Source: Deltaproteobacteria bacterium
GTDB lineage: Bacteria; Myxococcota_A; UBA796; SXON01
Direction of reading: 5' to 3'
Length of the DNA: 64,000 nt
NCBI GenBank assembly: GCA_014191855.1
Contig: BJHF01000016.1
Location: 11,020-75,019 of the forward strand
The notes beneath the pieces are model-generated. The model saw only the letters and a list, made by a program, of their open reading frames with translations. It was not told where the DNA came from and searched no databases. Made by a program: the position numbers and the translations under genes. Numbering within the stretch: position 1 is the first letter of the stretch; each line of letters opens with the position of its first letter. Positions 1-64,000 of the stretch are shown here, in pieces.

Positions 1-157
1 CGAGCACCAGCGGCCCCGCCGGCATGCCCGCGAGCCCGGTCGCCTCCACCCGTTCAACGTACATCGACCCCCGATATCAAGAAAGTCGACCGATCGGCGG
101 CCCCCCCCTCACGTCCCCCGATGAGCGCGCCGATCCCCGGGGAAAGGAGACGCCCTC

Positions 158-838
158 ATGGAAAGTCGCACCGAAGCCGGCAGCCTCTGGCTCACGCGCC
201 CCACCGACATTGCGGTTCATCTTGCGTGTGCGGCGGCCGACAAACGCCCGGTCACCCTCACCGCCGCCGGCGTGAACGCGCAGGGCGTCTTCTCGCCCCC
301 CGATCGCTCCGGCCCGATGTTCGTGCCCGATCCGCGCGGCCCGCTCTCGATGCCCCGCGTGGGCGCCACCGTGAAGGCCGAGTATTTTGCCCGCACCGAC
401 GCATTCTCGTTCTTTTCACGCCTCGTTTCCGTCGATGCGAACGGACGCTGGGTGCTGCAGTCGCCCCTCGCCGTCGAGCGCTGCGATCGCCGCCTCACCG
501 CCCGTCATATCGTCGTCGGCGTGTCCGGCTTCTGCTTCCGTCTCAGCAGCGTGCCCGGGCAGCCGCTGCTCGGCCTCTACGACATCGCCGAGGCTGGCGC
601 CGCCTTCGTCGCGGATCCCCGTCGTCATACCTTCCACTTCGAGGAGCATGTCCAGGGCACCATCCACATGCCGGGGGAGTCGCCCCTCAGCGTTACCCTT
701 GAAGTGCGGCACTCACGCGACTTCCCGCGCCAGAACAACCTCCGCATCTACGGCACGCGCTTCGTGGACATGGCGCCCGCGGCCGAAGCCACGCTCAAGG
801 AGTTCCTGGCCCACTGGGGCGGGGGCCGGCCGCGCTGA
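158..838 (+). CDS. PilZ-domain (YcgR-like) c-di-GMP-binding protein, 226 aa
   Basis: RxxxR (DRRLTAR) and DxxxxG (DIAEAG) PilZ motifs; N-terminal barrel-like region; AAAGGAG upstream of the ATG. Confidence 0.8.
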   Translation: MESRTEAGSLWLTRPTDIAVHLACAAADKRPVTLTAAGVNAQGVFSPPDRSGPMFVPDPRGPLSMPRVGATVKAEYFARTDAFSFFSRLVSVDANGRWVLQSPLAVERCDRRLTARHIVVGVSGFCFRLSSVPGQPLLGLYDIAEAGAAFVADPRRHTFHFEEHVQGTIHMPGESPLSVTLEVRHSRDFPRQNNLRIYGTRFVDMAPAAEATLKEFLAHWGGGRPR

Positions 839-1916
839 GCTCAGCCCGCAGAAAATCGAGGATCACCCCACGCGCCAGCTGCTCACCGATCCCGCCCCGC
901 CGAACGTCGAAGCCGTGATCGGCCATCGGGATGAGCACGGTGCGCTGCCTGGCGCCCGCGTCACGCAGTTGTTCCCGTAGGAACGTCGTGTTCTCCGGGC
1001 GAACACAGCGCTCGCCGGTGCCGTGGATCAGGAGCGTAGCCGGCAACGGCTGCCCGGCGATCCAGTGGCCGGGCGATGCGTCCCGATACCGAGTTCCCGC
1101 CGAATCTGGAGGTCCACCCAGGTAAAACTCGGTGGCCGCCACCCCATCAACAACGTCAGGAACATAGGGGTGATCGTGGGCCCATGCGACGTCGGTGACG
1201 CCGTACACCGACACCACGGCGCGCACCGGCGGCGTCGTGCCGCCGCACGAGGATCGGATTGAGTCATCGGCGTAGGCAGCCGTCAACGCGATCTGTCCGC
1301 CAGCGCTGCGGCCCAGCAGCGCGAGTCGCTCCGGGTCGATGCCGAACCGCTCGGCGCCCGCGACCACCGCCGCCAAGGCACATCGAACATCCTCGATTGC
1401 CGCGGGGAACGGGGCCTCTCCTGCGAGGCGATACCGCACGTCTACGACCGTGAACCCGGCGCTCGCCAGGTAGGCCGAAACATGGGGCACCTCGCCCTTG
1501 TCGCCCGAACGCCAGCTCCCCCCGTGCACGACCAGCACCGCAGGCCGCGGGCCCTCCCCGTGGCCCCGCCAGATGTCCGCCGAGACGGTGGTGCCCAGCG
1601 CCACATCGCGCTCTACCGCCACCACCGGCACCGATCCTCCCGTAAACCAGCTCCACACCGAGAACCGCTGATCCTCCTGGATGTACGGGGCGATCGAGAG
1701 GAGCCCCGGGAGCAGGCACACCACCATCCCCGTCGTGGCGGCCACGGTTACCCACCGCTCCTCGGTAACGTAGATGGCGAGAAGCCCGAGCAGAGCACCG
1801 AACAAACACCCCTCGATCGCCGCGAAGTGCACCATCCACCATGGCCACGACTGGGGCGGGGCAACCATGGCAACCGCTTGCAGCAACACGAGCACGGCGA
1901 GGACGCGGGCGAACAT
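795..1916 (-). CDS. Membrane-anchored alpha/beta hydrolase (HSL/BD-FAE-like esterase), 373 aa
   Basis: HGGSW oxyanion motif, GRSAGG nucleophile elbow, C-terminal HGF; N-terminal hydrophobic helices; start re-assigned to ATG 1916. Confidence 0.85.
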   Translation of the reverse strand: MFARVLAVLVLLQAVAMVAPPQSWPWWMVHFAAIEGCLFGALLGLLAIYVTEERWVTVAATTGMVVCLLPGLLSIAPYIQEDQRFSVWSWFTGGSVPVVAVERDVALGTTVSADIWRGHGEGPRPAVLVVHGGSWRSGDKGEVPHVSAYLASAGFTVVDVRYRLAGEAPFPAAIEDVRCALAAVVAGAERFGIDPERLALLGRSAGGQIALTAAYADDSIRSSCGGTTPPVRAVVSVYGVTDVAWAHDHPYVPDVVDGVAATEFYLGGPPDSAGTRYRDASPGHWIAGQPLPATLLIHGTGERCVRPENTTFLREQLRDAGARQRTVLIPMADHGFDVRRGGIGEQLARGVILDFLRAELSAAGPRPSGPGTP

Positions 1917-2083
1917 GAAACGCGGCGTATGCCGATCCGGCGGGTCAGGGGTGGGGCACTCTTCCGCAGGGCGACCGCGCCACGGCGCCACCAAAGTGCA
2001 AAAAGCCCCAACGACAATTGTTGAGTGAGACGAACTTCACTCGTGCCCTTTCGCTGCGCGTCAAGAATCGGTATGCTTTCCGG

Positions 2084-2221
2084 GTGCCCCCCCCGAACCT
2101 CAAGAAGCAGGCTGCGCTTTGGCTCGGCGGTGCGCTGCTCTTCGCGCTTCTCACCGTCGCCACCGCGCTTGTTTTCCTCCCCGACTTCGACATCCTGGCC
2201 CGCCACTACCCGGTGCTGTGA
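2084..2221 (+). CDS. Small single-TM protein, 45 aa, DltX/PatC-like candidate
   Basis: GTG 6 nt after TATGCT; basic N-terminus, one TM helix, ends HYPVL; its TGA overlaps the ATG of the next gene (TGATG). Confidence 0.65.
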   Translation: MPPPNLKKQAALWLGGALLFALLTVATALVFLPDFDILARHYPVL

Positions 2222-3201
2222 TGCGCTGGTTTCATGCGGCTGCCGGCGTCATCGTCGCCAGCGGGCTGGTGCTGGCCGGCGTGCTCGCGGCCTCGCGCGG
2301 CCAGTCCGATTCGATCCTCGAAAAGTGGACGGACATCGGCGGATACCCGTGGCTCAAGGCCAGCCTGCGGGAGGCGAACGTCGTGGTGATCGATCGGCCC
2401 CACATGGTGAGCGAGGCCATGCAATCGCGCACCTGGCTGTCGTCGATCGGGCGAACGCGCAGCTATCGGCTCACGACGAACTCGCTCCGGCTGCGCGGGC
2501 CGGAGATCGACGCGAAACCACCCGGAACCAAGCGAATCCTCGCGGTCGGCGAGTCCGTGACCCACGGGTGGGGGCTCGCCTACGAGGACACCTGGACGGT
2601 CAAACTGCAAGCTGAGCTCCGCGCCGGCGGCCAGGCGGTGGAAGTCATCAACGCCGGCGTGCCCTCGGCGTTCAGCGAGACGATGCGTGGGTTCTGCCTC
2701 GCGAAAGCCAAGGCGCTCGAGCCTGACTTGATCGTTTGGATGCGGCGGGCAGTGGGCCCAGGGGGCGCTCGATCATTGGCACAGGGCGCGCGCGACTGTG
2801 CGGCGGCCACCGGAGCGCGGATCGTGCTGGTCCTCCCGCCCATCTCCACCTTCGATGCCCATGGATCAACCGCCTACGTCAGCGAGGCACCGGAGCTCCA
2901 GGCGCTCCTGCCCGGTACCCAAGTGATCGAGCTGACGGACACGTTTCGCGCGGCCCAGCAGGGCCGCGGCGAGGTACTGGAGCATCGAGGCGCGAAGGCC
3001 GTGGTGGTGGATCAGGAGAGCGGCAAGGTGTGGCTGGAAGCGCCCTGGACCGATCAGGATCTCGACTCCTCGATCTACGCGCTGTTTGAGGCGGAGCCCA
3101 CCGTACGCGAGGCGCTCTTCTTCGATGAAGGGCACCCCGACGCCGAGGGGGCCACGCTGCTCGCGCACACCCTCGCCGAGCGGCTGGGCCCCGCGTTGTG
3201 A
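2221..3201 (+). CDS. SGNH/GDSL hydrolase-family protein with N-terminal anchor, 326 aa
   Basis: Block I GESVTHG, block II NAGVP, block V DEGHP; start ATG 2221. Confidence 0.85.
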   Translation: MRWFHAAAGVIVASGLVLAGVLAASRGQSDSILEKWTDIGGYPWLKASLREANVVVIDRPHMVSEAMQSRTWLSSIGRTRSYRLTTNSLRLRGPEIDAKPPGTKRILAVGESVTHGWGLAYEDTWTVKLQAELRAGGQAVEVINAGVPSAFSETMRGFCLAKAKALEPDLIVWMRRAVGPGGARSLAQGARDCAAATGARIVLVLPPISTFDAHGSTAYVSEAPELQALLPGTQVIELTDTFRAAQQGRGEVLEHRGAKAVVVDQESGKVWLEAPWTDQDLDSSIYALFEAEPTVREALFFDEGHPDAEGATLLAHTLAERLGPAL

Positions 3202-4166
3202 GCGAGGCGCCAGCTCCCCCGCCGCTGTTTCCGTGGCCCATCCGCTGGGGCCTCCCGCTGGCCGCCTGCTCCCTCGCCTGCGGCCTCTCCGAAGGCCTGA
3301 TGCGCCTCGCCGACGGAAACGCGTTTCCACAGGTCGATATCTTCGAGGCCCGCGAGGGTCAGCTTCGTTTGGAGGCCAACGCAGAGGCGCGAGTGCGCCG
3401 CCCCGACGGGGGTATCTACACGCTTCGCACCGGAGCCCGGGGGCTGAGGAGTCCGACGGGAAGCGACGTGCTCATCGTCGGTGACTCCCAGGTGCTCGGC
3501 TATGGCGTGGAAGACGATGAGCCCTTCCCTGCGTTGCTCCGGGTGTTCAACGCGGGGGTTCCCGGGCACGGGATCGCGGACGCGGTGCAACATGCAGCGG
3601 AGCTGATCCCGGCGCTGCGCCCCTCCGTGGTCTTGCTCGTCGTCAACCAGGCGAACGACTGGGACGAAGGGATGAAGCCAGCGTTGGAGCGCTACGTCGT
3701 GCGCAACGGATGGCTGGGCTCCGCGTCGCAGGCGAACGCCACCGGCGTGCGATTCTGGTCGAGCCCCCTCTCGCGAGTCCACCTGCTCGCATACCCGGCG
3801 TTGGTGATCTTCAAACGAGCGCCACAGCCGCCGGGCCTGCCCGACCCCGCGCTGGCGACCACGTTTCGGTCGGCGTTCGATGCGCTGGCCCACGAGAACC
3901 CGGGGGTGCGCTTCATCGCCGCGTACCTCCCGGTCGACGCGGCCACCTCGTCGGTGCGAGCCGCCGCCTCCCCGCTGGCGCTCCCGGGCGAGCCGTGGGC
4001 CGACACGACGATCCACGATGCGACGCTCGCCGCGTTCGCCGGCACCGAGATCATCGACCTCCTACCTATACTCTCCGAGCCCGACAATTTCCAGGTCGGA
4101 GATTATCACCTCTCGGTGAAGGGGCATGCCGCGGTGGCGGGGGTGGTGCGGGAGCGGCTGCGGTAG
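3198..4166 (+). CDS. SGNH/GDSL hydrolase-family protein (AlgJ/PatB-like), 322 aa
   Basis: GDSQVLG, NAGVPG, ANDW, DYHL motifs; GTGA overlap with the upstream gene. Confidence 0.85.
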   Translation: MSEAPAPPPLFPWPIRWGLPLAACSLACGLSEGLMRLADGNAFPQVDIFEAREGQLRLEANAEARVRRPDGGIYTLRTGARGLRSPTGSDVLIVGDSQVLGYGVEDDEPFPALLRVFNAGVPGHGIADAVQHAAELIPALRPSVVLLVVNQANDWDEGMKPALERYVVRNGWLGSASQANATGVRFWSSPLSRVHLLAYPALVIFKRAPQPPGLPDPALATTFRSAFDALAHENPGVRFIAAYLPVDAATSSVRAAASPLALPGEPWADTTIHDATLAAFAGTEIIDLLPILSEPDNFQVGDYHLSVKGHAAVAGVVRERLR

Positions 4167-4298
4167 CGGCTGCGCCGAAGCTCCTCGCGCTCCATCCCCC
4201 AATCGGACACTCCCTCCCCGCACCCCCCTTGCCACTCCCACCCCCCGTGCCAATCTTCGCCGCCGTGAAGACGACCTGCATGACCCAATAGCGACCGC

Positions 4299-4386
4299 GC
4301 TCCCAGGAAACACCGCCCTCCGGGGGAACGTGTGCCCGCAGCAATCCTGCTGCGGGGCACGGTCCCCCCGGGTGGTGTCTGGGAGC
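4299..4386 (+). promoter_or_regulatory. Long imperfect hairpin covering the RBS of the 4391 gene
   Basis: GCTCCCAG/CTGGGAGC, ACACC/GGTGT, GGGGG/CCCCC, CGTG/CACG and CCCGCAGCA/TGCTGCGGG arms around an ATCC loop. Confidence 0.5.
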
Positions 4387-4390
4387 AAAC

Positions 4391-4858
4391 ATGCAATCGC
4401 GTCTAAATCGGCAGGATCACCCTGCTTCTGAGCTCGACCTTCCCCTCGAGACCCTGGTGGAGCACCACTTCGGCCCGGCAGACCCCCGGCCCGTCCTGGA
4501 GCGCCTCGGGCCCCTGCCGCTCGGCGCGGCGAGCCTCACGCTGCCCCTGTGGGCGTGTGTGCTCGGCAAGGAGGCCAGCGGGTGGCGCCGGGTGGGCAGC
4601 GTCACCTTCGGGCGTGGGCAGGTCAACGCCCAGTTGATCGGGTTGGATGCCACGTTCGAGCCGGCCTGGCGCGCCGCGATGGGCCTCCGGGTGAACCCCG
4701 GGGATGCCAAGTCGGTGGCCGTGTTCGCGGTGGAGCGCGGGGGCCGCTGGGTGGTCCTCGGCCAGGCCAAGCTCACCGAGAGCCTGCTCTTCCTCGGGTC
4801 CCGCGAGCTGATCGACAGCCGCCGCGACCACCCGCTGCTCGGGGGAAAGCGCCGGTAG
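4391..4858 (+). CDS. Hypothetical protein, 155 aa
   Basis: GGGAG SD 5 nt before the ATG; GC-rich third positions; fills the gap; no motif recognised. Confidence 0.7.
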   Translation: MQSRLNRQDHPASELDLPLETLVEHHFGPADPRPVLERLGPLPLGAASLTLPLWACVLGKEASGWRRVGSVTFGRGQVNAQLIGLDATFEPAWRAAMGLRVNPGDAKSVAVFAVERGGRWVVLGQAKLTESLLFLGSRELIDSRRDHPLLGGKRR

Positions 4859-4870
4859 GCGGCGGGGGGC

Positions 4871-4900
4871 GGGGCGGGGGTGGGAGGCCACCCCCGCTCC
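4871..4900. terminator. GC-rich hairpin between convergent genes
   Basis: GGGGCGGGGGTGG-GAGG-CCACCCCCGCTCC; no U-tract. Confidence 0.5.
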
Positions 4901-4903
4901 ACC

Positions 4904-6580
4904 CTACTTCACCCGATACCCCCCCATCTCGTTGTTGAAGATCCACGCCACCAGCTCGCCGATCTCGAAGTCCACCGCCATGAAGCTGGTGATCGAGGCC
5001 GCCGCCGACCCTTCGTCGCGCAGGGTGGCCCGCGCCTCCAGCATCTTCCGGCAACGCGCGCGCCAGATCTTCATGTTGGCGGGGCGGAGGTCGATCCATC
5101 CCTTGAGCGCCCACGCGTCCACCTTTTTGGGATCGTCGAGCTTCACGGTGTCGTTGTGCCCCTCCAGCTCGGGGACGTTGATGCGCGGCCCGCGGAGCAG
5201 GCGCTTGCCGTCGGGGAGCAGGATCGGGATGCCGATCGAGGGCGCGGTACGCCGCGTTCCCGAAGGGGCCAGCGCAGCGTCGCAGCGCTTCGACATCTCG
5301 GCGTAGTCCGTAGAGGCCGCCACGGCCTCGATGGTGCCAAAGGCGTGACGGAGGAGCTCCGCTTCGAAGAGCAACTTCGACAGCTCCGGGGGGCCCAGGC
5401 GCCCAAGCGCGACGGAGGGGATGCCGCTCTCTTTCTCGGCGGCGTCGAGGTCGCGGATGGCCACGTTTCGGACGAGACCGGCCTTGTAGGAGGGGGTCAT
5501 CACCGCGCCGTCCATGGCGCTGATGGCATCATTCCCGGTGTTCGCGCCCCGGATCTCGAGCACGACCGTGGTCGCGATCTCCTCGGGAGTGATGTACTCC
5601 ATCTGGCCGAGGGCGGTGATGGCCGCGAATTCGCCGCGGGTGAACACGCCGTTCTCGCCCGTGTCCACCACGGCAACGCGCAGCTTGCCGTTCTTCTCGT
5701 AGCCCTTGGGATCTTCGCGCAGGTTGAGCGCGCCTTCGCAGGCCACCTCATGCGCGTCGTACAGCTCGCTGTTGTCGTGCTTGTCCTTGGTTTCCATCAC
5801 CTGCACGGCGCGGTAGCCGATCATCGCGGCAGGCTTCACTTCTTTCACGATGGGCGCGTTCGGCGTGCGGGCGAGGAGGAACAATAGTCCTGTGTGGCCA
5901 AAGGCCGCCTCGTTCTTGGCGAGGAGCTTCTTCGAAGGCTTGTCCTCGCTGTGGGTGTAGGGGATGTTCAACCCCATGCCGCCGGTCCCGGTGGTGCCGA
6001 CCTTCACATACACCCGGGTGCTGTATTCGGTCGTTGCCTGGTGGAGAAAACGGACGTGACGGATGAGCTGCGGGGCGCTCTGGGAGAGCAAGAAGGCTTC
6101 GAGATCATCCACGCCCTTCGCGTCGTACCCGTCTTTGCCATCCTTGCCGATCCAGGCGCGCACCTTCGCCGCACCGTCGAACACGTCCTGGTAGGAGAAG
6201 CCGGTGGCGGTGTTCACGCAGTCCACGATGACTTCGGGGCGGTGCATGCGGATGAGACTGACGAGGTGGTTATCGGCGTAGGCCGCGTCGTAGTCGTCGT
6301 AGAGCGCGTTGAGCAGCTTCCGCCGAAGCGCGACGTCGGCGAGCACCTGCGCGCGGCTCAGCTTGGCCATGTCGCGGGGAACGAAGAGGTTTCCCCAGGC
6401 CGGGACGAACGCTACCGCGTCGCCATACTCGCGCTCCAGGCGCTTGCACGCGGCCACCGACTCCGCCTCCAACAACGACGCCACCACGATGCGGCGGGGC
6501 GAGAGGTTCGCGACGATCTGACGGCATACCTGGAGGCCAACGAGGCCGGCGCCGCCGAGGATGAGGAAGTCGTGGTACAC
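4904..6580 (-). CDS. Large NAD(P)-binding Rossmann-fold oxidoreductase of unknown substrate, 558 aa
   Basis: N-terminal LILGGAGLVG dinucleotide-binding motif; GTTGTGGMGLNIPYTHSE segment; GTG 6580 with GGAG SD. Confidence 0.75.
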   Translation of the reverse strand: MYHDFLILGGAGLVGLQVCRQIVANLSPRRIVVASLLEAESVAACKRLEREYGDAVAFVPAWGNLFVPRDMAKLSRAQVLADVALRRKLLNALYDDYDAAYADNHLVSLIRMHRPEVIVDCVNTATGFSYQDVFDGAAKVRAWIGKDGKDGYDAKGVDDLEAFLLSQSAPQLIRHVRFLHQATTEYSTRVYVKVGTTGTGGMGLNIPYTHSEDKPSKKLLAKNEAAFGHTGLLFLLARTPNAPIVKEVKPAAMIGYRAVQVMETKDKHDNSELYDAHEVACEGALNLREDPKGYEKNGKLRVAVVDTGENGVFTRGEFAAITALGQMEYITPEEIATTVVLEIRGANTGNDAISAMDGAVMTPSYKAGLVRNVAIRDLDAAEKESGIPSVALGRLGPPELSKLLFEAELLRHAFGTIEAVAASTDYAEMSKRCDAALAPSGTRRTAPSIGIPILLPDGKRLLRGPRINVPELEGHNDTVKLDDPKKVDAWALKGWIDLRPANMKIWRARCRKMLEARATLRDEGSAAASITSFMAVDFEIGELVAWIFNNEMGGYRVK

Positions 6581-6717
6581 GTGCGCTCCGAAAGGCCGGC
6601 GAGCGTAACGGGCGCGGGCGCTCGCTGCCGGTCGTGGCGAGGGCGAGGGCGACGAAGCCACGGGGGACTGAGCCGCGGTTCAGGGCCGACGACGCACCGG
6701 CGGGTTATCGCGCGCAC

Positions 6718-8631
6718 ATGAAGCTCTCTGGCCGCATCCTGATCCTCGCCGACGATCCGGCGCTCGTCGCAACCCAGCTTGACGGCCAGGATCTCGCGTG
6801 GTCGGGGCAGCCCTTGCACTACGGCGTAAACACGGACCTGATGATCAGCGGTGCCGCCTGCACGCTCGGGTATACCGGCGAGGTTTTGGGCCCCTGGTTC
6901 CTCGAGAACTTCAAGGAGGTCGTGAAGCAGGACTCCGTGAAGGCAGGCGGCTTCCAGGTGATCGTCGGCGGCGATGCGTACGGATCGGGTTCATCTCGCG
7001 AAGTGGCCGTCGTTGCGCACCAGGGGGCGGGGATCGAGCTGGTGATCGCGAAGAGCTTCCAGCGCATCTTCCAGGAGAACATGGTTTACGGCGGCATGCC
7101 GTTCACGACGGATCTCGGCGTTGTGGATCGCCTGCGTGGCGGCGAGGATGTGGACACGCGGGCGTTCTTCACGGCCCTGCCAACGTTCTTCCGCGCCGTG
7201 GCGGAGGGCGGCGGCCTCCTCGAGTACGGGAAACGGCTGCTCGCCGGCGAGGTGGTGCCGACGTACGACGTGAACGTGCCGGCCCGGCCGCTCAACGCCG
7301 TGGAGAAGATCATCGCGCGCAAGGCGTGGACGGGCGGCCCGAACGACGGGATCGCCGCCGTTGAGCCTGGCGATCAGGTGCTATGCCGCACCGCCTTCCG
7401 CGGGGTGCACGAGTACACCGCGGGGATGGTGGTGGCGCTGTACCGGGAGGCGTTCGGCAGCGAGCCGATGTACGCGCCAGAGCTCGTCGCCGCGTTCGAA
7501 GACCATTTCGTGCTCATCGACGAAGCCACGGTCCCGGAGAACGTGAAGCGCGCGCGGCTGGCGCCAGCCCGCCAACTCACCAAGGAGATGGTGGATGCGT
7601 GCGAAGAATACGGCGTGCGCCTGCACGGGCCGGGCCGGCCCTTCAAGCCCGGCGTTTGCCATCGGCTTGTCGTGGAAGAGTACGGTCGCCCCGGGGACAT
7701 CATCATCCTCACGGACAGCCACACGCCAACGGCCGGCGTGCTCAACGCGTTCGCGTTTGGGGTCGGGAGCACGGCGATGGCGTTCGCGTTCCGCACCGGC
7801 CTGATTCCCGTTACCGTGCCGAAGGTGGTTCGCGTGGTGATCAACGGCGAACCGCGCGGCGTGCTCTCCCCGAAGGATCTGATCCTGCACATCATCGGCG
7901 ATCCCTACTTCCGCGAGGAGCACTGGCGCTCCTCGCCGACCGACACCTGCGTCATCCAATTCGGCGGGCCTGGCCTCGACCACTGGAACGTCGACGAGCT
8001 GTCGGTGCTCACGAACATGACCGTGGAAGGCGGGTTGATGACCGGGGTCGTGGAGCCGTGCCGCCCGATTGTCGAGTTCCTGAAGCTCCGGCGCGGCGTA
8101 GATGTCACGCCAGAGCTGGTGCACCCAGACCCCGACGCAACCTACGAGCGCACGATCACGATCCACCTGGACGACGTGCCGCTCACAGTGGCAACCCCCG
8201 GAGATTCTCGCAACCGCGAGTCGCTCGCTGCGCTCCCGAACGTGGCGATCCATAACGTGGTGATCGCCTCATGCACGGGTGGCTCGCTCGCCGATCTGCG
8301 TGCTGCAGCATCAGTACTTCGCGGCCGGAAGCTGGCAGCGGGCGTCCGGATGACGGTCACCCCATCGAGCGCCGACGTCGCGTCGGCCGCACAGGCAGAG
8401 GGGCTGCTCGACCTGTTCTTGTCACTCGGCGCGGTCGTTTCCCCGCCGGGGTGCGGGAGCTGCATTGGGAACGGTCCGGGGATCCCGCTTGCGGGAGAGA
8501 CGACCGCCAGCACCACCAATCGCAACTTCGATCGCCGCATGGGCAGCGCGGGGCCGGTGTTCCTCGTGTCCCCCGCCGTGGCCGCGGCGAGCGCCGTCAC
8601 CGGCAAGCTCACGGATCCGAGGGACCTGTAG
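6718..8631 (+). CDS. Aconitase-family [4Fe-4S] hydro-lyase, fused LeuD-like swivel plus LeuC-like domains, 637 aa
   Basis: Swivel motifs GSGSSRE and AKSFQRIF; large-subunit motifs DSHT, ASCTGG, GCGSCIG, STTNRNF. Confidence 0.9.
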   Translation: MKLSGRILILADDPALVATQLDGQDLAWSGQPLHYGVNTDLMISGAACTLGYTGEVLGPWFLENFKEVVKQDSVKAGGFQVIVGGDAYGSGSSREVAVVAHQGAGIELVIAKSFQRIFQENMVYGGMPFTTDLGVVDRLRGGEDVDTRAFFTALPTFFRAVAEGGGLLEYGKRLLAGEVVPTYDVNVPARPLNAVEKIIARKAWTGGPNDGIAAVEPGDQVLCRTAFRGVHEYTAGMVVALYREAFGSEPMYAPELVAAFEDHFVLIDEATVPENVKRARLAPARQLTKEMVDACEEYGVRLHGPGRPFKPGVCHRLVVEEYGRPGDIIILTDSHTPTAGVLNAFAFGVGSTAMAFAFRTGLIPVTVPKVVRVVINGEPRGVLSPKDLILHIIGDPYFREEHWRSSPTDTCVIQFGGPGLDHWNVDELSVLTNMTVEGGLMTGVVEPCRPIVEFLKLRRGVDVTPELVHPDPDATYERTITIHLDDVPLTVATPGDSRNRESLAALPNVAIHNVVIASCTGGSLADLRAAASVLRGRKLAAGVRMTVTPSSADVASAAQAEGLLDLFLSLGAVVSPPGCGSCIGNGPGIPLAGETTASTTNRNFDRRMGSAGPVFLVSPAVAAASAVTGKLTDPRDL

Positions 8632-8933
8632 CGGCGCTGCGATGCGGGGCGGGGCGCGCGGTCCCAACCCGCCGACTGGATGTGCCCCACATTACAAAAA
8701 CGACGGCGGCCCTCAGCCCTTGACGTGTCACCACCCGGTCCCGGACCGTCAATCCGTACCCCGCCTGTCAGCCCGACTTTTTCCGCGGCGTGAAATTGTC
8801 TGTATCTTCTGTGCCGTCCCGGGCGTACGCGTGAGCACGCCGCGAACGCGCGCAATTGAGTATCGCCACCTGCGCATTCGGACCCGCGAACTTCGGGGTA
8901 CACTGCTCATGCCCCCGTCTCCGGAGCCGCCTG

Positions 8934-11900
8934 ATGCGTCTTTTTGCGCTCTTCGTTTGCCTCCTCGTCCTCTCCGCGTGCCGCTCTGCAGGCACCACGA
9001 AGTTCATTCCGGACGTGGATGGAGATGGCTACAACGAGAACGAGGATTGCGACGACAACGACCCGACGATCGGCGCGCCGACGACCTACTACGCGGACGT
9101 GGACGCCGATGGGCACGGCGATCCGAACGTAGGCGACGGAGCGTGCTCCCGGCCAGAAGGCTACAGCGAAGCCGGGGATGATTGCGACGATGCCGACGCG
9201 ACGACCTACCCGGGAGCGCCGGAGCTCTGCGACGGTATCGACAACGATTGCGATGGCGTGGTGGACAATGGTGTGCCCAACACGACCTGGCATCCCGACA
9301 CCGACGGCGACGGTTACGGCGATGGCAACATCTCTTTCGACGCATGCACCGCGCCGGACGGAATGGTCGAAGATGCCGCGGATTGCGACGATGCGGACGC
9401 GGCGATCAACCCCGCGGCCGCCGAGATCTGCGACGACATTGACAACAACTGCGATGGGTTCGCGGACGAAGGCCTGACCTTCTCGACCTGGTACACCGAC
9501 AACGACGGGGACGGGTACGGCGATGACGCGACGGGCGTGACGACCTGCGCGCCGGAGGTGGGCACGGTGGATGCCGCCGGGGACTGCGACGACGCGGATC
9601 CCGACTATCACCCTTATGCGGCCGAGGTCTGCACCGATCCGAACGACTACAACTGCGATGGCTCGGTAGGCTACGCCGACACGGACGGCGACAGCTTCGC
9701 CGCGTGCGAAGAGTGTAATGACGGGGACGCGACGGTGTACCCAGGTGCGGACGAGGCCTGCAACGGCGTAGACGACGATTGTGACGGTTCGATTGACGAA
9801 GATGCGATCGACCCCTCGATCTGGTACGTCGACCTCGACGGCGACACCTATGGTGACCCCCTGTCCTCCGTCGAGGCTTGCGACGCTCCGGCCGGCTACG
9901 TGGCCGACGCGACGGACTGCGATGACCGGCGTGCAGACGTCAGCCCCGTCGCGACCGAGGTATGCGACGGCTTCGACAACGACTGCGACGCGCTCGTGGA
10001 CGACGCCGATCCCTCACTCGACGCGAGCACCGCTTCAACCTGGTATACTGACGTCGACGGTGACAGCTACGGCGACGACAGCACCGCCGCGGTGAGCTGC
10101 ACGGCCCCGGTGGACGCAGTGGCCGTAGGCGGCGACTGCGACGACACCGACTTCGACTACAACCCTGGCGCCATCGAGGCCGACTGCACCGACCCCAACG
10201 ACTACAACTGCGACGGCTCCATCGGCGCCCTCGATGACGACGGGGACGGCTACTACGCCTGCGAGGAGTGTGACGACGCGAACGCGGCGAACTTCCCTGG
10301 CGCAACGGAGCTTTGTGACGGCGCGGACAACGACTGCGACGGCACCGTGGACGAGGCGGACGCCGCTGACGCCAGCACCTGGTACGCCGACGCCGACGTC
10401 GACGGCTTTGGCGACGCTTCGACGGCCCAGACGTCTTGCGACGCCCCCCCCGGCTTCCTGGCCGACTCGACCGACTGCGACGACACGGATGATCAGGTGA
10501 ATCCGGCCGAAGTCGAGGTCTGCAACGGCATCGACGACAACTGCGATGGCGTGATCGATACCGACGCGGCCGATGCCTCGGCTTGGTACGCCGACACGGA
10601 TGGCGACGGCTTCGGCGACGTCTCCAGCGCCGCGTCTAGCTGCTCCGCCCCCGCCGGCTACGTTGCCGACGCAACGGACTGCGACGACGGCGACACCGCC
10701 GTGAACCCTGGCGCAACCGAGGTTTGCGACGGCATCGACAACGACTGCGACGGCTCCACCGATCTTGGCCTGGGCAGCACTTGGTACGACGACGACGACG
10801 CGGACGGCTACGGCGATGCAACCGCGACGGTCGTCGCTTGCGACCTTCCGGCCGGCTACTCGGCGGACGACACCGACTGCGACGATTCGGATGCCGCGAT
10901 CAATCCTGGGGCAGCCGAAGTCTGTGATGGCCTGGACAACGACTGCGACACCCTCGTGGACGAGGATGGCGCGTCTACCACCTACTACGCCGACATTGAC
11001 GCGGACGGCTACGGAGACGCCGCGAGCACCACTGCCGCGTGCGCGGCCCCGGCCGGCTACGTGAGCGACAGCGCCGATTGCGACGACACCCGCGCCGACA
11101 TCAACCCGGCGGCCAGCGAGGTGTGCGACGGGCTTGACAACGATTGCGACACCCTCGTGGACGACGACGACAGCTCGCTCGACACCTCGACGGCGAGCCT
11201 CTGGTACACCGACACCGATGCCGACGGGTACGGCGACGACACCTCCACCGCGCTCGCTTGTGTTGCGCCCGTGGGGGCAAGCGCGCTTGGCGGCGACTGC
11301 GACGACGCGGACCCGGCCTACAACCCCGGCGCGATCGAAGCCGATTGCACCGATCCCGCCGACTACAACTGCGACGGCTCCGTAGGGGCAACAGACGCCG
11401 ACAGCGACGGCTACTACGCTTGCGAGGAGTGCGACGACGGGAACGCCGCGATCAACCCCGGCGCAACCGAGCTGTGCGACGGCGCGGACAACGATTGCGA
11501 CGGCACGGTGGACGAAGCCGATGCGGCGGACGCGACGGCCTGGTACGCCGACGCGGATGGCGACGCCTTCGGCGATCCAAGCAGCCCCGAGCTCGCCTGC
11601 TCGGCCCCCGCCGGGTACGTCGCGGACGACACCGACTGCGACGACAGCGAGAGCGCGATCAACCCCGCGCAAGCCGAGCTTTGCAACGGGATCGACGACG
11701 ATTGCGACGGCTCCGTGGACGACGGCGCCACGATCGGCGCCTACTACGCCGACGCGGATGGGGACGGCTACGGCGATGCCACCGTGTCGACGACCTCCTG
11801 CTCGCCGCCGGCCGGGTACGTGGCCGATGACACCGACTGCGACGACACCGAGTCGACGGTCAACCCGGGCGGCACCGAGGTGTGCGACGGGCTCGACAAC

Positions 11901-14705
11901 GACTGCAACGGCTTCACGGACGAGGGCGCGACCACCCGGTACTACGCCGACAGTGACGGCGACGGCTACGGCGACCTCAGCACGACGACAACCGCCTGCT
12001 CCCCGCCCGCCGGCTACGTGACGGACGGCACGGATTGCGACGACACCGCCGCGAGCGTGAACCCCGGCGCCACCGAAGCGTGCAACGGCGAAGACGACGA
12101 TTGCGATGGCAGCGTGGACGAGGGCCTCTCCGCGAGCACCTGGTACGCCGACGCGGACGGGGACAGCTACGGAGACGCCACGGTCACGACGACCTCGTGT
12201 TCGACTCCCTCCGGCTACGTGTCCAACTCGACAGACTGCGACGACGGAAACTCGGCGGTCAACCCTGCGGCCACGGAGGTGTGCGACTACATCGACAACG
12301 ACTGCGACGGCGACACCGACGAGCGTGTGCGCCGACGCTATTACGCCGACGCCGACGGGGATCGGTACGGCGACCCGGCGACGAGCACCGCGGCCTACTG
12401 TTCACTGCCCTCCGGGTACGTGCGCACGGGGACGGACTGCGACGACACCGACGCGGCCATCCACCCGGGCGCTACGGAGCTTTGTAACGGCGTAGACGAC
12501 GACTGCGATACCCTCGTGGACGAGAGCGTGACGTTCACGACGTACTACGCAGACGCGGACGGGGACAGCTACGGGGACGCCGCTACGTCCACCTCTTCGT
12601 GCACAACCGTGGCCGGGTACGTCACGGACGACACGGACTGCGATGACACCGAGGCTGCGGTGAACCCCGGCGAAACCGAAGTGTGCAACAGCATCGACGA
12701 CGACTGCGATGGCAGCGTGGACGAAGGCCTGGGGAGCACCTGGTACGCCGACGCGGACGGGGACAGCTACGGCGACGCGAGCACGGCGGCCACCGCCTGC
12801 TCTGCGCCCGCCGGCTATGTTGCGGTCAGCGACGACTGCGACGACACGGATGCTTCCGTGAATCCCGGCGAGGTTGAAACCTGCAACTCCGTGGACGACG
12901 ACTGCGATGGCAGCGTGGACGAGGGGCTCGGCTCGACCTGGTACGCGGATGCGGACGGCGACAGCTACGGCGACGCGGCCACCAGCACGAGCGCCTGCTC
13001 GGCGCCGTCCGGCTACGTCAGCAACAGCACCGACTGCGACGACAGCGTTGCGGCCGTGAACCCCGGCGCCGCGGAAGTGTGCAACTCCATCGACGACGAT
13101 TGCGATGGCAGCGTCGACGAGGGTCTCGGCTCCACCCTCTACGCGGACGTAGACGGCGATGGCTACGGCGACAGCGCTTCGTCGCTGAGCACGTGCGCTT
13201 CGCCGGTCGGCTACGTCAGCAACAGCACCGACTGTGACGACACGGACGCGGCGGTGTACCCCGGCGCGGCCGAGGTCTGCGACAGCGCGGACAACGACTG
13301 CGACGGCAGCATCGACGAGGGGCTGGGCGCCACGCTCTACGCCGACGTAGACGGCGATGGGTACGGCGACAGCGCGACCTCGCTGAGCACCTGCGCTTCA
13401 CCCGTCGGCTACGTCGCAAGCTCCACGGACTGCGACGACACCGACGCGGCGATCCACCCCGGCGCAACCGAGCTGTGCGATGGCACCGACAATGACTGCG
13501 ATGGCAGCATCGACGAAGGGTTGCCGACGAGCAGCTACTACGCCGACCTCGACAGCGACGGCTATGGCGACGCTTCGAGCGCCGTCAGCGCCTGCGCCAC
13601 GCCGGCGGCCTATGTGAGCGACGACACGGATTGCGACGACACCGACGCCGCGATCAACCCCGGTGCCGCCGAGGTGTGCGACAGCATCGACAACGATTGC
13701 GATGGCAGCATCGACGAGGGCCTGGTGATCGGCAGCTACTACGCCGATGCCGACAGCGACAGCTACGGGGATTCCTCCGTGGCCGCCTCCGGCTGTACGG
13801 CTCCAGCCGGCTACGTCGCGGACGACACCGACTGCGACGACACCGACACGGACATCCACCCCGGCGCGACGGAAGTGTGCGACGGCGCGGACAACGACTG
13901 TGATGGCAGCGTGGACGAAGGCCTGCTTGGCACCTACTACATCGACGCGGACGGCGACGCCTATGGCGACGCCAGCACGTCGATCAGCGCGTGTTCGACG
14001 CCGGTCGGGTACGTGGCGAACGCGACGGACTGTAACGACGCCGATGCGGCCATCAATCCGGCGGCCACCGAGGTGTGTGACGAGGTGGACAACGACTGCG
14101 ATGGCAGCATCGACGAAGGCTTTGCGACGGCCACGTGGTACGACGACGCAGACGGGGACACCTACGGGGATCTGGACACGGCGTTCACCACTTGCGACGG
14201 CGCGCCCCCCGGCTACGTCGCAGACAACACCGATTGCGACGACACCGACGCGACGATCAACCCGGCCGCCGTGGAGGTCTGCGACGCCCTCGACAACAAC
14301 TGCGACGGAAGCATCGACGAAGGTGGTGTTTGCCCCTGCGAAGTTGAGGAGTACGACGCCCACGCGTACATGTTCTGCGACACGGGCGCGTCCTGGACCA
14401 CCGCGGAAACCAACTGCCTGACCTACGGCTACGACCTGGTGACCGTCGACGACGCCGCCGAGAACACCTGGGTGGCAGCCACGGCCGCGACCTACTCCGG
14501 CGGGAAGTGGTGGATCGGACTCAACGATCGTTCGGTTGAGGCAACCTACGCGTGGTCGAGCGGCACCGCGGTGTCCTACACCAACTGGTCCTCGGCCGAG
14601 CCGAGCGGGCGCGGCCCTTCGGACTGCGTAAACGTGAAGACCTCGAACGGGAAGTGGAGCGACCACAACTGCTCAAGCGCCTTGCGCTACGTGTGTGAGG
14701 AGTAG
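8934..14705 (+). CDS. Giant acidic repeat lipoprotein (about 28 MopE-like metal-binding repeats) with C-terminal C-type lectin domain, 1923 aa
   Basis: Signal MRLFALFVCLLVLSAC with GGAG SD; DCDD..P.A.E.C.G.D.DCDG units alternating with WYxDxDGDGYG; C-terminus with WIGL, EPS, WSD and CTLD cysteines. Confidence 0.9.
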   Translation: MRLFALFVCLLVLSACRSAGTTKFIPDVDGDGYNENEDCDDNDPTIGAPTTYYADVDADGHGDPNVGDGACSRPEGYSEAGDDCDDADATTYPGAPELCDGIDNDCDGVVDNGVPNTTWHPDTDGDGYGDGNISFDACTAPDGMVEDAADCDDADAAINPAAAEICDDIDNNCDGFADEGLTFSTWYTDNDGDGYGDDATGVTTCAPEVGTVDAAGDCDDADPDYHPYAAEVCTDPNDYNCDGSVGYADTDGDSFAACEECNDGDATVYPGADEACNGVDDDCDGSIDEDAIDPSIWYVDLDGDTYGDPLSSVEACDAPAGYVADATDCDDRRADVSPVATEVCDGFDNDCDALVDDADPSLDASTASTWYTDVDGDSYGDDSTAAVSCTAPVDAVAVGGDCDDTDFDYNPGAIEADCTDPNDYNCDGSIGALDDDGDGYYACEECDDANAANFPGATELCDGADNDCDGTVDEADAADASTWYADADVDGFGDASTAQTSCDAPPGFLADSTDCDDTDDQVNPAEVEVCNGIDDNCDGVIDTDAADASAWYADTDGDGFGDVSSAASSCSAPAGYVADATDCDDGDTAVNPGATEVCDGIDNDCDGSTDLGLGSTWYDDDDADGYGDATATVVACDLPAGYSADDTDCDDSDAAINPGAAEVCDGLDNDCDTLVDEDGASTTYYADIDADGYGDAASTTAACAAPAGYVSDSADCDDTRADINPAASEVCDGLDNDCDTLVDDDDSSLDTSTASLWYTDTDADGYGDDTSTALACVAPVGASALGGDCDDADPAYNPGAIEADCTDPADYNCDGSVGATDADSDGYYACEECDDGNAAINPGATELCDGADNDCDGTVDEADAADATAWYADADGDAFGDPSSPELACSAPAGYVADDTDCDDSESAINPAQAELCNGIDDDCDGSVDDGATIGAYYADADGDGYGDATVSTTSCSPPAGYVADDTDCDDTESTVNPGGTEVCDGLDNDCNGFTDEGATTRYYADSDGDGYGDLSTTTTACSPPAGYVTDGTDCDDTAASVNPGATEACNGEDDDCDGSVDEGLSASTWYADADGDSYGDATVTTTSCSTPSGYVSNSTDCDDGNSAVNPAATEVCDYIDNDCDGDTDERVRRRYYADADGDRYGDPATSTAAYCSLPSGYVRTGTDCDDTDAAIHPGATELCNGVDDDCDTLVDESVTFTTYYADADGDSYGDAATSTSSCTTVAGYVTDDTDCDDTEAAVNPGETEVCNSIDDDCDGSVDEGLGSTWYADADGDSYGDASTAATACSAPAGYVAVSDDCDDTDASVNPGEVETCNSVDDDCDGSVDEGLGSTWYADADGDSYGDAATSTSACSAPSGYVSNSTDCDDSVAAVNPGAAEVCNSIDDDCDGSVDEGLGSTLYADVDGDGYGDSASSLSTCASPVGYVSNSTDCDDTDAAVYPGAAEVCDSADNDCDGSIDEGLGATLYADVDGDGYGDSATSLSTCASPVGYVASSTDCDDTDAAIHPGATELCDGTDNDCDGSIDEGLPTSSYYADLDSDGYGDASSAVSACATPAAYVSDDTDCDDTDAAINPGAAEVCDSIDNDCDGSIDEGLVIGSYYADADSDSYGDSSVAASGCTAPAGYVADDTDCDDTDTDIHPGATEVCDGADNDCDGSVDEGLLGTYYIDADGDAYGDASTSISACSTPVGYVANATDCNDADAAINPAATEVCDEVDNDCDGSIDEGFATATWYDDADGDTYGDLDTAFTTCDGAPPGYVADNTDCDDTDATINPAAVEVCDALDNNCDGSIDEGGVCPCEVEEYDAHAYMFCDTGASWTTAETNCLTYGYDLVTVDDAAENTWVAATAATYSGGKWWIGLNDRSVEATYAWSSGTAVSYTNWSSAEPSGRGPSDCVNVKTSNGKWSDHNCSSALRYVCEE
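9040..14330 (+). repeat. Intragenic tandem repeat array (mostly 55-65 aa units)
   Basis: About 28 D/E-C-D/N-D units counted in the translation. Confidence 0.9.
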
Positions 14706-14732
14706 CGCGGGTTAGGGCCCTCCGGCCCGCCC

Positions 14733-15788
14733 ATGCTCCCCTCTTGGCTCACCGCCCTCGGCCCCTGGGGCACCGCGATCCTCACCGGCACCGGTGTAGC
14801 CCTCGTTGTCGGCCTGCTTCTGCCCCTGATTGCGGGCCGCCTCCGCGCCGCCGCCGCACGCACGCACACCCCCTGGGATGACGACGCGGCGGACGCGCTC
14901 GCCACCCGTAGCCGCCTCGCGCCCGTCGCCCTTGCGGCGTTCGCGGCCGCGCAGGTCGTCAATCTCCCGCCGCCCACCGCGAGCGGCCTCCTGACCATCG
15001 CCGCGATCGCCGCGATCGGCCAGGCCGCCCTCTGGACCGACCACCTCGCCCGGGCGTACGTGCTGCGTCGCCAAACCCTGGCCGAAACCACCGGTCGCTC
15101 GGGCGACATCCCGATCTGGGCGGTGTTCGGCATCGCCGGTCGCATCGTCGTGTGGATCCTCGCGGGCATGTGGGCGCTCGGCGAATTGGGCGTCGACGTT
15201 TCCACGCTCGTGGCCGGCCTCGGCGTGGGTGGGATCGCCGTGGGCCTGGCGCTCCAGAGCATCCTTGGCGATGTGTTCGCGTCCCTCTCCATCGTGTTCG
15301 ACAAACCCTTCGCGATCGGCGACGATCTGGAGATCGACGGCTTCGCGGGGCGGGTGGAGCACATCGGCCTGCGCAGCACGCGGCTCCGCAGCGTGAACGG
15401 AGAGCAGATCGTCCTCTCGAACGCCGATCTCCTCAAGGGCCGCATCCGGAACTTCCACCCGCTCACCGAGCGCCGGGTGAAGCTCACCCTGGGCGTCACC
15501 TACGGCACACCCACGGAGAAGCTGGCCGCTATCCCCGGCTTCGCTCGCGCGGTGATCGAGGCGGTTCCCCTCTCGCGCTTCGATCGTGCCCACATCGTCC
15601 GGCTCGCCGAGTCCAGCATCGACGTGGAGGTGGTGTTCACGTTCCAGAGCGCCGATGCGCTGGCGCACCTCGACGCACAGCAGACGGTGATCCTGGGCTT
15701 GTTGCGAAAGCTCGAAGCCGAAGGCATCCAGCTCGCTTTCCCCACCCGCACGATCCATCTCAACCCACCGGGTGCGCCCCATGCGTGA
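14733..15788 (+). CDS. mscS: Small-conductance mechanosensitive channel (MscS family), 351 aa
   Basis: AGLGVGGIAVGLALQ TM3, DKPFAIGD, VEHIGLRST, GIQLAFP. Confidence 0.9.
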   Translation: MLPSWLTALGPWGTAILTGTGVALVVGLLLPLIAGRLRAAAARTHTPWDDDAADALATRSRLAPVALAAFAAAQVVNLPPPTASGLLTIAAIAAIGQAALWTDHLARAYVLRRQTLAETTGRSGDIPIWAVFGIAGRIVVWILAGMWALGELGVDVSTLVAGLGVGGIAVGLALQSILGDVFASLSIVFDKPFAIGDDLEIDGFAGRVEHIGLRSTRLRSVNGEQIVLSNADLLKGRIRNFHPLTERRVKLTLGVTYGTPTEKLAAIPGFARAVIEAVPLSRFDRAHIVRLAESSIDVEVVFTFQSADALAHLDAQQTVILGLLRKLEAEGIQLAFPTRTIHLNPPGAPHA

Positions 15789-17565
15789 TCTCCGCGCCTT
15801 TCTCGACGTGCTCCGGGCCGAGGGGGAGCTGGTGGAGATCGACGCCGAAGTGAACCCCAACCTGGAGATCGCCGAGGTTCACCGCCGCGTGATCGCCGCA
15901 GGCGGGCCGGCGCTGTTGTTCAAGCGCCCCACCGGGAGCAGCTTCCCGGTCGTCACCAACCTGTTCGGCACGAAGAAGCGGGTGGATCTCGCGTTCGGCC
16001 GCCGCGCCAACGACTTCGTGAAGCGCGCGGCAGGCCTGCCCCACGAGCTGATGCCGCCCTCGTTGGGCAAGCTCTGGGGCCTGCGCGACTTTGGCTGGCA
16101 GGCGCTCGATCTCGGCCTCCAGCACGCCGCGCGCGGGCCGGTCACCGAGGTCGTCACCGCGCCAAACCTGAGCCGGATCCCGATGCTCACGAGCTGGCCG
16201 GAGGACTCGGGCGCGTTCGTCACCCTCCCGCTGGTGTACACCGAGCACCCCGAAACCCACGTTCACAACCTCGGGATGTACCGGATCGAGCGGAAGGCCG
16301 ACAACCGCACCGGGATGCACTGGCAGATCGGGAAGGGGGGCGGCTTCCACCACCATGTCGCCGAGCAGCGCCACGAAGCGCTCCCGGTGAACCTGTTCGT
16401 CGGCGGGCCGCCCGGCCTGATCGCGAGCGCGATCGCGCCGTTGCCCGAGAATGTGCCCGAGCTGTTGTTGGCGTCGCTGCTCGTCGGCGAGCGCCTGCGC
16501 CGCTGCGACAACCCGGCGGGTCCGCTCCCCCTCGTGGCCGACTGCGAGTTCGCGATCGTGGGCGAAGTACCCCCGCACCTACGCGAGCCGGAGGGGCCGT
16601 TCGGCGACCACTACGGCTACTACTCCCTGCAACACGACTTCCCCGTGTTCAACGTGGCGAAAGTGTGCCACCGGAAGGACGCGATCTGGCCCGCCACGGT
16701 GGTCGGCAAGCCCCGTCAGGAAGACTTCTTCCTCGGCGACTGGCTGCAGGAGCTGCTCTCACCGCTCTTCCCGGTGGTCATGCCCGCGGTTCGCGACCTC
16801 TGGAGCTACGGCGAAACGGGGTACCACGCGCTCTCCGCCGCCGTCGTGCAGGAGCGGTACCGTCGTGAGGCGATGGCGAGCGCGTTCCGCATCCTCGGCG
16901 AAGGCCAGCTCTCCCTGACCAAGTTCCTGTTGCTCCTCGATCAACCCATGGATCTCAAGAACTTCCAGCCGGTGCTGGAGCACGTGCTCGCGCGCTTCCG
17001 GCCCGAAACCGACCTCTACGTGCTGAGCAACCTCTCGATGGACACGCTCGACTACGCCGGCCCCGCCCTCAACGAAGGCAGCAAGGCGGTGATGATGGGC
17101 GTTGGCCCAGCGGTTCGGGAGCTTCCCCGCCAGTTTCGGGGCGAGCTTCCCGGGGGCGTCGGGAGCGTCGCGGTATACTGCGGCGGCTGCCTCGTCGTAA
17201 GCGGCCCCGCCTACGCAGAGGAGCCCGGCGCCGCCGATCGCCTCGCCGCCAACTTCCCCGGCTGGCCGCTGGTCGTGCTCGTCGACGATGCCCGCGAGGC
17301 CACCCGCAGCGACAGCCGCTTCCTCTGGACGGCGTTCACTCGCATGGAGCCGGCGGCCGATCTTCACGGCGCCCGTCGCATTCATCGCAACCACGTCGTA
17401 TTCGAAGGCAGCATCGTCCTCGATGCGCGCAAGAAGCCGACCTACCCCGCCGAGCTGTTCTGCGATCCCGACACGGCCGCGACCGTGGATCGGCGCTGGG
17501 CGGAGTACTTCCCCTCCGGAAAGGTGGAGATGGGCGACTCCGATGTCGGTCACCTCGATCGGTGA
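15781..17565 (+). CDS. UbiD-family prFMN decarboxylase (long, menaquinone-pathway-like), 594 aa
   Basis: NLFG, NLGMYR, EGPFGDH, VGKPRQED motifs; overlaps the mscS stop. Confidence 0.9.
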   Translation: MRDLRAFLDVLRAEGELVEIDAEVNPNLEIAEVHRRVIAAGGPALLFKRPTGSSFPVVTNLFGTKKRVDLAFGRRANDFVKRAAGLPHELMPPSLGKLWGLRDFGWQALDLGLQHAARGPVTEVVTAPNLSRIPMLTSWPEDSGAFVTLPLVYTEHPETHVHNLGMYRIERKADNRTGMHWQIGKGGGFHHHVAEQRHEALPVNLFVGGPPGLIASAIAPLPENVPELLLASLLVGERLRRCDNPAGPLPLVADCEFAIVGEVPPHLREPEGPFGDHYGYYSLQHDFPVFNVAKVCHRKDAIWPATVVGKPRQEDFFLGDWLQELLSPLFPVVMPAVRDLWSYGETGYHALSAAVVQERYRREAMASAFRILGEGQLSLTKFLLLLDQPMDLKNFQPVLEHVLARFRPETDLYVLSNLSMDTLDYAGPALNEGSKAVMMGVGPAVRELPRQFRGELPGGVGSVAVYCGGCLVVSGPAYAEEPGAADRLAANFPGWPLVVLVDDAREATRSDSRFLWTAFTRMEPAADLHGARRIHRNHVVFEGSIVLDARKKPTYPAELFCDPDTAATVDRRWAEYFPSGKVEMGDSDVGHLDR

Positions 17566-17578
17566 CATAATCGTGGCC

Positions 17579-18568
17579 ATGCTGCCGCTCCTCCTCGCCT
17601 GCGCCCAAGCCAAGCTGTCCGTGGATGGCGCGGACACGGGAAAAGACGACCCGATCCTTGGGGATTCTGCGGACACGGCGGACAGCGCCGACACCGGCGA
17701 AACCGACGAGCTCGTGTACGATTGCGCCGCGCTCCCGCAGCTCGGGGACATCGAGGACAATGAGCTGGTTGGGCCCCGCGCGTACCACGACGTGATCTTC
17801 GACGACGCCGGGAACCTGCTCGGCACGGATGGCTCGTCGATCCTCAAGTCCACGTACGCCGGGGCGGTGACGCCGTTCGTTCCCGGCCTTGGCACGGTGC
17901 AGGGCATGGCGCACCTTCCCGACGGGGACATCGTGGCGGCCGACGACACTCAGGCAGCCCTCCTCCGCATCGGCGCCGACGGCGCGGTGAGCACGATCGC
18001 GACGGGCCTGTCGGGGGCGTACGGGGTCACGGTCGGCCCCGACGGCATGGTGTACGTGGGAAATATCTACAACGGCGGGCGCGTGGAGATGGTTCGGGTC
18101 GATCCCACGACGGGCGAGTCGGCCACGTGGCTCACGATGCGGGCGGGAGAGTCCCCGCGAATGGTGGTGTTCTCGGTCGACAACACCGTGGGGTACATCG
18201 CCACCGTCGGGCGTATGCGGGTCTATGCCGTGGACCTCGACGCCGACCTCAACGTGGTGGGCGACGCCCGCGTGTACGCCGACAATGTGGGCGCAGGCTG
18301 GCAGGACGGGATTGGCCTGGATGCGTGCGGGAACCTGTACGTACCCGACTACTCCTCCTCGTCGATGTACCGCATCACACCCGATGGCACGGTGGAGGAC
18401 CTGATGCGCCACCGCGCCGGGATCTACGGACACGGCCTGGAGTGGGGCAGCGGCATCGGCGGGTGGCGAACCGACGCGATCTACCTGCCGCAACCCTACG
18501 ACGGCTTGACCGTGCGGGAGCTGGTGATCGGCGTACCCTCGGCCGACACGCTCCGCACTGGACCGTAG
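17579..18568 (+). CDS. SMP-30/gluconolactonase-like beta-propeller lipoprotein, 329 aa
   Basis: MLPLLLAC, acidic linker, propeller repeats (GVTVGPDGMVYVG, DGIGLDACGNLYV). Confidence 0.8.
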   Translation: MLPLLLACAQAKLSVDGADTGKDDPILGDSADTADSADTGETDELVYDCAALPQLGDIEDNELVGPRAYHDVIFDDAGNLLGTDGSSILKSTYAGAVTPFVPGLGTVQGMAHLPDGDIVAADDTQAALLRIGADGAVSTIATGLSGAYGVTVGPDGMVYVGNIYNGGRVEMVRVDPTTGESATWLTMRAGESPRMVVFSVDNTVGYIATVGRMRVYAVDLDADLNVVGDARVYADNVGAGWQDGIGLDACGNLYVPDYSSSSMYRITPDGTVEDLMRHRAGIYGHGLEWGSGIGGWRTDAIYLPQPYDGLTVRELVIGVPSADTLRTGP

Positions 18569-21207
18569 GGGCGCTGCGAGAGCCACGCTTCGAACTCGGT
18601 TGGCGGCATGGCTTTGCTGTAGAGCCACCCCTGGGCCTCGTCGCAGCCGATCGTCGTGAGGAAGGCTGCCTATTCCTGGGTTTCGACGCCCTCGGCGATC
18701 ACCTGCAGGCGCAAGGACTTGGCGAGGCTCACGACGGCCTGGGTGATGGCCGCCGCGTCCGCATCGTGGAGCATCTCGCGGACAAAACTCTGGTCGATCT
18801 TCAGCTTGTCGATGGGAAATCGCCGCAGGTAGGCGAGCGAGGAGTACCCGGTACCGAAGTCGTCGATGGAGAGGTGCACCCCGAGCTCCCGGAGCGCGGC
18901 GAGGGTGGTCGCCACGGTGCTCGCCCCGTCCATGACCACGCTCTCCGTCACCTCCAGCTCCAACAGATGCGCCGGAAGGCCCACCGCGGCGAGGGCCTCG
19001 CGCACCTTATCGACGAAATTGGCGGCACGGAACTGGATCACGCTGATGTTCACCGCCACCACCACCGGCCGGCCGGCGTCCAGCCAACGCCGAGCCTGGC
19101 GACACGCCTCGCCGAGCACCCAGTCGCCCAGCGGTACGATCAGCCCGCACGCCTCCGCCACCGGGATGAACGTCACCGGAGACACCGGCCCCCACTCGGG
19201 GTCGGTCCACCGTAGGAGCGCCTCTACCGCCGAGCATCGATTCACCGCCAGCGAGATCTGCGGCTGGTAATGCAGCTCAAGGCGCCCCTGCTCCATCGCG
19301 GCCCGCAAGCGCGACTCGGTGGCGATGCGCTCCGTCGCGCGCGCATCCATGGCGGCACAATAGGTGGCCACGTTTCCGTGACCGAGCCCCTTCGCCTGGT
19401 TGAGCGCCGACTCCGCGCTCTTCAGAAGGTCTGCGGCCGTGATTCCGTCGCTGGGATACTGGGCGATCCCAACACAGGCGGTGAGCGGGAACGGGGAGCG
19501 GAGCGAAGCGGCACCCGGTACCACGACGTGGACGAGCTCGTTGGCCAGCTCCCGCACCTTGGCCATCGGCGTTCCCGACGCCAAAAGGACCAAAAACCGC
19601 TCTCCCCCGAACCGGGCGAGCGTGGCGCCAACCGGGACCGCGAGCTGCAGTCGCTGCCCCACGTCGGCCAGCACCATGTCACCCGCGGCGTGGCCGACCG
19701 TCTGGTTGATGACCATGAACCGGTCGATCCCCACCAGCAACACCGCGAGGCCGGCGGTCGCGCACACCTCGATCTCGCTCGTGAGGCGCGCCTCGAAGCG
19801 TGTGCGGTTCGCGAGCCCCGTCACCGCGTCGAAGTTGGCGAGGTTCTCGATCCGCGCTTCCGCGCGGCGCGTTTCGGTGAGGTCGGCCGAGATGCCGATG
19901 TAGTGGGTGGGGCGCCCTTCGGCGTTGCGTACTTCGGTAATCGAGAGGCGCACCGGGTAGGTTTCCCCGTTCTTCCGCCGATCCCAGAGCTGCCCCTCCC
20001 AGTGGCCATCCCGCGCGAGCACCGCACGCATCTCCTGGTAGTAGCTGGCGTTTTGCAGCCCCGACTTCAGGATGCGGGGCGTTTCCCCGAGGAGCTCCGC
20101 CTCCGAGTAGCCGGTCATCGCCTGGAACGACCGGTTCACCCTCAGGATTCTCTCGTTGACATCCGTGATGATCACCCCTTCCCGGGTGTCCGCAAACACC
20201 TGCGCCGCAAGCGAAACCTCGTCTTCCAGGCGTTTGCGCTCCGTGATGTCCGTCGTGATTCCGATGACCCGCACCACCTCGCCGCGCCGGTTGCAGACCG
20301 CCGAGGCCGCCACCTCCAGCCACCGCAACGCCCCATCCCGTCGGTAAATCCGGAAGGTCGAAACCACGGTTTCGCCTGCGGAGCCAATCCCCGCCACCTC
20401 CGCCTGCACCCGGCCCGCGTCCTCCGGGTGAAGCTGCCGCAGCCAGACCGACGGGTCTGCCCTGAACTCCACAGCGGGAATCCCGCAGATCTCCTCGATC
20501 GCCGGGCTGATGAAGTAGCAAACGCGCAGCGTCGGATCGCCGATCCAGATCGCCTCGTTCATCGCCCCCAGCATGTCCTGGAAACCCTGCTCGGTCTCCG
20601 CGAGGCGCGCCTCGGCCGCTCGCTGCTCCGTGAGATCACGCATCACGGCCAACCTCGCCGCCCGGCCGCGATGGATCACGTTGCGCCACGAGATCTCGAC
20701 GTTCAGTCGCTGCCCGTCCTTGGCCTGGTGGATCCACTCTCCCGCATTGAAGAGCACGTCGCGCTGGGTCGGCGACGTTACAAACCCAGCCTCAAACTTT
20801 CCGATCTCACTCTCCGGTCGAACTTGCCGAACGGTAAGCGCACGAAACTCCTCCCGCGAGTAGCCGTAGCGAGCCACCGCGGCCTCATTCACCTCAAGGA
20901 TGCGGAGGTCGTCGATCGCATACACCCAGGCCGGCAAGGGCGAATCATCGAACAGTCGGCGGTACTCCCGCTCACCAACGAGCGCCGCCTCATGCGCCGC
21001 CTCCATCCGCCGACTCCACCGCGTCAACAGCATGAGCAGTCCCAGCCCGGTGATCACGACAAACAGGGAGCCCTTCCAGGTGCTCACCAGGACCAAAAGC
21101 GGCGTAGATCCAGCCGTCAACGCCGCAGCCACCCGATCGGACGCGGCAATCCACACCAATCCCAAGAGGACGTAGAGGCTCGCAATCCGAAAAGGGGTGT
21201 TCAACAC
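18496..21207 (-). pseudogene. 2TM-PAS-PAS-PAS-GGDEF(degenerate)-EAL phosphodiesterase interrupted by an in-frame TAG at 18670-18672
   Basis: PAS/PAC motifs, GGERF, EALLRW, DDFGTGYSS, EGVETQE-stop-AAFLTTIGCDEAQGWLYSKAMP; start codon uncertain. Confidence 0.8.
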
Positions 21208-21304
21208 GACCAACCAGCGTATCGGTCGGCCCTTAACGAACTGTGGCCGAATGCCGCACGCTCTCGTGTCAACGCGCGGTTGGTACGATGCCTCACGAAG
21301 CCCC

Positions 21305-21351
21305 TTGCCGCACCCCCGGGGCACCGGCTACATGAATGACCATTCATTCAT
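21305..21351 (+). promoter_or_regulatory. Putative sigma70-type promoter overlapped by a TetR/FadR-type palindromic operator
   Basis: TTGCCG (21305) and TACATG (21329); ATGAATGA-CCAT-TCATTCAT at 21332-21351. Confidence 0.7.
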
Positions 21352-21364
21352 TCCTGGGGGATCC

Positions 21365-23185
21365 GTGAGCGCCACCGAGTACACCGTCGACCTTCGAGAC
21401 ATCAAGTTCGTGCTCTTCGAGCAGCTCCGCGTGCACGAGCAGCTCGCCGCCGTTCCCCGATACAAGGATTTTGACAAGGACATGTACGAAGCGGTGCTCG
21501 ACATGGCGGCCGACCTCGCGGTGAACACCATCGCGCCGGTGAACAAGATTGGCGACCGCGAAGGTGTGAAGCTCGACAGTGAGGGCAACGTCACGACACC
21601 CGCCTGCTTCAAACCCGCCTATCAGGCCATCGCCGAGGCCGGACTCGTGGCCGCGTCCACCGATCCCGTCTACGGCGGTCAAGGGCTGCCCCACGTCGTG
21701 GACATCGCAACGCACGAGATGATCTCCGGCGCGGCTACCGCGTTCAACATGTACCCTGGGCTCACTCGGGCGGCGGCGAACCTGCTCACCTGGGAGGGCA
21801 CGCCCACCTGGATCCGGGAAGCAGCGGTGCACCGCATGTTGGGCGGCCAGTGGGGCGGCACGATGTGCCTCACGGAGGCGGGCGCCGGCACGGCGGTGGG
21901 CGACAACCGCGCAAAGGCCTCACCAACGGCGGACCCGAACGTCTTCCACCTCACCGGAGAGAAGGTGTTCATCTCGGGTGGAGACCAGGATCTCACCACG
22001 CAGATCCTCCACCTCATCCTGGCCCGCGCTCCCGACGCCCCCCCCGGAACCAAGGGCCTGTCCATCTTCGTCGTGCCCAAATTCATGTTCGACGCCGAAG
22101 GCAACCTTGGCGCGCGCAACGACGCCAAGGTCGTCGGCATCGAGCACAAGATGGGAATCAACGGAAGCGCAACCTGCACGATCGCCCTGGGCGCCACGGG
22201 CACCTGCGTCGGCTACCTGCTCGGGTCGCTCGGTCAGGGCATGGAGATCATGTTCCGGATGATGAACGAGGCGCGCATCGGCGTCGGCATCCAGAGCCTC
22301 GGCCTCGCCAGCGGCGCCTACCAGAACGCGCTGGCGTACTGCAAGGAGCGCGTGCAGGGCTCGGCGGTGGAGAACTTCCGCGATGCGGACCCGCCGCGCA
22401 TCACCATCAACAAACACCCGGATGTACGCCGCATGCTCATGAGCATGAAGTGCCAGGTGGATGCGATGCGCTCCCTCATCTACAGCGTCGGCAACCGCTT
22501 CGACAAGACACACTACGGCGCGGACACTGAGAAGGAGTACCTGCTCGGCCTCGTGGAGCTGATGACGCCGATCGTGAAGGCGCACTGCTCCGACAAGGCC
22601 TTCGAGGTTTGCGTTACCGCCCTGCAGTGCTTCGGCGGCTACGGATACATCGGCGAATACCCTGCTGAACAGTACGTTCGCGACGCGAAGATCACCTCCA
22701 TCTACGAAGGTACCAACGGCATCCAGGCAATGGATCTGCTTGGCCGCAAGATGCGCAAGGGCCAGGGCATGTTGTTCATGGCGTGGCTCAACGAGGCGAA
22801 CGAGGAGCTGGAGCGCTGCCGGGCGGTGGGACCGCTGGCCGAGGAGGTCGCCGCGCTCGAGCGCGGCCGCGATCAGCTCGGCCAAACCGCAATGCACCTC
22901 GGCATGGTGGGCGGGCAGGGCAATCTCCGCGGCGCGATGCTCCAGGCCACCCCATTCCTGGAGCTCTTCGGCACGGTCGTGCTCGGCCTGCACAGCATCT
23001 GGCAGGCGCGCGTGGCGCAGGAAGCCATCCAGAGCGGCGCCACCGGCGCCGACCTCCAGTTCTACAAAGGGAAGGTGGCCAACGCCCGCTTCTACATGAA
23101 GAACGTGCTGCCGCGGGCAACGGCGATGTCGAAGGCGATCCAGGCGGGAGACGAGAGCTGCCTCGAAGAGGGGCTGTTCGAGTAG
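21365..23185 (+). CDS. Acyl-CoA dehydrogenase (long, FadE5/DmdC-like), 606 aa
   Basis: GTMCLTE, GEKVFISGG, IEHKMGI, MMNEAR, FGGYGY, IYEGTNGIQAMDL. Confidence 0.95.
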   Translation: MSATEYTVDLRDIKFVLFEQLRVHEQLAAVPRYKDFDKDMYEAVLDMAADLAVNTIAPVNKIGDREGVKLDSEGNVTTPACFKPAYQAIAEAGLVAASTDPVYGGQGLPHVVDIATHEMISGAATAFNMYPGLTRAAANLLTWEGTPTWIREAAVHRMLGGQWGGTMCLTEAGAGTAVGDNRAKASPTADPNVFHLTGEKVFISGGDQDLTTQILHLILARAPDAPPGTKGLSIFVVPKFMFDAEGNLGARNDAKVVGIEHKMGINGSATCTIALGATGTCVGYLLGSLGQGMEIMFRMMNEARIGVGIQSLGLASGAYQNALAYCKERVQGSAVENFRDADPPRITINKHPDVRRMLMSMKCQVDAMRSLIYSVGNRFDKTHYGADTEKEYLLGLVELMTPIVKAHCSDKAFEVCVTALQCFGGYGYIGEYPAEQYVRDAKITSIYEGTNGIQAMDLLGRKMRKGQGMLFMAWLNEANEELERCRAVGPLAEEVAALERGRDQLGQTAMHLGMVGGQGNLRGAMLQATPFLELFGTVVLGLHSIWQARVAQEAIQSGATGADLQFYKGKVANARFYMKNVLPRATAMSKAIQAGDESCLEEGLFE

Positions 23186-23198
23186 GGGCGGCCCGCCC

Positions 23199-24335
23199 TC
23201 ACGCCGTAGCCAGCACCGCCTCCGCCGGGATCGCCTCGCCGCTCGTGAAGTCGCGACGCAAGGCGCGCGCGGCGCTGAGACTGTCGTCGAGGCCCGCCGC
23301 GGCGCGGGCCTCCCGCAGCAGGCGGCGTTCCGCGCGTGCGAGCCGGCCGTCCAACACGGTGGCGATCGTGAGGCAGCGCACGACGGTTTTCTGCTCCTCG
23401 GGGGGGAGCCCGGCGAGCGCGGTCAGAAACCGATCCGGCCGATCGAGCACGGTTCCAGCCTCCGGGGGGCCGAGATGGAGGCGGAGCAGGCGCATCATCC
23501 CCACGAGGTTCGGGTGCATGTCCCGCTTCCGCACCACGGCGGCCCCCACCGACTTGTGGAGGACCGCCTTGCACGCCGCGGATGGCTCGGGGTTCGCCGC
23601 GAGCACCACGGCCAGCATCTCCTCGGCGGCAGACGGGCCGAGCACGCGAATCCGCGCCTCCCGGATCACCAACCACGCCACGATGGCGTTCCATGCGGCG
23701 TTTACGGGGATGGCGGTGAACGCCAGCAGGTACCGAGTGGCGGCCCGACCGAGCGCGCGCCGCACCACTGCCTTGAACACGAAGTTCGAGACGGCGACCT
23801 TGGCTTTATAGGCCAGAGACGCAAAGAGCAGTTGCACCCGGCTCGCCTCTCGCTGCGGGTTCACGCCAAAGCTCGGGTCCAGCGGCGTCGGAAGCTCCAG
23901 CGCCGCCCTGGCCAGGGCCACCGCGGTGTCGTGCGATTCGTCCCCGTGCAGCAGGAGGCCCGCGGCGTGGGCCAGCTCCCGCACCGCGGCGAGGCTGCTC
24001 CAGTAGAGAAACGCGATCTCGGTCGCGGAAACGAGCGCCATGGCGGCACCGAAAACGCCCCAGAACCTGAATAGTTGCTCCGAGGAGGCGGGCACCTCCT
24101 CCGGCCCGAGGAGCGGATGCGCCGCGATCTCGGCCGCCGCGCACACCAATGCGGCGAGCACGCCTGCCAGGCCGGCGCGAATCACCGCGACCCGCTCGAT
24201 CCGCAGGAGCTCAGCTCGCTCGCGTTCATTGAGAACGTGCACCGCGTCGCCTCCCTCGGAAGCCGGCCGCGCGCTCGCGCCCCGCACCACGTTGGCGCCG
24301 ACACGCTCCAGGAACTTGAGGGGAGGCTTCGCCAT
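23199..24335 (-). CDS. Hypothetical membrane protein, 378 aa
   Basis: Several hydrophobic helices; TGATG coupling with the upstream gene; C-terminus weakly TerB-like. Confidence 0.7.
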   Translation of the reverse strand: MAKPPLKFLERVGANVVRGASARPASEGGDAVHVLNERERAELLRIERVAVIRAGLAGVLAALVCAAAEIAAHPLLGPEEVPASSEQLFRFWGVFGAAMALVSATEIAFLYWSSLAAVRELAHAAGLLLHGDESHDTAVALARAALELPTPLDPSFGVNPQREASRVQLLFASLAYKAKVAVSNFVFKAVVRRALGRAATRYLLAFTAIPVNAAWNAIVAWLVIREARIRVLGPSAAEEMLAVVLAANPEPSAACKAVLHKSVGAAVVRKRDMHPNLVGMMRLLRLHLGPPEAGTVLDRPDRFLTALAGLPPEEQKTVVRCLTIATVLDGRLARAERRLLREARAAAGLDDSLSAARALRRDFTSGEAIPAEAVLATA

Positions 24336-24970
24336 CACCCCATCGCGACCATGAACGCCCGGACCGTGTACACCGCGCCAACGACGCCGCTCAGGACCAT
24401 CGCCCCATAGAACCCGCGCTTGAGCCCGGGCGCGTGCATCACGAGGCTCACTGCCCCGAGCACCAGGCCCATCTGGAGCCAGAGCGTAGACATGTCGAAC
24501 AGGTCGCCGGCCGCACCGAGGGTCGCCAGCGTTGCCTCCCACACCTTCGTGCCGACGATCTGGCCCTTTACGCCGTTCTGCTCCAACACCTGCCCCTCGG
24601 GCCCCACCGCTGCCGACCCTTCGAGGATCTCCTTCTTCTCCTTGTCATACCTGGCGCTATCCGCAGCACCCGCGGCGATCCGCTCCTGCAACGGCGCCGT
24701 TCCTTGCGGCGCGATCAGGCCTGCGTCGAGCAGCGACTGCAGCAAGTCGCCCTGCTGCTCCACGACCGCCTGCTTGATACTTTTGGACTGGTACCACTGG
24801 TACAACGAGGCCTTCTCGTTCGCCCCGATGATCTCGTCGTCGCCGTACTTTCCGCCCCCGAGATCGGAGACGGCAAGTACGGCGGCGAACACGGCGAGCG
24901 TGAGCCCGGAGAGCAGCTCGAATCGGCGGGCACTGGCCTCCGCGGCAGCGGACGAATCTTCGGCGGACAT
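24335..24970 (-). CDS. DUF4337-like membrane protein, 211 aa
   Basis: N-terminal TM, WYQSKSIKQ motif, coiled region, two C-terminal TMs. Confidence 0.75.
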   Translation of the reverse strand: MSAEDSSAAAEASARRFELLSGLTLAVFAAVLAVSDLGGGKYGDDEIIGANEKASLYQWYQSKSIKQAVVEQQGDLLQSLLDAGLIAPQGTAPLQERIAAGAADSARYDKEKKEILEGSAAVGPEGQVLEQNGVKGQIVGTKVWEATLATLGAAGDLFDMSTLWLQMGLVLGAVSLVMHAPGLKRGFYGAMVLSGVVGAVYTVRAFMVAMG

Positions 24971-25063
24971 GGGAACCTCGGGGAGGACGCTACATAACGG
25001 GCGGGGCCGCGCAGTCTGCGCGCAGGTGTGGAGGCCCCGACGCCCCGGCGCTATGCTGCGGCG

Positions 25064-26308
25064 ATGCTCGCCTTGCTCCTCGCCTGCTCCACCGAAGCGC
25101 CCAACCCTGAACCGGGGGACACGGCGCCGGTAGAAAACCCCGACACCCTCCCGGGAACGGAGGACACGGGCGAGGCGCCGGACTCGGGGATCGACGAAGA
25201 CGACACGGCCGACGACCCCGAGCTCGAAGCCGCCGCCGCCGAAACGTTCTACACCTTCGGCGTGCTCCAGGAGGTGCGCCTCGCGCTGACGCAAGAGACC
25301 ATCGACGCCCTGGACAAACAAGCCCGCCGCGGGGAAGCCGAGTATCTATCCGGAGATGTAACGATCAACGGAACGGCGTTCACCAACGTAGGGGTGCGGA
25401 TCAAGGGCTCCTCCACGCTGCGCAACTTCGACGACAAGCCCTCGCTGAAGATCAAGCTCAACGCCTTCGTGCCCGATCAGGACTACGCCGGGCTCGAGCG
25501 GATCACGCTCAACAACATGGTGGAAGACAACACCCAGATGAAGGAGGTGATGGTCTACAAAATCTTCCGCGAAGCCGGGATCTACACCTCGCGCGCGAAC
25601 CACGCCGCGCTCTACGTGAACGATGAGCTGTACGGCCTCTACACCAACCTCGAAACCATGGATGACCACTGGTTGGAGGCCCGGTATTCCGATCCGAGCG
25701 GCGAGTTGTTCGAAGCAAACGACAACGCCGACTTCACCCGGAGCGGCGTCGCCTACTGGGAGAGCGCGAGCGGCACCGGGGACACGACGCAGCTCGACGC
25801 CGTGTCCGACGCCATCCGCGGGGCGGGCGCCAACTACGCCGACGACCTCCGGCTCTACGCCGACATGGACCAGTTCTACGCCTTCTGGGCCTGGAGTCTC
25901 CTCGTGGGCGATGTCGACGGCTACCCCTACACCCTCAACGACTGCTACGTGTACGCCGACCCGGCGGATGGCAACCGCTTCCAGTTCTACCCCTGGGGCG
26001 TAGACGAGAGCTGGTACTCCGGCGCGCCCGGCTACTGGAACTACGCCACAGGCGCGCTGGCCGCCGGGTGCCTCGACAACGACACCTGCAAAGCCGAGTT
26101 CGTCGCGAGCATGGAGGCGCAGCTCCTCGTGTATGACACCCTGCCGATCGCCGACTGGTACGCCGCCGACGCCGCCACGTCGGCGGCCACCCTCGCCGCC
26201 GACCCGCGCCGAACCTTCAGCCAGTCCACGGTCGCCAGCGCTCGTAGTCAGCTCCTCGCCGACATCGCCGCGTGGCCGGGCCGCATCCGCGAGGCGATGC
26301 GGCTGTAG
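25064..26308 (+). CDS. CotH kinase-family lipoprotein, 414 aa
   Basis: MLALLLAC; VGVRIKGSS, KPSLKIKL, LNN..D, YGLY..LE, PWGVD. Confidence 0.85.
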   Translation: MLALLLACSTEAPNPEPGDTAPVENPDTLPGTEDTGEAPDSGIDEDDTADDPELEAAAAETFYTFGVLQEVRLALTQETIDALDKQARRGEAEYLSGDVTINGTAFTNVGVRIKGSSTLRNFDDKPSLKIKLNAFVPDQDYAGLERITLNNMVEDNTQMKEVMVYKIFREAGIYTSRANHAALYVNDELYGLYTNLETMDDHWLEARYSDPSGELFEANDNADFTRSGVAYWESASGTGDTTQLDAVSDAIRGAGANYADDLRLYADMDQFYAFWAWSLLVGDVDGYPYTLNDCYVYADPADGNRFQFYPWGVDESWYSGAPGYWNYATGALAAGCLDNDTCKAEFVASMEAQLLVYDTLPIADWYAADAATSAATLAADPRRTFSQSTVASARSQLLADIAAWPGRIREAMRL

Positions 26309-26327
26309 AGGCGCGTTACACGCGAAC

Positions 26328-26690
26328 ATGCTGCTGCTCGTCTCGCTTGGATTGCTCGCCTTGCTCTTCGTGGCGGGAGGCGTAAATCACTTCGTAAACC
26401 CGAAGTTCTACCTCTCGATGATGCCCGACTACCTGCCGGCGCACGCGATGCTGGTGCAGGTCAGCGGCGTGTTCGAGGTGCTCGGCGGCATCGGCATCCT
26501 CGTGCCGGCAACCCGGTACTACGCGGGCCTCGGGCTGCTCGCGCTGCTGGTCGCGGTGTTCCCGGCGAACCTGAACATGGCCCTGCACCCTGATAAATTC
26601 CCGGGTGTGCCGGTCTGGGGCTTGTACGTTCGCCTTCCGCTCCAGGCCGTCTTGATGGCGTGGGTGTACTGGGCGACACGGCGGGGGTGA
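26328..26690 (+). CDS. DoxX/MauE-like membrane protein, 120 aa
   Basis: AGGVNHF, SGVFEV, VFPANL, RLPLQ motifs; four TMs. Confidence 0.8.
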   Translation: MLLLVSLGLLALLFVAGGVNHFVNPKFYLSMMPDYLPAHAMLVQVSGVFEVLGGIGILVPATRYYAGLGLLALLVAVFPANLNMALHPDKFPGVPVWGLYVRLPLQAVLMAWVYWATRRG

Positions 26691-26718
26691 GCCGACTCAG
26701 GGCTTCGCCGCGCCCGCC

Positions 26719-27861
26719 CTACTCCTCGATCGTCGTCTCAAACAGCCCCGCCAACGCGGTGTGGCCGGCGTCGTTGGGGTGGAAACACGACTCGTCGAAG
26801 TACAATTCGGTGTCCGGGCCGCGGTAGCAGACGTTGCTCGCGTCGGCCCGGTTGTACCCGTGCCCGCAGAAGGTCTCGCCGAGGAAGATCATGTCGGTGT
26901 TCGTGTCCACCGCGATCCGCAGCATCTCCTCCTGCATCCAGGCGATCCGCTCCTCGATGCTGGGGTTTGCGAGATCGTAGTGGTACCCCACAAAGTCGGC
27001 GCCGGGGCAGGCATCTACGTCCCCTTCGCCGTCGGTGAACTCGTAGAGGTTGGCGAACACCACGTACATCTGGCCGGGGAACCGAGCCTTGTCCGTCGTG
27101 ATCCAAGTCACCGCGTCCCGCAGGTTCTGCATTTCCTCTTCAGTGGAGGCGATCAGGGTTTCGTCGGGGATGCCTTCATAATAATCATCGGCCAACGAGA
27201 ACAGATCGTTCCCGCCCACGGTCATCACCACGAGCGTCGTAAGGCCTGCCTTGTCCTCGGGGATGCAGTCGATCACCTGGTCGTTGTCCTGCACGAGGTC
27301 GTCGGTGCGGCCGCCGTACTTGGCGCACACCGCAAAGTCGCCCGACTCCATCTCGTACCCGGTGCCGTTGAGCACGTCGTACCAGCCCCAGAGGTACTCG
27401 GGCGCGTCGAGACCCCACTTGGCCACCGCCCAGGCGGTAACCTGGTTGCGATAGAAGGATTCCACCGTGTTCGGCGGCGTACCCACCGTTACGCTGTCCC
27501 CAAGAAACACCACCCGTTCAACGCCTTCGATCTCCTGGTGGTCGGTGCCCGTGCAGCCGGTATTGATCGTCGCCCCGACGGAAAAATAATCCGGCGTGTC
27601 GGGGAAGCCGTTCCCCAGCGCCAATCGCTCCAGGCAGGTCAACTCCTCCACTTCGCCGCTGTCGGCGGTATCCGCGCTGTCGGCGCTCCCCGCGGTGTCG
27701 CCGCTGTCCACCGACTCCCCCGTTTCGCCCGCTGAAGAATCGCCAGTGTCCACCGAGGCGGTGTCGCCGCTGTCGGCCGCGGCCGAGTCCACCCCCGCCA
27801 CCGCATCGGCAGGCTCCGCGTCGTCTGGACAGGCAAAAAGGGCCAACATGAACGGGATCAT
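26719..27861 (-). CDS. SGNH/GDSL hydrolase lipoprotein, 380 aa
   Basis: LALFAC lipobox, D/S/T-rich linker, GDSVT, GGND, FHPNDAGH. Confidence 0.85.
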   Translation of the reverse strand: MIPFMLALFACPDDAEPADAVAGVDSAAADSGDTASVDTGDSSAGETGESVDSGDTAGSADSADTADSGEVEELTCLERLALGNGFPDTPDYFSVGATINTGCTGTDHQEIEGVERVVFLGDSVTVGTPPNTVESFYRNQVTAWAVAKWGLDAPEYLWGWYDVLNGTGYEMESGDFAVCAKYGGRTDDLVQDNDQVIDCIPEDKAGLTTLVVMTVGGNDLFSLADDYYEGIPDETLIASTEEEMQNLRDAVTWITTDKARFPGQMYVVFANLYEFTDGEGDVDACPGADFVGYHYDLANPSIEERIAWMQEEMLRIAVDTNTDMIFLGETFCGHGYNRADASNVCYRGPDTELYFDESCFHPNDAGHTALAGLFETTIEE

Positions 27862-27914
27862 GGCGCCGAGTCTACCGCCTCCTTGCCCGCTGTTTCAAGG
27901 GGCTCCGAGCCGAA

Positions 27915-28793
27915 TCAACACCCGCACACACACATCCCGAATTGCGAAAGCGCCCGGCTCGAACCGTCGGGCGCCACGAGGAACTCCCCGCCCCACCACG
28001 CCAGCCGCAGCTCCGGGAGGTGGTCGCCATCCGTGTCCACGGCGCCCACGATCTCGGCCAGATCGTCGCGTTCGTGCTTGAACAACACCGCCCCGTCGTC
28101 GGCAACGGCTACGATCCACCGGGCGTAGAACTCGTCGCCGCCGCAGTAATTCCGCCCGTCGCCGCTCATCACGGCCGTGTCCACCACGGTCACGGCGCCG
28201 AAACCAAAGACGTAGCGATCAACCTGGGTGCTCTCGGCGGTGTCCACGCCAGCCGCCACCGCTGCGTCGGCGGCGGCGGCCTGGGCGGCGGCCCATTCTG
28301 GCAACGAACGGACCACCGCTTCGGCCCGGGCAGCCTGCTCATCCACCACCCGCTCGCGCGTCGGCGCGAGAATCGCCGGCGCCAACCCCGGATTCGCCAG
28401 CTCCTCGCTGGTCTCCCCCTCACAACGCAGGCGCGCGTACAGCAGCGGGGTCCCGCACCCGGGCGCCGTGGGCGCCTCGATCCGGTTCCCCTCCCCGTCC
28501 ACATAAACATCCAGATACTCTTCGACGACCGCCGCATATCCGTCTACCCGGCACTCCACATCGCCCACCCGCCACGCGGTGCCGATCGCCCGCGTAGCAT
28601 CGACGTCCGCGGTGCTCGCCACCCATTGATCCGGGCCGGTCCCAACCTGCGCCCAGTCTCCGCTGGGCGTCGCGCCGCCCAAACCCACCAGGTAGTCGCG
28701 ACCGGCCAGGGAAACGACGCGCGCCGGATCGGCCTCCACCGGGACCGGGGGTTGCAGGCCCCGATCGTTGCAGCCGAGCAAGAAAAGCACCAT
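27915..28793 (-). CDS. Hypothetical lipoprotein ending in CVCGC, 292 aa
   Basis: MVLFLLGC start 8 nt after the upstream stop; Cys-rich C-terminus. Confidence 0.7.
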   Translation of the reverse strand: MVLFLLGCNDRGLQPPVPVEADPARVVSLAGRDYLVGLGGATPSGDWAQVGTGPDQWVASTADVDATRAIGTAWRVGDVECRVDGYAAVVEEYLDVYVDGEGNRIEAPTAPGCGTPLLYARLRCEGETSEELANPGLAPAILAPTRERVVDEQAARAEAVVRSLPEWAAAQAAAADAAVAAGVDTAESTQVDRYVFGFGAVTVVDTAVMSGDGRNYCGGDEFYARWIVAVADDGAVLFKHERDDLAEIVGAVDTDGDHLPELRLAWWGGEFLVAPDGSSRALSQFGMCVCGC

Positions 28794-28801
28794 CAACCCA
28801 C

Positions 28802-29653
28802 CTATCCGCCCTTGGCCGCACCCGCCTTCACCGGCTTCTCGAAGATCCACGTGGCCGCCGCCTGGAGGTTGGGCACGGTGCCCACGCGGTCATTGTCGAT
28901 CACGTAGGCGAGCGCGAGCACGTTGATGGTCGGCACCGCGGGCGTGATCCCCGGCTTGAAGGACACGATCCCGCCGACGGTGAGGCTGCGATCGCCGGAC
29001 TCCAGCGCCATGCGATCCCGCACCGTCGCCCCCACGCGGAACAGGGGCTTCGTGCCGCCCGGGAGCACCTCGTAGAGCAGGCCGCCCTGGTTCTCCACCA
29101 ACACATCGTCCCAAGCCACCACGAGATCGCGGTTCGGCTCGTAGACGTACGGCGCTGCGAGGCCATCCGGGTTCTCCAAGTGCAACATGCTGAACGAACA
29201 CGCGTCGAAGATCACGATCGGGCCCAGCTTGGCTTTCACCGTGGGCGTCGCGCTCAGCACCAGCCCGCTCCCGCTGAAGCCCTCGTCCTCCCGTGCCTTC
29301 CGCTCGTCCGTCCCCTTCCCGGAGGTCTCGTCGAACGGCAGGAGCCCCCGTCCGCCCCAACTGTAGTAGCCAAGGTAGCTGGCCTGGACTTCGAGATCGA
29401 ACACGTCGATGGGGGAGATCGAGAGCCGCGGCCCCACCTCGGCGTTCACGGGCGTGAACACCACCCGGAGGCCGGCGCCCGCGTAGGTGTCGTGGAACAA
29501 CCGGCTCTCCGAGCGGTGGAGCGGCACGCGGTACTGCGCGCGGGTATCCACCTGTGCGCCCTCCGGGAACAGCGAACCGCCGACCGACTGGCGCAGCCAC
29601 CACGAGGGTGCGTCGAGGGCGAAGGCGGCGGAGGCGAAGAGGGCGAGGAGCAT
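28802..29653 (-). CDS. Secreted protein, probable outer-membrane beta-barrel, 283 aa
   Basis: Short signal MLLALFASAAFA; alternating amphipathic strands; aromatic-rich final strand. Confidence 0.65.
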   Translation of the reverse strand: MLLALFASAAFALDAPSWWLRQSVGGSLFPEGAQVDTRAQYRVPLHRSESRLFHDTYAGAGLRVVFTPVNAEVGPRLSISPIDVFDLEVQASYLGYYSWGGRGLLPFDETSGKGTDERKAREDEGFSGSGLVLSATPTVKAKLGPIVIFDACSFSMLHLENPDGLAAPYVYEPNRDLVVAWDDVLVENQGGLLYEVLPGGTKPLFRVGATVRDRMALESGDRSLTVGGIVSFKPGITPAVPTINVLALAYVIDNDRVGTVPNLQAAATWIFEKPVKAGAAKGG

Positions 29654-29800
29654 GGACCGTCCGGGTTCAAGGCTGTTCTAAGGCACCTCCGAATGCTTGT
29701 CGTGAGCGAGTCTGATGGGCGTCTGACGCGCCGGCGATCGCCTCGGCTGCGCGCGACGAAGCCAGCCCGCCGGGCTATGGAGGGGAACCCTGGTGAATCC

Positions 29801-30256
29801 ATGAAATTCGAGCTGTCCCCGAAGCTGCGCGCCGACCTCGTGTGCTACGCGGGCATCAATCTTTCCGGGGAGCGCCGCGTGGTCGACATCCACGTCGTGA
29901 GCGGACGGCAGGGGGCCGATGTACCGACGGCGGAGCTCAAGTCCCTGGCGTTGATCGCGCCGCTCGGCACGCGCATGATCCTCAAGACGTGGGACGGCGA
30001 AGACTGGGAAGCGCACCCGTGGCGCTGCATTCGCATCGTGAAGGGGCACTGCTTCCGCAACAAGGAAGGCAACTTCGTGGTGCGCGTGCCCGACCTCGAA
30101 ACGCTGGACAAACCCGACGCCCAACGTACGGACCCGGAGCGCGAAGAGAGCTACCCGCTGGTGGAGAAGCTCTCGGAGGGCACGGGCTGGACCTTCGGCC
30201 GCGAAGGCGATCTCAAGGGTCGCGTGAAGGTGATCGTGATCGAGAAGGAGGGGTAG
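29801..30256 (+). CDS. Hypothetical cytoplasmic protein, 151 aa
   Basis: Strong GC3 bias; stop 5 nt before the ArsR gene. Confidence 0.75.
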   Translation: MKFELSPKLRADLVCYAGINLSGERRVVDIHVVSGRQGADVPTAELKSLALIAPLGTRMILKTWDGEDWEAHPWRCIRIVKGHCFRNKEGNFVVRVPDLETLDKPDAQRTDPEREESYPLVEKLSEGTGWTFGREGDLKGRVKVIVIEKEG

Positions 30257-30261
30257 CCCGC

Positions 30262-30570
30262 ATGCCGGAGCCCCGCGCCCTCAATGCCGACGAATGCGCG
30301 CCTGTGATGCGGGCGATCGCCGAGCCCATCCGGCTTCGAATCATATCCACGTTACGACACGGCCCCCTTGCGGTGTTTGAGCTCACGGAGCGGCTGGGGA
30401 TCAAGCAATACCAGGCTTCCCGGCACCTCACGGCGCTGTTCGAGCTGGGGGTGGTCACGCGAGCGCGGCAGGGAAAGCGGGTGATCTACGGCCTGTCGGA
30501 GGCCGTGCGGAACGAGCCCGACTCGGCGCCTTCCGTCGATCTGGGGTGCTGCCGGTTCAGTGTGGAGTGA
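30262..30570 (+). CDS. ArsR/SmtB-family transcriptional regulator, 102 aa
   Basis: AIAEPIRLRII, ASRHLTAL..LGVV, RQGKRVIY; C-terminal DLGCC; AAGGAGG SD. Confidence 0.9.
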   Translation: MPEPRALNADECAPVMRAIAEPIRLRIISTLRHGPLAVFELTERLGIKQYQASRHLTALFELGVVTRARQGKRVIYGLSEAVRNEPDSAPSVDLGCCRFSVE

Positions 30571-30586
30571 GCACGGCCGCGCCGAG

Positions 30587-31363
30587 TTACCCCGTCAAAC
30601 CGGCAAAATAGTCACACAGCTCCGCGGTGGCGGGCTGCGCGAACACCCGGTCCGCTGCGCCCTCGTCCGCAACGCGGCCGCCCCCCGGCGCTGGCCAGAG
30701 GCAAACGAGGTGCGTTGCGAGGCGCCGAGCCTGGGCGAGGTTGTGCGTCACCAACAGCAGCGTCGTCCTGCCGACGAGGGCGCGCAGGGTCTCCTCCACG
30801 AGCGCCGTGGACTGCGGATCGAGCGCGGCGCACGGCTCATCGAGCAGCAGAACCTGAGGATCGAGCGAGAGAGCGCGCGCAAGGCAGAGGCGCTGCTGCT
30901 GGCCACCGGAGAGCGCCGTCGCCGCAGAATCGAGCCGGTCCTTCACCTCGTCCCAGAGCGCCGCACGAACCAGCGCGGCCTGCACGCGCCCTTCCAGCTC
31001 CGACCGGGCAACGCCGTGCCCGCGCAGGGGAAAGCGGACGTTCTCGCGGATCGACATCGGGAAGGGCGTTGGGCGCTGAAAGATGAGCCCCACCCGGGTA
31101 CGGAGGGTGTAGTCGTCGAGGGTGCGAACGTCATCGCTCCCGACGCGGATCATCCCCTCCACCTGAACGTCCCGGTCCAGCTCGTGAAGCCGATTGATGG
31201 CGTGGAGCACCGACGTCTTTCCGCTGCCGGAGGGCCCGACGAGCGCGGTGATCACTCCCGGCGGGGCGGTGAATTCGGCACGATCCACCGCGACATGGCG
31301 GCCGTACCGCACCGTCACGCCGCGCACCTCCACGGTTGGATTCGTCGGCAGCGCGGCGCTCAT
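30587..31363 (-). CDS. pstB: Phosphate ABC transporter ATPase
   Basis: GPSGSGKT, FQRPTPFPMSI, LSGGQQQRLC, LLLDEP. Confidence 0.92.
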   Translation of the reverse strand: MSAALPTNPTVEVRGVTVRYGRHVAVDRAEFTAPPGVITALVGPSGSGKTSVLHAINRLHELDRDVQVEGMIRVGSDDVRTLDDYTLRTRVGLIFQRPTPFPMSIRENVRFPLRGHGVARSELEGRVQAALVRAALWDEVKDRLDSAATALSGGQQQRLCLARALSLDPQVLLLDEPCAALDPQSTALVEETLRALVGRTTLLLVTHNLAQARRLATHLVCLWPAPGGGRVADEGAADRVFAQPATAELCDYFAGLTG

Positions 31364-32190
31364 GCGTGCGCGTTCCGCAGGAACAGTCGAGGCAAGGCGG
31401 CGGCCGCGCCGGTCGTGGCGAGGATGCCTGCCAGCAGCACGAGCGCCGTGGCCGCCGCCCGCGCGCTCCCCCCGGGAACCTCCACGGCGAGGAGGTACAC
31501 GTGCACCGCGAGCACCCGACCCGGATCCAGCAGCCCCTCGGGCATTCGGGTTGAAGCGCCAGCGGTGAACAGGAACACCGCCGACTCCGCCATCACCCGA
31601 CCGGTCGCCAACACCAGCGCCGCTGCGATGCTTGGGGCAGCCTGCGGCAAAAGCACTCGTCGAAGCAACATCCAGCGCGGCAGCCCCAGGGCCAGCCCGG
31701 CCGCCCGGTAGTCATCGGGAACAGCGCGGAGGCCGGCTTCGCACAGCCGCACGAACAACGGCAGGATCATCATCGCCACGGTGAGCCCGCCCGAGAGCAC
31801 GGACCACCCCAGGCCGAGCGTTTCGCAGAAGAACGCCAATCCGAAGAGCCCGTAGACGACGGACGGAACCGCCGCGAGCAGGTCGAGGGCGCCCCGCACC
31901 GTTCGGAGCCCGGTGCGCCCAAATTCGGCAAGGTAAACGCCGGCTGCGAGGCCCACTGGCAGCGCCGCGCCCACTCCGATGAGCAGCACCCACCCCGTGG
32001 CCGCAAGGATGGAGGCAATGCCGCCCGAACGGCCTGCCTGGCTCGGCGACTCGGTCAAAAAGCTCCGGTCAATCTGCCCCAAGCCGTCCCACGCTACGTC
32101 AACCACGATGGCGGCCACCAGCCCCACCACCAGGGCCGGCGCAAGGCCAAGGGCCAAGGCCGCGAAGCGGTCACGGGTGCGCGCGGTCAT
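31360..32190 (-). CDS. pstA: Phosphate ABC transporter permease
   Basis: LAAVPSVVYGLFG, EAA-like loop, ATGA overlap, operon context. Confidence 0.9.
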   Translation of the reverse strand: MTARTRDRFAALALGLAPALVVGLVAAIVVDVAWDGLGQIDRSFLTESPSQAGRSGGIASILAATGWVLLIGVGAALPVGLAAGVYLAEFGRTGLRTVRGALDLLAAVPSVVYGLFGLAFFCETLGLGWSVLSGGLTVAMMILPLFVRLCEAGLRAVPDDYRAAGLALGLPRWMLLRRVLLPQAAPSIAAALVLATGRVMAESAVFLFTAGASTRMPEGLLDPGRVLAVHVYLLAVEVPGGSARAAATALVLLAGILATTGAAAALPRLFLRNAHA

Positions 32191-33023
32191 GCCCGTCGGT
32201 GCTCCAAGGCCAGAATCCCGGCGACCAACGCGAACAGCAGCGCCGCCGAAACAAACAGCGCCGAGCGGTGCAGATCCATCGCATACGCCATTTCCACCGC
32301 GACGTTTCCCGTGAGCGTACGGAACGCGGTGAACGGGCCCGTCGGGTACTGCACGGTGTTCCCGGCCACCATCAGCACCGCCATCGTTTCGCCTACGGCC
32401 CGGCCCAGCGCCAGCACGAGCCCGGTGCGGATCCCGCGCGAGGCCATGGGCAACACCACGCCCCGAGCGCCGTCCCAGGCACCCAACCCCAGGGCCCGTA
32501 CCGCGCGGATTCCATCCGTAGGCACCTGCTGGATCGCCGCGTCAATGGCGGAGGCGGCAGTGGGCAGCACCATCGCGGCGAGCGTTACGACGGTTACCCC
32601 CAGCCCGAGGCCCGGCGGGTGATCCCGCACCAGGAGGGGCACCAGCCTAGTGAGCGCAACCAGGCCGAACACCACGCTCGGGACCCCGGCCAAGAGCCCC
32701 ACGCCGGCACGTGAAACCGCCGCCAAGCGCGGCCCGGCGAAGAGGTTGACGTGGAGGCCGTACGCTACCGCCACCGGCCCCACCAGGATCAACGCCGCGA
32801 TGCTGGACACCAAGGTCCCCGCGATCATCGGGAGCAGGTTGTACTGGCCAGAGGGCGGCGCCCAGCGGGAATCCATCACGAAGGGGAGCCCCCCCGTGGC
32901 GCGGAGGGCAGGCCACGCCTGAACCCCCACAAAAACAGCGATCAAGCCTGGGAGTACGACGGCAATCCAGCTTGCGGGGCGGAGCGCGGCGGCGAAGGTC
33001 GCGTCAGCGAGCGGCCGTCGCAT
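32187..33023 (-). CDS. pstC: Phosphate ABC transporter permease
   Basis: LAGVPSVVFG, GRAVGETMAV.MVAGN. Confidence 0.9.
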   Translation of the reverse strand: MRRPLADATFAAALRPASWIAVVLPGLIAVFVGVQAWPALRATGGLPFVMDSRWAPPSGQYNLLPMIAGTLVSSIAALILVGPVAVAYGLHVNLFAGPRLAAVSRAGVGLLAGVPSVVFGLVALTRLVPLLVRDHPPGLGLGVTVVTLAAMVLPTAASAIDAAIQQVPTDGIRAVRALGLGAWDGARGVVLPMASRGIRTGLVLALGRAVGETMAVLMVAGNTVQYPTGPFTAFRTLTGNVAVEMAYAMDLHRSALFVSAALLFALVAGILALEHRRA

Positions 33024-33846
33024 TCCCCACCGCCACAAAGTCCTCTTTGGCCACGATGGCCTGCCCGTCACTCGAGAGCACGAAGCCGATGAAGTCGAGG
33101 GCAGCGCCCGCGGGCGGCCCCTTGGTGACCAGGTTCAACGGGCGCATCAGCGGGTACGAGCCGTTGGCGACGTTCTCCACCGAGGCCATCACCCCGTCGA
33201 GCGGGAGGCGCTTGATCGTCGCCCCCTCCGCTTCCGCGACCGCGGCCGAGCCGATCGACACGTAGGCGATCGCGTGCGGGTTGCCCGCGACGGTCGTGAT
33301 CGCCTGACCGTTCGGTCCGATGATCACGGCGCCGGGCAGGATCTTGTCCTTGAGCCCGAAGTGATGCTCGAACAGCTCGAGCGTCGAACGACCCTGCTCT
33401 TTGTTCACCACCGTGATCGCGTGGTTCTCCCCGCCCAGCGCGCTCCAATTCGTCGCCGCCCCGGTGTAGATCGACACCACCTGATCGCGCGTGATCGCCG
33501 AAACCGGATTGCTGGCGTGAACGACGATCGCCACCCCGTCCAGGGCGATCGTGGTCGCCGTCAGGTCCCCCTCCTCCGCCTTCAGCGCGCGGCTCACCGT
33601 GCCCACATCCGCGAGCCCCGAGCGAGCCGACGAGATCCCCACCGCCGAGCCGCCGCCCTGCACATCCACACGCACGTTGGGATGCAGCTTCTCGTAGGCC
33701 TGCCCCGCGATCTCGACCACGGGCTGCACCGTGCTGGAGCCCGCCAGCGTGAGCTGCATCACGGTCTCCGGGGCCGCGAACGAGGCGCCATCGGAGCGCG
33801 CGCTCGCGGGTTCCAAACTGCAGGCGAGCAGAACGAGCGCGACCAT
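33004..33846 (-). CDS. pstS: Phosphate ABC transporter substrate-binding lipoprotein
   Basis: MVALVLLAC; GSSTV, GGGSAVG, IALDG, GSYPLMRPL. Confidence 0.9.
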   Translation of the reverse strand: MVALVLLACSLEPASARSDGASFAAPETVMQLTLAGSSTVQPVVEIAGQAYEKLHPNVRVDVQGGGSAVGISSARSGLADVGTVSRALKAEEGDLTATTIALDGVAIVVHASNPVSAITRDQVVSIYTGAATNWSALGGENHAITVVNKEQGRSTLELFEHHFGLKDKILPGAVIIGPNGQAITTVAGNPHAIAYVSIGSAAVAEAEGATIKRLPLDGVMASVENVANGSYPLMRPLNLVTKGPPAGAALDFIGFVLSSDGQAIVAKEDFVAVGNATAAR

Positions 33847-33930
33847 CGAGCTTCCGGGGCAGCAGGCGTGCGCGGTCGAAGCGGTCAGCCGCTCATATGC
33901 GCCCCGCCGCATACCACGAACTCCCCGCCG

Positions 33931-35523
33931 CTACCAGACGCCGTAGCTCCCGCCGTACGCCCCGATGTCGCTCCGGCTCCCGTCCACGTCGAACACGTCC
34001 GTCTTCCCCGCGTCGATGCACGTGCTGCTCGACTTCAGGGTGAAGTCGTCGTTCGTCCAGTCCACGTCGTTGCTCACCGAAGCGAAGCTCGGATCGCTGG
34101 TCAGATTTCCGCTGCCCTTGCCCGACCAGAGGTCCGCGCTGGTGTCGCTGTCGTCGTAGTCCGGGAAGTTGCCCGACACGTCGTTGTACGAGAACGAGAA
34201 GGTGCTCGCGGCATTATCCGCGAACGCCCCGACGCCCAGATTGCCGTAGATGACGTTGTTGTAGACGGTGGGCGTGGTGCCGTTCCATTGCGTGAACCCC
34301 GCGCCCCACTCCGTTTCCAACACGTTGTTGAACGCGATCACGTTGTTCGCGACCGTTACCTTGTCGTACCCGGCGTACGGTTCGTACACGACGATGCCGC
34401 CGCCGAGCGCGCTCGCCCGGTTGTCCGCGATCACGTTGTTCAGGATCATCGTGCCGTTCGGCCCGCCGATCTGCACGTCGATGCCGCCCCCCTGGCCGTC
34501 CTTCGCCAACCCCTCCCCGTCGGCCTCCGCGCTGTCGTCCGCCTCGTTCCCGAGCAGGTAGTTGTTCACGATTAGCGCGTCGCTGTACGCGAGCCAGATG
34601 GCCCCGCCGTCGCCCGCCGTGTTTTCAGCCATGTAGTTGTCCATGACCGTCGGGGCGCCCCCACGGATGTCGATGGCGCCGCCATCGCAACCGTTTTCCG
34701 GGCCGTCGATGCACGCGTCGTTCTGGGTGATCTCGTTGCCGAGGATCGAGGGCGAACCGTTGTAGATCCGGATTCCACCCCCCACGCCGTTCTCGGTGGT
34801 GATGGTGTTCCCCGTGATCACGTTGTCTTCGATGGTGGGCGAACACTCCTTGATTCGGATTCCCGCGCCGGTGCCGCCGCCGCCGTTGGTGATCGTGAAC
34901 CCCGAAACCCGCGCGTTATCCTCGTCCAGGTCCCCGTCTCCGTCTTCTTCGAGGATCAGGCAGGAGTCCCCACCGCCGCCGTCGATGGTGGTAGCGCTCG
35001 GGCCGGAGAGCGACTCGAGGTTCACGCCGTACCCGTGGAAGTCCACGTTCTCGGCGTAGGTCCCGTAATACGCGCGCGCTTCGTTGCAGCCCGTCGCCCC
35101 GGCTTCGTCCACCGCCTCTTGCAGCGTGCCCATCGGATCGCTCGGGCGACCATCCCCCGACGCGCCTTCCATGGCGTAGTACGGGCAATAGTCGGCGCAG
35201 TCGAGGATCGAGTCGGCGTCGAGGTCCCCCTCACCGGAGGTGCCACCGGTGCAGTCGTTGTCCTTGCCGTCACACAGCTCCGGGGCGCCGGGGTACACCG
35301 TGTCGTCTGCGTCGTCACAATCGTCGCCGCCCGTCTCAAGGGAGTAGTGCCCGTCACCATCGGCGTCCACCGGCGTAACGCCGCTATCCCCCGTGTCTTC
35401 CGGCTCGCCCGTGTCGTCGCTGTTGCCGCCCGAGTCGGCGTGCAGCGGGTCTTTGCCTGCGGAGTCGAAGCCGGCGTTGCAGGCGAACAGCATCACGGTC
35501 GGGAGCAGGAAGCGCATGGCCAT
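33931..35523 (-). CDS. Lipoprotein with MopE-like repeat and right-handed parallel beta-helix, 530 aa
   Basis: MLFAC lipobox, DCDD repeat, GGGI/GGAI/N-rich helical repeats, C-terminal DGSRSDIGAYGG. Confidence 0.85.
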   Translation of the reverse strand: MAMRFLLPTVMLFACNAGFDSAGKDPLHADSGGNSDDTGEPEDTGDSGVTPVDADGDGHYSLETGGDDCDDADDTVYPGAPELCDGKDNDCTGGTSGEGDLDADSILDCADYCPYYAMEGASGDGRPSDPMGTLQEAVDEAGATGCNEARAYYGTYAENVDFHGYGVNLESLSGPSATTIDGGGGDSCLILEEDGDGDLDEDNARVSGFTITNGGGGTGAGIRIKECSPTIEDNVITGNTITTENGVGGGIRIYNGSPSILGNEITQNDACIDGPENGCDGGAIDIRGGAPTVMDNYMAENTAGDGGAIWLAYSDALIVNNYLLGNEADDSAEADGEGLAKDGQGGGIDVQIGGPNGTMILNNVIADNRASALGGGIVVYEPYAGYDKVTVANNVIAFNNVLETEWGAGFTQWNGTTPTVYNNVIYGNLGVGAFADNAASTFSFSYNDVSGNFPDYDDSDTSADLWSGKGSGNLTSDPSFASVSNDVDWTNDDFTLKSSSTCIDAGKTDVFDVDGSRSDIGAYGGSYGVW

Positions 35524-35586
35524 TCCGGGGAGGGCGCGTTGTACACGGTCTGCGCCGGATGTCAAGGAACCGTTTGGGGGCACTTG

Positions 35587-35661
35587 CCGGGCGATGCGGC
35601 AGGCCCGTTCGCGGGGCCGCGATCTGCGCGGATCCGCATCGCGGCTGCCTCCGAGCGGGCC
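35587..35661. repeat. Conserved intergenic element, copy 1
   Basis: CCGGGCGATGCG-N2-AGGCCC-...-CGCATCGCGG-...-GCGGGCC blocks shared with 54372-54444. Confidence 0.6.
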
Positions 35662-35683
35662 GCACGATCGGTTAAACGCCAGC

Positions 35684-37324
35684 GTGGACTCGTCGCCCGC
35701 TCGCCCCTGGATCCTCGCCTGGGTCGCGCCGCTCACGTTTGTCGTGCACGCGCTCGGTGCTCACGCGGACCGGATCGGCCTCTGGGGAGACGACGCGTTG
35801 TACCTCAGCATGGCGGAGTCCCTCCGCAGGGGCGGACCGCTGGTGGCGGAGGCGTTGCCAGGCGCCCCGGGCGTCGCGAAGTACCCGCTGCTCTGGCCGG
35901 CCTCGATCGCCGCCCTGCAGGATCTTGGCGCCTCTCTCAACGCGATCCTGATCCTGAACGCGGCCCTGTGGGCGGTGGCGGCCCAGCTCGTCGTCAGCCG
36001 GTTGATGCCCTCCTTCCAGGCAAGTTGGCGCGCGCAGGTCGCGGCCGGGCTGATGATCGCCGTCAACACGATGACCATGGACCTCGTACCCCAATTGATG
36101 TCGGAGGCGCTGTTCACGCTCGCCCTCGTCTGCGCGCTCACGATCGTGGTGCGGGGCGCTGAGCGGCCCCGGTCGTGGGTGGCCCTCGCGCTCTGCACGG
36201 CGATCGCGGCGAGCACCCGCAACGTCGGCGGCCTCTACGCGCTGGGCGGGGGCTTCTTGGCATTTGTGGCGGGGCACCGCCGGGAGTCCGCCGCGCTCCT
36301 ATCGGGCTGGGCGGTAGCGGCGGTGGCGCTCCACGTCGAGCGCAGCCTGACAACGCTCCCGACGGGTCCCACCCTTGAGCTGCTTCGATACTACGTCAGC
36401 TACGACGTACACACGGGGTGGTATGCGGATCGCTGGGCCGCCGGGGGCCTGGGCGAGCTCGCGAGGGGCACCCTGCACATCGTCCGCGGAAACCTGAATT
36501 ATGGGCCGAAAAGCCTCGGACTGTACCTCGCCCCCACCGCCTGGGCGGACGCCGCCTCCGGGGCGGCCCCCGGCCTCGGCACGGTGGGCGTCGGCTGCGC
36601 GGCGTTCGTGGCCGGCGCGCTCGCCTCCTGGCAGGCCCCCAAGGCCCGTCCGATCGCGTTGTTGCTGCTGCTCCACATCGCCGTGTTCCTCCTGTGGACC
36701 TGGCCGTTCTCCAGCCGGTTCTGGCTCCCGGTTTTTCCGCTCGTCGTGGCGCTGGGCGCCACGGCGGTTGATCGCCTCGGCAACGTCGGGAAGCTCCTGG
36801 TGCTGCCCGTCGCGGCGCTCACCGTCGCGCTCAACGGGCTTCAGCCCTTCTACACGGCCCGGGTGCGGCTCCTTGGCGAAGCGCCGATCGCCGAGGCGGA
36901 TGCCGCGACTCGCGAGGAGGAAGCGGCGCTCACGCGCACCGTCGCAGGAATTCGCGACCGCGTACGGCCGGGAGACGTACTCGCCGGCGAGGCGACCGTG
37001 TTCTGGTTCGCGCACCCGGTGGGCGCGTCGGCTGTGGAGCTGCGAAACCTCGTGCCGTTCGCGGCCTCGCTTGAGGAAACCTTCGATATCCCACGCACTG
37101 CCGCCGCGAAGGCCGCCACCAGCGAAGCGTTCGCCACCAACCTCCGCACCCTCCGCGCGCTCACCCCGCCGGAGCGCACGGTCTGGATCGCCTACGACCC
37201 GCGCCGGATGGAGCCCCAGCGGGACTGGATTCGGGATGCGCTCGCCGCCGGCGTCCTCACAGCGGAGGCGGAGATCGGAATGTTGCGCCTGCTCTCGGTA
37301 ACGCCAGCCCCCGGATCGAATTAG
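35684..37324 (+). CDS. Polytopic GT-C (PMT/ArnT-like) glycosyltransferase candidate, 546 aa
   Basis: GDDALY acidic dipeptide after TM1, YPLLWP, MSEALF, RFWLP; about 11 TMs; start uncertain. Confidence 0.7.
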   Translation: MDSSPARPWILAWVAPLTFVVHALGAHADRIGLWGDDALYLSMAESLRRGGPLVAEALPGAPGVAKYPLLWPASIAALQDLGASLNAILILNAALWAVAAQLVVSRLMPSFQASWRAQVAAGLMIAVNTMTMDLVPQLMSEALFTLALVCALTIVVRGAERPRSWVALALCTAIAASTRNVGGLYALGGGFLAFVAGHRRESAALLSGWAVAAVALHVERSLTTLPTGPTLELLRYYVSYDVHTGWYADRWAAGGLGELARGTLHIVRGNLNYGPKSLGLYLAPTAWADAASGAAPGLGTVGVGCAAFVAGALASWQAPKARPIALLLLLHIAVFLLWTWPFSSRFWLPVFPLVVALGATAVDRLGNVGKLLVLPVAALTVALNGLQPFYTARVRLLGEAPIAEADAATREEEAALTRTVAGIRDRVRPGDVLAGEATVFWFAHPVGASAVELRNLVPFAASLEETFDIPRTAAAKAATSEAFATNLRTLRALTPPERTVWIAYDPRRMEPQRDWIRDALAAGVLTAEAEIGMLRLLSVTPAPGSN

Positions 37325-37334
37325 CCGCCGTTGC

Positions 37335-38144
37335 ATGTCCATCGACTCCTACTTCAACGGCAAACACGTCTTCATCACCGGCGGATCGAGCGGGATCGGC
37401 TTCGCCGCCGCGGAGCGGCTGGTGAAGGCCGGGGCCAAGGTCACCATCGCGGCGCGGCGCGTGGATGTGCTCGAAGAAGCCCGCAAGAAGCTGGGCCCGA
37501 ACGCCCTGTCCCTCCCGCTGGACATCGCCAACGAAGCGGAGGTCATGGACAGGGCCGTGAAACACGCCGCGGCCCACCCGGTGGACATGCTGATCAACAA
37601 CGCCGGCGTCGTGATGCCGGGCCGATTCCTCGATCTCCCCACCGACCAGTTTCGCTGGATGATGGACATCAACTACTTCGGCACCGTGCACTGCTGCAAG
37701 GCCCTCATCCCGAGCATGCAGGCGCGCGGCGGCGGCCACATCCTCAACGTGTCGTCGATGGCCGGCGTCATCGGCATCTACGGATACACCGCCTACTCCG
37801 CCACGAAGTTCGCGCTCTGCGGCTTCTCCCAGTGCCTGCGCTCGGAGATGTGGCCGCACAACATCCGGGTGAGCGTGTGCCTCCCGCCGGACACCGACAC
37901 CCCGCAGCTCGCCTTCGAGAATCAGTACAAGCCGGCGGAAACCAAGGCGATCGCCGGGAACGTGAAGACGATGCCCGCCGCCGACGTGGCGAACACCATG
38001 CTCGCCGGCATGGCCGCGGGCAGCTTCGAGATCATCCCCGGCTTCGACGGCTGGTCGAGCGCCTTCGCCCAGCGGCTCGTGCCCGGCGTGGTGCGCATGG
38101 TTTGCGACTCGTCGCAGAAAAAGGCGGGTAAGCTCCCGGCGTGA
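37335..38144 (+). CDS. Classical SDR oxidoreductase, KDSR-like, 269 aa
   Basis: TGGSSGIG, NNAG, YSATK, PPDTDTP. Confidence 0.85.
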   Translation: MSIDSYFNGKHVFITGGSSGIGFAAAERLVKAGAKVTIAARRVDVLEEARKKLGPNALSLPLDIANEAEVMDRAVKHAAAHPVDMLINNAGVVMPGRFLDLPTDQFRWMMDINYFGTVHCCKALIPSMQARGGGHILNVSSMAGVIGIYGYTAYSATKFALCGFSQCLRSEMWPHNIRVSVCLPPDTDTPQLAFENQYKPAETKAIAGNVKTMPAADVANTMLAGMAAGSFEIIPGFDGWSSAFAQRLVPGVVRMVCDSSQKKAGKLPA

Positions 38145-38692
38145 CCATGCTGCCCCTGCTCTTCGGGTTCACCGGCTGCGGCGAAGAAGCCGCGCTTGGG
38201 AAGGACGCAGCGGACACCGCCCCGCTCCCATGCGACGAGCGCCCAGCCTCGGTGGCGATCGGCGGAAGCGGAACCGACGAGCTTCAACGTCCGATCTGGA
38301 CCGAGATGCCGGAAGGCAGCGAGCAGACCATGGTGCACGGGCCCCAGGGGGGCTGGCACATCCTCGCCAGCGCCGACGTGCAGAGCACCGACGACATCGT
38401 AACCATCGAGTACACGATCACCTGGCCCGCGCGCGCCGACGCCCAGCTCAGCTACGGCAGCTTCCGCGTGATGCTCGTGCCCGACGCGCGTTGTGGCGGC
38501 TACTACGCCGGGATGCTCGGCATCCTCGACGTGAGCGATCTCGCCTCGGGAGAAGCGGATACGCCCCCCGAGCTGCTGGCCGGCGAAACGCTGAGCCTCA
38601 CCATGAACGTCATCGACCTCAACGGCCTCACCGCCTCCGACGCCGTGAACATCGTCGCGGCGCTCGACCCGGATGATGTTCCCGTCGAGTAA
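38141..38692 (+). CDS. Hypothetical lipoprotein with HGPQGGWH motif, 183 aa
   Basis: LLFGFTGC lipobox; GTGA overlap with the SDR gene. Confidence 0.7.
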   Translation: MTMLPLLFGFTGCGEEAALGKDAADTAPLPCDERPASVAIGGSGTDELQRPIWTEMPEGSEQTMVHGPQGGWHILASADVQSTDDIVTIEYTITWPARADAQLSYGSFRVMLVPDARCGGYYAGMLGILDVSDLASGEADTPPELLAGETLSLTMNVIDLNGLTASDAVNIVAALDPDDVPVE

Positions 38693-38695
38693 CGG

Positions 38696-39427
38696 TCAGC
38701 CGCCTTGGTAGCCGGTCGGCGTGGTGCCCGGCGTGGACGTGATCGAGGAGCCAGCCGGGTACCCCACGGCCTCATCCTCCGTTTCGCCGTGCTGGAGCCG
38801 CACCATCCCCGCGCGCGAGATGAGCACGCTCCACTCGTCGGTCTGCCCTTCCAACGCCGCCTTCTTGTTCACGAAGGTTACGCAGATGTAGCCATCCGAG
38901 CTGCCGTCGGAGTTGATGTCGCACGCGAAGTCGTCCGGCGGGTTGTCGAGCAGGCCGCGCGGTCCGAACACCAGTGAGTCCGACCAGGAGTCTACGCCGG
39001 TGAGCGGGGTGGCGAACTGGCGCAGGCTTACGCCGGGGAGCGAATCCTCCTCGTCTTTCGCGATGTTCACGTAGCCCTGCTCGAACACGTCGTCGGAGCC
39101 GCTCATGTCCACCGGCAACGTGTCCCACCCGGTCGTGCCGGAGGCCGCATCGCCGCGTTGCACCCAGTATTCGCCGTAGTTGTCGCTGCCCGTCGTCGTG
39201 TCCGGATCCCCGGTCGTCACGTGAACGCGGTACTGCACGTTGTCGGCGATCGCCATCGCCCGGGCCTCGCTCGCGGCCGCCGCAAAGTCCATGGCGGCGC
39301 GCCGGGTGCGCCAGGAGGGGATGATCTTCGTCAGCATGCCCGCGCCAATGGAGGCGAGAATGCCGATGATCGCCACCACGATGGCGATCTCGATCAGGGT
39401 TACGCCGCGGCGTGAACGCACTCGCAC
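38696..39427 (-). CDS. Prepilin-type (FimT/GspH-like) minor pilin, about 243 aa
   Basis: RRG-VTLIE class III signal, hydrophobic helix, AR..A motif. Confidence 0.85.
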   Translation of the reverse strand: MRVRSRRGVTLIEIAIVVAIIGILASIGAGMLTKIIPSWRTRRAAMDFAAAASEARAMAIADNVQYRVHVTTGDPDTTTGSDNYGEYWVQRGDAASGTTGWDTLPVDMSGSDDVFEQGYVNIAKDEEDSLPGVSLRQFATPLTGVDSWSDSLVFGPRGLLDNPPDDFACDINSDGSSDGYICVTFVNKKAALEGQTDEWSVLISRAGMVRLQHGETEDEAVGYPAGSSITSTPGTTPTGYQGG

Positions 39428-39485
39428 CTCTCCGAACCCCGATGGTATACGATCTTCGGGCGATGCGGGGCGCCGCCGGGCGCTT

Positions 39486-39971
39486 TCACGTCTTCTCGAG
39501 CAGCAGGTCACGCACCTTGGCCGCCGCCTGGCCGGTCCACGTTTCGGCGCGGCGGGTGTGCAGTCGGGCCAGCACCTTCTCCACGTCGGCCCCCTCCTGC
39601 TTGATGGCGCGGTAGGCCTTCTCAGGAAGGTTCAGCGACTCGAAGCGCGCCTTCACCGCTTCCCAGGCCCGCTTCTCCCGGGCCTTCACGAACTCGTCGC
39701 GGGCCTGCCCAAGCGCCCGCGCGTCGTGTTTGCGACCTTGCGCCTCCAACGCCTTGATCGCCCCCACCGTCTTCTGCACCCACCCCGCCACCGGGGCTCC
39801 CGCATCCATCCGCACCCCCGCCTCCGCGAGTCGTTTCGCCCACTCCGTGCCCTCCGGCTGCGGCAGCGCGGCCGCGCCAACGGGGGGACCGGGGTCGCGA
39901 GCCGCAGGCCCGGTACCGGAGGACGATGCGCCCGGGAGGGCGTTCTTGAGGGCATCCTGGAGGGTGGACAT
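39486..39971 (-). CDS. Hypothetical basic helical protein, 161 aa
   Basis: MSTLQDALKNAL start; GC3 bias. Confidence 0.65.
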   Translation of the reverse strand: MSTLQDALKNALPGASSSGTGPAARDPGPPVGAAALPQPEGTEWAKRLAEAGVRMDAGAPVAGWVQKTVGAIKALEAQGRKHDARALGQARDEFVKAREKRAWEAVKARFESLNLPEKAYRAIKQEGADVEKVLARLHTRRAETWTGQAAAKVRDLLLEKT

Positions 39972-40007
39972 GGGCGGGCTCGGGTGGAATGGCGTACTAT
40001 CGGAGCC

Positions 40008-40283
40008 ATGCGATGGTCGCTGCTGGTCTTCGTGCTCGCAGGCTGCTCGGAGAGTTACCGCGCATGCGATCAGCTCTGCCGGGAGGACGGTTTTCCTGGC
40101 GGCCACGCCCTCCCCGCCGAGCATCATGCGCTCTACGACCTTAGTTGTGACTGCGATGGCGAGAGTGGCGGACTCACACAGGAACAATGCGACGACTTCT
40201 GCGAGGAGTTCTCTCCCCACGACACCGGGCCGGGCGTGTTGGTGCGTGACGATTGCTGGTGCACTGTGATCGACGAGACCTGA
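40008..40283 (+). CDS. Small Cys-rich lipoprotein with two CxxxC...CxC units, 91 aa
   Basis: MRWSLLVFVLAGC; TACTAT 7 nt upstream. Confidence 0.7.
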   Translation: MRWSLLVFVLAGCSESYRACDQLCREDGFPGGHALPAEHHALYDLSCDCDGESGGLTQEQCDDFCEEFSPHDTGPGVLVRDDCWCTVIDET

Positions 40284-40499
40284 CCGGTCTTTCGTGCGCG
40301 TGCCGCTCAACCTCGGATCGAGCGTGAGGTTACCGTTCGTCCCAGATCAGATCGCCCCAACGGCGCCTCCCGCCTTGCGCAATCCCCTCGATCACGGTTA
40401 GCCGGCGACGCCCCCCCATTCGGGGAGGACGGTGTCGGCCCACGAGAATCCTCTCGAAACCCCCCGACTCCGTGAATTCGCACCAAAGGAGCCATACAT

Positions 40500-41117
40500 A
40501 TGGCACGTTATCGTGGACCCCGGCTTGCTCGTTGCCGGCGTGTGGGCGTGGTGCTTCCCGGATTGACCACGGAAGCTACGCTTGACCGTGCAACCCCTCC
40601 AGGACAGCACGGCGCTCGCCGTAAGGGCAAAACCAGCGACTTCAAGGATCGCCTGATCGAGAAGCAGAAGCTGCGTTGGCACTACGGCATCATGGAAAAG
40701 CAGTTCCGCAAGTACGTTACGGAAGCTTCGCGTCGTAAGGGCCCCACCGGCCGCATCCTCATCACGCTCCTCGAGTCCCGGCTCGACAACGTGGTGTGGC
40801 GTCTCGGCCTCGCGGCCACCATCCCGGCGGCGCGTCAGCTCGTCGTGCACGGCCACATCTGCGTCAACGGCTCCCGCGTGGACCGTCCGAGCTTCCACGT
40901 GAAGCCCGGCCAGCCGGTGTCGGTGCACGAAAAGTCGAAGACGAAGCCGTTCATCATCGCGGCCCTCGAGGTCGGTGCCTCGCGCATCCGCCCCGGGTTC
41001 CTCGAGTTCGATCCGGCCACCACCGCAGGCAAGCTCGTCACCGAGCCCCAGCGCGAGGATCTGCCCTTCGAATGCGATCCGCAGAAGATCGTCGAGTTCT
41101 ACTCGCAGAAGATCTGA
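40500..41117 (+). CDS. rpsD: 30S ribosomal protein S4
   Basis: MARYRGP, PPGQHG, EKQKLR, LESRLDNVV, ARQLVVHGH, IVEFYS; AAAGGAG SD. Confidence 0.97.
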   Translation: MARYRGPRLARCRRVGVVLPGLTTEATLDRATPPGQHGARRKGKTSDFKDRLIEKQKLRWHYGIMEKQFRKYVTEASRRKGPTGRILITLLESRLDNVVWRLGLAATIPAARQLVVHGHICVNGSRVDRPSFHVKPGQPVSVHEKSKTKPFIIAALEVGASRIRPGFLEFDPATTAGKLVTEPQREDLPFECDPQKIVEFYSQKI

Positions 41118-41121
41118 GTTT

Positions 41122-41187
41122 CGCTCCTTCGGGAGCGGCTCAATCCGAACCGCCCGCGCCGGAAACGACGCGGGCGGTTTTGCTTTT
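41122..41187 (+). terminator. UUCG hairpin followed by an intrinsic terminator of rpsD
   Basis: CGCTCC-TTCG-GGAGCG; AACCGCCCGCG/CGCGGGCGGTT stem followed by TTGCTTTT. Confidence 0.85.
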
Positions 41188-41523
41188 GGGGCATCTTCTG
41201 GGCGATGTCGTGGGCCCGGTCTCGTGACCGCGCCGGCTTCGCCCGACATCGCGGCGCCACCGCGGGATTCTCGCGGTCTGATACGACCTGAGCCTGTACA
41301 AGATCGCCGTGCAGGACGCGGCGCCGTCGCAGCGGGAGCCTCGGGGTGGGCGAAGGTGAGCGCCGCACGTCGATGCGAAAACCAAGGTTAGCGCTGGGTC
41401 CTGCCGGCACAGCCCACCGGCGCGCTCGCGTCGAAGACTCCGCTCGGCACCGTCGGCCTGTACCGTCACCCGCCCCTTCACCGCCCGGGACAACGGCCAG
41501 CGTAGAGCCGTACTTTGCGAGAG

Positions 41524-41903
41524 ACCCCGAGAATCCCCTGGAGGCTTGCTGCAACGGCTACGTCGCCCAGTCCGGGGCGTTGCGTGCGGGAAACAGGCTC
41601 AGTCGGTATGACCTCGCGTCCTCTGCGCTCGGAGGGCCCCGGCGCGTCCGTCTGCGCCACCGCACCACGGCCTCACCGCTCCATCGCCGTCGCAGCAAGC
41701 CTCGACGGGATTCTCGGGGTTCGTCCTGGGTGTCCGATCTCGCACCTGGGCTTCGTCGCCACCGTCGCTCGGGGCCGGCCCTGCATCCCTTACGGGCGGG
41801 CCGGCCCTGTCGCTCACGGGTCGGCACCCTTGGTGCGCTTCCGCGCACAACGGGTGCCTCGCCCATCGCCGTCGCAGCAAGCCACTGCGGGATTCCCGGG
41901 GTT
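41524..41903. repeat. Cluster of 35-41 bp repeats (one inverted, two direct), REP/MITE-like
   Basis: GCCGTYGCAGCAAGCC-N5-GGGATTCYCGGGGT at 41524-41558 (-), 41681-41721 (+) and 41863-41903 (+). Confidence 0.8.
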
Positions 41904-42125
41904 TTGTCTCCCGTTTGTCCACCGAGCGTTGTGCAGTGCGCTGCTGGGGCGGGTGACGCTGCGGGCGAGCGGGGCCGAGTGGCGCTGCGCCGCGAGCGTC
42001 CCGTTCGACCGCGGCGGCAGGACCCAACATCAACCTCTGTGCCTCGGCTCTCGCTGGCCGAATCCCGTTCGCCAAACCCCGAGAAACCAGCCCCACCGGC
42101 GCCGCGTCTTGCACGGCGCTCCACC

Positions 42126-43958
42126 TCAGCCGACCGCGATCTCCAATTCCGGCCGCCTCACCTGCCCCAAGAACTCGCCCAAACGCTCGGCCGACAACGA
42201 CTCCTCCACGAGCAGCGCGTTCGCCATCAGCTCCAGCACATCCCGGTTCTGGCGCAGCAGGATGCGCGCCCGCTCCTGCGCCGCGTCGATCAACCCGCGG
42301 ATCTCCGCGTCAATGAGCTTCGACGTGTCGTCGCTGCGCTCGCTGTCCACATGGCGGGTGCCCATGCCGAAGGCGCTGCGCCGCTCCGTGGCGTAGTTGA
42401 TCGGCCCCACCGCATCGGACATGCCGAACTCGGTGACCATGCGGCGCGCGAGGTCCGTCGCCTGCTGGATGTCGTTCGCCGCACCGTTATTGTACTCGCC
42501 GTACACCAATTCCTCGGCGCAGCGCCCGCCGAAGGCAACCGTCATCATCGCGAGGAGCTGCTTGCGGGAGTGCGTGAACCGCTCCTCCGGGTCGCGGAAG
42601 CTGGTGTACCCGAGCGCGCCGATGCCGCGCGGGATGATGGTGACCTTCTGAACCGAGGAGGCATGCGGCGTTCCCGCCGCCACGATCGCGTGCCCGGCTT
42701 CGTGAACCGCGGTGCTGCGACGCTCCTCTTCCGAGAGCCGCCGGCTCCTGCGCTCGATGCCCATCGAGATGCGCTCCACCGCGTCCTCGATCTCGATCTG
42801 CCCCACCTGGTCCTTGTTGCGCCGCGCGGCGAGCAGCGCCGCCTCGTTGAGCGCGGTGCTCAGATCCGCGCCAACAAATCCAGGGGTGACCTGTGCAATC
42901 CGCTTGAGGTCCACCTCCGGGGCGAGCGCGAGCTTCGCCGCGTGAACGCGGAGGATCGCCTCCCGGCCGCGCACATCCGGCCGGTCCACGAGCACCTGCC
43001 GGTCGAAGCGGCCAGGCCGCAACAGGGCCGCATCGAGCGTGTCGGGGCGGTTGGTGGCCGCCATGAGGATGATGCCTTTGCGCCCGTCAAAGCCGTCCAT
43101 CTCGACGAGGAGCTGGTTGAGCGTCTGGTCGCGTTCGCCCTCGCCGCCGCCGGGGACGCCGGCCATGCGGGCCTTGCCGATGGCGTCGATCTCGTCGATG
43201 AACACGATGGTGGGGGCGCGTTCCGCGGCCTGCTTGAACAAGTCGCGCACCCGGGCCGCGCCGACGCCGACGTACAGCTCCATGAAGTCGGAGCCCGACA
43301 ACGAGAAGAACGGCACGCCCGCTTCGCCGGCAACCGCCCGCGCCAGCAAGGTTTTGCCGGTGCCCGGCGGCCCGACGAGCAGCACGCCCTTCGGAATCTT
43401 TCCGCCCAAGCGCGTGAACCGCTCCGGCGTTTTCAAAAACTGCACGATCTCATTCAGCTCTTCTTCGGCTTCGTCGATCCCCGCCACGTCCTTGAACGTG
43501 ACCCCGGTCCCCTCTTCGGGCGCCAGCTTCGCCTGCGACCTTGAGATCCGCGCCGCGTTCGGCTCGCCCGTTTGCGGGCGGAGCGTGTTGAACATCATGA
43601 CCATGGTGCCGACGACCAACAGCAGCGTGAGCGGGAGCGCGCCGCCGCAGCCCTCGGACTCGGTAGCCCCATACGGCACATTGGCGGCCTGCAAGGCCTT
43701 GACGACGCTCTCATCCCCAGGCACGACCACGGTCTTGATCAGCCCCTCAGGGTCGCCCTGCTTGGGTGGCTTGGTCGTCGCCTCCAGGCTCGTACTGCCC
43801 TCAAAGGTGACCTTGGACACCTTGCCCTCGTCGATCAGCTTGATGAGCTCGGTCTGGGTGGCCACGGGCACGGCGAATTCGCGGACGTACCACAAGAACG
43901 TGATCGCGAAGAGGAGGATGGCCGCGACAACGAGGCCGTTAGCGAGGTTCAAACGCAC
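42126..43958 (-). CDS. ftsH: ATP-dependent zinc metalloprotease FtsH, 610 aa
   Basis: Two TMs, [26 protein letters not shown]. Confidence 0.95.
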
Positions 43959-43967
43959 GGGGACTCG

Positions 43968-45608
43968 TTAGTCACGCCGACGACGGCGGACAAGCGCCAG
44001 CGCCAGGGCGGTTCCGGACAACGACACTCCAAGACCGGTGGAGCAGCCGCCCGCTGTCGTGTCAGCCACACCCGAATCGCCCTCGGCCGCGGACGTGCGC
44101 CGCGTGGGGCGAAACGTGCACGCCCCATCGGCTTCGTCGGCTTCCCCGTCGTCAACCAGCCCGTCGCAGTCGTTATCGTACCCATCGCAATACTCGCGCG
44201 CGGCGACGAAAACCCAGGGATCCTGGTCGTCGCAATCGTTGAGCAGCGGGTCGGACTCCACGTCTTTGAACGTGTCGGCGTCATCGTCGTAGGCCGGGCC
44301 GCCTTCGTCCACGATGCCGTCGCAGTCATTGTCGCGACCGTCCACCACCTCTTCGGCCTCGAGGCCCACGAGCGTCTCCGCGTCGTCGCAGTCGCCATGC
44401 AGCTCCGTCCACCCGTCCCCGTCGTCGTCATGCCCCTCGGTGCTCTCGTCGATCTGCCCATCGCAATCGTCGTCAATCTGGTTGTAGACCTCGGTCATGT
44501 ACGGGCCGACGTTGGGATCGGCGTCGTTGCAATCCTGATCACCGCCGCAGTCGCCACCGCTCTCGCTGCAGCCATCGGCGTCGTCGTCGTTGCCCACGGT
44601 GTCATCGTCCAGCTCGTCGATCTCGCCGTCGCAATCATTGTCTTCGAGGTCGTCGGGCGCTTCGTTGGCCGCGGGACTGGTGTACGCGTCGAGGTCGTCA
44701 CAGTCACCGCCGCACACGGTCCAGCCGTCGAGGTCGGCGTCCCAATCCACGGCGTCCAACGAGCGATCGCAGTCGTTGCCCACGAACTCCACGGCGGCCG
44801 CGGCAAGGCTCTCGCTGTTGCCGGTGAAGGTGACGTGCGCCGAAACGGGCTCCGCTGAGGCCACGGTCCAGCCGATCACCACCTCTTCCGTTTGCCCTGG
44901 GAGCACGTAGAGCGGCGGCAAGGTTCGCGAGGACATCCCCGCAAAGTCCACCTGGATCGACGACACCGTGAGCGGCACGATTCCGCAGTTCACGATCTCC
45001 ACCGAATCGCTGAAGTCGCCATCGATCGCGCTCGTGCGATCTCCGAAGTCCACCATCTCCGGGAAAACCCGACCGCAGGCATAGTCGGAGAGGCCGCGAA
45101 GCTGCACGCGCCACACCGTCCAGATCGTCTGTTCCTCCTCCGGAAGGTCCTCCTCCCCCGGCAGCGGCGCCTTCTCTTCCGAAGTGTTGTCGTTCGACCA
45201 GATCGTGAGGATCCCCTCGTAGTAGCCCTTCACCGTCGGCGCGAAAACCACGGGGAGCGGGAGGGTGTCGTCCTCCGAGTCGGGGTCGTAGCCCAGCAGA
45301 TCGAGGCAATCGGCGGCCCCGTCGTCGTCCGAATCACAGTCGACCGCCCAGGAGGAATCGTCCACGAGGAATGCCGGCGCGGCCGCACCCTCCGGAGCGC
45401 TGATGTCCTCCGCCAAGATCTCGAAGATCTCGACTTTCCCCCCGGCTTTCGAGAACAGGGGAACGGTGAACACGCTGCGGTCGCCAACGGCCACGGCCCC
45501 GGCGTCCACGTAGGAGAAGCCGTCGAGCACGCGATCCTGGGCTGTGAGCTGCCGATCGTTGTCGCAAGCCAGCAGCAGGATCGGCACGAGCAGGGGAACG
45601 CGGCGCAT
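43968..45608 (-). CDS. Surface protein with Ig-like domains, MopE-like repeats and MYXO-CTERM-like tail, 546 aa
   Basis: LLLAC lipobox; four DCDD-type units; GGCST-hydrophobic-RRRRRD C-terminus. Confidence 0.85.
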
Positions 45609-45643
45609 TGCCGCGGCAGCATACGCCCGAACGCACCCGCGCA

Positions 45644-47161
45644 TCAAGCCCTGCGCGTCACCTGATCGAGCGTGTCCTTCGTCTTTCGGTAGAGGAACCG
45701 GGCCTGCTGCCAATTATCGCCGATGCACACGAGGCCCAGCTTGCCAAACTCCGAGAGCGCGCCGATGAGGTGGAACACCACGCCGCGTTCGGAGCTGGAG
45801 TGGAAGTGCAGCTCGTGCTCCACCGCCAGATCCACGAGATCGGCGGGGCCGAGCCCCTTGTAGGCGTCCGACTGCAGGCTATCCGAGGCGTAGTAGAACT
45901 TGGGACGACCGGTCTGGCTGTAGAACAGCCCATCATCCACGTTGTAGGTGCCATCCGTGAGAAACCGGAGCGTGAGAAACGGGTGGGTCGTACCGCCCTT
46001 GCGCAGGTTTACCTCGATGGCGTGATGCTTCCACTCGCCGTTCTCCTTGACGGAGACAAAGTCAGTCGCGAACCGACCTATTACGCCCTTTCCGGCCAGG
46101 ACTTCCGCGATGCGCAACCCGTATTCCTGGATCTGGAGCCGGTAGGCATCCGCCGCCGGGAACGTACAGCCGAGGAACACCTGGCCGCTCGGACCGCCGA
46201 GCACCTGGTCGTGCGTGGAGATCGCCATCGCCTCGCCGCGGGCGTTCACCCGGTTCTGCGAGGATGGAGAACACTTCTCCGCGCCCTCCACGAACGACTC
46301 CACGACGCCCTGCATTTGCTTGAACTTCGCGTGGTAGCGCTCCCAGTGCTCGCCGGGGGCTTCGAACCGCAGGTTCGGGAGCCGCTCGCGCACCCACGAG
46401 CGCAGATCGGCGCCGCGGAGGTCGTCTGCGCCGTCGAAGTAAAAGAGCGCGTTTCCCTCTCCCGAGAACCCGTCGTTGAGCTTCACCACGGCGCGCCGCC
46501 GGGAGCCGTCGCGCTCGCGGAGCACCGAGAGCGCTTCTGCGATGTCCTCGCCGTCCCGCAGGTCCTCGAAGCCATCCGGGAACAACACGCCGGCTTCGCG
46601 GAAGATCTTCCGGCAGCCGGACTTGGTTCCCAGGCTGTACAGCGCGGGATCGTTCGCATAGAGCGGGATGCCGAGCTGCACGGCGAGGGAGCGTTCGTAC
46701 TCCGAGCTGTTGAAGCAAACGAGGTGCGCGAGCTCCGGATCGGGGATCGCGGCGCGGATCCGCTCGATCAGCCTCGGCCGCTTGAGCACCTTCGCCGAGA
46801 GCGGCTGCTTGCTGGCGTCGGAGCAGTGCAACAGCAGCAACCGCTCGCGCGCATGCGACGAGGGCACGCCCGTGAGCAGGTGCAGGAAGTAGTCGACAAC
46901 GATGGGATCGAGCTGCTGGCTGGTGACGAACACCACGCGAGTGCGCGGACGCCGTAGCAACATCAGCATGTAGAGCATGCGTTCTTCGTAATGATGAACG
47001 CCGGTTACCTTCGCCAGCTCCTCGGGATCGAGCGAGAGGCTCGGGATCACCACGACCGTTTGCTCCTGCGTGCGCCGCGAGGTGACCTTCGAAAACAGCG
47101 CGGGCAGCCGCGCCTGGATGGCGTGGAAGGCGAGAATCTCTTCGGGGGAGCCAGGCTGCAT
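45644..47161 (-). CDS. PGM1-related ATP-grasp peptide ligase-like protein, 505 aa
   Basis: HYEER, GTKSG, VVKLNDGFSGEGN, SPS, STHDQ.LGG, IEVNLRKGGTTHP. Confidence 0.8.
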   Translation of the reverse strand: MQPGSPEEILAFHAIQARLPALFSKVTSRRTQEQTVVVIPSLSLDPEELAKVTGVHHYEERMLYMLMLLRRPRTRVVFVTSQQLDPIVVDYFLHLLTGVPSSHARERLLLLHCSDASKQPLSAKVLKRPRLIERIRAAIPDPELAHLVCFNSSEYERSLAVQLGIPLYANDPALYSLGTKSGCRKIFREAGVLFPDGFEDLRDGEDIAEALSVLRERDGSRRRAVVKLNDGFSGEGNALFYFDGADDLRGADLRSWVRERLPNLRFEAPGEHWERYHAKFKQMQGVVESFVEGAEKCSPSSQNRVNARGEAMAISTHDQVLGGPSGQVFLGCTFPAADAYRLQIQEYGLRIAEVLAGKGVIGRFATDFVSVKENGEWKHHAIEVNLRKGGTTHPFLTLRFLTDGTYNVDDGLFYSQTGRPKFYYASDSLQSDAYKGLGPADLVDLAVEHELHFHSSSERGVVFHLIGALSEFGKLGLVCIGDNWQQARFLYRKTKDTLDQVTRRA

Positions 47162-47188
47162 CGCGCCAATCATAGCAGCACAGCCCGC

Positions 47189-48622
47189 CTACGAGGCGCC
47201 GCGCCCCGTAAGGACCACCGGGAAGGTCTTGAGGATGAGCTTGAGATCCAGGAACAACGACCAGTTGTCGATGTACTCAAGGTCGAGTCGCATCCACGAA
47301 TCGAAGTCCACCTTGTTGCGCCCGTTCACCTGCCACAAACAGGTGAGCCCCGGGCGCATCGACAACCGGCGCATCTGCCACCGTTCGTAGCGCGCCACCT
47401 CGGCTGGCAGCGGGGGCCGCGGGCCGACGATGCTCATCTCGCCGCGCAGCACGTTCCAGATCTGCGGCAATTCGTCGATGCTGGACTTCCGGAGGAACGC
47501 GCCGATCCGGGTGATCCGCGGATCGCGCGCCATCTTGAACACGGGGCCGTCCATCTCGTTCTTCGCTTCGAGCGCCTTGCGTTTCTCTTCCGCGTCCACA
47601 CACATGGATCGAAACTTGTACATCGGGAACGAGCGCCCGTAGAGCCCGCTTCGTTCCTGCGAGAAGAACACCGGACCCCGATCCTCGATCTTGATGAGCG
47701 CCGCCGCCAAAAGCATGATCGGCGAGAGCACCACCAGGCCCCCAAGCGCGACCACCACGTCCACCGCCCGCTTCACCAGCAGCGCGGTGCCATCCGAGGG
47801 AACGGACGAGAACGACAGCACGCTCCAGCCGCCCAGATCGTTCACGTCGGCGCGCGCGATGGAGAGCCCCAGGAAGTTGGCGTCCATCGAGAAGGTTACG
47901 CCGACCTCCTCGCAGCGATCGGCGACGAAGCGGAGCGTAGCCGTGTCCCACGCACGCCCGGTCATGAACACCTGCGCGATGTTCTCCCGGGCCACGATGT
48001 CGGTGAGCTGCTGGATACGACCGAGCACGCGCACACCGTGCACGCTCGTCACGTCTTCGCCGTCTGGCACGAGGACGCCCGACACCCGGAGGCCCCACTG
48101 CGGATGGCGCAGCACGGTATCCACGAAGGGCGCCGCTTCGGCGGCCCCGCCGATCACGAGGATGTTCCATGTAGGAGCACGCTTACGTGCGCTCCGTGCC
48201 TCGTAGCGACGCGCGAGGAACAACGTTCCGATGCTTACGACCGCGAACGCCAGCAGGAAGGAGCGGGACGTCGGAACGGCCGGCGGAAACAAGAACAAGA
48301 CGACGAGCAGGAGTCCGAACGCGAACAGCACTGCGCTTGCGATCCGGAGCAGCAGCACGTCTGAACGAATGCGCCGAATGTCGTCGTAGAGCTGGTGCTG
48401 CGTGAGCGAGAAGAGCCAGAGCGGCACCACCGCGAACACGAGATGGAACTGGCTTTGCACGGTGACGGGCGCCATCAGCGGCGCCCCGGGCAGCACATCG
48501 AACGACCAGAGCTCGCGCGCACGCTGGCGCAAAAAAGCGACGATCAAGAACGTGATCCCGACAACCACCGCGTCCGTTACGCGGGCGAGCCAGCCCAGAG
48601 ATGCGGCGTGGACCTTCTGCAT
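47189..48622 (-). CDS. Polyprenyl glycosylphosphotransferase (WcaJ/WbaP-like sugar transferase), 477 aa
   Basis: KFRSM, DPRIT, DELPQ, GEMSIVGPRP, PGLT..WQ, D..YI; four N-terminal TMs. Confidence 0.93.
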   Translation of the reverse strand: MQKVHAASLGWLARVTDAVVVGITFLIVAFLRQRARELWSFDVLPGAPLMAPVTVQSQFHLVFAVVPLWLFSLTQHQLYDDIRRIRSDVLLLRIASAVLFAFGLLLVVLFLFPPAVPTSRSFLLAFAVVSIGTLFLARRYEARSARKRAPTWNILVIGGAAEAAPFVDTVLRHPQWGLRVSGVLVPDGEDVTSVHGVRVLGRIQQLTDIVARENIAQVFMTGRAWDTATLRFVADRCEEVGVTFSMDANFLGLSIARADVNDLGGWSVLSFSSVPSDGTALLVKRAVDVVVALGGLVVLSPIMLLAAALIKIEDRGPVFFSQERSGLYGRSFPMYKFRSMCVDAEEKRKALEAKNEMDGPVFKMARDPRITRIGAFLRKSSIDELPQIWNVLRGEMSIVGPRPPLPAEVARYERWQMRRLSMRPGLTCLWQVNGRNKVDFDSWMRLDLEYIDNWSLFLDLKLILKTFPVVLTGRGAS

Positions 48623-48661
48623 CGTCGGCGTTGTATCGCGCCAGGAGGGTAAGCGGTCGCG

Positions 48662-49630
48662 ATGTGGTTGCTCGCCGCCTCCCCCGCCTGGGCGCACCGT
48701 CCGGGCCTCTCGTACGCGCGCATCGGCGACGACGCGCTCGCCCTTACTTTCGCGCGCCCGGAGCTGGCCGGGGCGCTACCCGCCGGCGGGGAGCTGGAGG
48801 CCTCGCGGCTGCTCGTGGGCGAGCTCCTGCTGGAGGGCACATCCTTGAAGGTGAACGATCAGGCATGTGAATTCGGCGATCCGACGCTGCGATCCGTGGA
48901 GGGAGACGGCGTTGAGCTGACGGTTTCGCTCGATTGCCCGCACGGGGAACGCATGTACGAAGCTGGCTTCTTCCCGAGAATGGAGGCCGGCCACCGACAT
49001 TACGTCGAAGCCGAGGGCGCCGCCGTCGCCGTGCTCGACGCCGCCCACACCTCCGTCGCTATCGTCGGAACGCCCGATCCGTGGACCGTCGCGGCGCGCT
49101 TCGGCGCCCTCGGCGTGGAGCACATCTGGACCGGGTACGACCACCTCCTGTTCCTCTTCGGGCTCTTGCTCGCCGCCAAGGGGCTCCGGGCGATGTTGCT
49201 CGTGGTAACCGGCTTTACGGTCGCCCACTCCATCACCCTGAGCCTCGCGGCGCTCGGCTGGGTGCACCTCGCGCCCGCGGTCGTGGAGCCAGCAATCGCG
49301 GCTTCGATCGTGTTCGTCGGCGTTGAGAACCTCTGGAAACCAACGGCTGCGCGTCGGGCCGTCGTCACCTTCGCGCTCGGCCTCGTACACGGCTTCGGCT
49401 TCGCGGGGATGCTACTGGAGCTCGGCCTGCCGCGCTCCGCGCTGGTCGCCGCGCTCGTGAGCTTCAACGGCGGCGTGGAGCTGGGCCAGGCCGCGATCGT
49501 CGCCCTCATTCTTCCCCTTTTGCTGCTGCTGCGCCGCGCGCCGTGGTGGGAGCGGCGCGCCGTTCCCCTGCTCTCGGCCGGCGTCGCACTCGCGGGCCTC
49601 GTGTGGTTCGTGGAGCGGGTGTGGGCCTGA
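48662..49630 (+). CDS. HupE/UreJ-family protein, 322 aa
   Basis: AWA-H start, HIWTGYDHLLF, FTVAHSITL, GLVHGFGFA. Confidence 0.9.
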   Translation: MWLLAASPAWAHRPGLSYARIGDDALALTFARPELAGALPAGGELEASRLLVGELLLEGTSLKVNDQACEFGDPTLRSVEGDGVELTVSLDCPHGERMYEAGFFPRMEAGHRHYVEAEGAAVAVLDAAHTSVAIVGTPDPWTVAARFGALGVEHIWTGYDHLLFLFGLLLAAKGLRAMLLVVTGFTVAHSITLSLAALGWVHLAPAVVEPAIAASIVFVGVENLWKPTAARRAVVTFALGLVHGFGFAGMLLELGLPRSALVAALVSFNGGVELGQAAIVALILPLLLLLRRAPWWERRAVPLLSAGVALAGLVWFVERVWA

Positions 49631-49671
49631 GCGCGCGGAACCCGCCCTCCGCGCAGCTTGTCCCGCGGGCG

Positions 49672-50508
49672 ATGCTCTCGCTCCTCCTCGCCTGCGGCAC
49701 CCCCGCGGCCGCGCCCGATCCCACGCCGTCCTCCCCTGAAGCGGCGGTTTATCTCCCAACCCCCACCCCGGCTGCGCCGACATGGCCGGCGGCCGGCGCC
49801 CCCCTCCAGGTTCTCCCTCCCCTGTCGGCCGGCGCCCGCCCAGTCCGCCTCGTCATCGACGCTGGCCACGGCGCCCCCGGAAACTCAGGCAACACCTCCG
49901 TGCGCTGCGAAGCCGAGGCCGACTTCACGCGCCGCGTGCAGGACGAGCTCCTGGCCCGCCTCGCCAACGCTCCCGAGCTTGAGGTGCGCTCCGGCCGCCC
50001 CTCCGCCGCGCTCCTCGACTACGGCAGCCGCATCGCCGCCTTCAACGCCTGGCCTGCCGATGCCGTCGTGAGTCTGCACTCCGACGCGCGCGCCGCCGAC
50101 AACCTGAGCATCCATCCCAGCACCGGGTGTTGGTCCTCAACCGGCGCCTCGGGCTTCACCGTCCTGTTTTCCGACGAGGGCCCGCCCGATCTGGCACGGG
50201 CGCGCCGGCAGCTTGCGGAAGCGATGTCCCGTGAGCTGCACGGCGCCGGTTTCGTACCGTACGCCGCCGGCTACAGCGAAGAGCTCTACGGCTCAATCGG
50301 CGCCGGCGTGTACGTCGATCGTCATCCCGTCGGAAAGCGCATCCGAATGCTTCGCGGCACCAAAGTCCCGACCGTCATCGTCGAAACGCACCAGGCCTCC
50401 GACGCCGAGGAGACCGCCCGCTGGGCAGAGCCCGCCACCCTCGATGCGTTTGCCGCCGCAATCCGACGCGCAGCCGTCGCCGCCGCGGTAGAAGGGCCCC
50501 ATGGATGA
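49672..50508 (+). CDS. N-acetylmuramoyl-L-alanine amidase (Amidase_3) lipoprotein, 278 aa
   Basis: IDAGHG, E, SLHSD, VIVETH; MLSLLLAC. Confidence 0.85.
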   Translation: MLSLLLACGTPAAAPDPTPSSPEAAVYLPTPTPAAPTWPAAGAPLQVLPPLSAGARPVRLVIDAGHGAPGNSGNTSVRCEAEADFTRRVQDELLARLANAPELEVRSGRPSAALLDYGSRIAAFNAWPADAVVSLHSDARAADNLSIHPSTGCWSSTGASGFTVLFSDEGPPDLARARRQLAEAMSRELHGAGFVPYAAGYSEELYGSIGAGVYVDRHPVGKRIRMLRGTKVPTVIVETHQASDAEETARWAEPATLDAFAAAIRRAAVAAAVEGPHG

Positions 50509-51670
50509 CGTAACGCTCACGCCGGACGGCCTGCCCGATCGGTACGAAGACCGCGGCCTCGTCGCGACTGGCGGCGCCGCCACCGTGCGCGCGATTCACG
50601 ACCGCGTTCTGGATCGGCAGGTGGCGGTGAAAGTATCGAGCTCCGTCGAGGCAACCGACCTCGCGCGCTTCCGGCGCGAAGCCCAGGTAACCGCGCAGCT
50701 CGATCACCCGTGCATCGTGCCCATCCACGATCTCGGCGAAACCTGGTTCACGATGAAGCGGGTTCAAGGGGTCACTTTTGGGCAGATGGTGGTCGCCGAG
50801 CCCGACCAGGCCGTGATGCTCGGCCGGGTGTTGGAGGTGCTCCTTCGCTTGTGCGAGGCCCTCGCTTTCGCCCACCACCGCCGCGTGATCCATCGCGACC
50901 TGAAGCCCGAGAACGTGATGGTCGGCGGCTTCGGGCAGGTGTACCTCGTAGACTGGGGCATCGCGCAGGTGAACGGCCTGGCGGAGGACATGATCGCCGG
51001 CACCCCAGGCTGGATCGCCCCAGAGCAGGCCCGCGGCGAGGTGTGCGACGCGCGCACCGACGTATGGGGCCTGGGCGCCCTCTTGTACTACTGCCTCTGC
51101 GGGCGGCGCCCGAACCGCGAGCTCACGCTCGCCGAGCGCGCAGCCACTGGGTCCGATGCGCGCCCCGTGGAGCCGCCAACCGGCATCGTAGGCCGGCCGC
51201 CGCCGCCGCCCGAGCTCGTGCGTATCGCGATGAAGGCGCTGCGCCTCGACCCCGCCGAGCGGTACCAGAACCCGGTCGCGTTCGCCAACGACCTGCAGCT
51301 CGCGCGGGCCGAGGGTTGGTGGTTCGAACGCCAGGTATTCCCCGCCGGCGCGGTCATCGTGCGTCAGGGAGACCCGGCCGACTGCGCCTACCTCATCGCG
51401 GACGGAACCGTGGAGGTGAGCCGGAACGGCGGGCCCATCGCGGAGCTTGGCGCGGGCGAAACCTTCGGCGAAGCGGCGCTGGTCTCCGGCGGCGCGCGCA
51501 CGGCCACCATCACGGCCGAAACCGCGGTCACGGTGCGGGTGCTCACCCGGGCCGCGCTCGACGCGGAGGTGCGCCGCGGCGGCTGGATGGGCGCGATGGT
51601 ACGACGGTTGGCGGCTCGTTTCCACGAGGTGAGCCTCGACGCGGTGGACAAGCGGGCCGGCAAGCCGTGA
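50501..51670 (+). CDS. Ser/Thr protein kinase with C-terminal cNMP-binding domain, 389 aa
   Basis: VAVK, HRDLKPEN, DWG, APE; FGE.AL and RTAT. Confidence 0.92.
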   Translation: MDDVTLTPDGLPDRYEDRGLVATGGAATVRAIHDRVLDRQVAVKVSSSVEATDLARFRREAQVTAQLDHPCIVPIHDLGETWFTMKRVQGVTFGQMVVAEPDQAVMLGRVLEVLLRLCEALAFAHHRRVIHRDLKPENVMVGGFGQVYLVDWGIAQVNGLAEDMIAGTPGWIAPEQARGEVCDARTDVWGLGALLYYCLCGRRPNRELTLAERAATGSDARPVEPPTGIVGRPPPPPELVRIAMKALRLDPAERYQNPVAFANDLQLARAEGWWFERQVFPAGAVIVRQGDPADCAYLIADGTVEVSRNGGPIAELGAGETFGEAALVSGGARTATITAETAVTVRVLTRAALDAEVRRGGWMGAMVRRLAARFHEVSLDAVDKRAGKP

Positions 51671-53070
51671 CGCGCGTGGGCGCATGGCACTTTGTGCTGG
51701 GGGTCGCGACCGCGGGCTGCACTGAGCCGGCGACCTCGGCGAAACCCGACTTCGCGCCCGCCGAAACCGGGTCGGGGGACAGCGCCCTCAACGACACGGC
51801 CGTAAACGACACGAGCGCCGACGACACGGCGCCCGAGGCGCCGAAGCCGCGCCGTATCTTTCTGTTGACCATCGACACGATGCGGGCCGACCACATCACG
51901 CCCGAGCACATGCCGTGGCTCACCGCGCTCGGCCGGGAGGGCGTCGTCTGGGAGAACGCGTGGGGGCAAACGTGGACCCCCTCGGGGATCGGCACCGTGT
52001 TGTCCGGCCACAACCCGGCGACGTGGGGCGTCGAGAGCTACGTTCGCGGAGAAGAATCCCGCGCCACCACCCTGTCACCGGCAGTGCCGCTGCTCGCCGA
52101 AACGCTCGCCGCGGCGGGATGGGCTACCGCGAGTTGGTCGGCCAACGGAATGGCCTCCGACGTGACCGGGCTCGACCGTGGCATCGGCTACCTCAAGATG
52201 TTCGGCGAGGGGCAAACGCCCGCGATGGTGCCGGAGATCCTGGAGTGGGCCGAGGCAAACGGCGCGTCCAACCAGCTCATCCACCTCCACGTCAACGACC
52301 TGCACGACCCGTATTCCCTCTGGGCGAGCACCTGCGCCGACGCGATGGCCGCCCTCCCCCTCGACGCCTGCGCCTACGACTGGGTGAGTCACGACGAACG
52401 CGGCACCCTCACCGTGGACGACGACCTCGCGGATGGCACCTGGGGCCCCGACAGCGCCGACTACACCACCTGCAAAGCCAACATGGAAGCCCTCTATGCC
52501 TGCGAGGTACGCTACCAGGACGACTCGCTCGCCGAAGCCTGGGCGCTTTTGAGCGAGGCCGGCTTTTTGGACGACACGCTGGTGGTCATCGCGGCCGATC
52601 ACGGCGAAGGCCTGCTCGATCCCTGGGCGAACCACTCTTTTGACCTGCGCGCGCCGGTCACCCGCAACTGGGTGCTCGTGTGGGACCCCACCCGCGTTGC
52701 GCCCGGCACGGTCTCCGCGCCGATGGGCCAGGACGACATCGTCCCCACCATCGAGGGGCTCCTTGCTTTGAACCTGGGGATGAGCTCAACCGGGCTGCCG
52801 TACTGGGAAGCTACGGAAGATCGTCTGGTCACGAGCTTTTGGGTGGGCCCACCGCCCGGCACCGGCATGGTCGAGGAGCATCGAAACGGGGTGGTCGGTG
52901 GCGGGTTTCACTACCTTCGTTATGGCGAAGTCGCGATGCTCTACGACATCGAGGCCGACCCGAATGAACAGGTCGACCTCGTGGGATCGGTGGCGGTGCC
53001 TCAGGCGCTCTTGGATGCGATGGTAGCGCAGGAGGCGATGACGGCTGAGTATTCGGCGGTGCCTCAGTAA
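51667..53070 (+). CDS. Sulfatase-like alkaline phosphatase superfamily lipoprotein, 467 aa
   Basis: TIDTMRADH, DLHDPY, ADHGE; TAGC lipobox; GTGA overlap. Confidence 0.85.
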   Translation: MTRVGAWHFVLGVATAGCTEPATSAKPDFAPAETGSGDSALNDTAVNDTSADDTAPEAPKPRRIFLLTIDTMRADHITPEHMPWLTALGREGVVWENAWGQTWTPSGIGTVLSGHNPATWGVESYVRGEESRATTLSPAVPLLAETLAAAGWATASWSANGMASDVTGLDRGIGYLKMFGEGQTPAMVPEILEWAEANGASNQLIHLHVNDLHDPYSLWASTCADAMAALPLDACAYDWVSHDERGTLTVDDDLADGTWGPDSADYTTCKANMEALYACEVRYQDDSLAEAWALLSEAGFLDDTLVVIAADHGEGLLDPWANHSFDLRAPVTRNWVLVWDPTRVAPGTVSAPMGQDDIVPTIEGLLALNLGMSSTGLPYWEATEDRLVTSFWVGPPPGTGMVEEHRNGVVGGGFHYLRYGEVAMLYDIEADPNEQVDLVGSVAVPQALLDAMVAQEAMTAEYSAVPQ

Positions 53071-54305
53071 GCCTTGTGCCAGCTCCAGAACGAGTCCGCC
53101 CACGTCGCGTTCCCGTTGTCCGTCGTCACCTTTGGATAGTACTTCGGCGGATAGCTCTCGGTGGGCCGACCGGTGTAGCCGCCGGTCACGAGACTGCCGA
53201 CGTAGTCCCCCTTGGCGTACACCTTGTCGATCTGCTTGCGCACGTAGGCGATGTCCGCGTTGCTCACGACACCGTTGCTCGTCGCCTTGTAGAACTGCAC
53301 GGTCACGCGCACGGGGAAGCGGGTGTCGCGCTCGATGGGGAGGTCGTGGAACTCGGTGAACGGGCCTTCCACCTCGCCGTGGCTCACGACAGCCATCTCC
53401 ACGTCGCTCGACTTCTTCGCCGCGGACGACTCCATCGCCGGAGCGGAGGCGGGGGCACCCCCGGAGCCATAGCCCCACGAGTCGCCAAGCTCATCGTACC
53501 AGTGGCGGCTCACCTCGCGCTGCTTGAGCGGCACCTGGATGAGCAGCACCACGTCGAGGCCGGCGTCGGCGGAGATGCTGTCTACGTCGATGCCCTGGTC
53601 CTTGGCCCACTGGCTCACGCGCTCGGCCTGAAACGGAGCCCGCTGGCCATCTTCGTTGTGGTAGAGCGCCTCGCTGAGGTAGCCGCCCTCGTTTTCCACC
53701 ACCTGCATGCTCGTGCCCTCACGCGTCGCCATGATGGCGAGCACGGCGGGGTTGCCCGGAGACGACTGGTAGTTGTACAGCACGGGGGTGAACGTCGCTT
53801 CTCCCTGCTCGGGGATCGGCAGGAAACACGCCTGGGCGCTCACCAGCACGTACTCGTCGCGGCTCGACCATAGCGAGCTCTGTTTGCCCGTCCAGCTCCC
53901 CGGGTCGTGCAGGTAGCTGCGGGGGTGCTGCAGCATGTCGGCGAGCGAGGTGGTCTGGAGGCGGCGCCCGTCTTCGTTGCCGGTGCGAAGCCAGAACTCC
54001 TCGGCGCGAACGTCGGCCGTCTTGTCGGAGAAGTTGTCGAACCGGATGACGGGCATGGGGTGCAAAGCGCCGCTCGGATCGCGGACGCCGATGGTCATGT
54101 CGGAGATGTTCGGGCCGACCGAGCTGCCTTTGCTGCGACCGGTGTCCTCCCAGGTCACGTTCACCACGTTCAGCCCGTGCGCGTCGGTCATGCGCTGCAC
54201 GTCGGTGTTCCAGACCATCTGCTCGACGTTCTGGATGGTGGAGTAGAAGCGATCCTGCCAGCCGGCCTCGGCGGGGGTGGTGAAGGCGAGGAGGAGAGAG
54301 AACAT
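53064..54305 (-). CDS. Secreted hypothetical protein, 413 aa
   Basis: Signal MFSLLLAFTTPAEA; GGAG SD; motif-like segments WEDTGR, GPNISDMT, SAQACFLP, YNYQS. Confidence 0.8.
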   Translation of the reverse strand: MFSLLLAFTTPAEAGWQDRFYSTIQNVEQMVWNTDVQRMTDAHGLNVVNVTWEDTGRSKGSSVGPNISDMTIGVRDPSGALHPMPVIRFDNFSDKTADVRAEEFWLRTGNEDGRRLQTTSLADMLQHPRSYLHDPGSWTGKQSSLWSSRDEYVLVSAQACFLPIPEQGEATFTPVLYNYQSSPGNPAVLAIMATREGTSMQVVENEGGYLSEALYHNEDGQRAPFQAERVSQWAKDQGIDVDSISADAGLDVVLLIQVPLKQREVSRHWYDELGDSWGYGSGGAPASAPAMESSAAKKSSDVEMAVVSHGEVEGPFTEFHDLPIERDTRFPVRVTVQFYKATSNGVVSNADIAYVRKQIDKVYAKGDYVGSLVTGGYTGRPTESYPPKYYPKVTTDNGNATWADSFWSWHKAY

Positions 54306-54371
54306 CGTAAGCTCCGTTGTGCGGGCCAGAACGACACCCCTCACAAGCCGCTTACAGCGAAGCGGAATAAT

Positions 54372-54444
54372 CCGGGCGATGCGATAGGCCCAGCCGCAAA
54401 GCTTGAGAATCCTCGCCTCGCATCGCGGTTCCGCCGGGCGGGCC
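54372..54444. repeat. Conserved intergenic element, copy 2
   Basis: Same four blocks and near-identical spacing as 35587-35661. Confidence 0.6.
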
Positions 54445-54490
54445 TCGGGTAGCGGTCGCCCGCGTTCCCCCCGCGCGCTAATCCCGCGAG

Positions 54491-56014
54491 GTGGCCGACA
54501 CCCCGCTGAGCGCTCGCACAAAAGGCATCGAGATGGTCGCGGAATACGCCGCCGCGTTCGCCGCGATGGGCGTGGCGGGCTGGGTGCTGTGGGTGGTCGG
54601 GCAGGCGATCGCGGCGCGGCTCGCGTACCCGGGCGACATCGAGTGGATGGAAGGAGCGACGCTCGTTTCGGCGATGCGCGCGCGGGACGGTCTGCCGCTC
54701 TACGGTGCGCCCGCCGGCGACTACATCCCGTTCATCTACCCGCCCCTTTACGCGTGGATTGTTGGGGCGTTGGCGCACGTTTTTCCGCTTGGGTACGCGC
54801 TGGGCAGGAGCGTGAGCGTTGCCTCCACGCTCGTCGCGGGCGGCGCGCTGGTGTTTGGAGCGCGCCGCGAGGGCGCAAGTTGGCCGCTCGCGCTCTCCAC
54901 CCTCGGCTTGTTCGCAGCCTGCTGGGATGATTCCGGCACGTTCTACGACCTCTGTCGAACGGACGCGCTGTCCCTCGCGCTGATGGCCTGGGCGGTCGTG
55001 TTGACCCCCCTTCCTTCCCCGCGCGCCACGATCGCGGGGGGGGTCTTGCTGGCGGTCGCGTTCACCGCGAAGCAGCACGTCGCGCTGCTCGGCCTGCCGA
55101 TGCTCGCGTGGGTGTGGCGAACGCATGGCCGCGAACGGGCCAAACTCTTCGTGCTCGCCAGCGTGGTTCCCGCAGTGTTGTTCCTGGCGGGGATGAGCGT
55201 CGCGACCGGCGGGGACTTCCTCAAGTGGCTGATCCTGGTGCCGGCGGCCCACGGGCAAACGCTGGCGCGGCTCATCCCTGGCGCACAGATCGAGGTCTGG
55301 CGCGCGATGCCGCTCACCATGACCGGCGTGCTCCTGGCGGCCACGTGGGTCTGGAAGCGAAGCTATTGGGCGATGATCGCGGGGATGACGCTCATGATCG
55401 TGTCGATCATGCGCGGGCACACCGGCGGGTACGTAAACGTGCTGATCCCGATGTTCTGGGTGGAGTGCCTGCTCCCCGTGGTGGCGGCCAGCGCGTGGGG
55501 GGGGCCGCGCGCGCGCGCCGCCGCGGGCATCGTGATCGCGCTTCAGCTCGCGATCTGGCGGCTGGACACGGGCCGCTTCTGGGACAAAGTGCGCGCCGGC
55601 CTGCCGATTTCGACGGCCTGGGCGGGCGCGCAGCTCGACCCGCAGCGCTACGTCCCCACGGCGGGAGACGAGGCAAACGTTCGCAAGTTGGTGGACGAGA
55701 TCGCGAAGCTGCCCGACCCGGTGCTGATCCCGCACGCCCCGTTCTACGCGGTAATGGCTGGAAAACGCACGTCCTTCGCGCTGATCACGCTGTGGGACAT
55801 CGACCATGTGCACGGCGCCTTCAAGGGCGATGTGGCCGGGATCGACGCCGCCATCGCGCACGACTTCCGGAGCGCCGTGCTGCCCGACGACAAGCTCGGA
55901 CACGGGTTCGCGGAGGGCTGGATGAAAAAGGGGCCCATCGGGGCGCGCGATCCCTCCACCCGCACGGGCTGGCCCGTGCGGCTGAAGTACGTGTACCTGC
56001 CCAACCCGGAGTAG
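54491..56014 (+). CDS. Polytopic GT-C (PMT/ArnT-like) glycosyltransferase candidate, 507 aa
   Basis: EWMEG loop after TM1, YPPLY, RTD, AKQ motifs; many TMs. Confidence 0.75.
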   Translation: MADTPLSARTKGIEMVAEYAAAFAAMGVAGWVLWVVGQAIAARLAYPGDIEWMEGATLVSAMRARDGLPLYGAPAGDYIPFIYPPLYAWIVGALAHVFPLGYALGRSVSVASTLVAGGALVFGARREGASWPLALSTLGLFAACWDDSGTFYDLCRTDALSLALMAWAVVLTPLPSPRATIAGGVLLAVAFTAKQHVALLGLPMLAWVWRTHGRERAKLFVLASVVPAVLFLAGMSVATGGDFLKWLILVPAAHGQTLARLIPGAQIEVWRAMPLTMTGVLLAATWVWKRSYWAMIAGMTLMIVSIMRGHTGGYVNVLIPMFWVECLLPVVAASAWGGPRARAAAGIVIALQLAIWRLDTGRFWDKVRAGLPISTAWAGAQLDPQRYVPTAGDEANVRKLVDEIAKLPDPVLIPHAPFYAVMAGKRTSFALITLWDIDHVHGAFKGDVAGIDAAIAHDFRSAVLPDDKLGHGFAEGWMKKGPIGARDPSTRTGWPVRLKYVYLPNPE

Positions 56015-56023
56015 ACTCCCGCC

Positions 56024-56989
56024 GTGGCGCTGAGGCCCCCGCTCCCGACGTTCCGCGCCCTGCCGGCGTTGGCTTGCCCCCCCGAGCACCCGCTGTGGGT
56101 ACGCCCGGCCCTGTTCATCGCCTTGGCCCTGGGTTTGCTCCTCCGTTGGCATGACGTCGGCGGAGGAACAACCGCCCGGTTTCGGCTGGTAGCCGCGGCC
56201 GGGGGCTCATTTGCGCGGCTGGCCGACACGGGTACCGACTTCGCGGGCTACCCGCTGGACGCCGTCCTCATGCTCCCGCTGACGTGGCTCGCGGGCTCGT
56301 GGCCTGCCGTCGCCGGGGCGCTCTGGCTTGCCGCGGCTGGCGCCGCGATGGCCTGGCTCGTGAGCGCTTGGTGGGGGAGCGCGCTGGCGGGCACGCTGGC
56401 AGGTACGGCCTGGATCCTCGCGCTTGGGCCCACCCTGGCGCTCGCGGACACCGCAACCGCGTGCGCGCTCACGCTCGTCCCTTTGGCTTGGGGCTTCACC
56501 CTGCGTGCATTGGAGCGCGGACCGCTCGACCTCCTGAGCGCGGTGGGGCTTTCGGGCGCCTGTTTCATCGTCTCGGCACCGGAGTCCCGCTCTCTGCTGC
56601 TGCTGTTCGCGGCCACGGCGGGCGTGGCCGCGCGTGGCCCGGAGGCGCGACGCCACCTCGCAATACTGGTCGGCGTCGTTGCTGGGGGCGTGCTGATCGC
56701 CGCACCGGCGCTGGCGCTGCGGGCAGAAGCCGCCGTTCCCGTTCCCTCCGGGGTGAACCTCCTCAAGCCGTGGCTCGTCGCGCTTGCGGCGCTCGCCCTC
56801 TGGCCCGCCAGGAAACAAGGCGTGAAGCTGCTGTTACCCCTGTGCGCGCTGCTCGCAGGCCTCGGTCCCGTGCGCGGCACCGCCGCGGCGGCAATCGGAC
56901 TGTTGTGCATCGCCGCCGGAGGGGTAACGCCGCTCCTTCAACTCACGACGAGGCTGGCCACGCGGCGAAGGGGCGGCGGGAACACGTAG
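56024..56989 (+). CDS. Hypothetical polytopic membrane protein, possibly a degenerate GT-C, 321 aa
   Basis: Highly hydrophobic; FAGYPLDA..MLPL segment loosely like neighbouring GT-C N-termini; TAGACT 6 nt upstream. Confidence 0.6.
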   Translation: MALRPPLPTFRALPALACPPEHPLWVRPALFIALALGLLLRWHDVGGGTTARFRLVAAAGGSFARLADTGTDFAGYPLDAVLMLPLTWLAGSWPAVAGALWLAAAGAAMAWLVSAWWGSALAGTLAGTAWILALGPTLALADTATACALTLVPLAWGFTLRALERGPLDLLSAVGLSGACFIVSAPESRSLLLLFAATAGVAARGPEARRHLAILVGVVAGGVLIAAPALALRAEAAVPVPSGVNLLKPWLVALAALALWPARKQGVKLLLPLCALLAGLGPVRGTAAAAIGLLCIAAGGVTPLLQLTTRLATRRRGGGNT

Positions 56990-58056
56990 ACGACCGCTTC
57001 GCGCGAGAGGCGGCGGCCCAGCTCCGCCAACGCGGCCTCCCCCGTCACGCCGGCGGGGCCCTCGATGGCATCCACAACGACGACAATCACCGGAGGGCCA
57101 GATCGCTCAAGGTGCGCCATCATCGCGAGGATATCGTCCACCGCCACCCGGCCCGGGCCGAGAACGAAAACGGTCCCCCCCGGCACCTCGCCGGGGTTCG
57201 ATTCGCCGACCAGCAGCACGCGAAACGGCCCGGCCAGGGTGCGGACGAAGCCCGCCCAGTCCCCATCCATCGTCACGACGCCCCGGGCCTCCAACGCAGG
57301 CACCGGGCCCGCCAACGGCTCCACCGCAGCGGCGGTGAAGCGCCGCGCGCCGGCGAGCACCCAGGCCGCCGTGAACACGACCAGCGCCCACGCCGCCACC
57401 CGAGCGCTGTCCCCGAGCGCAACGAAAGGGTCGCCCTCGCTCGTGGTCGGGGCGGCGGTTGTATGCGATCCACCTTGGCTCTCCGCCGAACCTGGCTCCT
57501 GCGGTGGCGGCCCTTCCTGCCCGCCCTGGGCACCGGAAGCCGCCCCTTCCGGCGCGGGCGTGGCGCCGTTCGGCTCGCCGGGGGCGGCGGCGGCCGGCGC
57601 CGCATCGGTTACCTGCCCCGACGGCGGAGGTTCAGCCGGCGCGCCCGAGGTGGCCCGCCCCGTGGGGCTGCTCTCGCCACTCGCGGCCAGCGCCCCAAAC
57701 GGCAGGGTCGCCGCATCCAACTGCGTTACCTTCCCGCCCGCCGCCATCGCGAGCGAGAGCACGGCGGGGTCCCCCGTCGCCGGCGTGAAGGAGCCCTTCC
57801 ACACCCGCATGTCGCCCCCATCCGTGAGCAACAGCACAAACGGACCCGCTCCGATCGCCTTGCTCCCGCCCGACCAGACGTGGTCCCCCGCGGCCTCATC
57901 TGGCGCCGAGCCCTGGTCGTTCAGGTCGATCTGGCTGCTCGTTCCGTCGGCATCGGTGAGCGTGAGGCGCGGGATCGCACCGGAGAATGCGGTGTCGTCT
58001 TCACGCACCACGACCACCAGGGGCCCGGCGAGCGCGGCTCCAAAGAGCAGGATCAT
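56938..58056 (-). CDS. Membrane protein with choice-of-anchor-X-like domain, Pro/Ala linker, TM and cytoplasmic domain, 372 aa
   Basis: MILLFGAALA; LNDQGSAPDEAAGDHVWSG motif. Confidence 0.7.
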   Translation of the reverse strand: MILLFGAALAGPLVVVVREDDTAFSGAIPRLTLTDADGTSSQIDLNDQGSAPDEAAGDHVWSGGSKAIGAGPFVLLLTDGGDMRVWKGSFTPATGDPAVLSLAMAAGGKVTQLDAATLPFGALAASGESSPTGRATSGAPAEPPPSGQVTDAAPAAAAPGEPNGATPAPEGAASGAQGGQEGPPPQEPGSAESQGGSHTTAAPTTSEGDPFVALGDSARVAAWALVVFTAAWVLAGARRFTAAAVEPLAGPVPALEARGVVTMDGDWAGFVRTLAGPFRVLLVGESNPGEVPGGTVFVLGPGRVAVDDILAMMAHLERSGPPVIVVVVDAIEGPAGVTGEAALAELGRRLSREAVVYVFPPPLRRVASLVVS

Positions 58057-59708
58057 GGTGCGTCTCCGACATAGCTGAGCCAGGCCGCTCGGGCGGTTTC
58101 GGCGTCGGCCGCTCCCGAAACCGCAAACGCCACGACGTGATCGCCCATGTCTACGGACTCGGCCGGCGCGGGATCCACCGCCGCGAGGGCGGAGAGGATC
58201 CGGGCGCGGTCGGAGGGGCGAAATACATCCGGGTGCAGCGCGATCGTGGAGTAACCAAAACTGGCGAGCTGGGCGCGAACAACCTCGGCTTCGCCATCAA
58301 GGAGCGCCGATGTAATCGCCGCGGTAAGCACCGCGCGGGGGCTCTCGACGCCGGGGCTCAGCAGGCACAGCTCCCCCGTCGGGCGCCCGTGGCTCGCTTG
58401 GTAGAAGCAGTTCGTGTTGGTGACGCGAAGATCCCAGCCCGGCTCCGGCGCAAGGTCGGTGGGCCAGAGGTCGAACACCGGGCCGCTCGCGGCGTTGTAC
58501 GCCGAGGGTGCACCGCCAGGGGAACGAAGCTGGCGCCAGGGGAGGCGCGGACCGGCGTACACCTCAACCAACGCCAGCAGGAGCAGCGGCCACGCGGCCC
58601 GGCCAGCGCGATCGTGCAGCTCGGTCGCGACACGGCCCGCGATCACGCCGCCTGCGAGCACCCACGTCCAGCCCAACCGCTCCGGAAAACGACCGAAGGC
58701 GGCTCGCAAGGAGGCCAGGGCGCCGGCGCGCGAGACCGGCACGAATTCCGCCATGCTGTCCCACGGGAGCGGAATGAGGGCGAGGAACAGCGCGACCACC
58801 GCGGTGATGAACAGCGCCCGCACGCGCCAGTCGCGCCGAGCCACGACCGGGCTCACGAGGAAGCAGCCCAGCATCACCGAGGAGAACCACGCCGTCTGGC
58901 TGCGACCGTCGATGTCGACGGAGGGCGCGGGCGCCGTGTGCAGCAGCAAGCGCTCGCTCACCGTAGAGAGGCCGCCCATCCCCGTGGGCGGCACTGCATC
59001 GCCAGTTGCGTGGCTGAAGAACGCCGCCGCGTACACCACGGCGAGCAGGCCCACCGCCGCGCCAGCCGCCGCCACGGGCCGAAGGCTCGCGACGCCGGCC
59101 GCACGAGCCCCCGCGAGCAGCCCGACGACCAGCACCGCCGCGGCCAAGCCATGCCAGGCCGAGGTTGCCAGGGCGAGGGCAAAGGCGCCAGCGGCGAGCA
59201 GCCCATCGCGCGGGGTGCCTTCCCGCCCTACCGCCCGCATCCACGCCAACCCGCACAGGGGGAGCCACGGGTCGGCGAGATGGTAGGGATATCCCTCGAT
59301 CCACGCCGTTGCGGCGAGGCCCGAGAACGCATACGCGAGGCCCGCAATCAGCGACCACGGTGCTTTGGCCCCGAGGCTCCGCGAAAAGGCTTCGGCCGCC
59401 CAGGCGGATGCGATCACGCCAAACACCGCCACCAGCCCGACCAGCCGCGTCGCCGTCAGAAAAGAACCGATCACACCGGCGAACAGCAACGTCCAGCTAT
59501 CGGGCCGGGTGTAGTCGGCGCCCAGCGGCCAGCCCGTGAGCGGGTCGTGCAGCGAGGGCAGGAGCCGCCCGGCGGCGGAGACGAACCACACGGTGCCGAG
59601 CGCGTCGGCCCGGCGGCCCAACAGGTCGGCGGTGAAGGGCGCGGGCCAGAGCCACGCAAGCGCCAGGAGGGAAAAAACGGCGGGCGTCCACCACGGTCGC
59701 CACGTCAT
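58053..59708 (-). CDS. YfhO-like GT-C polytopic membrane protein, 551 aa
   Basis: WPLG, RFPER, YQASHGRP motifs; ATGA overlap with the upstream gene. Confidence 0.7.
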   Translation of the reverse strand: MTWRPWWTPAVFSLLALAWLWPAPFTADLLGRRADALGTVWFVSAAGRLLPSLHDPLTGWPLGADYTRPDSWTLLFAGVIGSFLTATRLVGLVAVFGVIASAWAAEAFSRSLGAKAPWSLIAGLAYAFSGLAATAWIEGYPYHLADPWLPLCGLAWMRAVGREGTPRDGLLAAGAFALALATSAWHGLAAAVLVVGLLAGARAAGVASLRPVAAAGAAVGLLAVVYAAAFFSHATGDAVPPTGMGGLSTVSERLLLHTAPAPSVDIDGRSQTAWFSSVMLGCFLVSPVVARRDWRVRALFITAVVALFLALIPLPWDSMAEFVPVSRAGALASLRAAFGRFPERLGWTWVLAGGVIAGRVATELHDRAGRAAWPLLLLALVEVYAGPRLPWRQLRSPGGAPSAYNAASGPVFDLWPTDLAPEPGWDLRVTNTNCFYQASHGRPTGELCLLSPGVESPRAVLTAAITSALLDGEAEVVRAQLASFGYSTIALHPDVFRPSDRARILSALAAVDPAPAESVDMGDHVVAFAVSGAADAETARAAWLSYVGDAP

Positions 59709-60205
59709 CTGGAGCCCGGGCTCCGCCCCACGAGCCACGCCACGTACGCCAGCACGAGCCCTGTCCACCCGATTGCGGCGCCGACGCGGGCCAGATCGGC
59801 CGCTTCGGCGGAGCGCGACGACCACGCGGTAGCGACCCGACGCACGGTCGGCGGCGTTTCCGAGGACACCGTGTAAGCAAGGTCGTTTTCCCCCTCCCCC
59901 ACCACCTCGTTGAACGCGCCAAGTGTCGTGACCGTGCCTGCCGCGGAACGCAGCCCGAGGCGGACGGGAAGCAGCCGAACGTCGTCGCCCGACCATCGAC
60001 CTACGAACACGCCATCCCCAGCTTTGTCCATGGTGATCGACCCATCGTCCACCAGCGGGAGCGAACGATCCTCGCCCAGCCACGTGGTCATGGCCACCGG
60101 TTGCATTCCGGCGGGGAAGTTCGTGAGCTGTAGCTGCACCGTCACGCTCGTGGTCTCCCCCGCGTGTGCGAGCATCGCCCCGAGCAAAATCGTGAGTCCA
60201 AGCAC
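59705..60205 (-). CDS. Small secreted protein with choice-of-anchor-X-like motif and C-terminal TM, 166 aa
   Basis: AHA signal; LVDDGSITMDKAGDGVFVG. Confidence 0.7.
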   Translation of the reverse strand: MLGLTILLGAMLAHAGETTSVTVQLQLTNFPAGMQPVAMTTWLGEDRSLPLVDDGSITMDKAGDGVFVGRWSGDDVRLLPVRLGLRSAAGTVTTLGAFNEVVGEGENDLAYTVSSETPPTVRRVATAWSSRSAEAADLARVGAAIGWTGLVLAYVAWLVGRSPGSR

Positions 60206-60245
60206 GCCGGGGACTCTACCACGGCGGAAGTGATAGACTCACGAC

Positions 60246-61313
60246 GTGTCTCCGCCCGACACCACCCCTGCGCCCCGGCGCCGGCGCAAGCTGCGTCGAA
60301 ACCTTCTCTTTGGCGCGATCGTCACGATTGTGGTCCTCTACCTCCTCGAGGTCGGGCTCCGCCTGGCCGGGGTGCAGCCGGCCTACCAGGCGGACGCAGT
60401 GGGCGGGTGGCGCATGCTGCCCCGCGTCACCAACTCGACGATGCGCGGCCACGAAGGCACATCGTTCACCCTCACCACCAACGACGATGGCCTGCGAACC
60501 ACCTTGCGAAAGGCGCGGACGCCTGGGGTGAAGCGCGTCGCCCTCCTCGGCGACTCCACGACGTTCGGCTGGGGCGTGAACAACGGGGAGACGCTGGCGG
60601 ACGGTCTCCAGGCCGGGCTGGACGCGGCGGGCGAGCGCGTGGAGGTCATGAACGCCGGGCAGCCCGGGTACTCCACGACCCAGATGGTCGCGCTCTACGA
60701 CCGAGCGGTCCATCTCTACCAGCCCGACGTCATGATCGTTTTCGTCCCGATGCACGACAACAATCAAGTGCTGGTCTCGGATCGCGAGTACCTGAACGGC
60801 GCCAGCGGCCCGCTCGCCGGCATCCGGGTGCTGCTCGCGGAGAACTCGCGGATCTACCAGGTGCTCCGGCAGCGGGTGTACCCGTTGAGCCACGAGGCCT
60901 CGCTGGTTCCCGGGCGCGACAAGAGCGCAGAGCTGCGTGTGCCGCGGGTTTCGGACCGCGAGCGCGACAACAACTTCGATCACCTGCGCGAATCCCTCTC
61001 CGAAACGGGTGGAATCGTGGCCATCGGGCACCTGCCCTTCCTCGCAGACCTGCTCGGAGAAGCGAACGAAGTCCGCTTTTCGGAGCCCTGGGGCGCGGCG
61101 TACAGCGCCCGCACCGGCGCGCCGATCGTGGACCTACGGGCGTGCTGCGCCGGGCAGGGCGGGGAGGCGTTGGTCCTGCCGCTCGACCCGGGCCACCTCA
61201 ACGCTGCGGGGAATCGGCTGGTCGGTGCCGCGGCGGTGCCGCCCGTTCGCGAGCTGCTCGCTCAGTTCTCCGCAGCCGGCAGCACCGACGCAACGGCGGA
61301 GTCCAACCGATAG
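60246..61313 (+). CDS. SGNH/GDSL hydrolase-family protein with N-terminal TM, 355 aa
   Basis: GDSTTFGWG, NAGQPGYST, DPGHLN. Confidence 0.88.
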   Translation: MSPPDTTPAPRRRRKLRRNLLFGAIVTIVVLYLLEVGLRLAGVQPAYQADAVGGWRMLPRVTNSTMRGHEGTSFTLTTNDDGLRTTLRKARTPGVKRVALLGDSTTFGWGVNNGETLADGLQAGLDAAGERVEVMNAGQPGYSTTQMVALYDRAVHLYQPDVMIVFVPMHDNNQVLVSDREYLNGASGPLAGIRVLLAENSRIYQVLRQRVYPLSHEASLVPGRDKSAELRVPRVSDRERDNNFDHLRESLSETGGIVAIGHLPFLADLLGEANEVRFSEPWGAAYSARTGAPIVDLRACCAGQGGEALVLPLDPGHLNAAGNRLVGAAAVPPVRELLAQFSAAGSTDATAESNR

Positions 61314-63022
61314 ATCCGCAGGCCGTCGCCATCGTGGGTAACGGTCGCGGTGAGGTCGAGGAACCGCAGCACCTTCGGAAGCTGGCTCGCCGGGTAATCG
61401 GCTTTGTGCACCACGATCCAACGCATCCCCATGTCGACCAGGGAGGCGCGGCCCAGCTCCAGGTCCAGCAGGGGGCGGCGCTCTCCGAGGAGCGTGACCT
61501 GGCTGCGCTCGAGCTCAAGTAGATACTGCGTGTATCGGTTGTAGAACAGGACCTTCGGCGTCGGCTCGTTCAGCCCGAATGGAACGGGCTGCCGATGCGC
61601 CAACTGGTCGATCAGGAACCGGGAGCGCGCGAGGATGGGAACGCCGACAGGTAGATCAAGCACCGCGCCGCCCTCAAGTTGCGCGAGCACGGCTGGGGGC
61701 GACACCACCGTCGTCACCAGCGGAAACACGGCGGATGAGGCGCAGGTGGTCTCGAACAGGCGTAGCGCGGCCACGATCCCCACGTAGAACGCAACGTCGC
61801 CGCCGCGGTGCCGAACTCCGCGCACCGACAGTGCGGCGAGCACGGAGAGCGCCAGGGAGAGGCCCACGACGAAGCGGTAGGCGTGCGAGATGCGCGAAAA
61901 CATCGGAAACCACTTGAACAACGCCAGGAACGGTAGGGGAACCCAGCCACCGACCGCCTGAACGTAGTCCCCCCTGAAATACAAAAACGGTCCGAGCGCG
62001 AACAGCGCAAACACCGCCGCCGCCGAGAGCCACACCCGACCCGGGCCCCGGACTCGCGCGGTCCACGCGCCGATCGCGGCGGGGATGAGCAGCGCGTAGC
62101 CCACGTAGACGACGACGATCAGGTCCTCGCCGAACACCAGCTTCAGGTCGGGGGAGTAGAAGCGACCGGGGTGCAGGAGCGCCATCAGGTCGGTCATGTT
62201 GTGGAGGATGAGCGTCTTCCACACGAAGTCGGGGTCGCGCGTGACCAGCGCGTCGTCGGCCGACATCGACGCTGCAAACAAGGAGAACGGCGGGGCCGCG
62301 ATCGCAAGAAACACACCGGCCGCGGTCGCGACCGGCGCCACGAAGGTGCGGAGGGTCGGGCCATTACCGGAACGCGCATCCGACCATGCCCGCACCGCAA
62401 GGATGATGCCGAAGATACCGGCAAAGAGCCCATAGTACCAGTTGAACAGCGTGGCAACCGCCTGCAGCGCCCCCGCGACCGCACCCCGCTTCACCGTCGG
62501 CCCCTCCAACACGTCCACCAGCGCCGCCAACGCGAAGGGCAGCCAGCCCACGGCCAACGTTTCCGAGATGCCGTTGTAGGCCTGGCCGAGGAGCTGTGGG
62601 GTGGCCATGAAGCACAATCCCGCCAGCCAACCGCCCGGCGCGCTCCCGCTCACACGACGACCGAGCCGTTCGGCGCCGACTCCGGCGAACCAGAAATTGA
62701 ACAGGTTCGCGGCGTTGTAGGCCGCCACCGGCCCCCAAAGCACGTTCACCGGGAGCGTGAGCACCACGTCAAAAAGGTCGATGAACCAGAGGGATCCGCC
62801 TGCGGGCCACGAGAGCAGCGCCGTGTGGGTGGGGAGCTCTCCCGCGAGGAGGGAGGCAGCTACCCAGGCGTAGCCCCAGACATGGTTCCCGACGTCGTTA
62901 CCGGGGTGGCCCAACGCCAGATGGGTGGGATCCGCCGCGACGGGCCAGCAGAACCATGCGGCGACCATTGCGTAGCTCACGTACGCGAGGAGGAGCGGCG
63001 GGATCCGTGCGATGCCCAGCAT
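61262..63022 (-). CDS. YfhO-like GT-C polytopic membrane protein, about 586 aa
   Basis: ND...H.W, WPAGG, NWYYG, LALGP-like, SRISHAYRF, VLDLP, QLAHRQP. Confidence 0.75.
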   Translation of the reverse strand: MLGIARIPPLLLAYVSYAMVAAWFCWPVAADPTHLALGHPGNDVGNHVWGYAWVAASLLAGELPTHTALLSWPAGGSLWFIDLFDVVLTLPVNVLWGPVAAYNAANLFNFWFAGVGAERLGRRVSGSAPGGWLAGLCFMATPQLLGQAYNGISETLAVGWLPFALAALVDVLEGPTVKRGAVAGALQAVATLFNWYYGLFAGIFGIILAVRAWSDARSGNGPTLRTFVAPVATAAGVFLAIAAPPFSLFAASMSADDALVTRDPDFVWKTLILHNMTDLMALLHPGRFYSPDLKLVFGEDLIVVVYVGYALLIPAAIGAWTARVRGPGRVWLSAAAVFALFALGPFLYFRGDYVQAVGGWVPLPFLALFKWFPMFSRISHAYRFVVGLSLALSVLAALSVRGVRHRGGDVAFYVGIVAALRLFETTCASSAVFPLVTTVVSPPAVLAQLEGGAVLDLPVGVPILARSRFLIDQLAHRQPVPFGLNEPTPKVLFYNRYTQYLLELERSQVTLLGERRPLLDLELGRASLVDMGMRWIVVHKADYPASQLPKVLRFLDLTATVTHDGDGLRIYRLDSAVASVLPAAEN

Positions 63023-63036
63023 GGTACCATGCGAGC

Positions 63037-63921
63037 GTGGTGCCCTGGACCTTCCTCCTCGCGTTCGCCGCCTGCAAGATCACGGCAGACGATCTTGCGG
63101 CGGTTCCAACCATCCCCGCGGCGGATCTGGTGGCGCCGCCGCCATCCGCGGCCGGCGCCGGCCAGGAGCGGCTGTTTCAGTTGTTGTACGCAGGCGAATC
63201 CAGCGACGTAGCCTGGGAACTTGGCCAACGGGTGCGGGTGCGCGCCTGGTTGAGCAGCATCCACCTCCGAGAGGCGGAGATGGAGGGGTTCAAGCGCATC
63301 GTGGGAGAGGTGCTCGCCGCCGTGCAGGCCGCCGAAACGGAAGAGCACACCCTTGAAAGCGCAGAATTGGCATCCCTGGGGCCGGTGTACCAGGATCTCG
63401 AAGCGCGACTCGAATCGGGGAGCGAGGTCACCGACGAGGAGTATGCGCGGTTCGCGGAGAGGCTCTCCGCGGCGCGGGTGGCTGCCCACGGGGACCTACC
63501 CCCCGAGGCCGCGCGGCAGGAGCGCGTGCGGGCGCTGCTCGACATCGTGGCGCGGTGGCAGGGTCAGCTCCCCCACGACACCCAGATCAAGCTCTCAGAA
63601 GCCAGGTTCTTCCTGGTGCGGCGCGCGAGCCCCTTTGGAAATCCCGGCGCGTACCACGCGCTCGTGGGCCTGGACTGGGATGGCGGCGAGTTCAGCTCGC
63701 TCAGCGAAACCGAAGCGCCGGCCGACCAGAAGCAGATGGACATCGGCGGGCTTTGGGCACTGGAAAAACTACGGGCCCCGCCCGGCAAGTACCTGTCCGC
63801 ACGCCAGATTCAGGCGATCATCGTGCTCGCCGCGCTCGAGCCGGCGCTCACGGAGGTGCTTGGCCCCACTTCCCAATCACCAGCGCCAGCTCCGGCTCCC
63901 CCGGGCCCGACTCCGCGGTAA
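63037..63921 (+). CDS. Hypothetical helical lipoprotein, 294 aa
   Basis: FLLAFAAC lipobox; TACCAT 6 nt upstream of the GTG. Confidence 0.7.
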   Translation: MVPWTFLLAFAACKITADDLAAVPTIPAADLVAPPPSAAGAGQERLFQLLYAGESSDVAWELGQRVRVRAWLSSIHLREAEMEGFKRIVGEVLAAVQAAETEEHTLESAELASLGPVYQDLEARLESGSEVTDEEYARFAERLSAARVAAHGDLPPEAARQERVRALLDIVARWQGQLPHDTQIKLSEARFFLVRRASPFGNPGAYHALVGLDWDGGEFSSLSETEAPADQKQMDIGGLWALEKLRAPPGKYLSARQIQAIIVLAALEPALTEVLGPTSQSPAPAPAPPGPTPR

Positions 63922-64000
63922 CGCGCCCGTCGGCCGACATGGCCTCCACGCGTACGTGAGGGTGTCCGGCTGGAATCTCGAAGACGAACTCCGTCTGCCC
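63848..64000 (-). CDS. 3' end of a CDS continuing beyond the window
   Basis: Open frame GQTEFVFEIPAGHPHVRVEAMSADG...APP-stop. Confidence 0.45.
   Translation of the reverse strand, partial: GQTEFVFEIPAGHPHVRVEAMSADGRVTAESGPGEPELALVIGKWGQAPP

Follow-up and report, generated by a model that had tools for sequence, protein, structure and literature searches.

Can a bacterial lineage export and lipidate its proteins with signals of only seven to ten residues that carry no positive charge? The question is raised by a 64,000-nucleotide stretch of DNA, here called the window, from a 6.95-Mb metagenome-assembled genome (MAG) of an uncultured freshwater myxobacterium (329 contigs, 93% complete, 4% contaminated), in which several proteins begin with such leaders. 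The canonical lipoprotein rule, PROSITE PS51257, places the lipobox Cys at residues ~15-35. Textbook models and predictors, including this rule and the regions used by SignalP, presume an n-region and some 15 or more residues, and the n-region minimum given for SignalP 6.0 is two residues (PMC9287161). If the lineage manages with 7-10 uncharged residues, this would represent a new lower bound for recognition by Sec, Lgt, and LspA, and the exported proteomes of such MAGs would be badly under-predicted or mis-started by standard annotation.

Short leaders in the window and the genome

The nine N-termini of the original prediction are all found in the sequence as described, and each is free of Lys and Arg. 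On the forward strand, MLPLLLA and the lipobox Cys (17579..17602) open a gluconolactonase/SGL-like beta-propeller lipoprotein gene (17579-18568), which starts 14 nt past the ubiD stop (17563-17565); MLALLLA-Cys (25064..25087) opens a CotH-family lipoprotein gene (25064-26308), and MLSLLLA-Cys (49672..49695) a lipoprotein gene of the Amidase_3 (N-acetylmuramoyl-L-alanine amidase) type (49672-50508). On the reverse strand, MIPFMLALFA-Cys (27829..27861) belongs to a GDSL-lipase-like lipoprotein gene (26719-27861), MVLFLLG-Cys (28770..28793) to a gene lacking a Pfam match (27915-28793), and MVALVLLA-Cys (33820..33846) to a PstS-like phosphate-binding lipoprotein gene (33004-33846). The SPase I-type leaders are MLLALFASAAFA (29618..29653, reverse strand; gene 28802-29653, no Pfam match), MWLLAASPAWA, followed by H (48662..48694, forward strand; HupE/UreJ-domain protein gene 48662-49630), and MILLFGAALA, followed by G (58027..58056, reverse strand; gene 56938-58056, no Pfam match). 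An additional case that had not been predicted, MLPLLFGFTG-Cys (38147..38179, forward strand; gene 38147-38692), has a leader of at most 12 residues, counted from a GTG at 38141. The Pfam matches of the carriers are to extracytoplasmic types, namely PstS-like binding protein, CotH, Amidase_3, GDSL lipase, and TonB-receptor Plug proteins.

Of the nine, four are not extendable, but five have a longer in-frame start, which in any single gene may be the one used. Upstream of 27861, 29653, and 48662, the frame is closed by a stop at a distance of 13, 9, and 4 codons, respectively, and within the open frame no ATG, GTG, or TTG was found upstream of these three or of 58056; the last has no stop within 50 codons upstream, its ATG being the first start in the ORF list. 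The stop reported 8 nt upstream of 28793 does exist (28802-28804), but it is out of frame and belongs to the upstream gene, and TTG 28796 and GTG 28850 are alternative in-frame starts. A GTG at 25028 would give 25064 a 19-residue leader with RR, and an ATG at 33912 would give 33846 one of 30 residues beginning MRR. The ORF of 17579 opens at 17288, but the extension overlaps ubiD, and the alternative GTG of 49672, at 49543, likewise overlaps the upstream gene.

Genome-wide, short lipobox leaders proved numerous. By gene calls and a lipobox filter that are heuristics of the present analysis and that take in some membrane proteins, 268 of 688 lipobox ORFs have room for at most 13 residues ahead of the Cys (maximum leader 6-13 residues, mode 8), which is short of the canonical position; repeat counts gave 266/688 and 269/694. 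No Lys or Arg, and hence no positively charged n-region, is found in 218 of these 268 stop-limited leaders. Of 4368 predicted genes, 217 (5.0%) have a charge-free leader of 6-13 residues with a lipobox Cys at the first start past the in-frame stop, compared with 136/105059 internal start codons (0.13%) and 53/29949 ORFs in rejected frames (0.18%).

The leaders form two classes. Those without Lys or Arg have a mode of 8 residues (n=37, 70, 41, 20, and 24 at lengths 7, 8, 9, 10, and 11), and those that bear them have a mode of 14 (n=13, 24, 30, 20, and 14 at lengths 12, 13, 14, 15, and 16); among the 174 leaders with 7-10 residues, just 6 contain Lys or Arg even when these are allowed. This bimodality, in which charge goes with a long leader and its absence with a short one, amounts to a concrete and testable geometric rule. 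The mature N-terminus is acidic, with a net charge of -2.66 over 20 residues, although the rest of the same proteins is similar (-2.18).

Export route and the SecY pore ring

The reading that we regard as probable is that these leaders are genuine Sec-type signals, for both SPase II and SPase I, from which the n-region has been lost in a family of uncultured freshwater Myxococcota. The signal would consist of a Leu-rich h-region that runs from Met1 straight into the lipobox or AxA site, and the preproteins would pass SecYEG, be diacylglycerylated by Lgt, and be cleaved by LspA as usual. A leader without a positive anchor may slide freely to the outer leaflet, the site of Lgt and LspA action, which would account for charge being found only where ~9-12 uncharged residues lie between it and the Cys.

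Much in the system is common to canonical Sec/SPase II export of the E. coli Lpp type: the Leu-rich h-region, the lipobox L-[ASL]-[AG]-C, the encoded Lgt, LspA, and Lnt, and the carriers, which are binding proteins, amidases, lipases, and surface proteins. The lineage differs in that its leaders, at roughly half the usual length, have no n-region, a Cys at residue 7-12, and an h-region of 6-8 residues. In two E. coli models, export did not depend on a positive charge at P2 (Zalucki et al. 2007, PMC2034453), but those signals were full-length, whereas here the leaders lack the n-region and some half of the h-region, and do so in hundreds of genes. Our literature search found no published report of ultra-short, charge-free export signals.

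It had been proposed that such signals imply either atypical recognition or another route. The Sec and lipoprotein machinery is complete, with one SecY, Ffh, two SPase I-like proteins, five Lgt, two LspA, and two Lnt, the last three families scoring over their Pfam cut-offs. With regard to atypical recognition, SecY diverges at its pore ring; Lgt, LspA, Lnt, SPase I, and Ffh, on the other hand, match their families, both LspA copies retain the catalytic motifs NxGAAF, GNFIDR, and FNxAD, and the machinery survey of the genome gave no sign of another export route.

It is rather unlikely, although not negligibly so, that the N-termini are short but are not cleaved Sec/SPase II signals, being instead uncleaved stubs, or substrates of YidC or spontaneous insertion, with a Cys that is unmodified or modified in a non-standard way. 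Seven uncharged residues are too few to cross a bilayer, and the canonical Cys position points the same way. Compared with LspAs of solved structure, both copies also have an insertion of ~12 residues ahead of the second catalytic Asp, and among the paralogues of Lgt and LspA an extra Lgt might act in a non-standard manner; however, genomes across the phylum commonly have several Lgt copies, those with canonical leaders among them, and the LspA motifs are intact. The carriers are of kinds usual for the periplasm or the cell surface. The lipobox, [LVI][ASTVI][GAS]C, has canonical statistics, with Leu at -3 in 175 of 268 and Ala, Gly, or Ser at -1 in 181, 80, and 7, proportions that are not pre-selected by the filter, which fixes only the box itself.

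Also against uncleaved or unmodified termini is the parallel shortening of the SPase I-type leaders, which points to a shared Sec step. Charge-free leaders of 8-15 residues are found in six of nine Plug-domain receptor genes, and an h-region followed by an AxA-type site at the mature start is present both in Plug-domain proteins and in the orthologues of 29653. In eight such orthologues, charge-free leaders of 10-12 residues end in small-x-small, and the conserved mature sequence, which is of the D-x-P-x-W-W type, starts at the very next residue. The genome-wide SPase I-type count, obtained with a weak heuristic, is 117/4368 against 1.2% at internal starts.

Returning to Sec-type signals that have lost the n-region, tolerance of so minimal a signal could arise from a relaxed, prl-like SecY. 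The position equivalent to E. coli I187 is Ser in the genome itself and in each of 22 close relatives, and all six genomes of the same order have Ala or Ser there, which makes it Ser in the family and Ser or Ala in the order; in 77 other genomes it is Ile in 56, Met in 9, and another residue in 12. The F286 position is often Ala within the genus (Ala in the genome itself and in 14 of 22 close relatives). I187 is a member of the SecY isoleucine ring, to positions of which prlA alleles map, and ring alleles reportedly make the channel easier to open and admit altered signals (PMC2171872). In a cell-free assay, I191S and I408S raised translocation by log2 2.4-2.8, and the value given for position 187 is that of I187M, at log2 +0.47, described as superactive (PMC13537251 data S1).

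The lineage SecY thus resembles E. coli prlA (secY) suppressor alleles, which are substituted at the pore ring, plug, TM7, or TM10, in being changed at a pore-ring isoleucine. Unlike those alleles, the change is natural, is fixed in the whole order, and lies at position 187; in the prlA literature consulted, no prl allele was found at this position, the superactive I187M apart. Leader length is the same in genomes of the order with Ala and with Ser, and Bdellovibrionota with Ser or Thr at the position have K-bearing leaders of 12-21 residues, so the substitution is not sufficient. The association between SecY and short leaders is essentially one evolutionary event. A relaxed, prl-like translocon is put forward as a proposal for the lineage, which would represent a natural experiment on translocon proofreading by way of a pore-ring substitution.

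A more specific and decidedly tentative suggestion is that the charge-free 7-10-mers are a distinct, 'unanchored' type of Sec signal, allowed by a naturally proofreading-relaxed SecY (I187S/A) and linked with leaderless transcripts. Lacking a positive charge, and perhaps bearing a formylated Met, such a leader need not span the membrane and could settle in the periplasmic leaflet, in which Lgt and LspA operate. Were this so, an entire exported proteome could do without the n-region and without half of the h-region.

Start assignment and phylogenetic spread

That the short leaders are true N-termini, and the trait lineage-wide, is strongly supported at the sequence level by the stop-limited ORFs, by the onset of coding signal, by promoter and SD motifs in register, by orthologues, and by independent assemblies. 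The competing view is that starts have been mis-assigned, normal-length leaders being made from upstream GTG, TTG, or non-canonical codons, or long and short forms both being made. In its favor are the upstream starts of 25064 and 33846 with their RR n-regions, the 420 of 688 lipobox ORFs in which no stop confines the leader to 13 residues or fewer, and one Plug gene (contig C14) whose GTG is separated from a TGA by an in-frame hydrophobic stretch. We judge it very improbable, however, given the evidence that follows.

An in-frame stop lies fewer than six codons upstream in 116 of the 268 short-leader genes, and stops exactly three codons upstream are TAG in 41, TAA in 20, and TGA in 2. By codon usage, the coding signal switches on exactly at the short start: the in-frame codon LLR is -0.2 upstream, with a GC3 of 0.64-0.68, and +0.36 over the first 10 codons, with a GC3 of 0.87.

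Motifs are also placed in register with the short starts. TA is found at -12/-11 in 86 of 268 genes, against 1-17 at other offsets; TANNNT begins at -14..-10 in 53/268, against 3-19 in shifted windows; and an SD-like motif lies at -15..-7 in 75/268 (~28%), against 11-38. Only 125 of the 268 have a -10-like or SD-like motif in register. In the window, the -10-like hexamers predicted 6-7 nt before the ATG could be confirmed: CATAAT (17566..17571, forward strand) lies 7 nt 5' of 17579 in a leaderless-type layout, TATGCT (25052..25057, forward strand) 6 nt 5' of 25064, and TAGACT (27869..27874, reverse strand) 7 nt 5' of 27861. The TATGCT of 25064 also encodes an in-frame Y, and a Y just before the Met is also seen in six of the homologues listed.

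The -10-type signature is enriched in the charge-free class, at 67/198 against 21/120 in the class with Lys or Arg. Leaderless mRNAs are marked by a -10 hexamer at about -12..-7 and the lack of an SD. A -10 TA exactly 12 nt before the ATG, as found in about one-third of charge-free genes, would indicate such a transcript, whereas ~28% of the 268 genes have an SD-like motif in its place. In Deinococcus deserti, which is rich in leaderless mRNAs, the -10 element lies immediately upstream of the start codon, so that transcripts begin on or beside the AUG (PMC4007540). The placement is the same here, although it is recognized from positional statistics and is enriched in charge-free signals.

Alignment of orthologue N-termini showed that short leaders are kept, that the lipobox Cys is conserved, and that the upstream starts of the ambiguous genes are missing from their orthologues. 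Orthologues of 17579 in three genomes have whole open frames of just 340-344 aa for a protein of 329 aa. The CotH orthologues of 25064 begin MVALLLC-C, MLPLLTLLA-C, MWVVVLLG-C, and VIFLLAA-C, with a stop three codons upstream in each of the last two. Same-genus orthologues of the PstS-like 33846 begin MITLLLLA-C, MIPLLLLA-C, and MSLALLFFA-C, with stops 6-8 codons upstream, and same-order orthologues of the amidase 49672 begin MLSLLLLLA-C and MLLVLVALAA-C.

An artefact of assembly error, contamination, or a non-standard code that reads through the upstream stops, to which a MAG so fragmented and partly contaminated might be prone, can be practically discounted, as five start regions are matched without indels by contigs from the runs of three other studies (that of 27861 is unchanged in one such contig), the short-leader pattern is present in all sampled genomes of the family, all three stop codons are used upstream of the 268 leaders (TGA 130, TAG 95, TAA 43), SecY and other genes are intact under table 11, and the upstream regions have no coding signal.

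The spread of the trait was measured by the share of lipobox ORFs whose leader is stop-limited to at most 13 residues, together with the median of the upper bound on leader length. The values are 269/694 (median 14) in the genome itself, 18/46 (13) in the genus, 5/12 (11) in the family, and 14/59 (13-16.5) in the order, and 0/8 (23) in the class and 1/29 (19-24) in the phylum. The upper-bound median thus climbs from 11-14 within the family to 13-16.5 across the order and reaches 19-24 elsewhere in the class and phylum. The same pipeline gives only 1/37 stop-limited short leaders in outgroups, which also argues against mis-assigned starts, and canonical leaders such as MKRKVFLGLTILLLALFAG-C are found there. 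On these counts the short-leader trait is a derived one, reached stepwise from phylum and class through the order to the family.

Short leaders in the window and in the genome

All nine N-termini named in the original prediction read in the sequence just as given there, and their leaders are free of Lys and Arg. By Pfam, six of the carriers belong to extracytoplasmic types: a PstS-like PBP (33846), CotH (25064), Amidase_3 (49672), an SGL-type propeller (17579), a GDSL lipase (27861) and a HupE/UreJ-domain protein (48662). The other three of the nine genes gave no Pfam match. The leaders at 27861, 29653, 48662 and 58056 cannot be extended, as the stretch from the in-frame stop to the Met is devoid of start codons. 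For those at 25064, 33846, 28793, 17579 and 49672 a longer in-frame alternative start is available, and the stop placed 8 nt upstream of 28793 is that of the upstream gene, out of frame.

The window (contig C16, 11020-75019) derives from an uncultured bacterium whose genome (G000) comprises 6.95 Mb in 329 contigs at 68% GC, and whose SecY shares 68-93% identity with SecY from uncultured lake MAGs that bear the label Deltaproteobacteria or Myxococcota bacterium. Genes were called as stop-to-stop ORFs with a minimum of 100 codons, scored by a log-likelihood model of codon use that had been trained on long ORFs, and selected greedily without overlap, giving 4567 ORFs that cover 84% of the genome; excluded were ORFs that run off a contig and those in which N falls close to the start. 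A lipobox-like motif near the N-terminus is found in 688 ORFs, and in 268 of these the most upstream ATG, GTG or TTG after the in-frame stop lies no more than 13 residues before the Cys (266/688 and 269/694 in repeat runs). Among these 268 stop-limited leaders, 218 are without K/R and 265 without D/E, and the modal length is 8. The recurrence noticed in the window extends to the whole genome, in that a charge-free leader of 6-13 residues with a lipobox occurs at the first possible start of 217/4368 genes, against 136/105059 internal start codons and 53/29949 ORFs in rejected frames.

The CotH family is strongly expanded, with 15 matches in G000 and up to 21 in one relative (E<=1e-20), and several of the inspected copies, including that in the window (25064-26308), bear short lipoprotein leaders. 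The mature N-termini are long, low-complexity linkers rich in D/T/G/P/E that precede the folded domain, such as DTGDTADSADTGETDE, with examples downstream of window positions 27829, 17603 and 25088.

Start sites and their conservation

The 40 in-frame codons upstream of the short starts score about -0.2 per codon with a GC3 of 0.64-0.68, and over the ten codons that open the short-leader reading the score is +0.36 and GC3 is 0.87. The distance from stop to start spikes at three codons (63/268 ORFs), where the stops are TAG in 41 cases, TAA in 20 and TGA in only 2. As TGA is the most frequent upstream stop in the full set (130/268), this bias indicates that the signal is the dinucleotide TA at -12/-11, which is found in 86/268 genes, with 1-17 at other offsets; it is the position predicted for the -10 hexamer of a transcript beginning at the ATG. 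Cores resembling Shine-Dalgarno sequences lie at -15 to -7 in 75/268 genes (11-38 in shifted windows), and at least one of the two elements precedes 125/268 short-leader genes.

Comparison of orthologous N-termini likewise upholds the short leaders, which are kept in PstS, CotH, the amidase and the protein encoded at 29653. Within the genus, PstS begins MITLLLLA-C, MIPLLLLA-C or MSLALLFFA-C, with stops 6-8 codons upstream. The CotH orthologues begin MVALLLC-C, MLPLLTLLA-C, MWVVVLLG-C and VIFLLAA-C, the last two with a stop three codons upstream, and the amidases MLSLLLLLA-C and MLLVLVALAA-C. In eight orthologues of the 29653 protein, a charge-free leader of 10-12 residues abuts a conserved mature start of the type D-x-P-x-W-W. 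The start regions at 25064, 27861, 28793, 29653 and 33846 are, moreover, free of indels in contigs from the runs of three other studies; among the runs listed for window positions 24500-34400, none was of RNA. The switch in coding character, the register of the upstream motifs, the orthologues and the independent contigs agree, at the level of sequence, in favouring the short starts as the real starts.

Upstream of two short leaders there are in-frame RR stretches, MEAPTPRRYAAA... at 25028-25063 and MRRGAYERL... at 33847-33912 on the minus strand. These look like relics of former n-regions that now lie under the -10 box, which suggests that leaders were shortened when initiation moved to an internal Met. 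Elsewhere in the window, one base at 32057, within a stretch of unannotated ORFs (31360-33071), is missing from one contig of another study's run, which may reflect a difference between strains or a fault in assembly.

Distribution and classes of leaders

The short-leader trait is derived and graded. Sampled DNA from relatives was run through the same pipeline, and the resulting counts come from small samples (74-400 kb) of genomes that, as kin, are not independent. Lipobox ORFs stop-limited to 13 residues or fewer number 269/694 in the own genome, with a median upper bound of 14 among the ORFs that allow at most 30; the corresponding values are 18/46 and 13 in the same genus (G010) and 5/12 and 11 in other genera of the family. 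Within the order they are 7/18 and 13 (G025), 3/14 and 15 (G076), 3/13 and 16.5 (G029) and 1/14 and 15.5 (G027), and beyond it 0/8 and 23 in the same class, and 0/11 and 24 (G041) and 1/18 and 19 (G063) in the same phylum. Leaders without any K/R, again counted where at most 30 residues are possible, make up 249/539 in the own genome, 15/33 in the genus, 4/8 in the family, 14/46 in the order and 1/21 in the class and phylum together. Outgroup leaders, such as MKRKVFLGLTILLLALFAG-C and MKKNWMFLLVVLLTLLLAVG-C, are textbook-like.

When first-start leaders are divided with K/R permitted at residues 2-5, two classes are seen. The class without K/R has lengths of 7, 8, 9, 10 and 11 residues in 37, 70, 41, 20 and 24 cases, and the K/R class lengths of 12, 13, 14, 15 and 16 in 13, 24, 30, 20 and 14; K/R occurs in only 6/174 leaders of 7-10 residues. 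In the charged leaders, 9-12 uncharged residues separate the charge from the Cys. The TA signature at -12 is commoner in the charge-free class (67/198 versus 21/120). The idea that acidity of the mature N-terminus makes up for the lost n-region was rejected as not specific: residues +2 to +21 carry a net charge of -2.66, and 20-residue windows drawn at random from these proteins one of -2.18. The proteins of G000 are acidic throughout.

Among putative SPase I substrates, six of the nine genes with a Plug (TonB-receptor-type) domain encode charge-free leaders of 8-15 residues, for instance MLLCLAAALA-ADP and MILALIQLAFA-EE; two have canonical, long, K/R-bearing leaders, and the remaining one, on contig C118, has a leader of 16-19 residues with Arg right before the cleavage site. 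A genome-wide heuristic gave 117/4368 genes against 1.2% of internal starts, a weak, 2.3-fold enrichment that nonetheless includes many clean cases (e.g. MFPIAAAYA-EE), and the SPase I case therefore rests on the orthologues and the Plug-domain genes. In one of the latter (contig C14, 23185-23520, minus strand, at the upstream end of the ORF) a hydrophobic in-frame stretch, TIFVFLA, lies between a TGA and the sole start codon, a GTG. The stretch may reflect initiation at a non-canonical codon, read-through of the TGA or a truncation of recent date, and in no other case seen does hydrophobic sequence run on upstream of the presumed start.

Export machinery and the SecY pore ring

We commit to the reading that the short leaders would be Sec signals cut down to the h-region and the cleavage box. 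The analysis establishes the N-termini themselves, their distribution over the genome and the phylogeny, the division into two leader classes and the encoding of all the standard enzymes. The original interpretation, under which such signals would direct export and lipidation, is largely right at the level of sequence. Transport would proceed via SecYEG, with Lgt adding the lipid and LspA or SPase I removing the leader; one with no charged anchor, though too short to span the membrane, would still reach the active sites at the outer leaflet. E. coli model proteins can be exported without a positive residue at the N-terminus (PMC2034453). The finding should surprise a protein-export specialist, and the portions of the literature accessible to our search, SignalP 6.0 included, contained no report of extreme signal shortness across a proteome or of such a lineage.

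G000 encodes one SecY, one Ffh, two S26 signal peptidases, five Lgt, two LspA and two Lnt, all above Pfam cut-offs. The original prediction proposed inspecting lgt, lspA and secY for divergence; it is found in SecY, at pore-ring position I187, and not in the motifs of LspA. Both LspA copies (one on contig C31 in the stretch 48078-49345, minus strand, where lspA and an lgt adjoin; the other on contig C95, 19401-19862, plus strand) keep the NxGAAF, GNFIDR and FNxAD motifs with the two catalytic Asp. Compared with solved LspAs, each copy also carries some 12 inserted residues just ahead of the motif with the second of these Asp. The multiplicity of Lgt is no lineage-specific adaptation and does not explain the short leaders, since multiple copies (1-6 across 60 genomes) are common in the phylum.

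SecY (contig C5, 49099-50445, plus strand) was aligned with fetched sequences (105 of 109, four partial ones being dropped) and numbered as in E. coli. Ser occupies position I187 in the own genome and 22/22 close relatives, and Ala (four) or Ser (two) in 6/6 genomes of the same order; G010, G012, G018, G029 and G022 have Ser. In the 77 others the residue is Ile in 56, Met in 9, Ser in 5, Ala in 3, Thr in 3 and Val in 1, the exceptions to Ile/Met being seven Bdellovibrionota, one Val-bearing MAG labelled Caulobacterales and five sequences at 56-60% identity that probably belong to the same order. The other ring positions, I82, I86, I191, I278 and I408, which with I187 make up the six-member ring, are predominantly Ile, with some Val at I82.

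I187 is counted as part of the isoleucine ring, and prlA alleles, which suppress signal-sequence defects, are reported at I191, I278 and I408 (PMC2171872); a 2026 cell-free screen obtained 'super-active translocators' from diverse pore-ring substitutions (PMC13537251). Among the rows listed in its data S1, log2 values are +2.45 for I191S, +2.79 for I408S and +0.47 for I187M, and I187S does not appear. A relaxed pore ring might lower the signal threshold. The substitution has essentially one origin in the clade, and Ala and Ser at position 187 do not separate leader lengths within the order (13 residues or fewer in 7/18 and 1/14 for Ala-bearing G025 and G027, and in 3/14 and 3/13 for Ser-bearing G076 and G029; G085 has only one lipobox ORF). 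Nor do the Bdellovibrionota, with Ser/Thr at 187, serve as an independent replicate, their leaders being of 12-21 residues, K-bearing and never ultra-short, if slightly shorter than those of Ile-bearing Myxococcota, which speaks for a role of position 187 weakly at most. On these three counts we hold a tie between the SecY substitution and tolerance of short leaders as a tentative hypothesis, to which we give somewhat less than an even chance.

At position F286 the own genome and 14/22 close relatives have Ala. Order-wide, Thr, Ala or Ser is found at F192 and Val at A79, and the own subclade has Asn at V411, where most bacteria have Gly.
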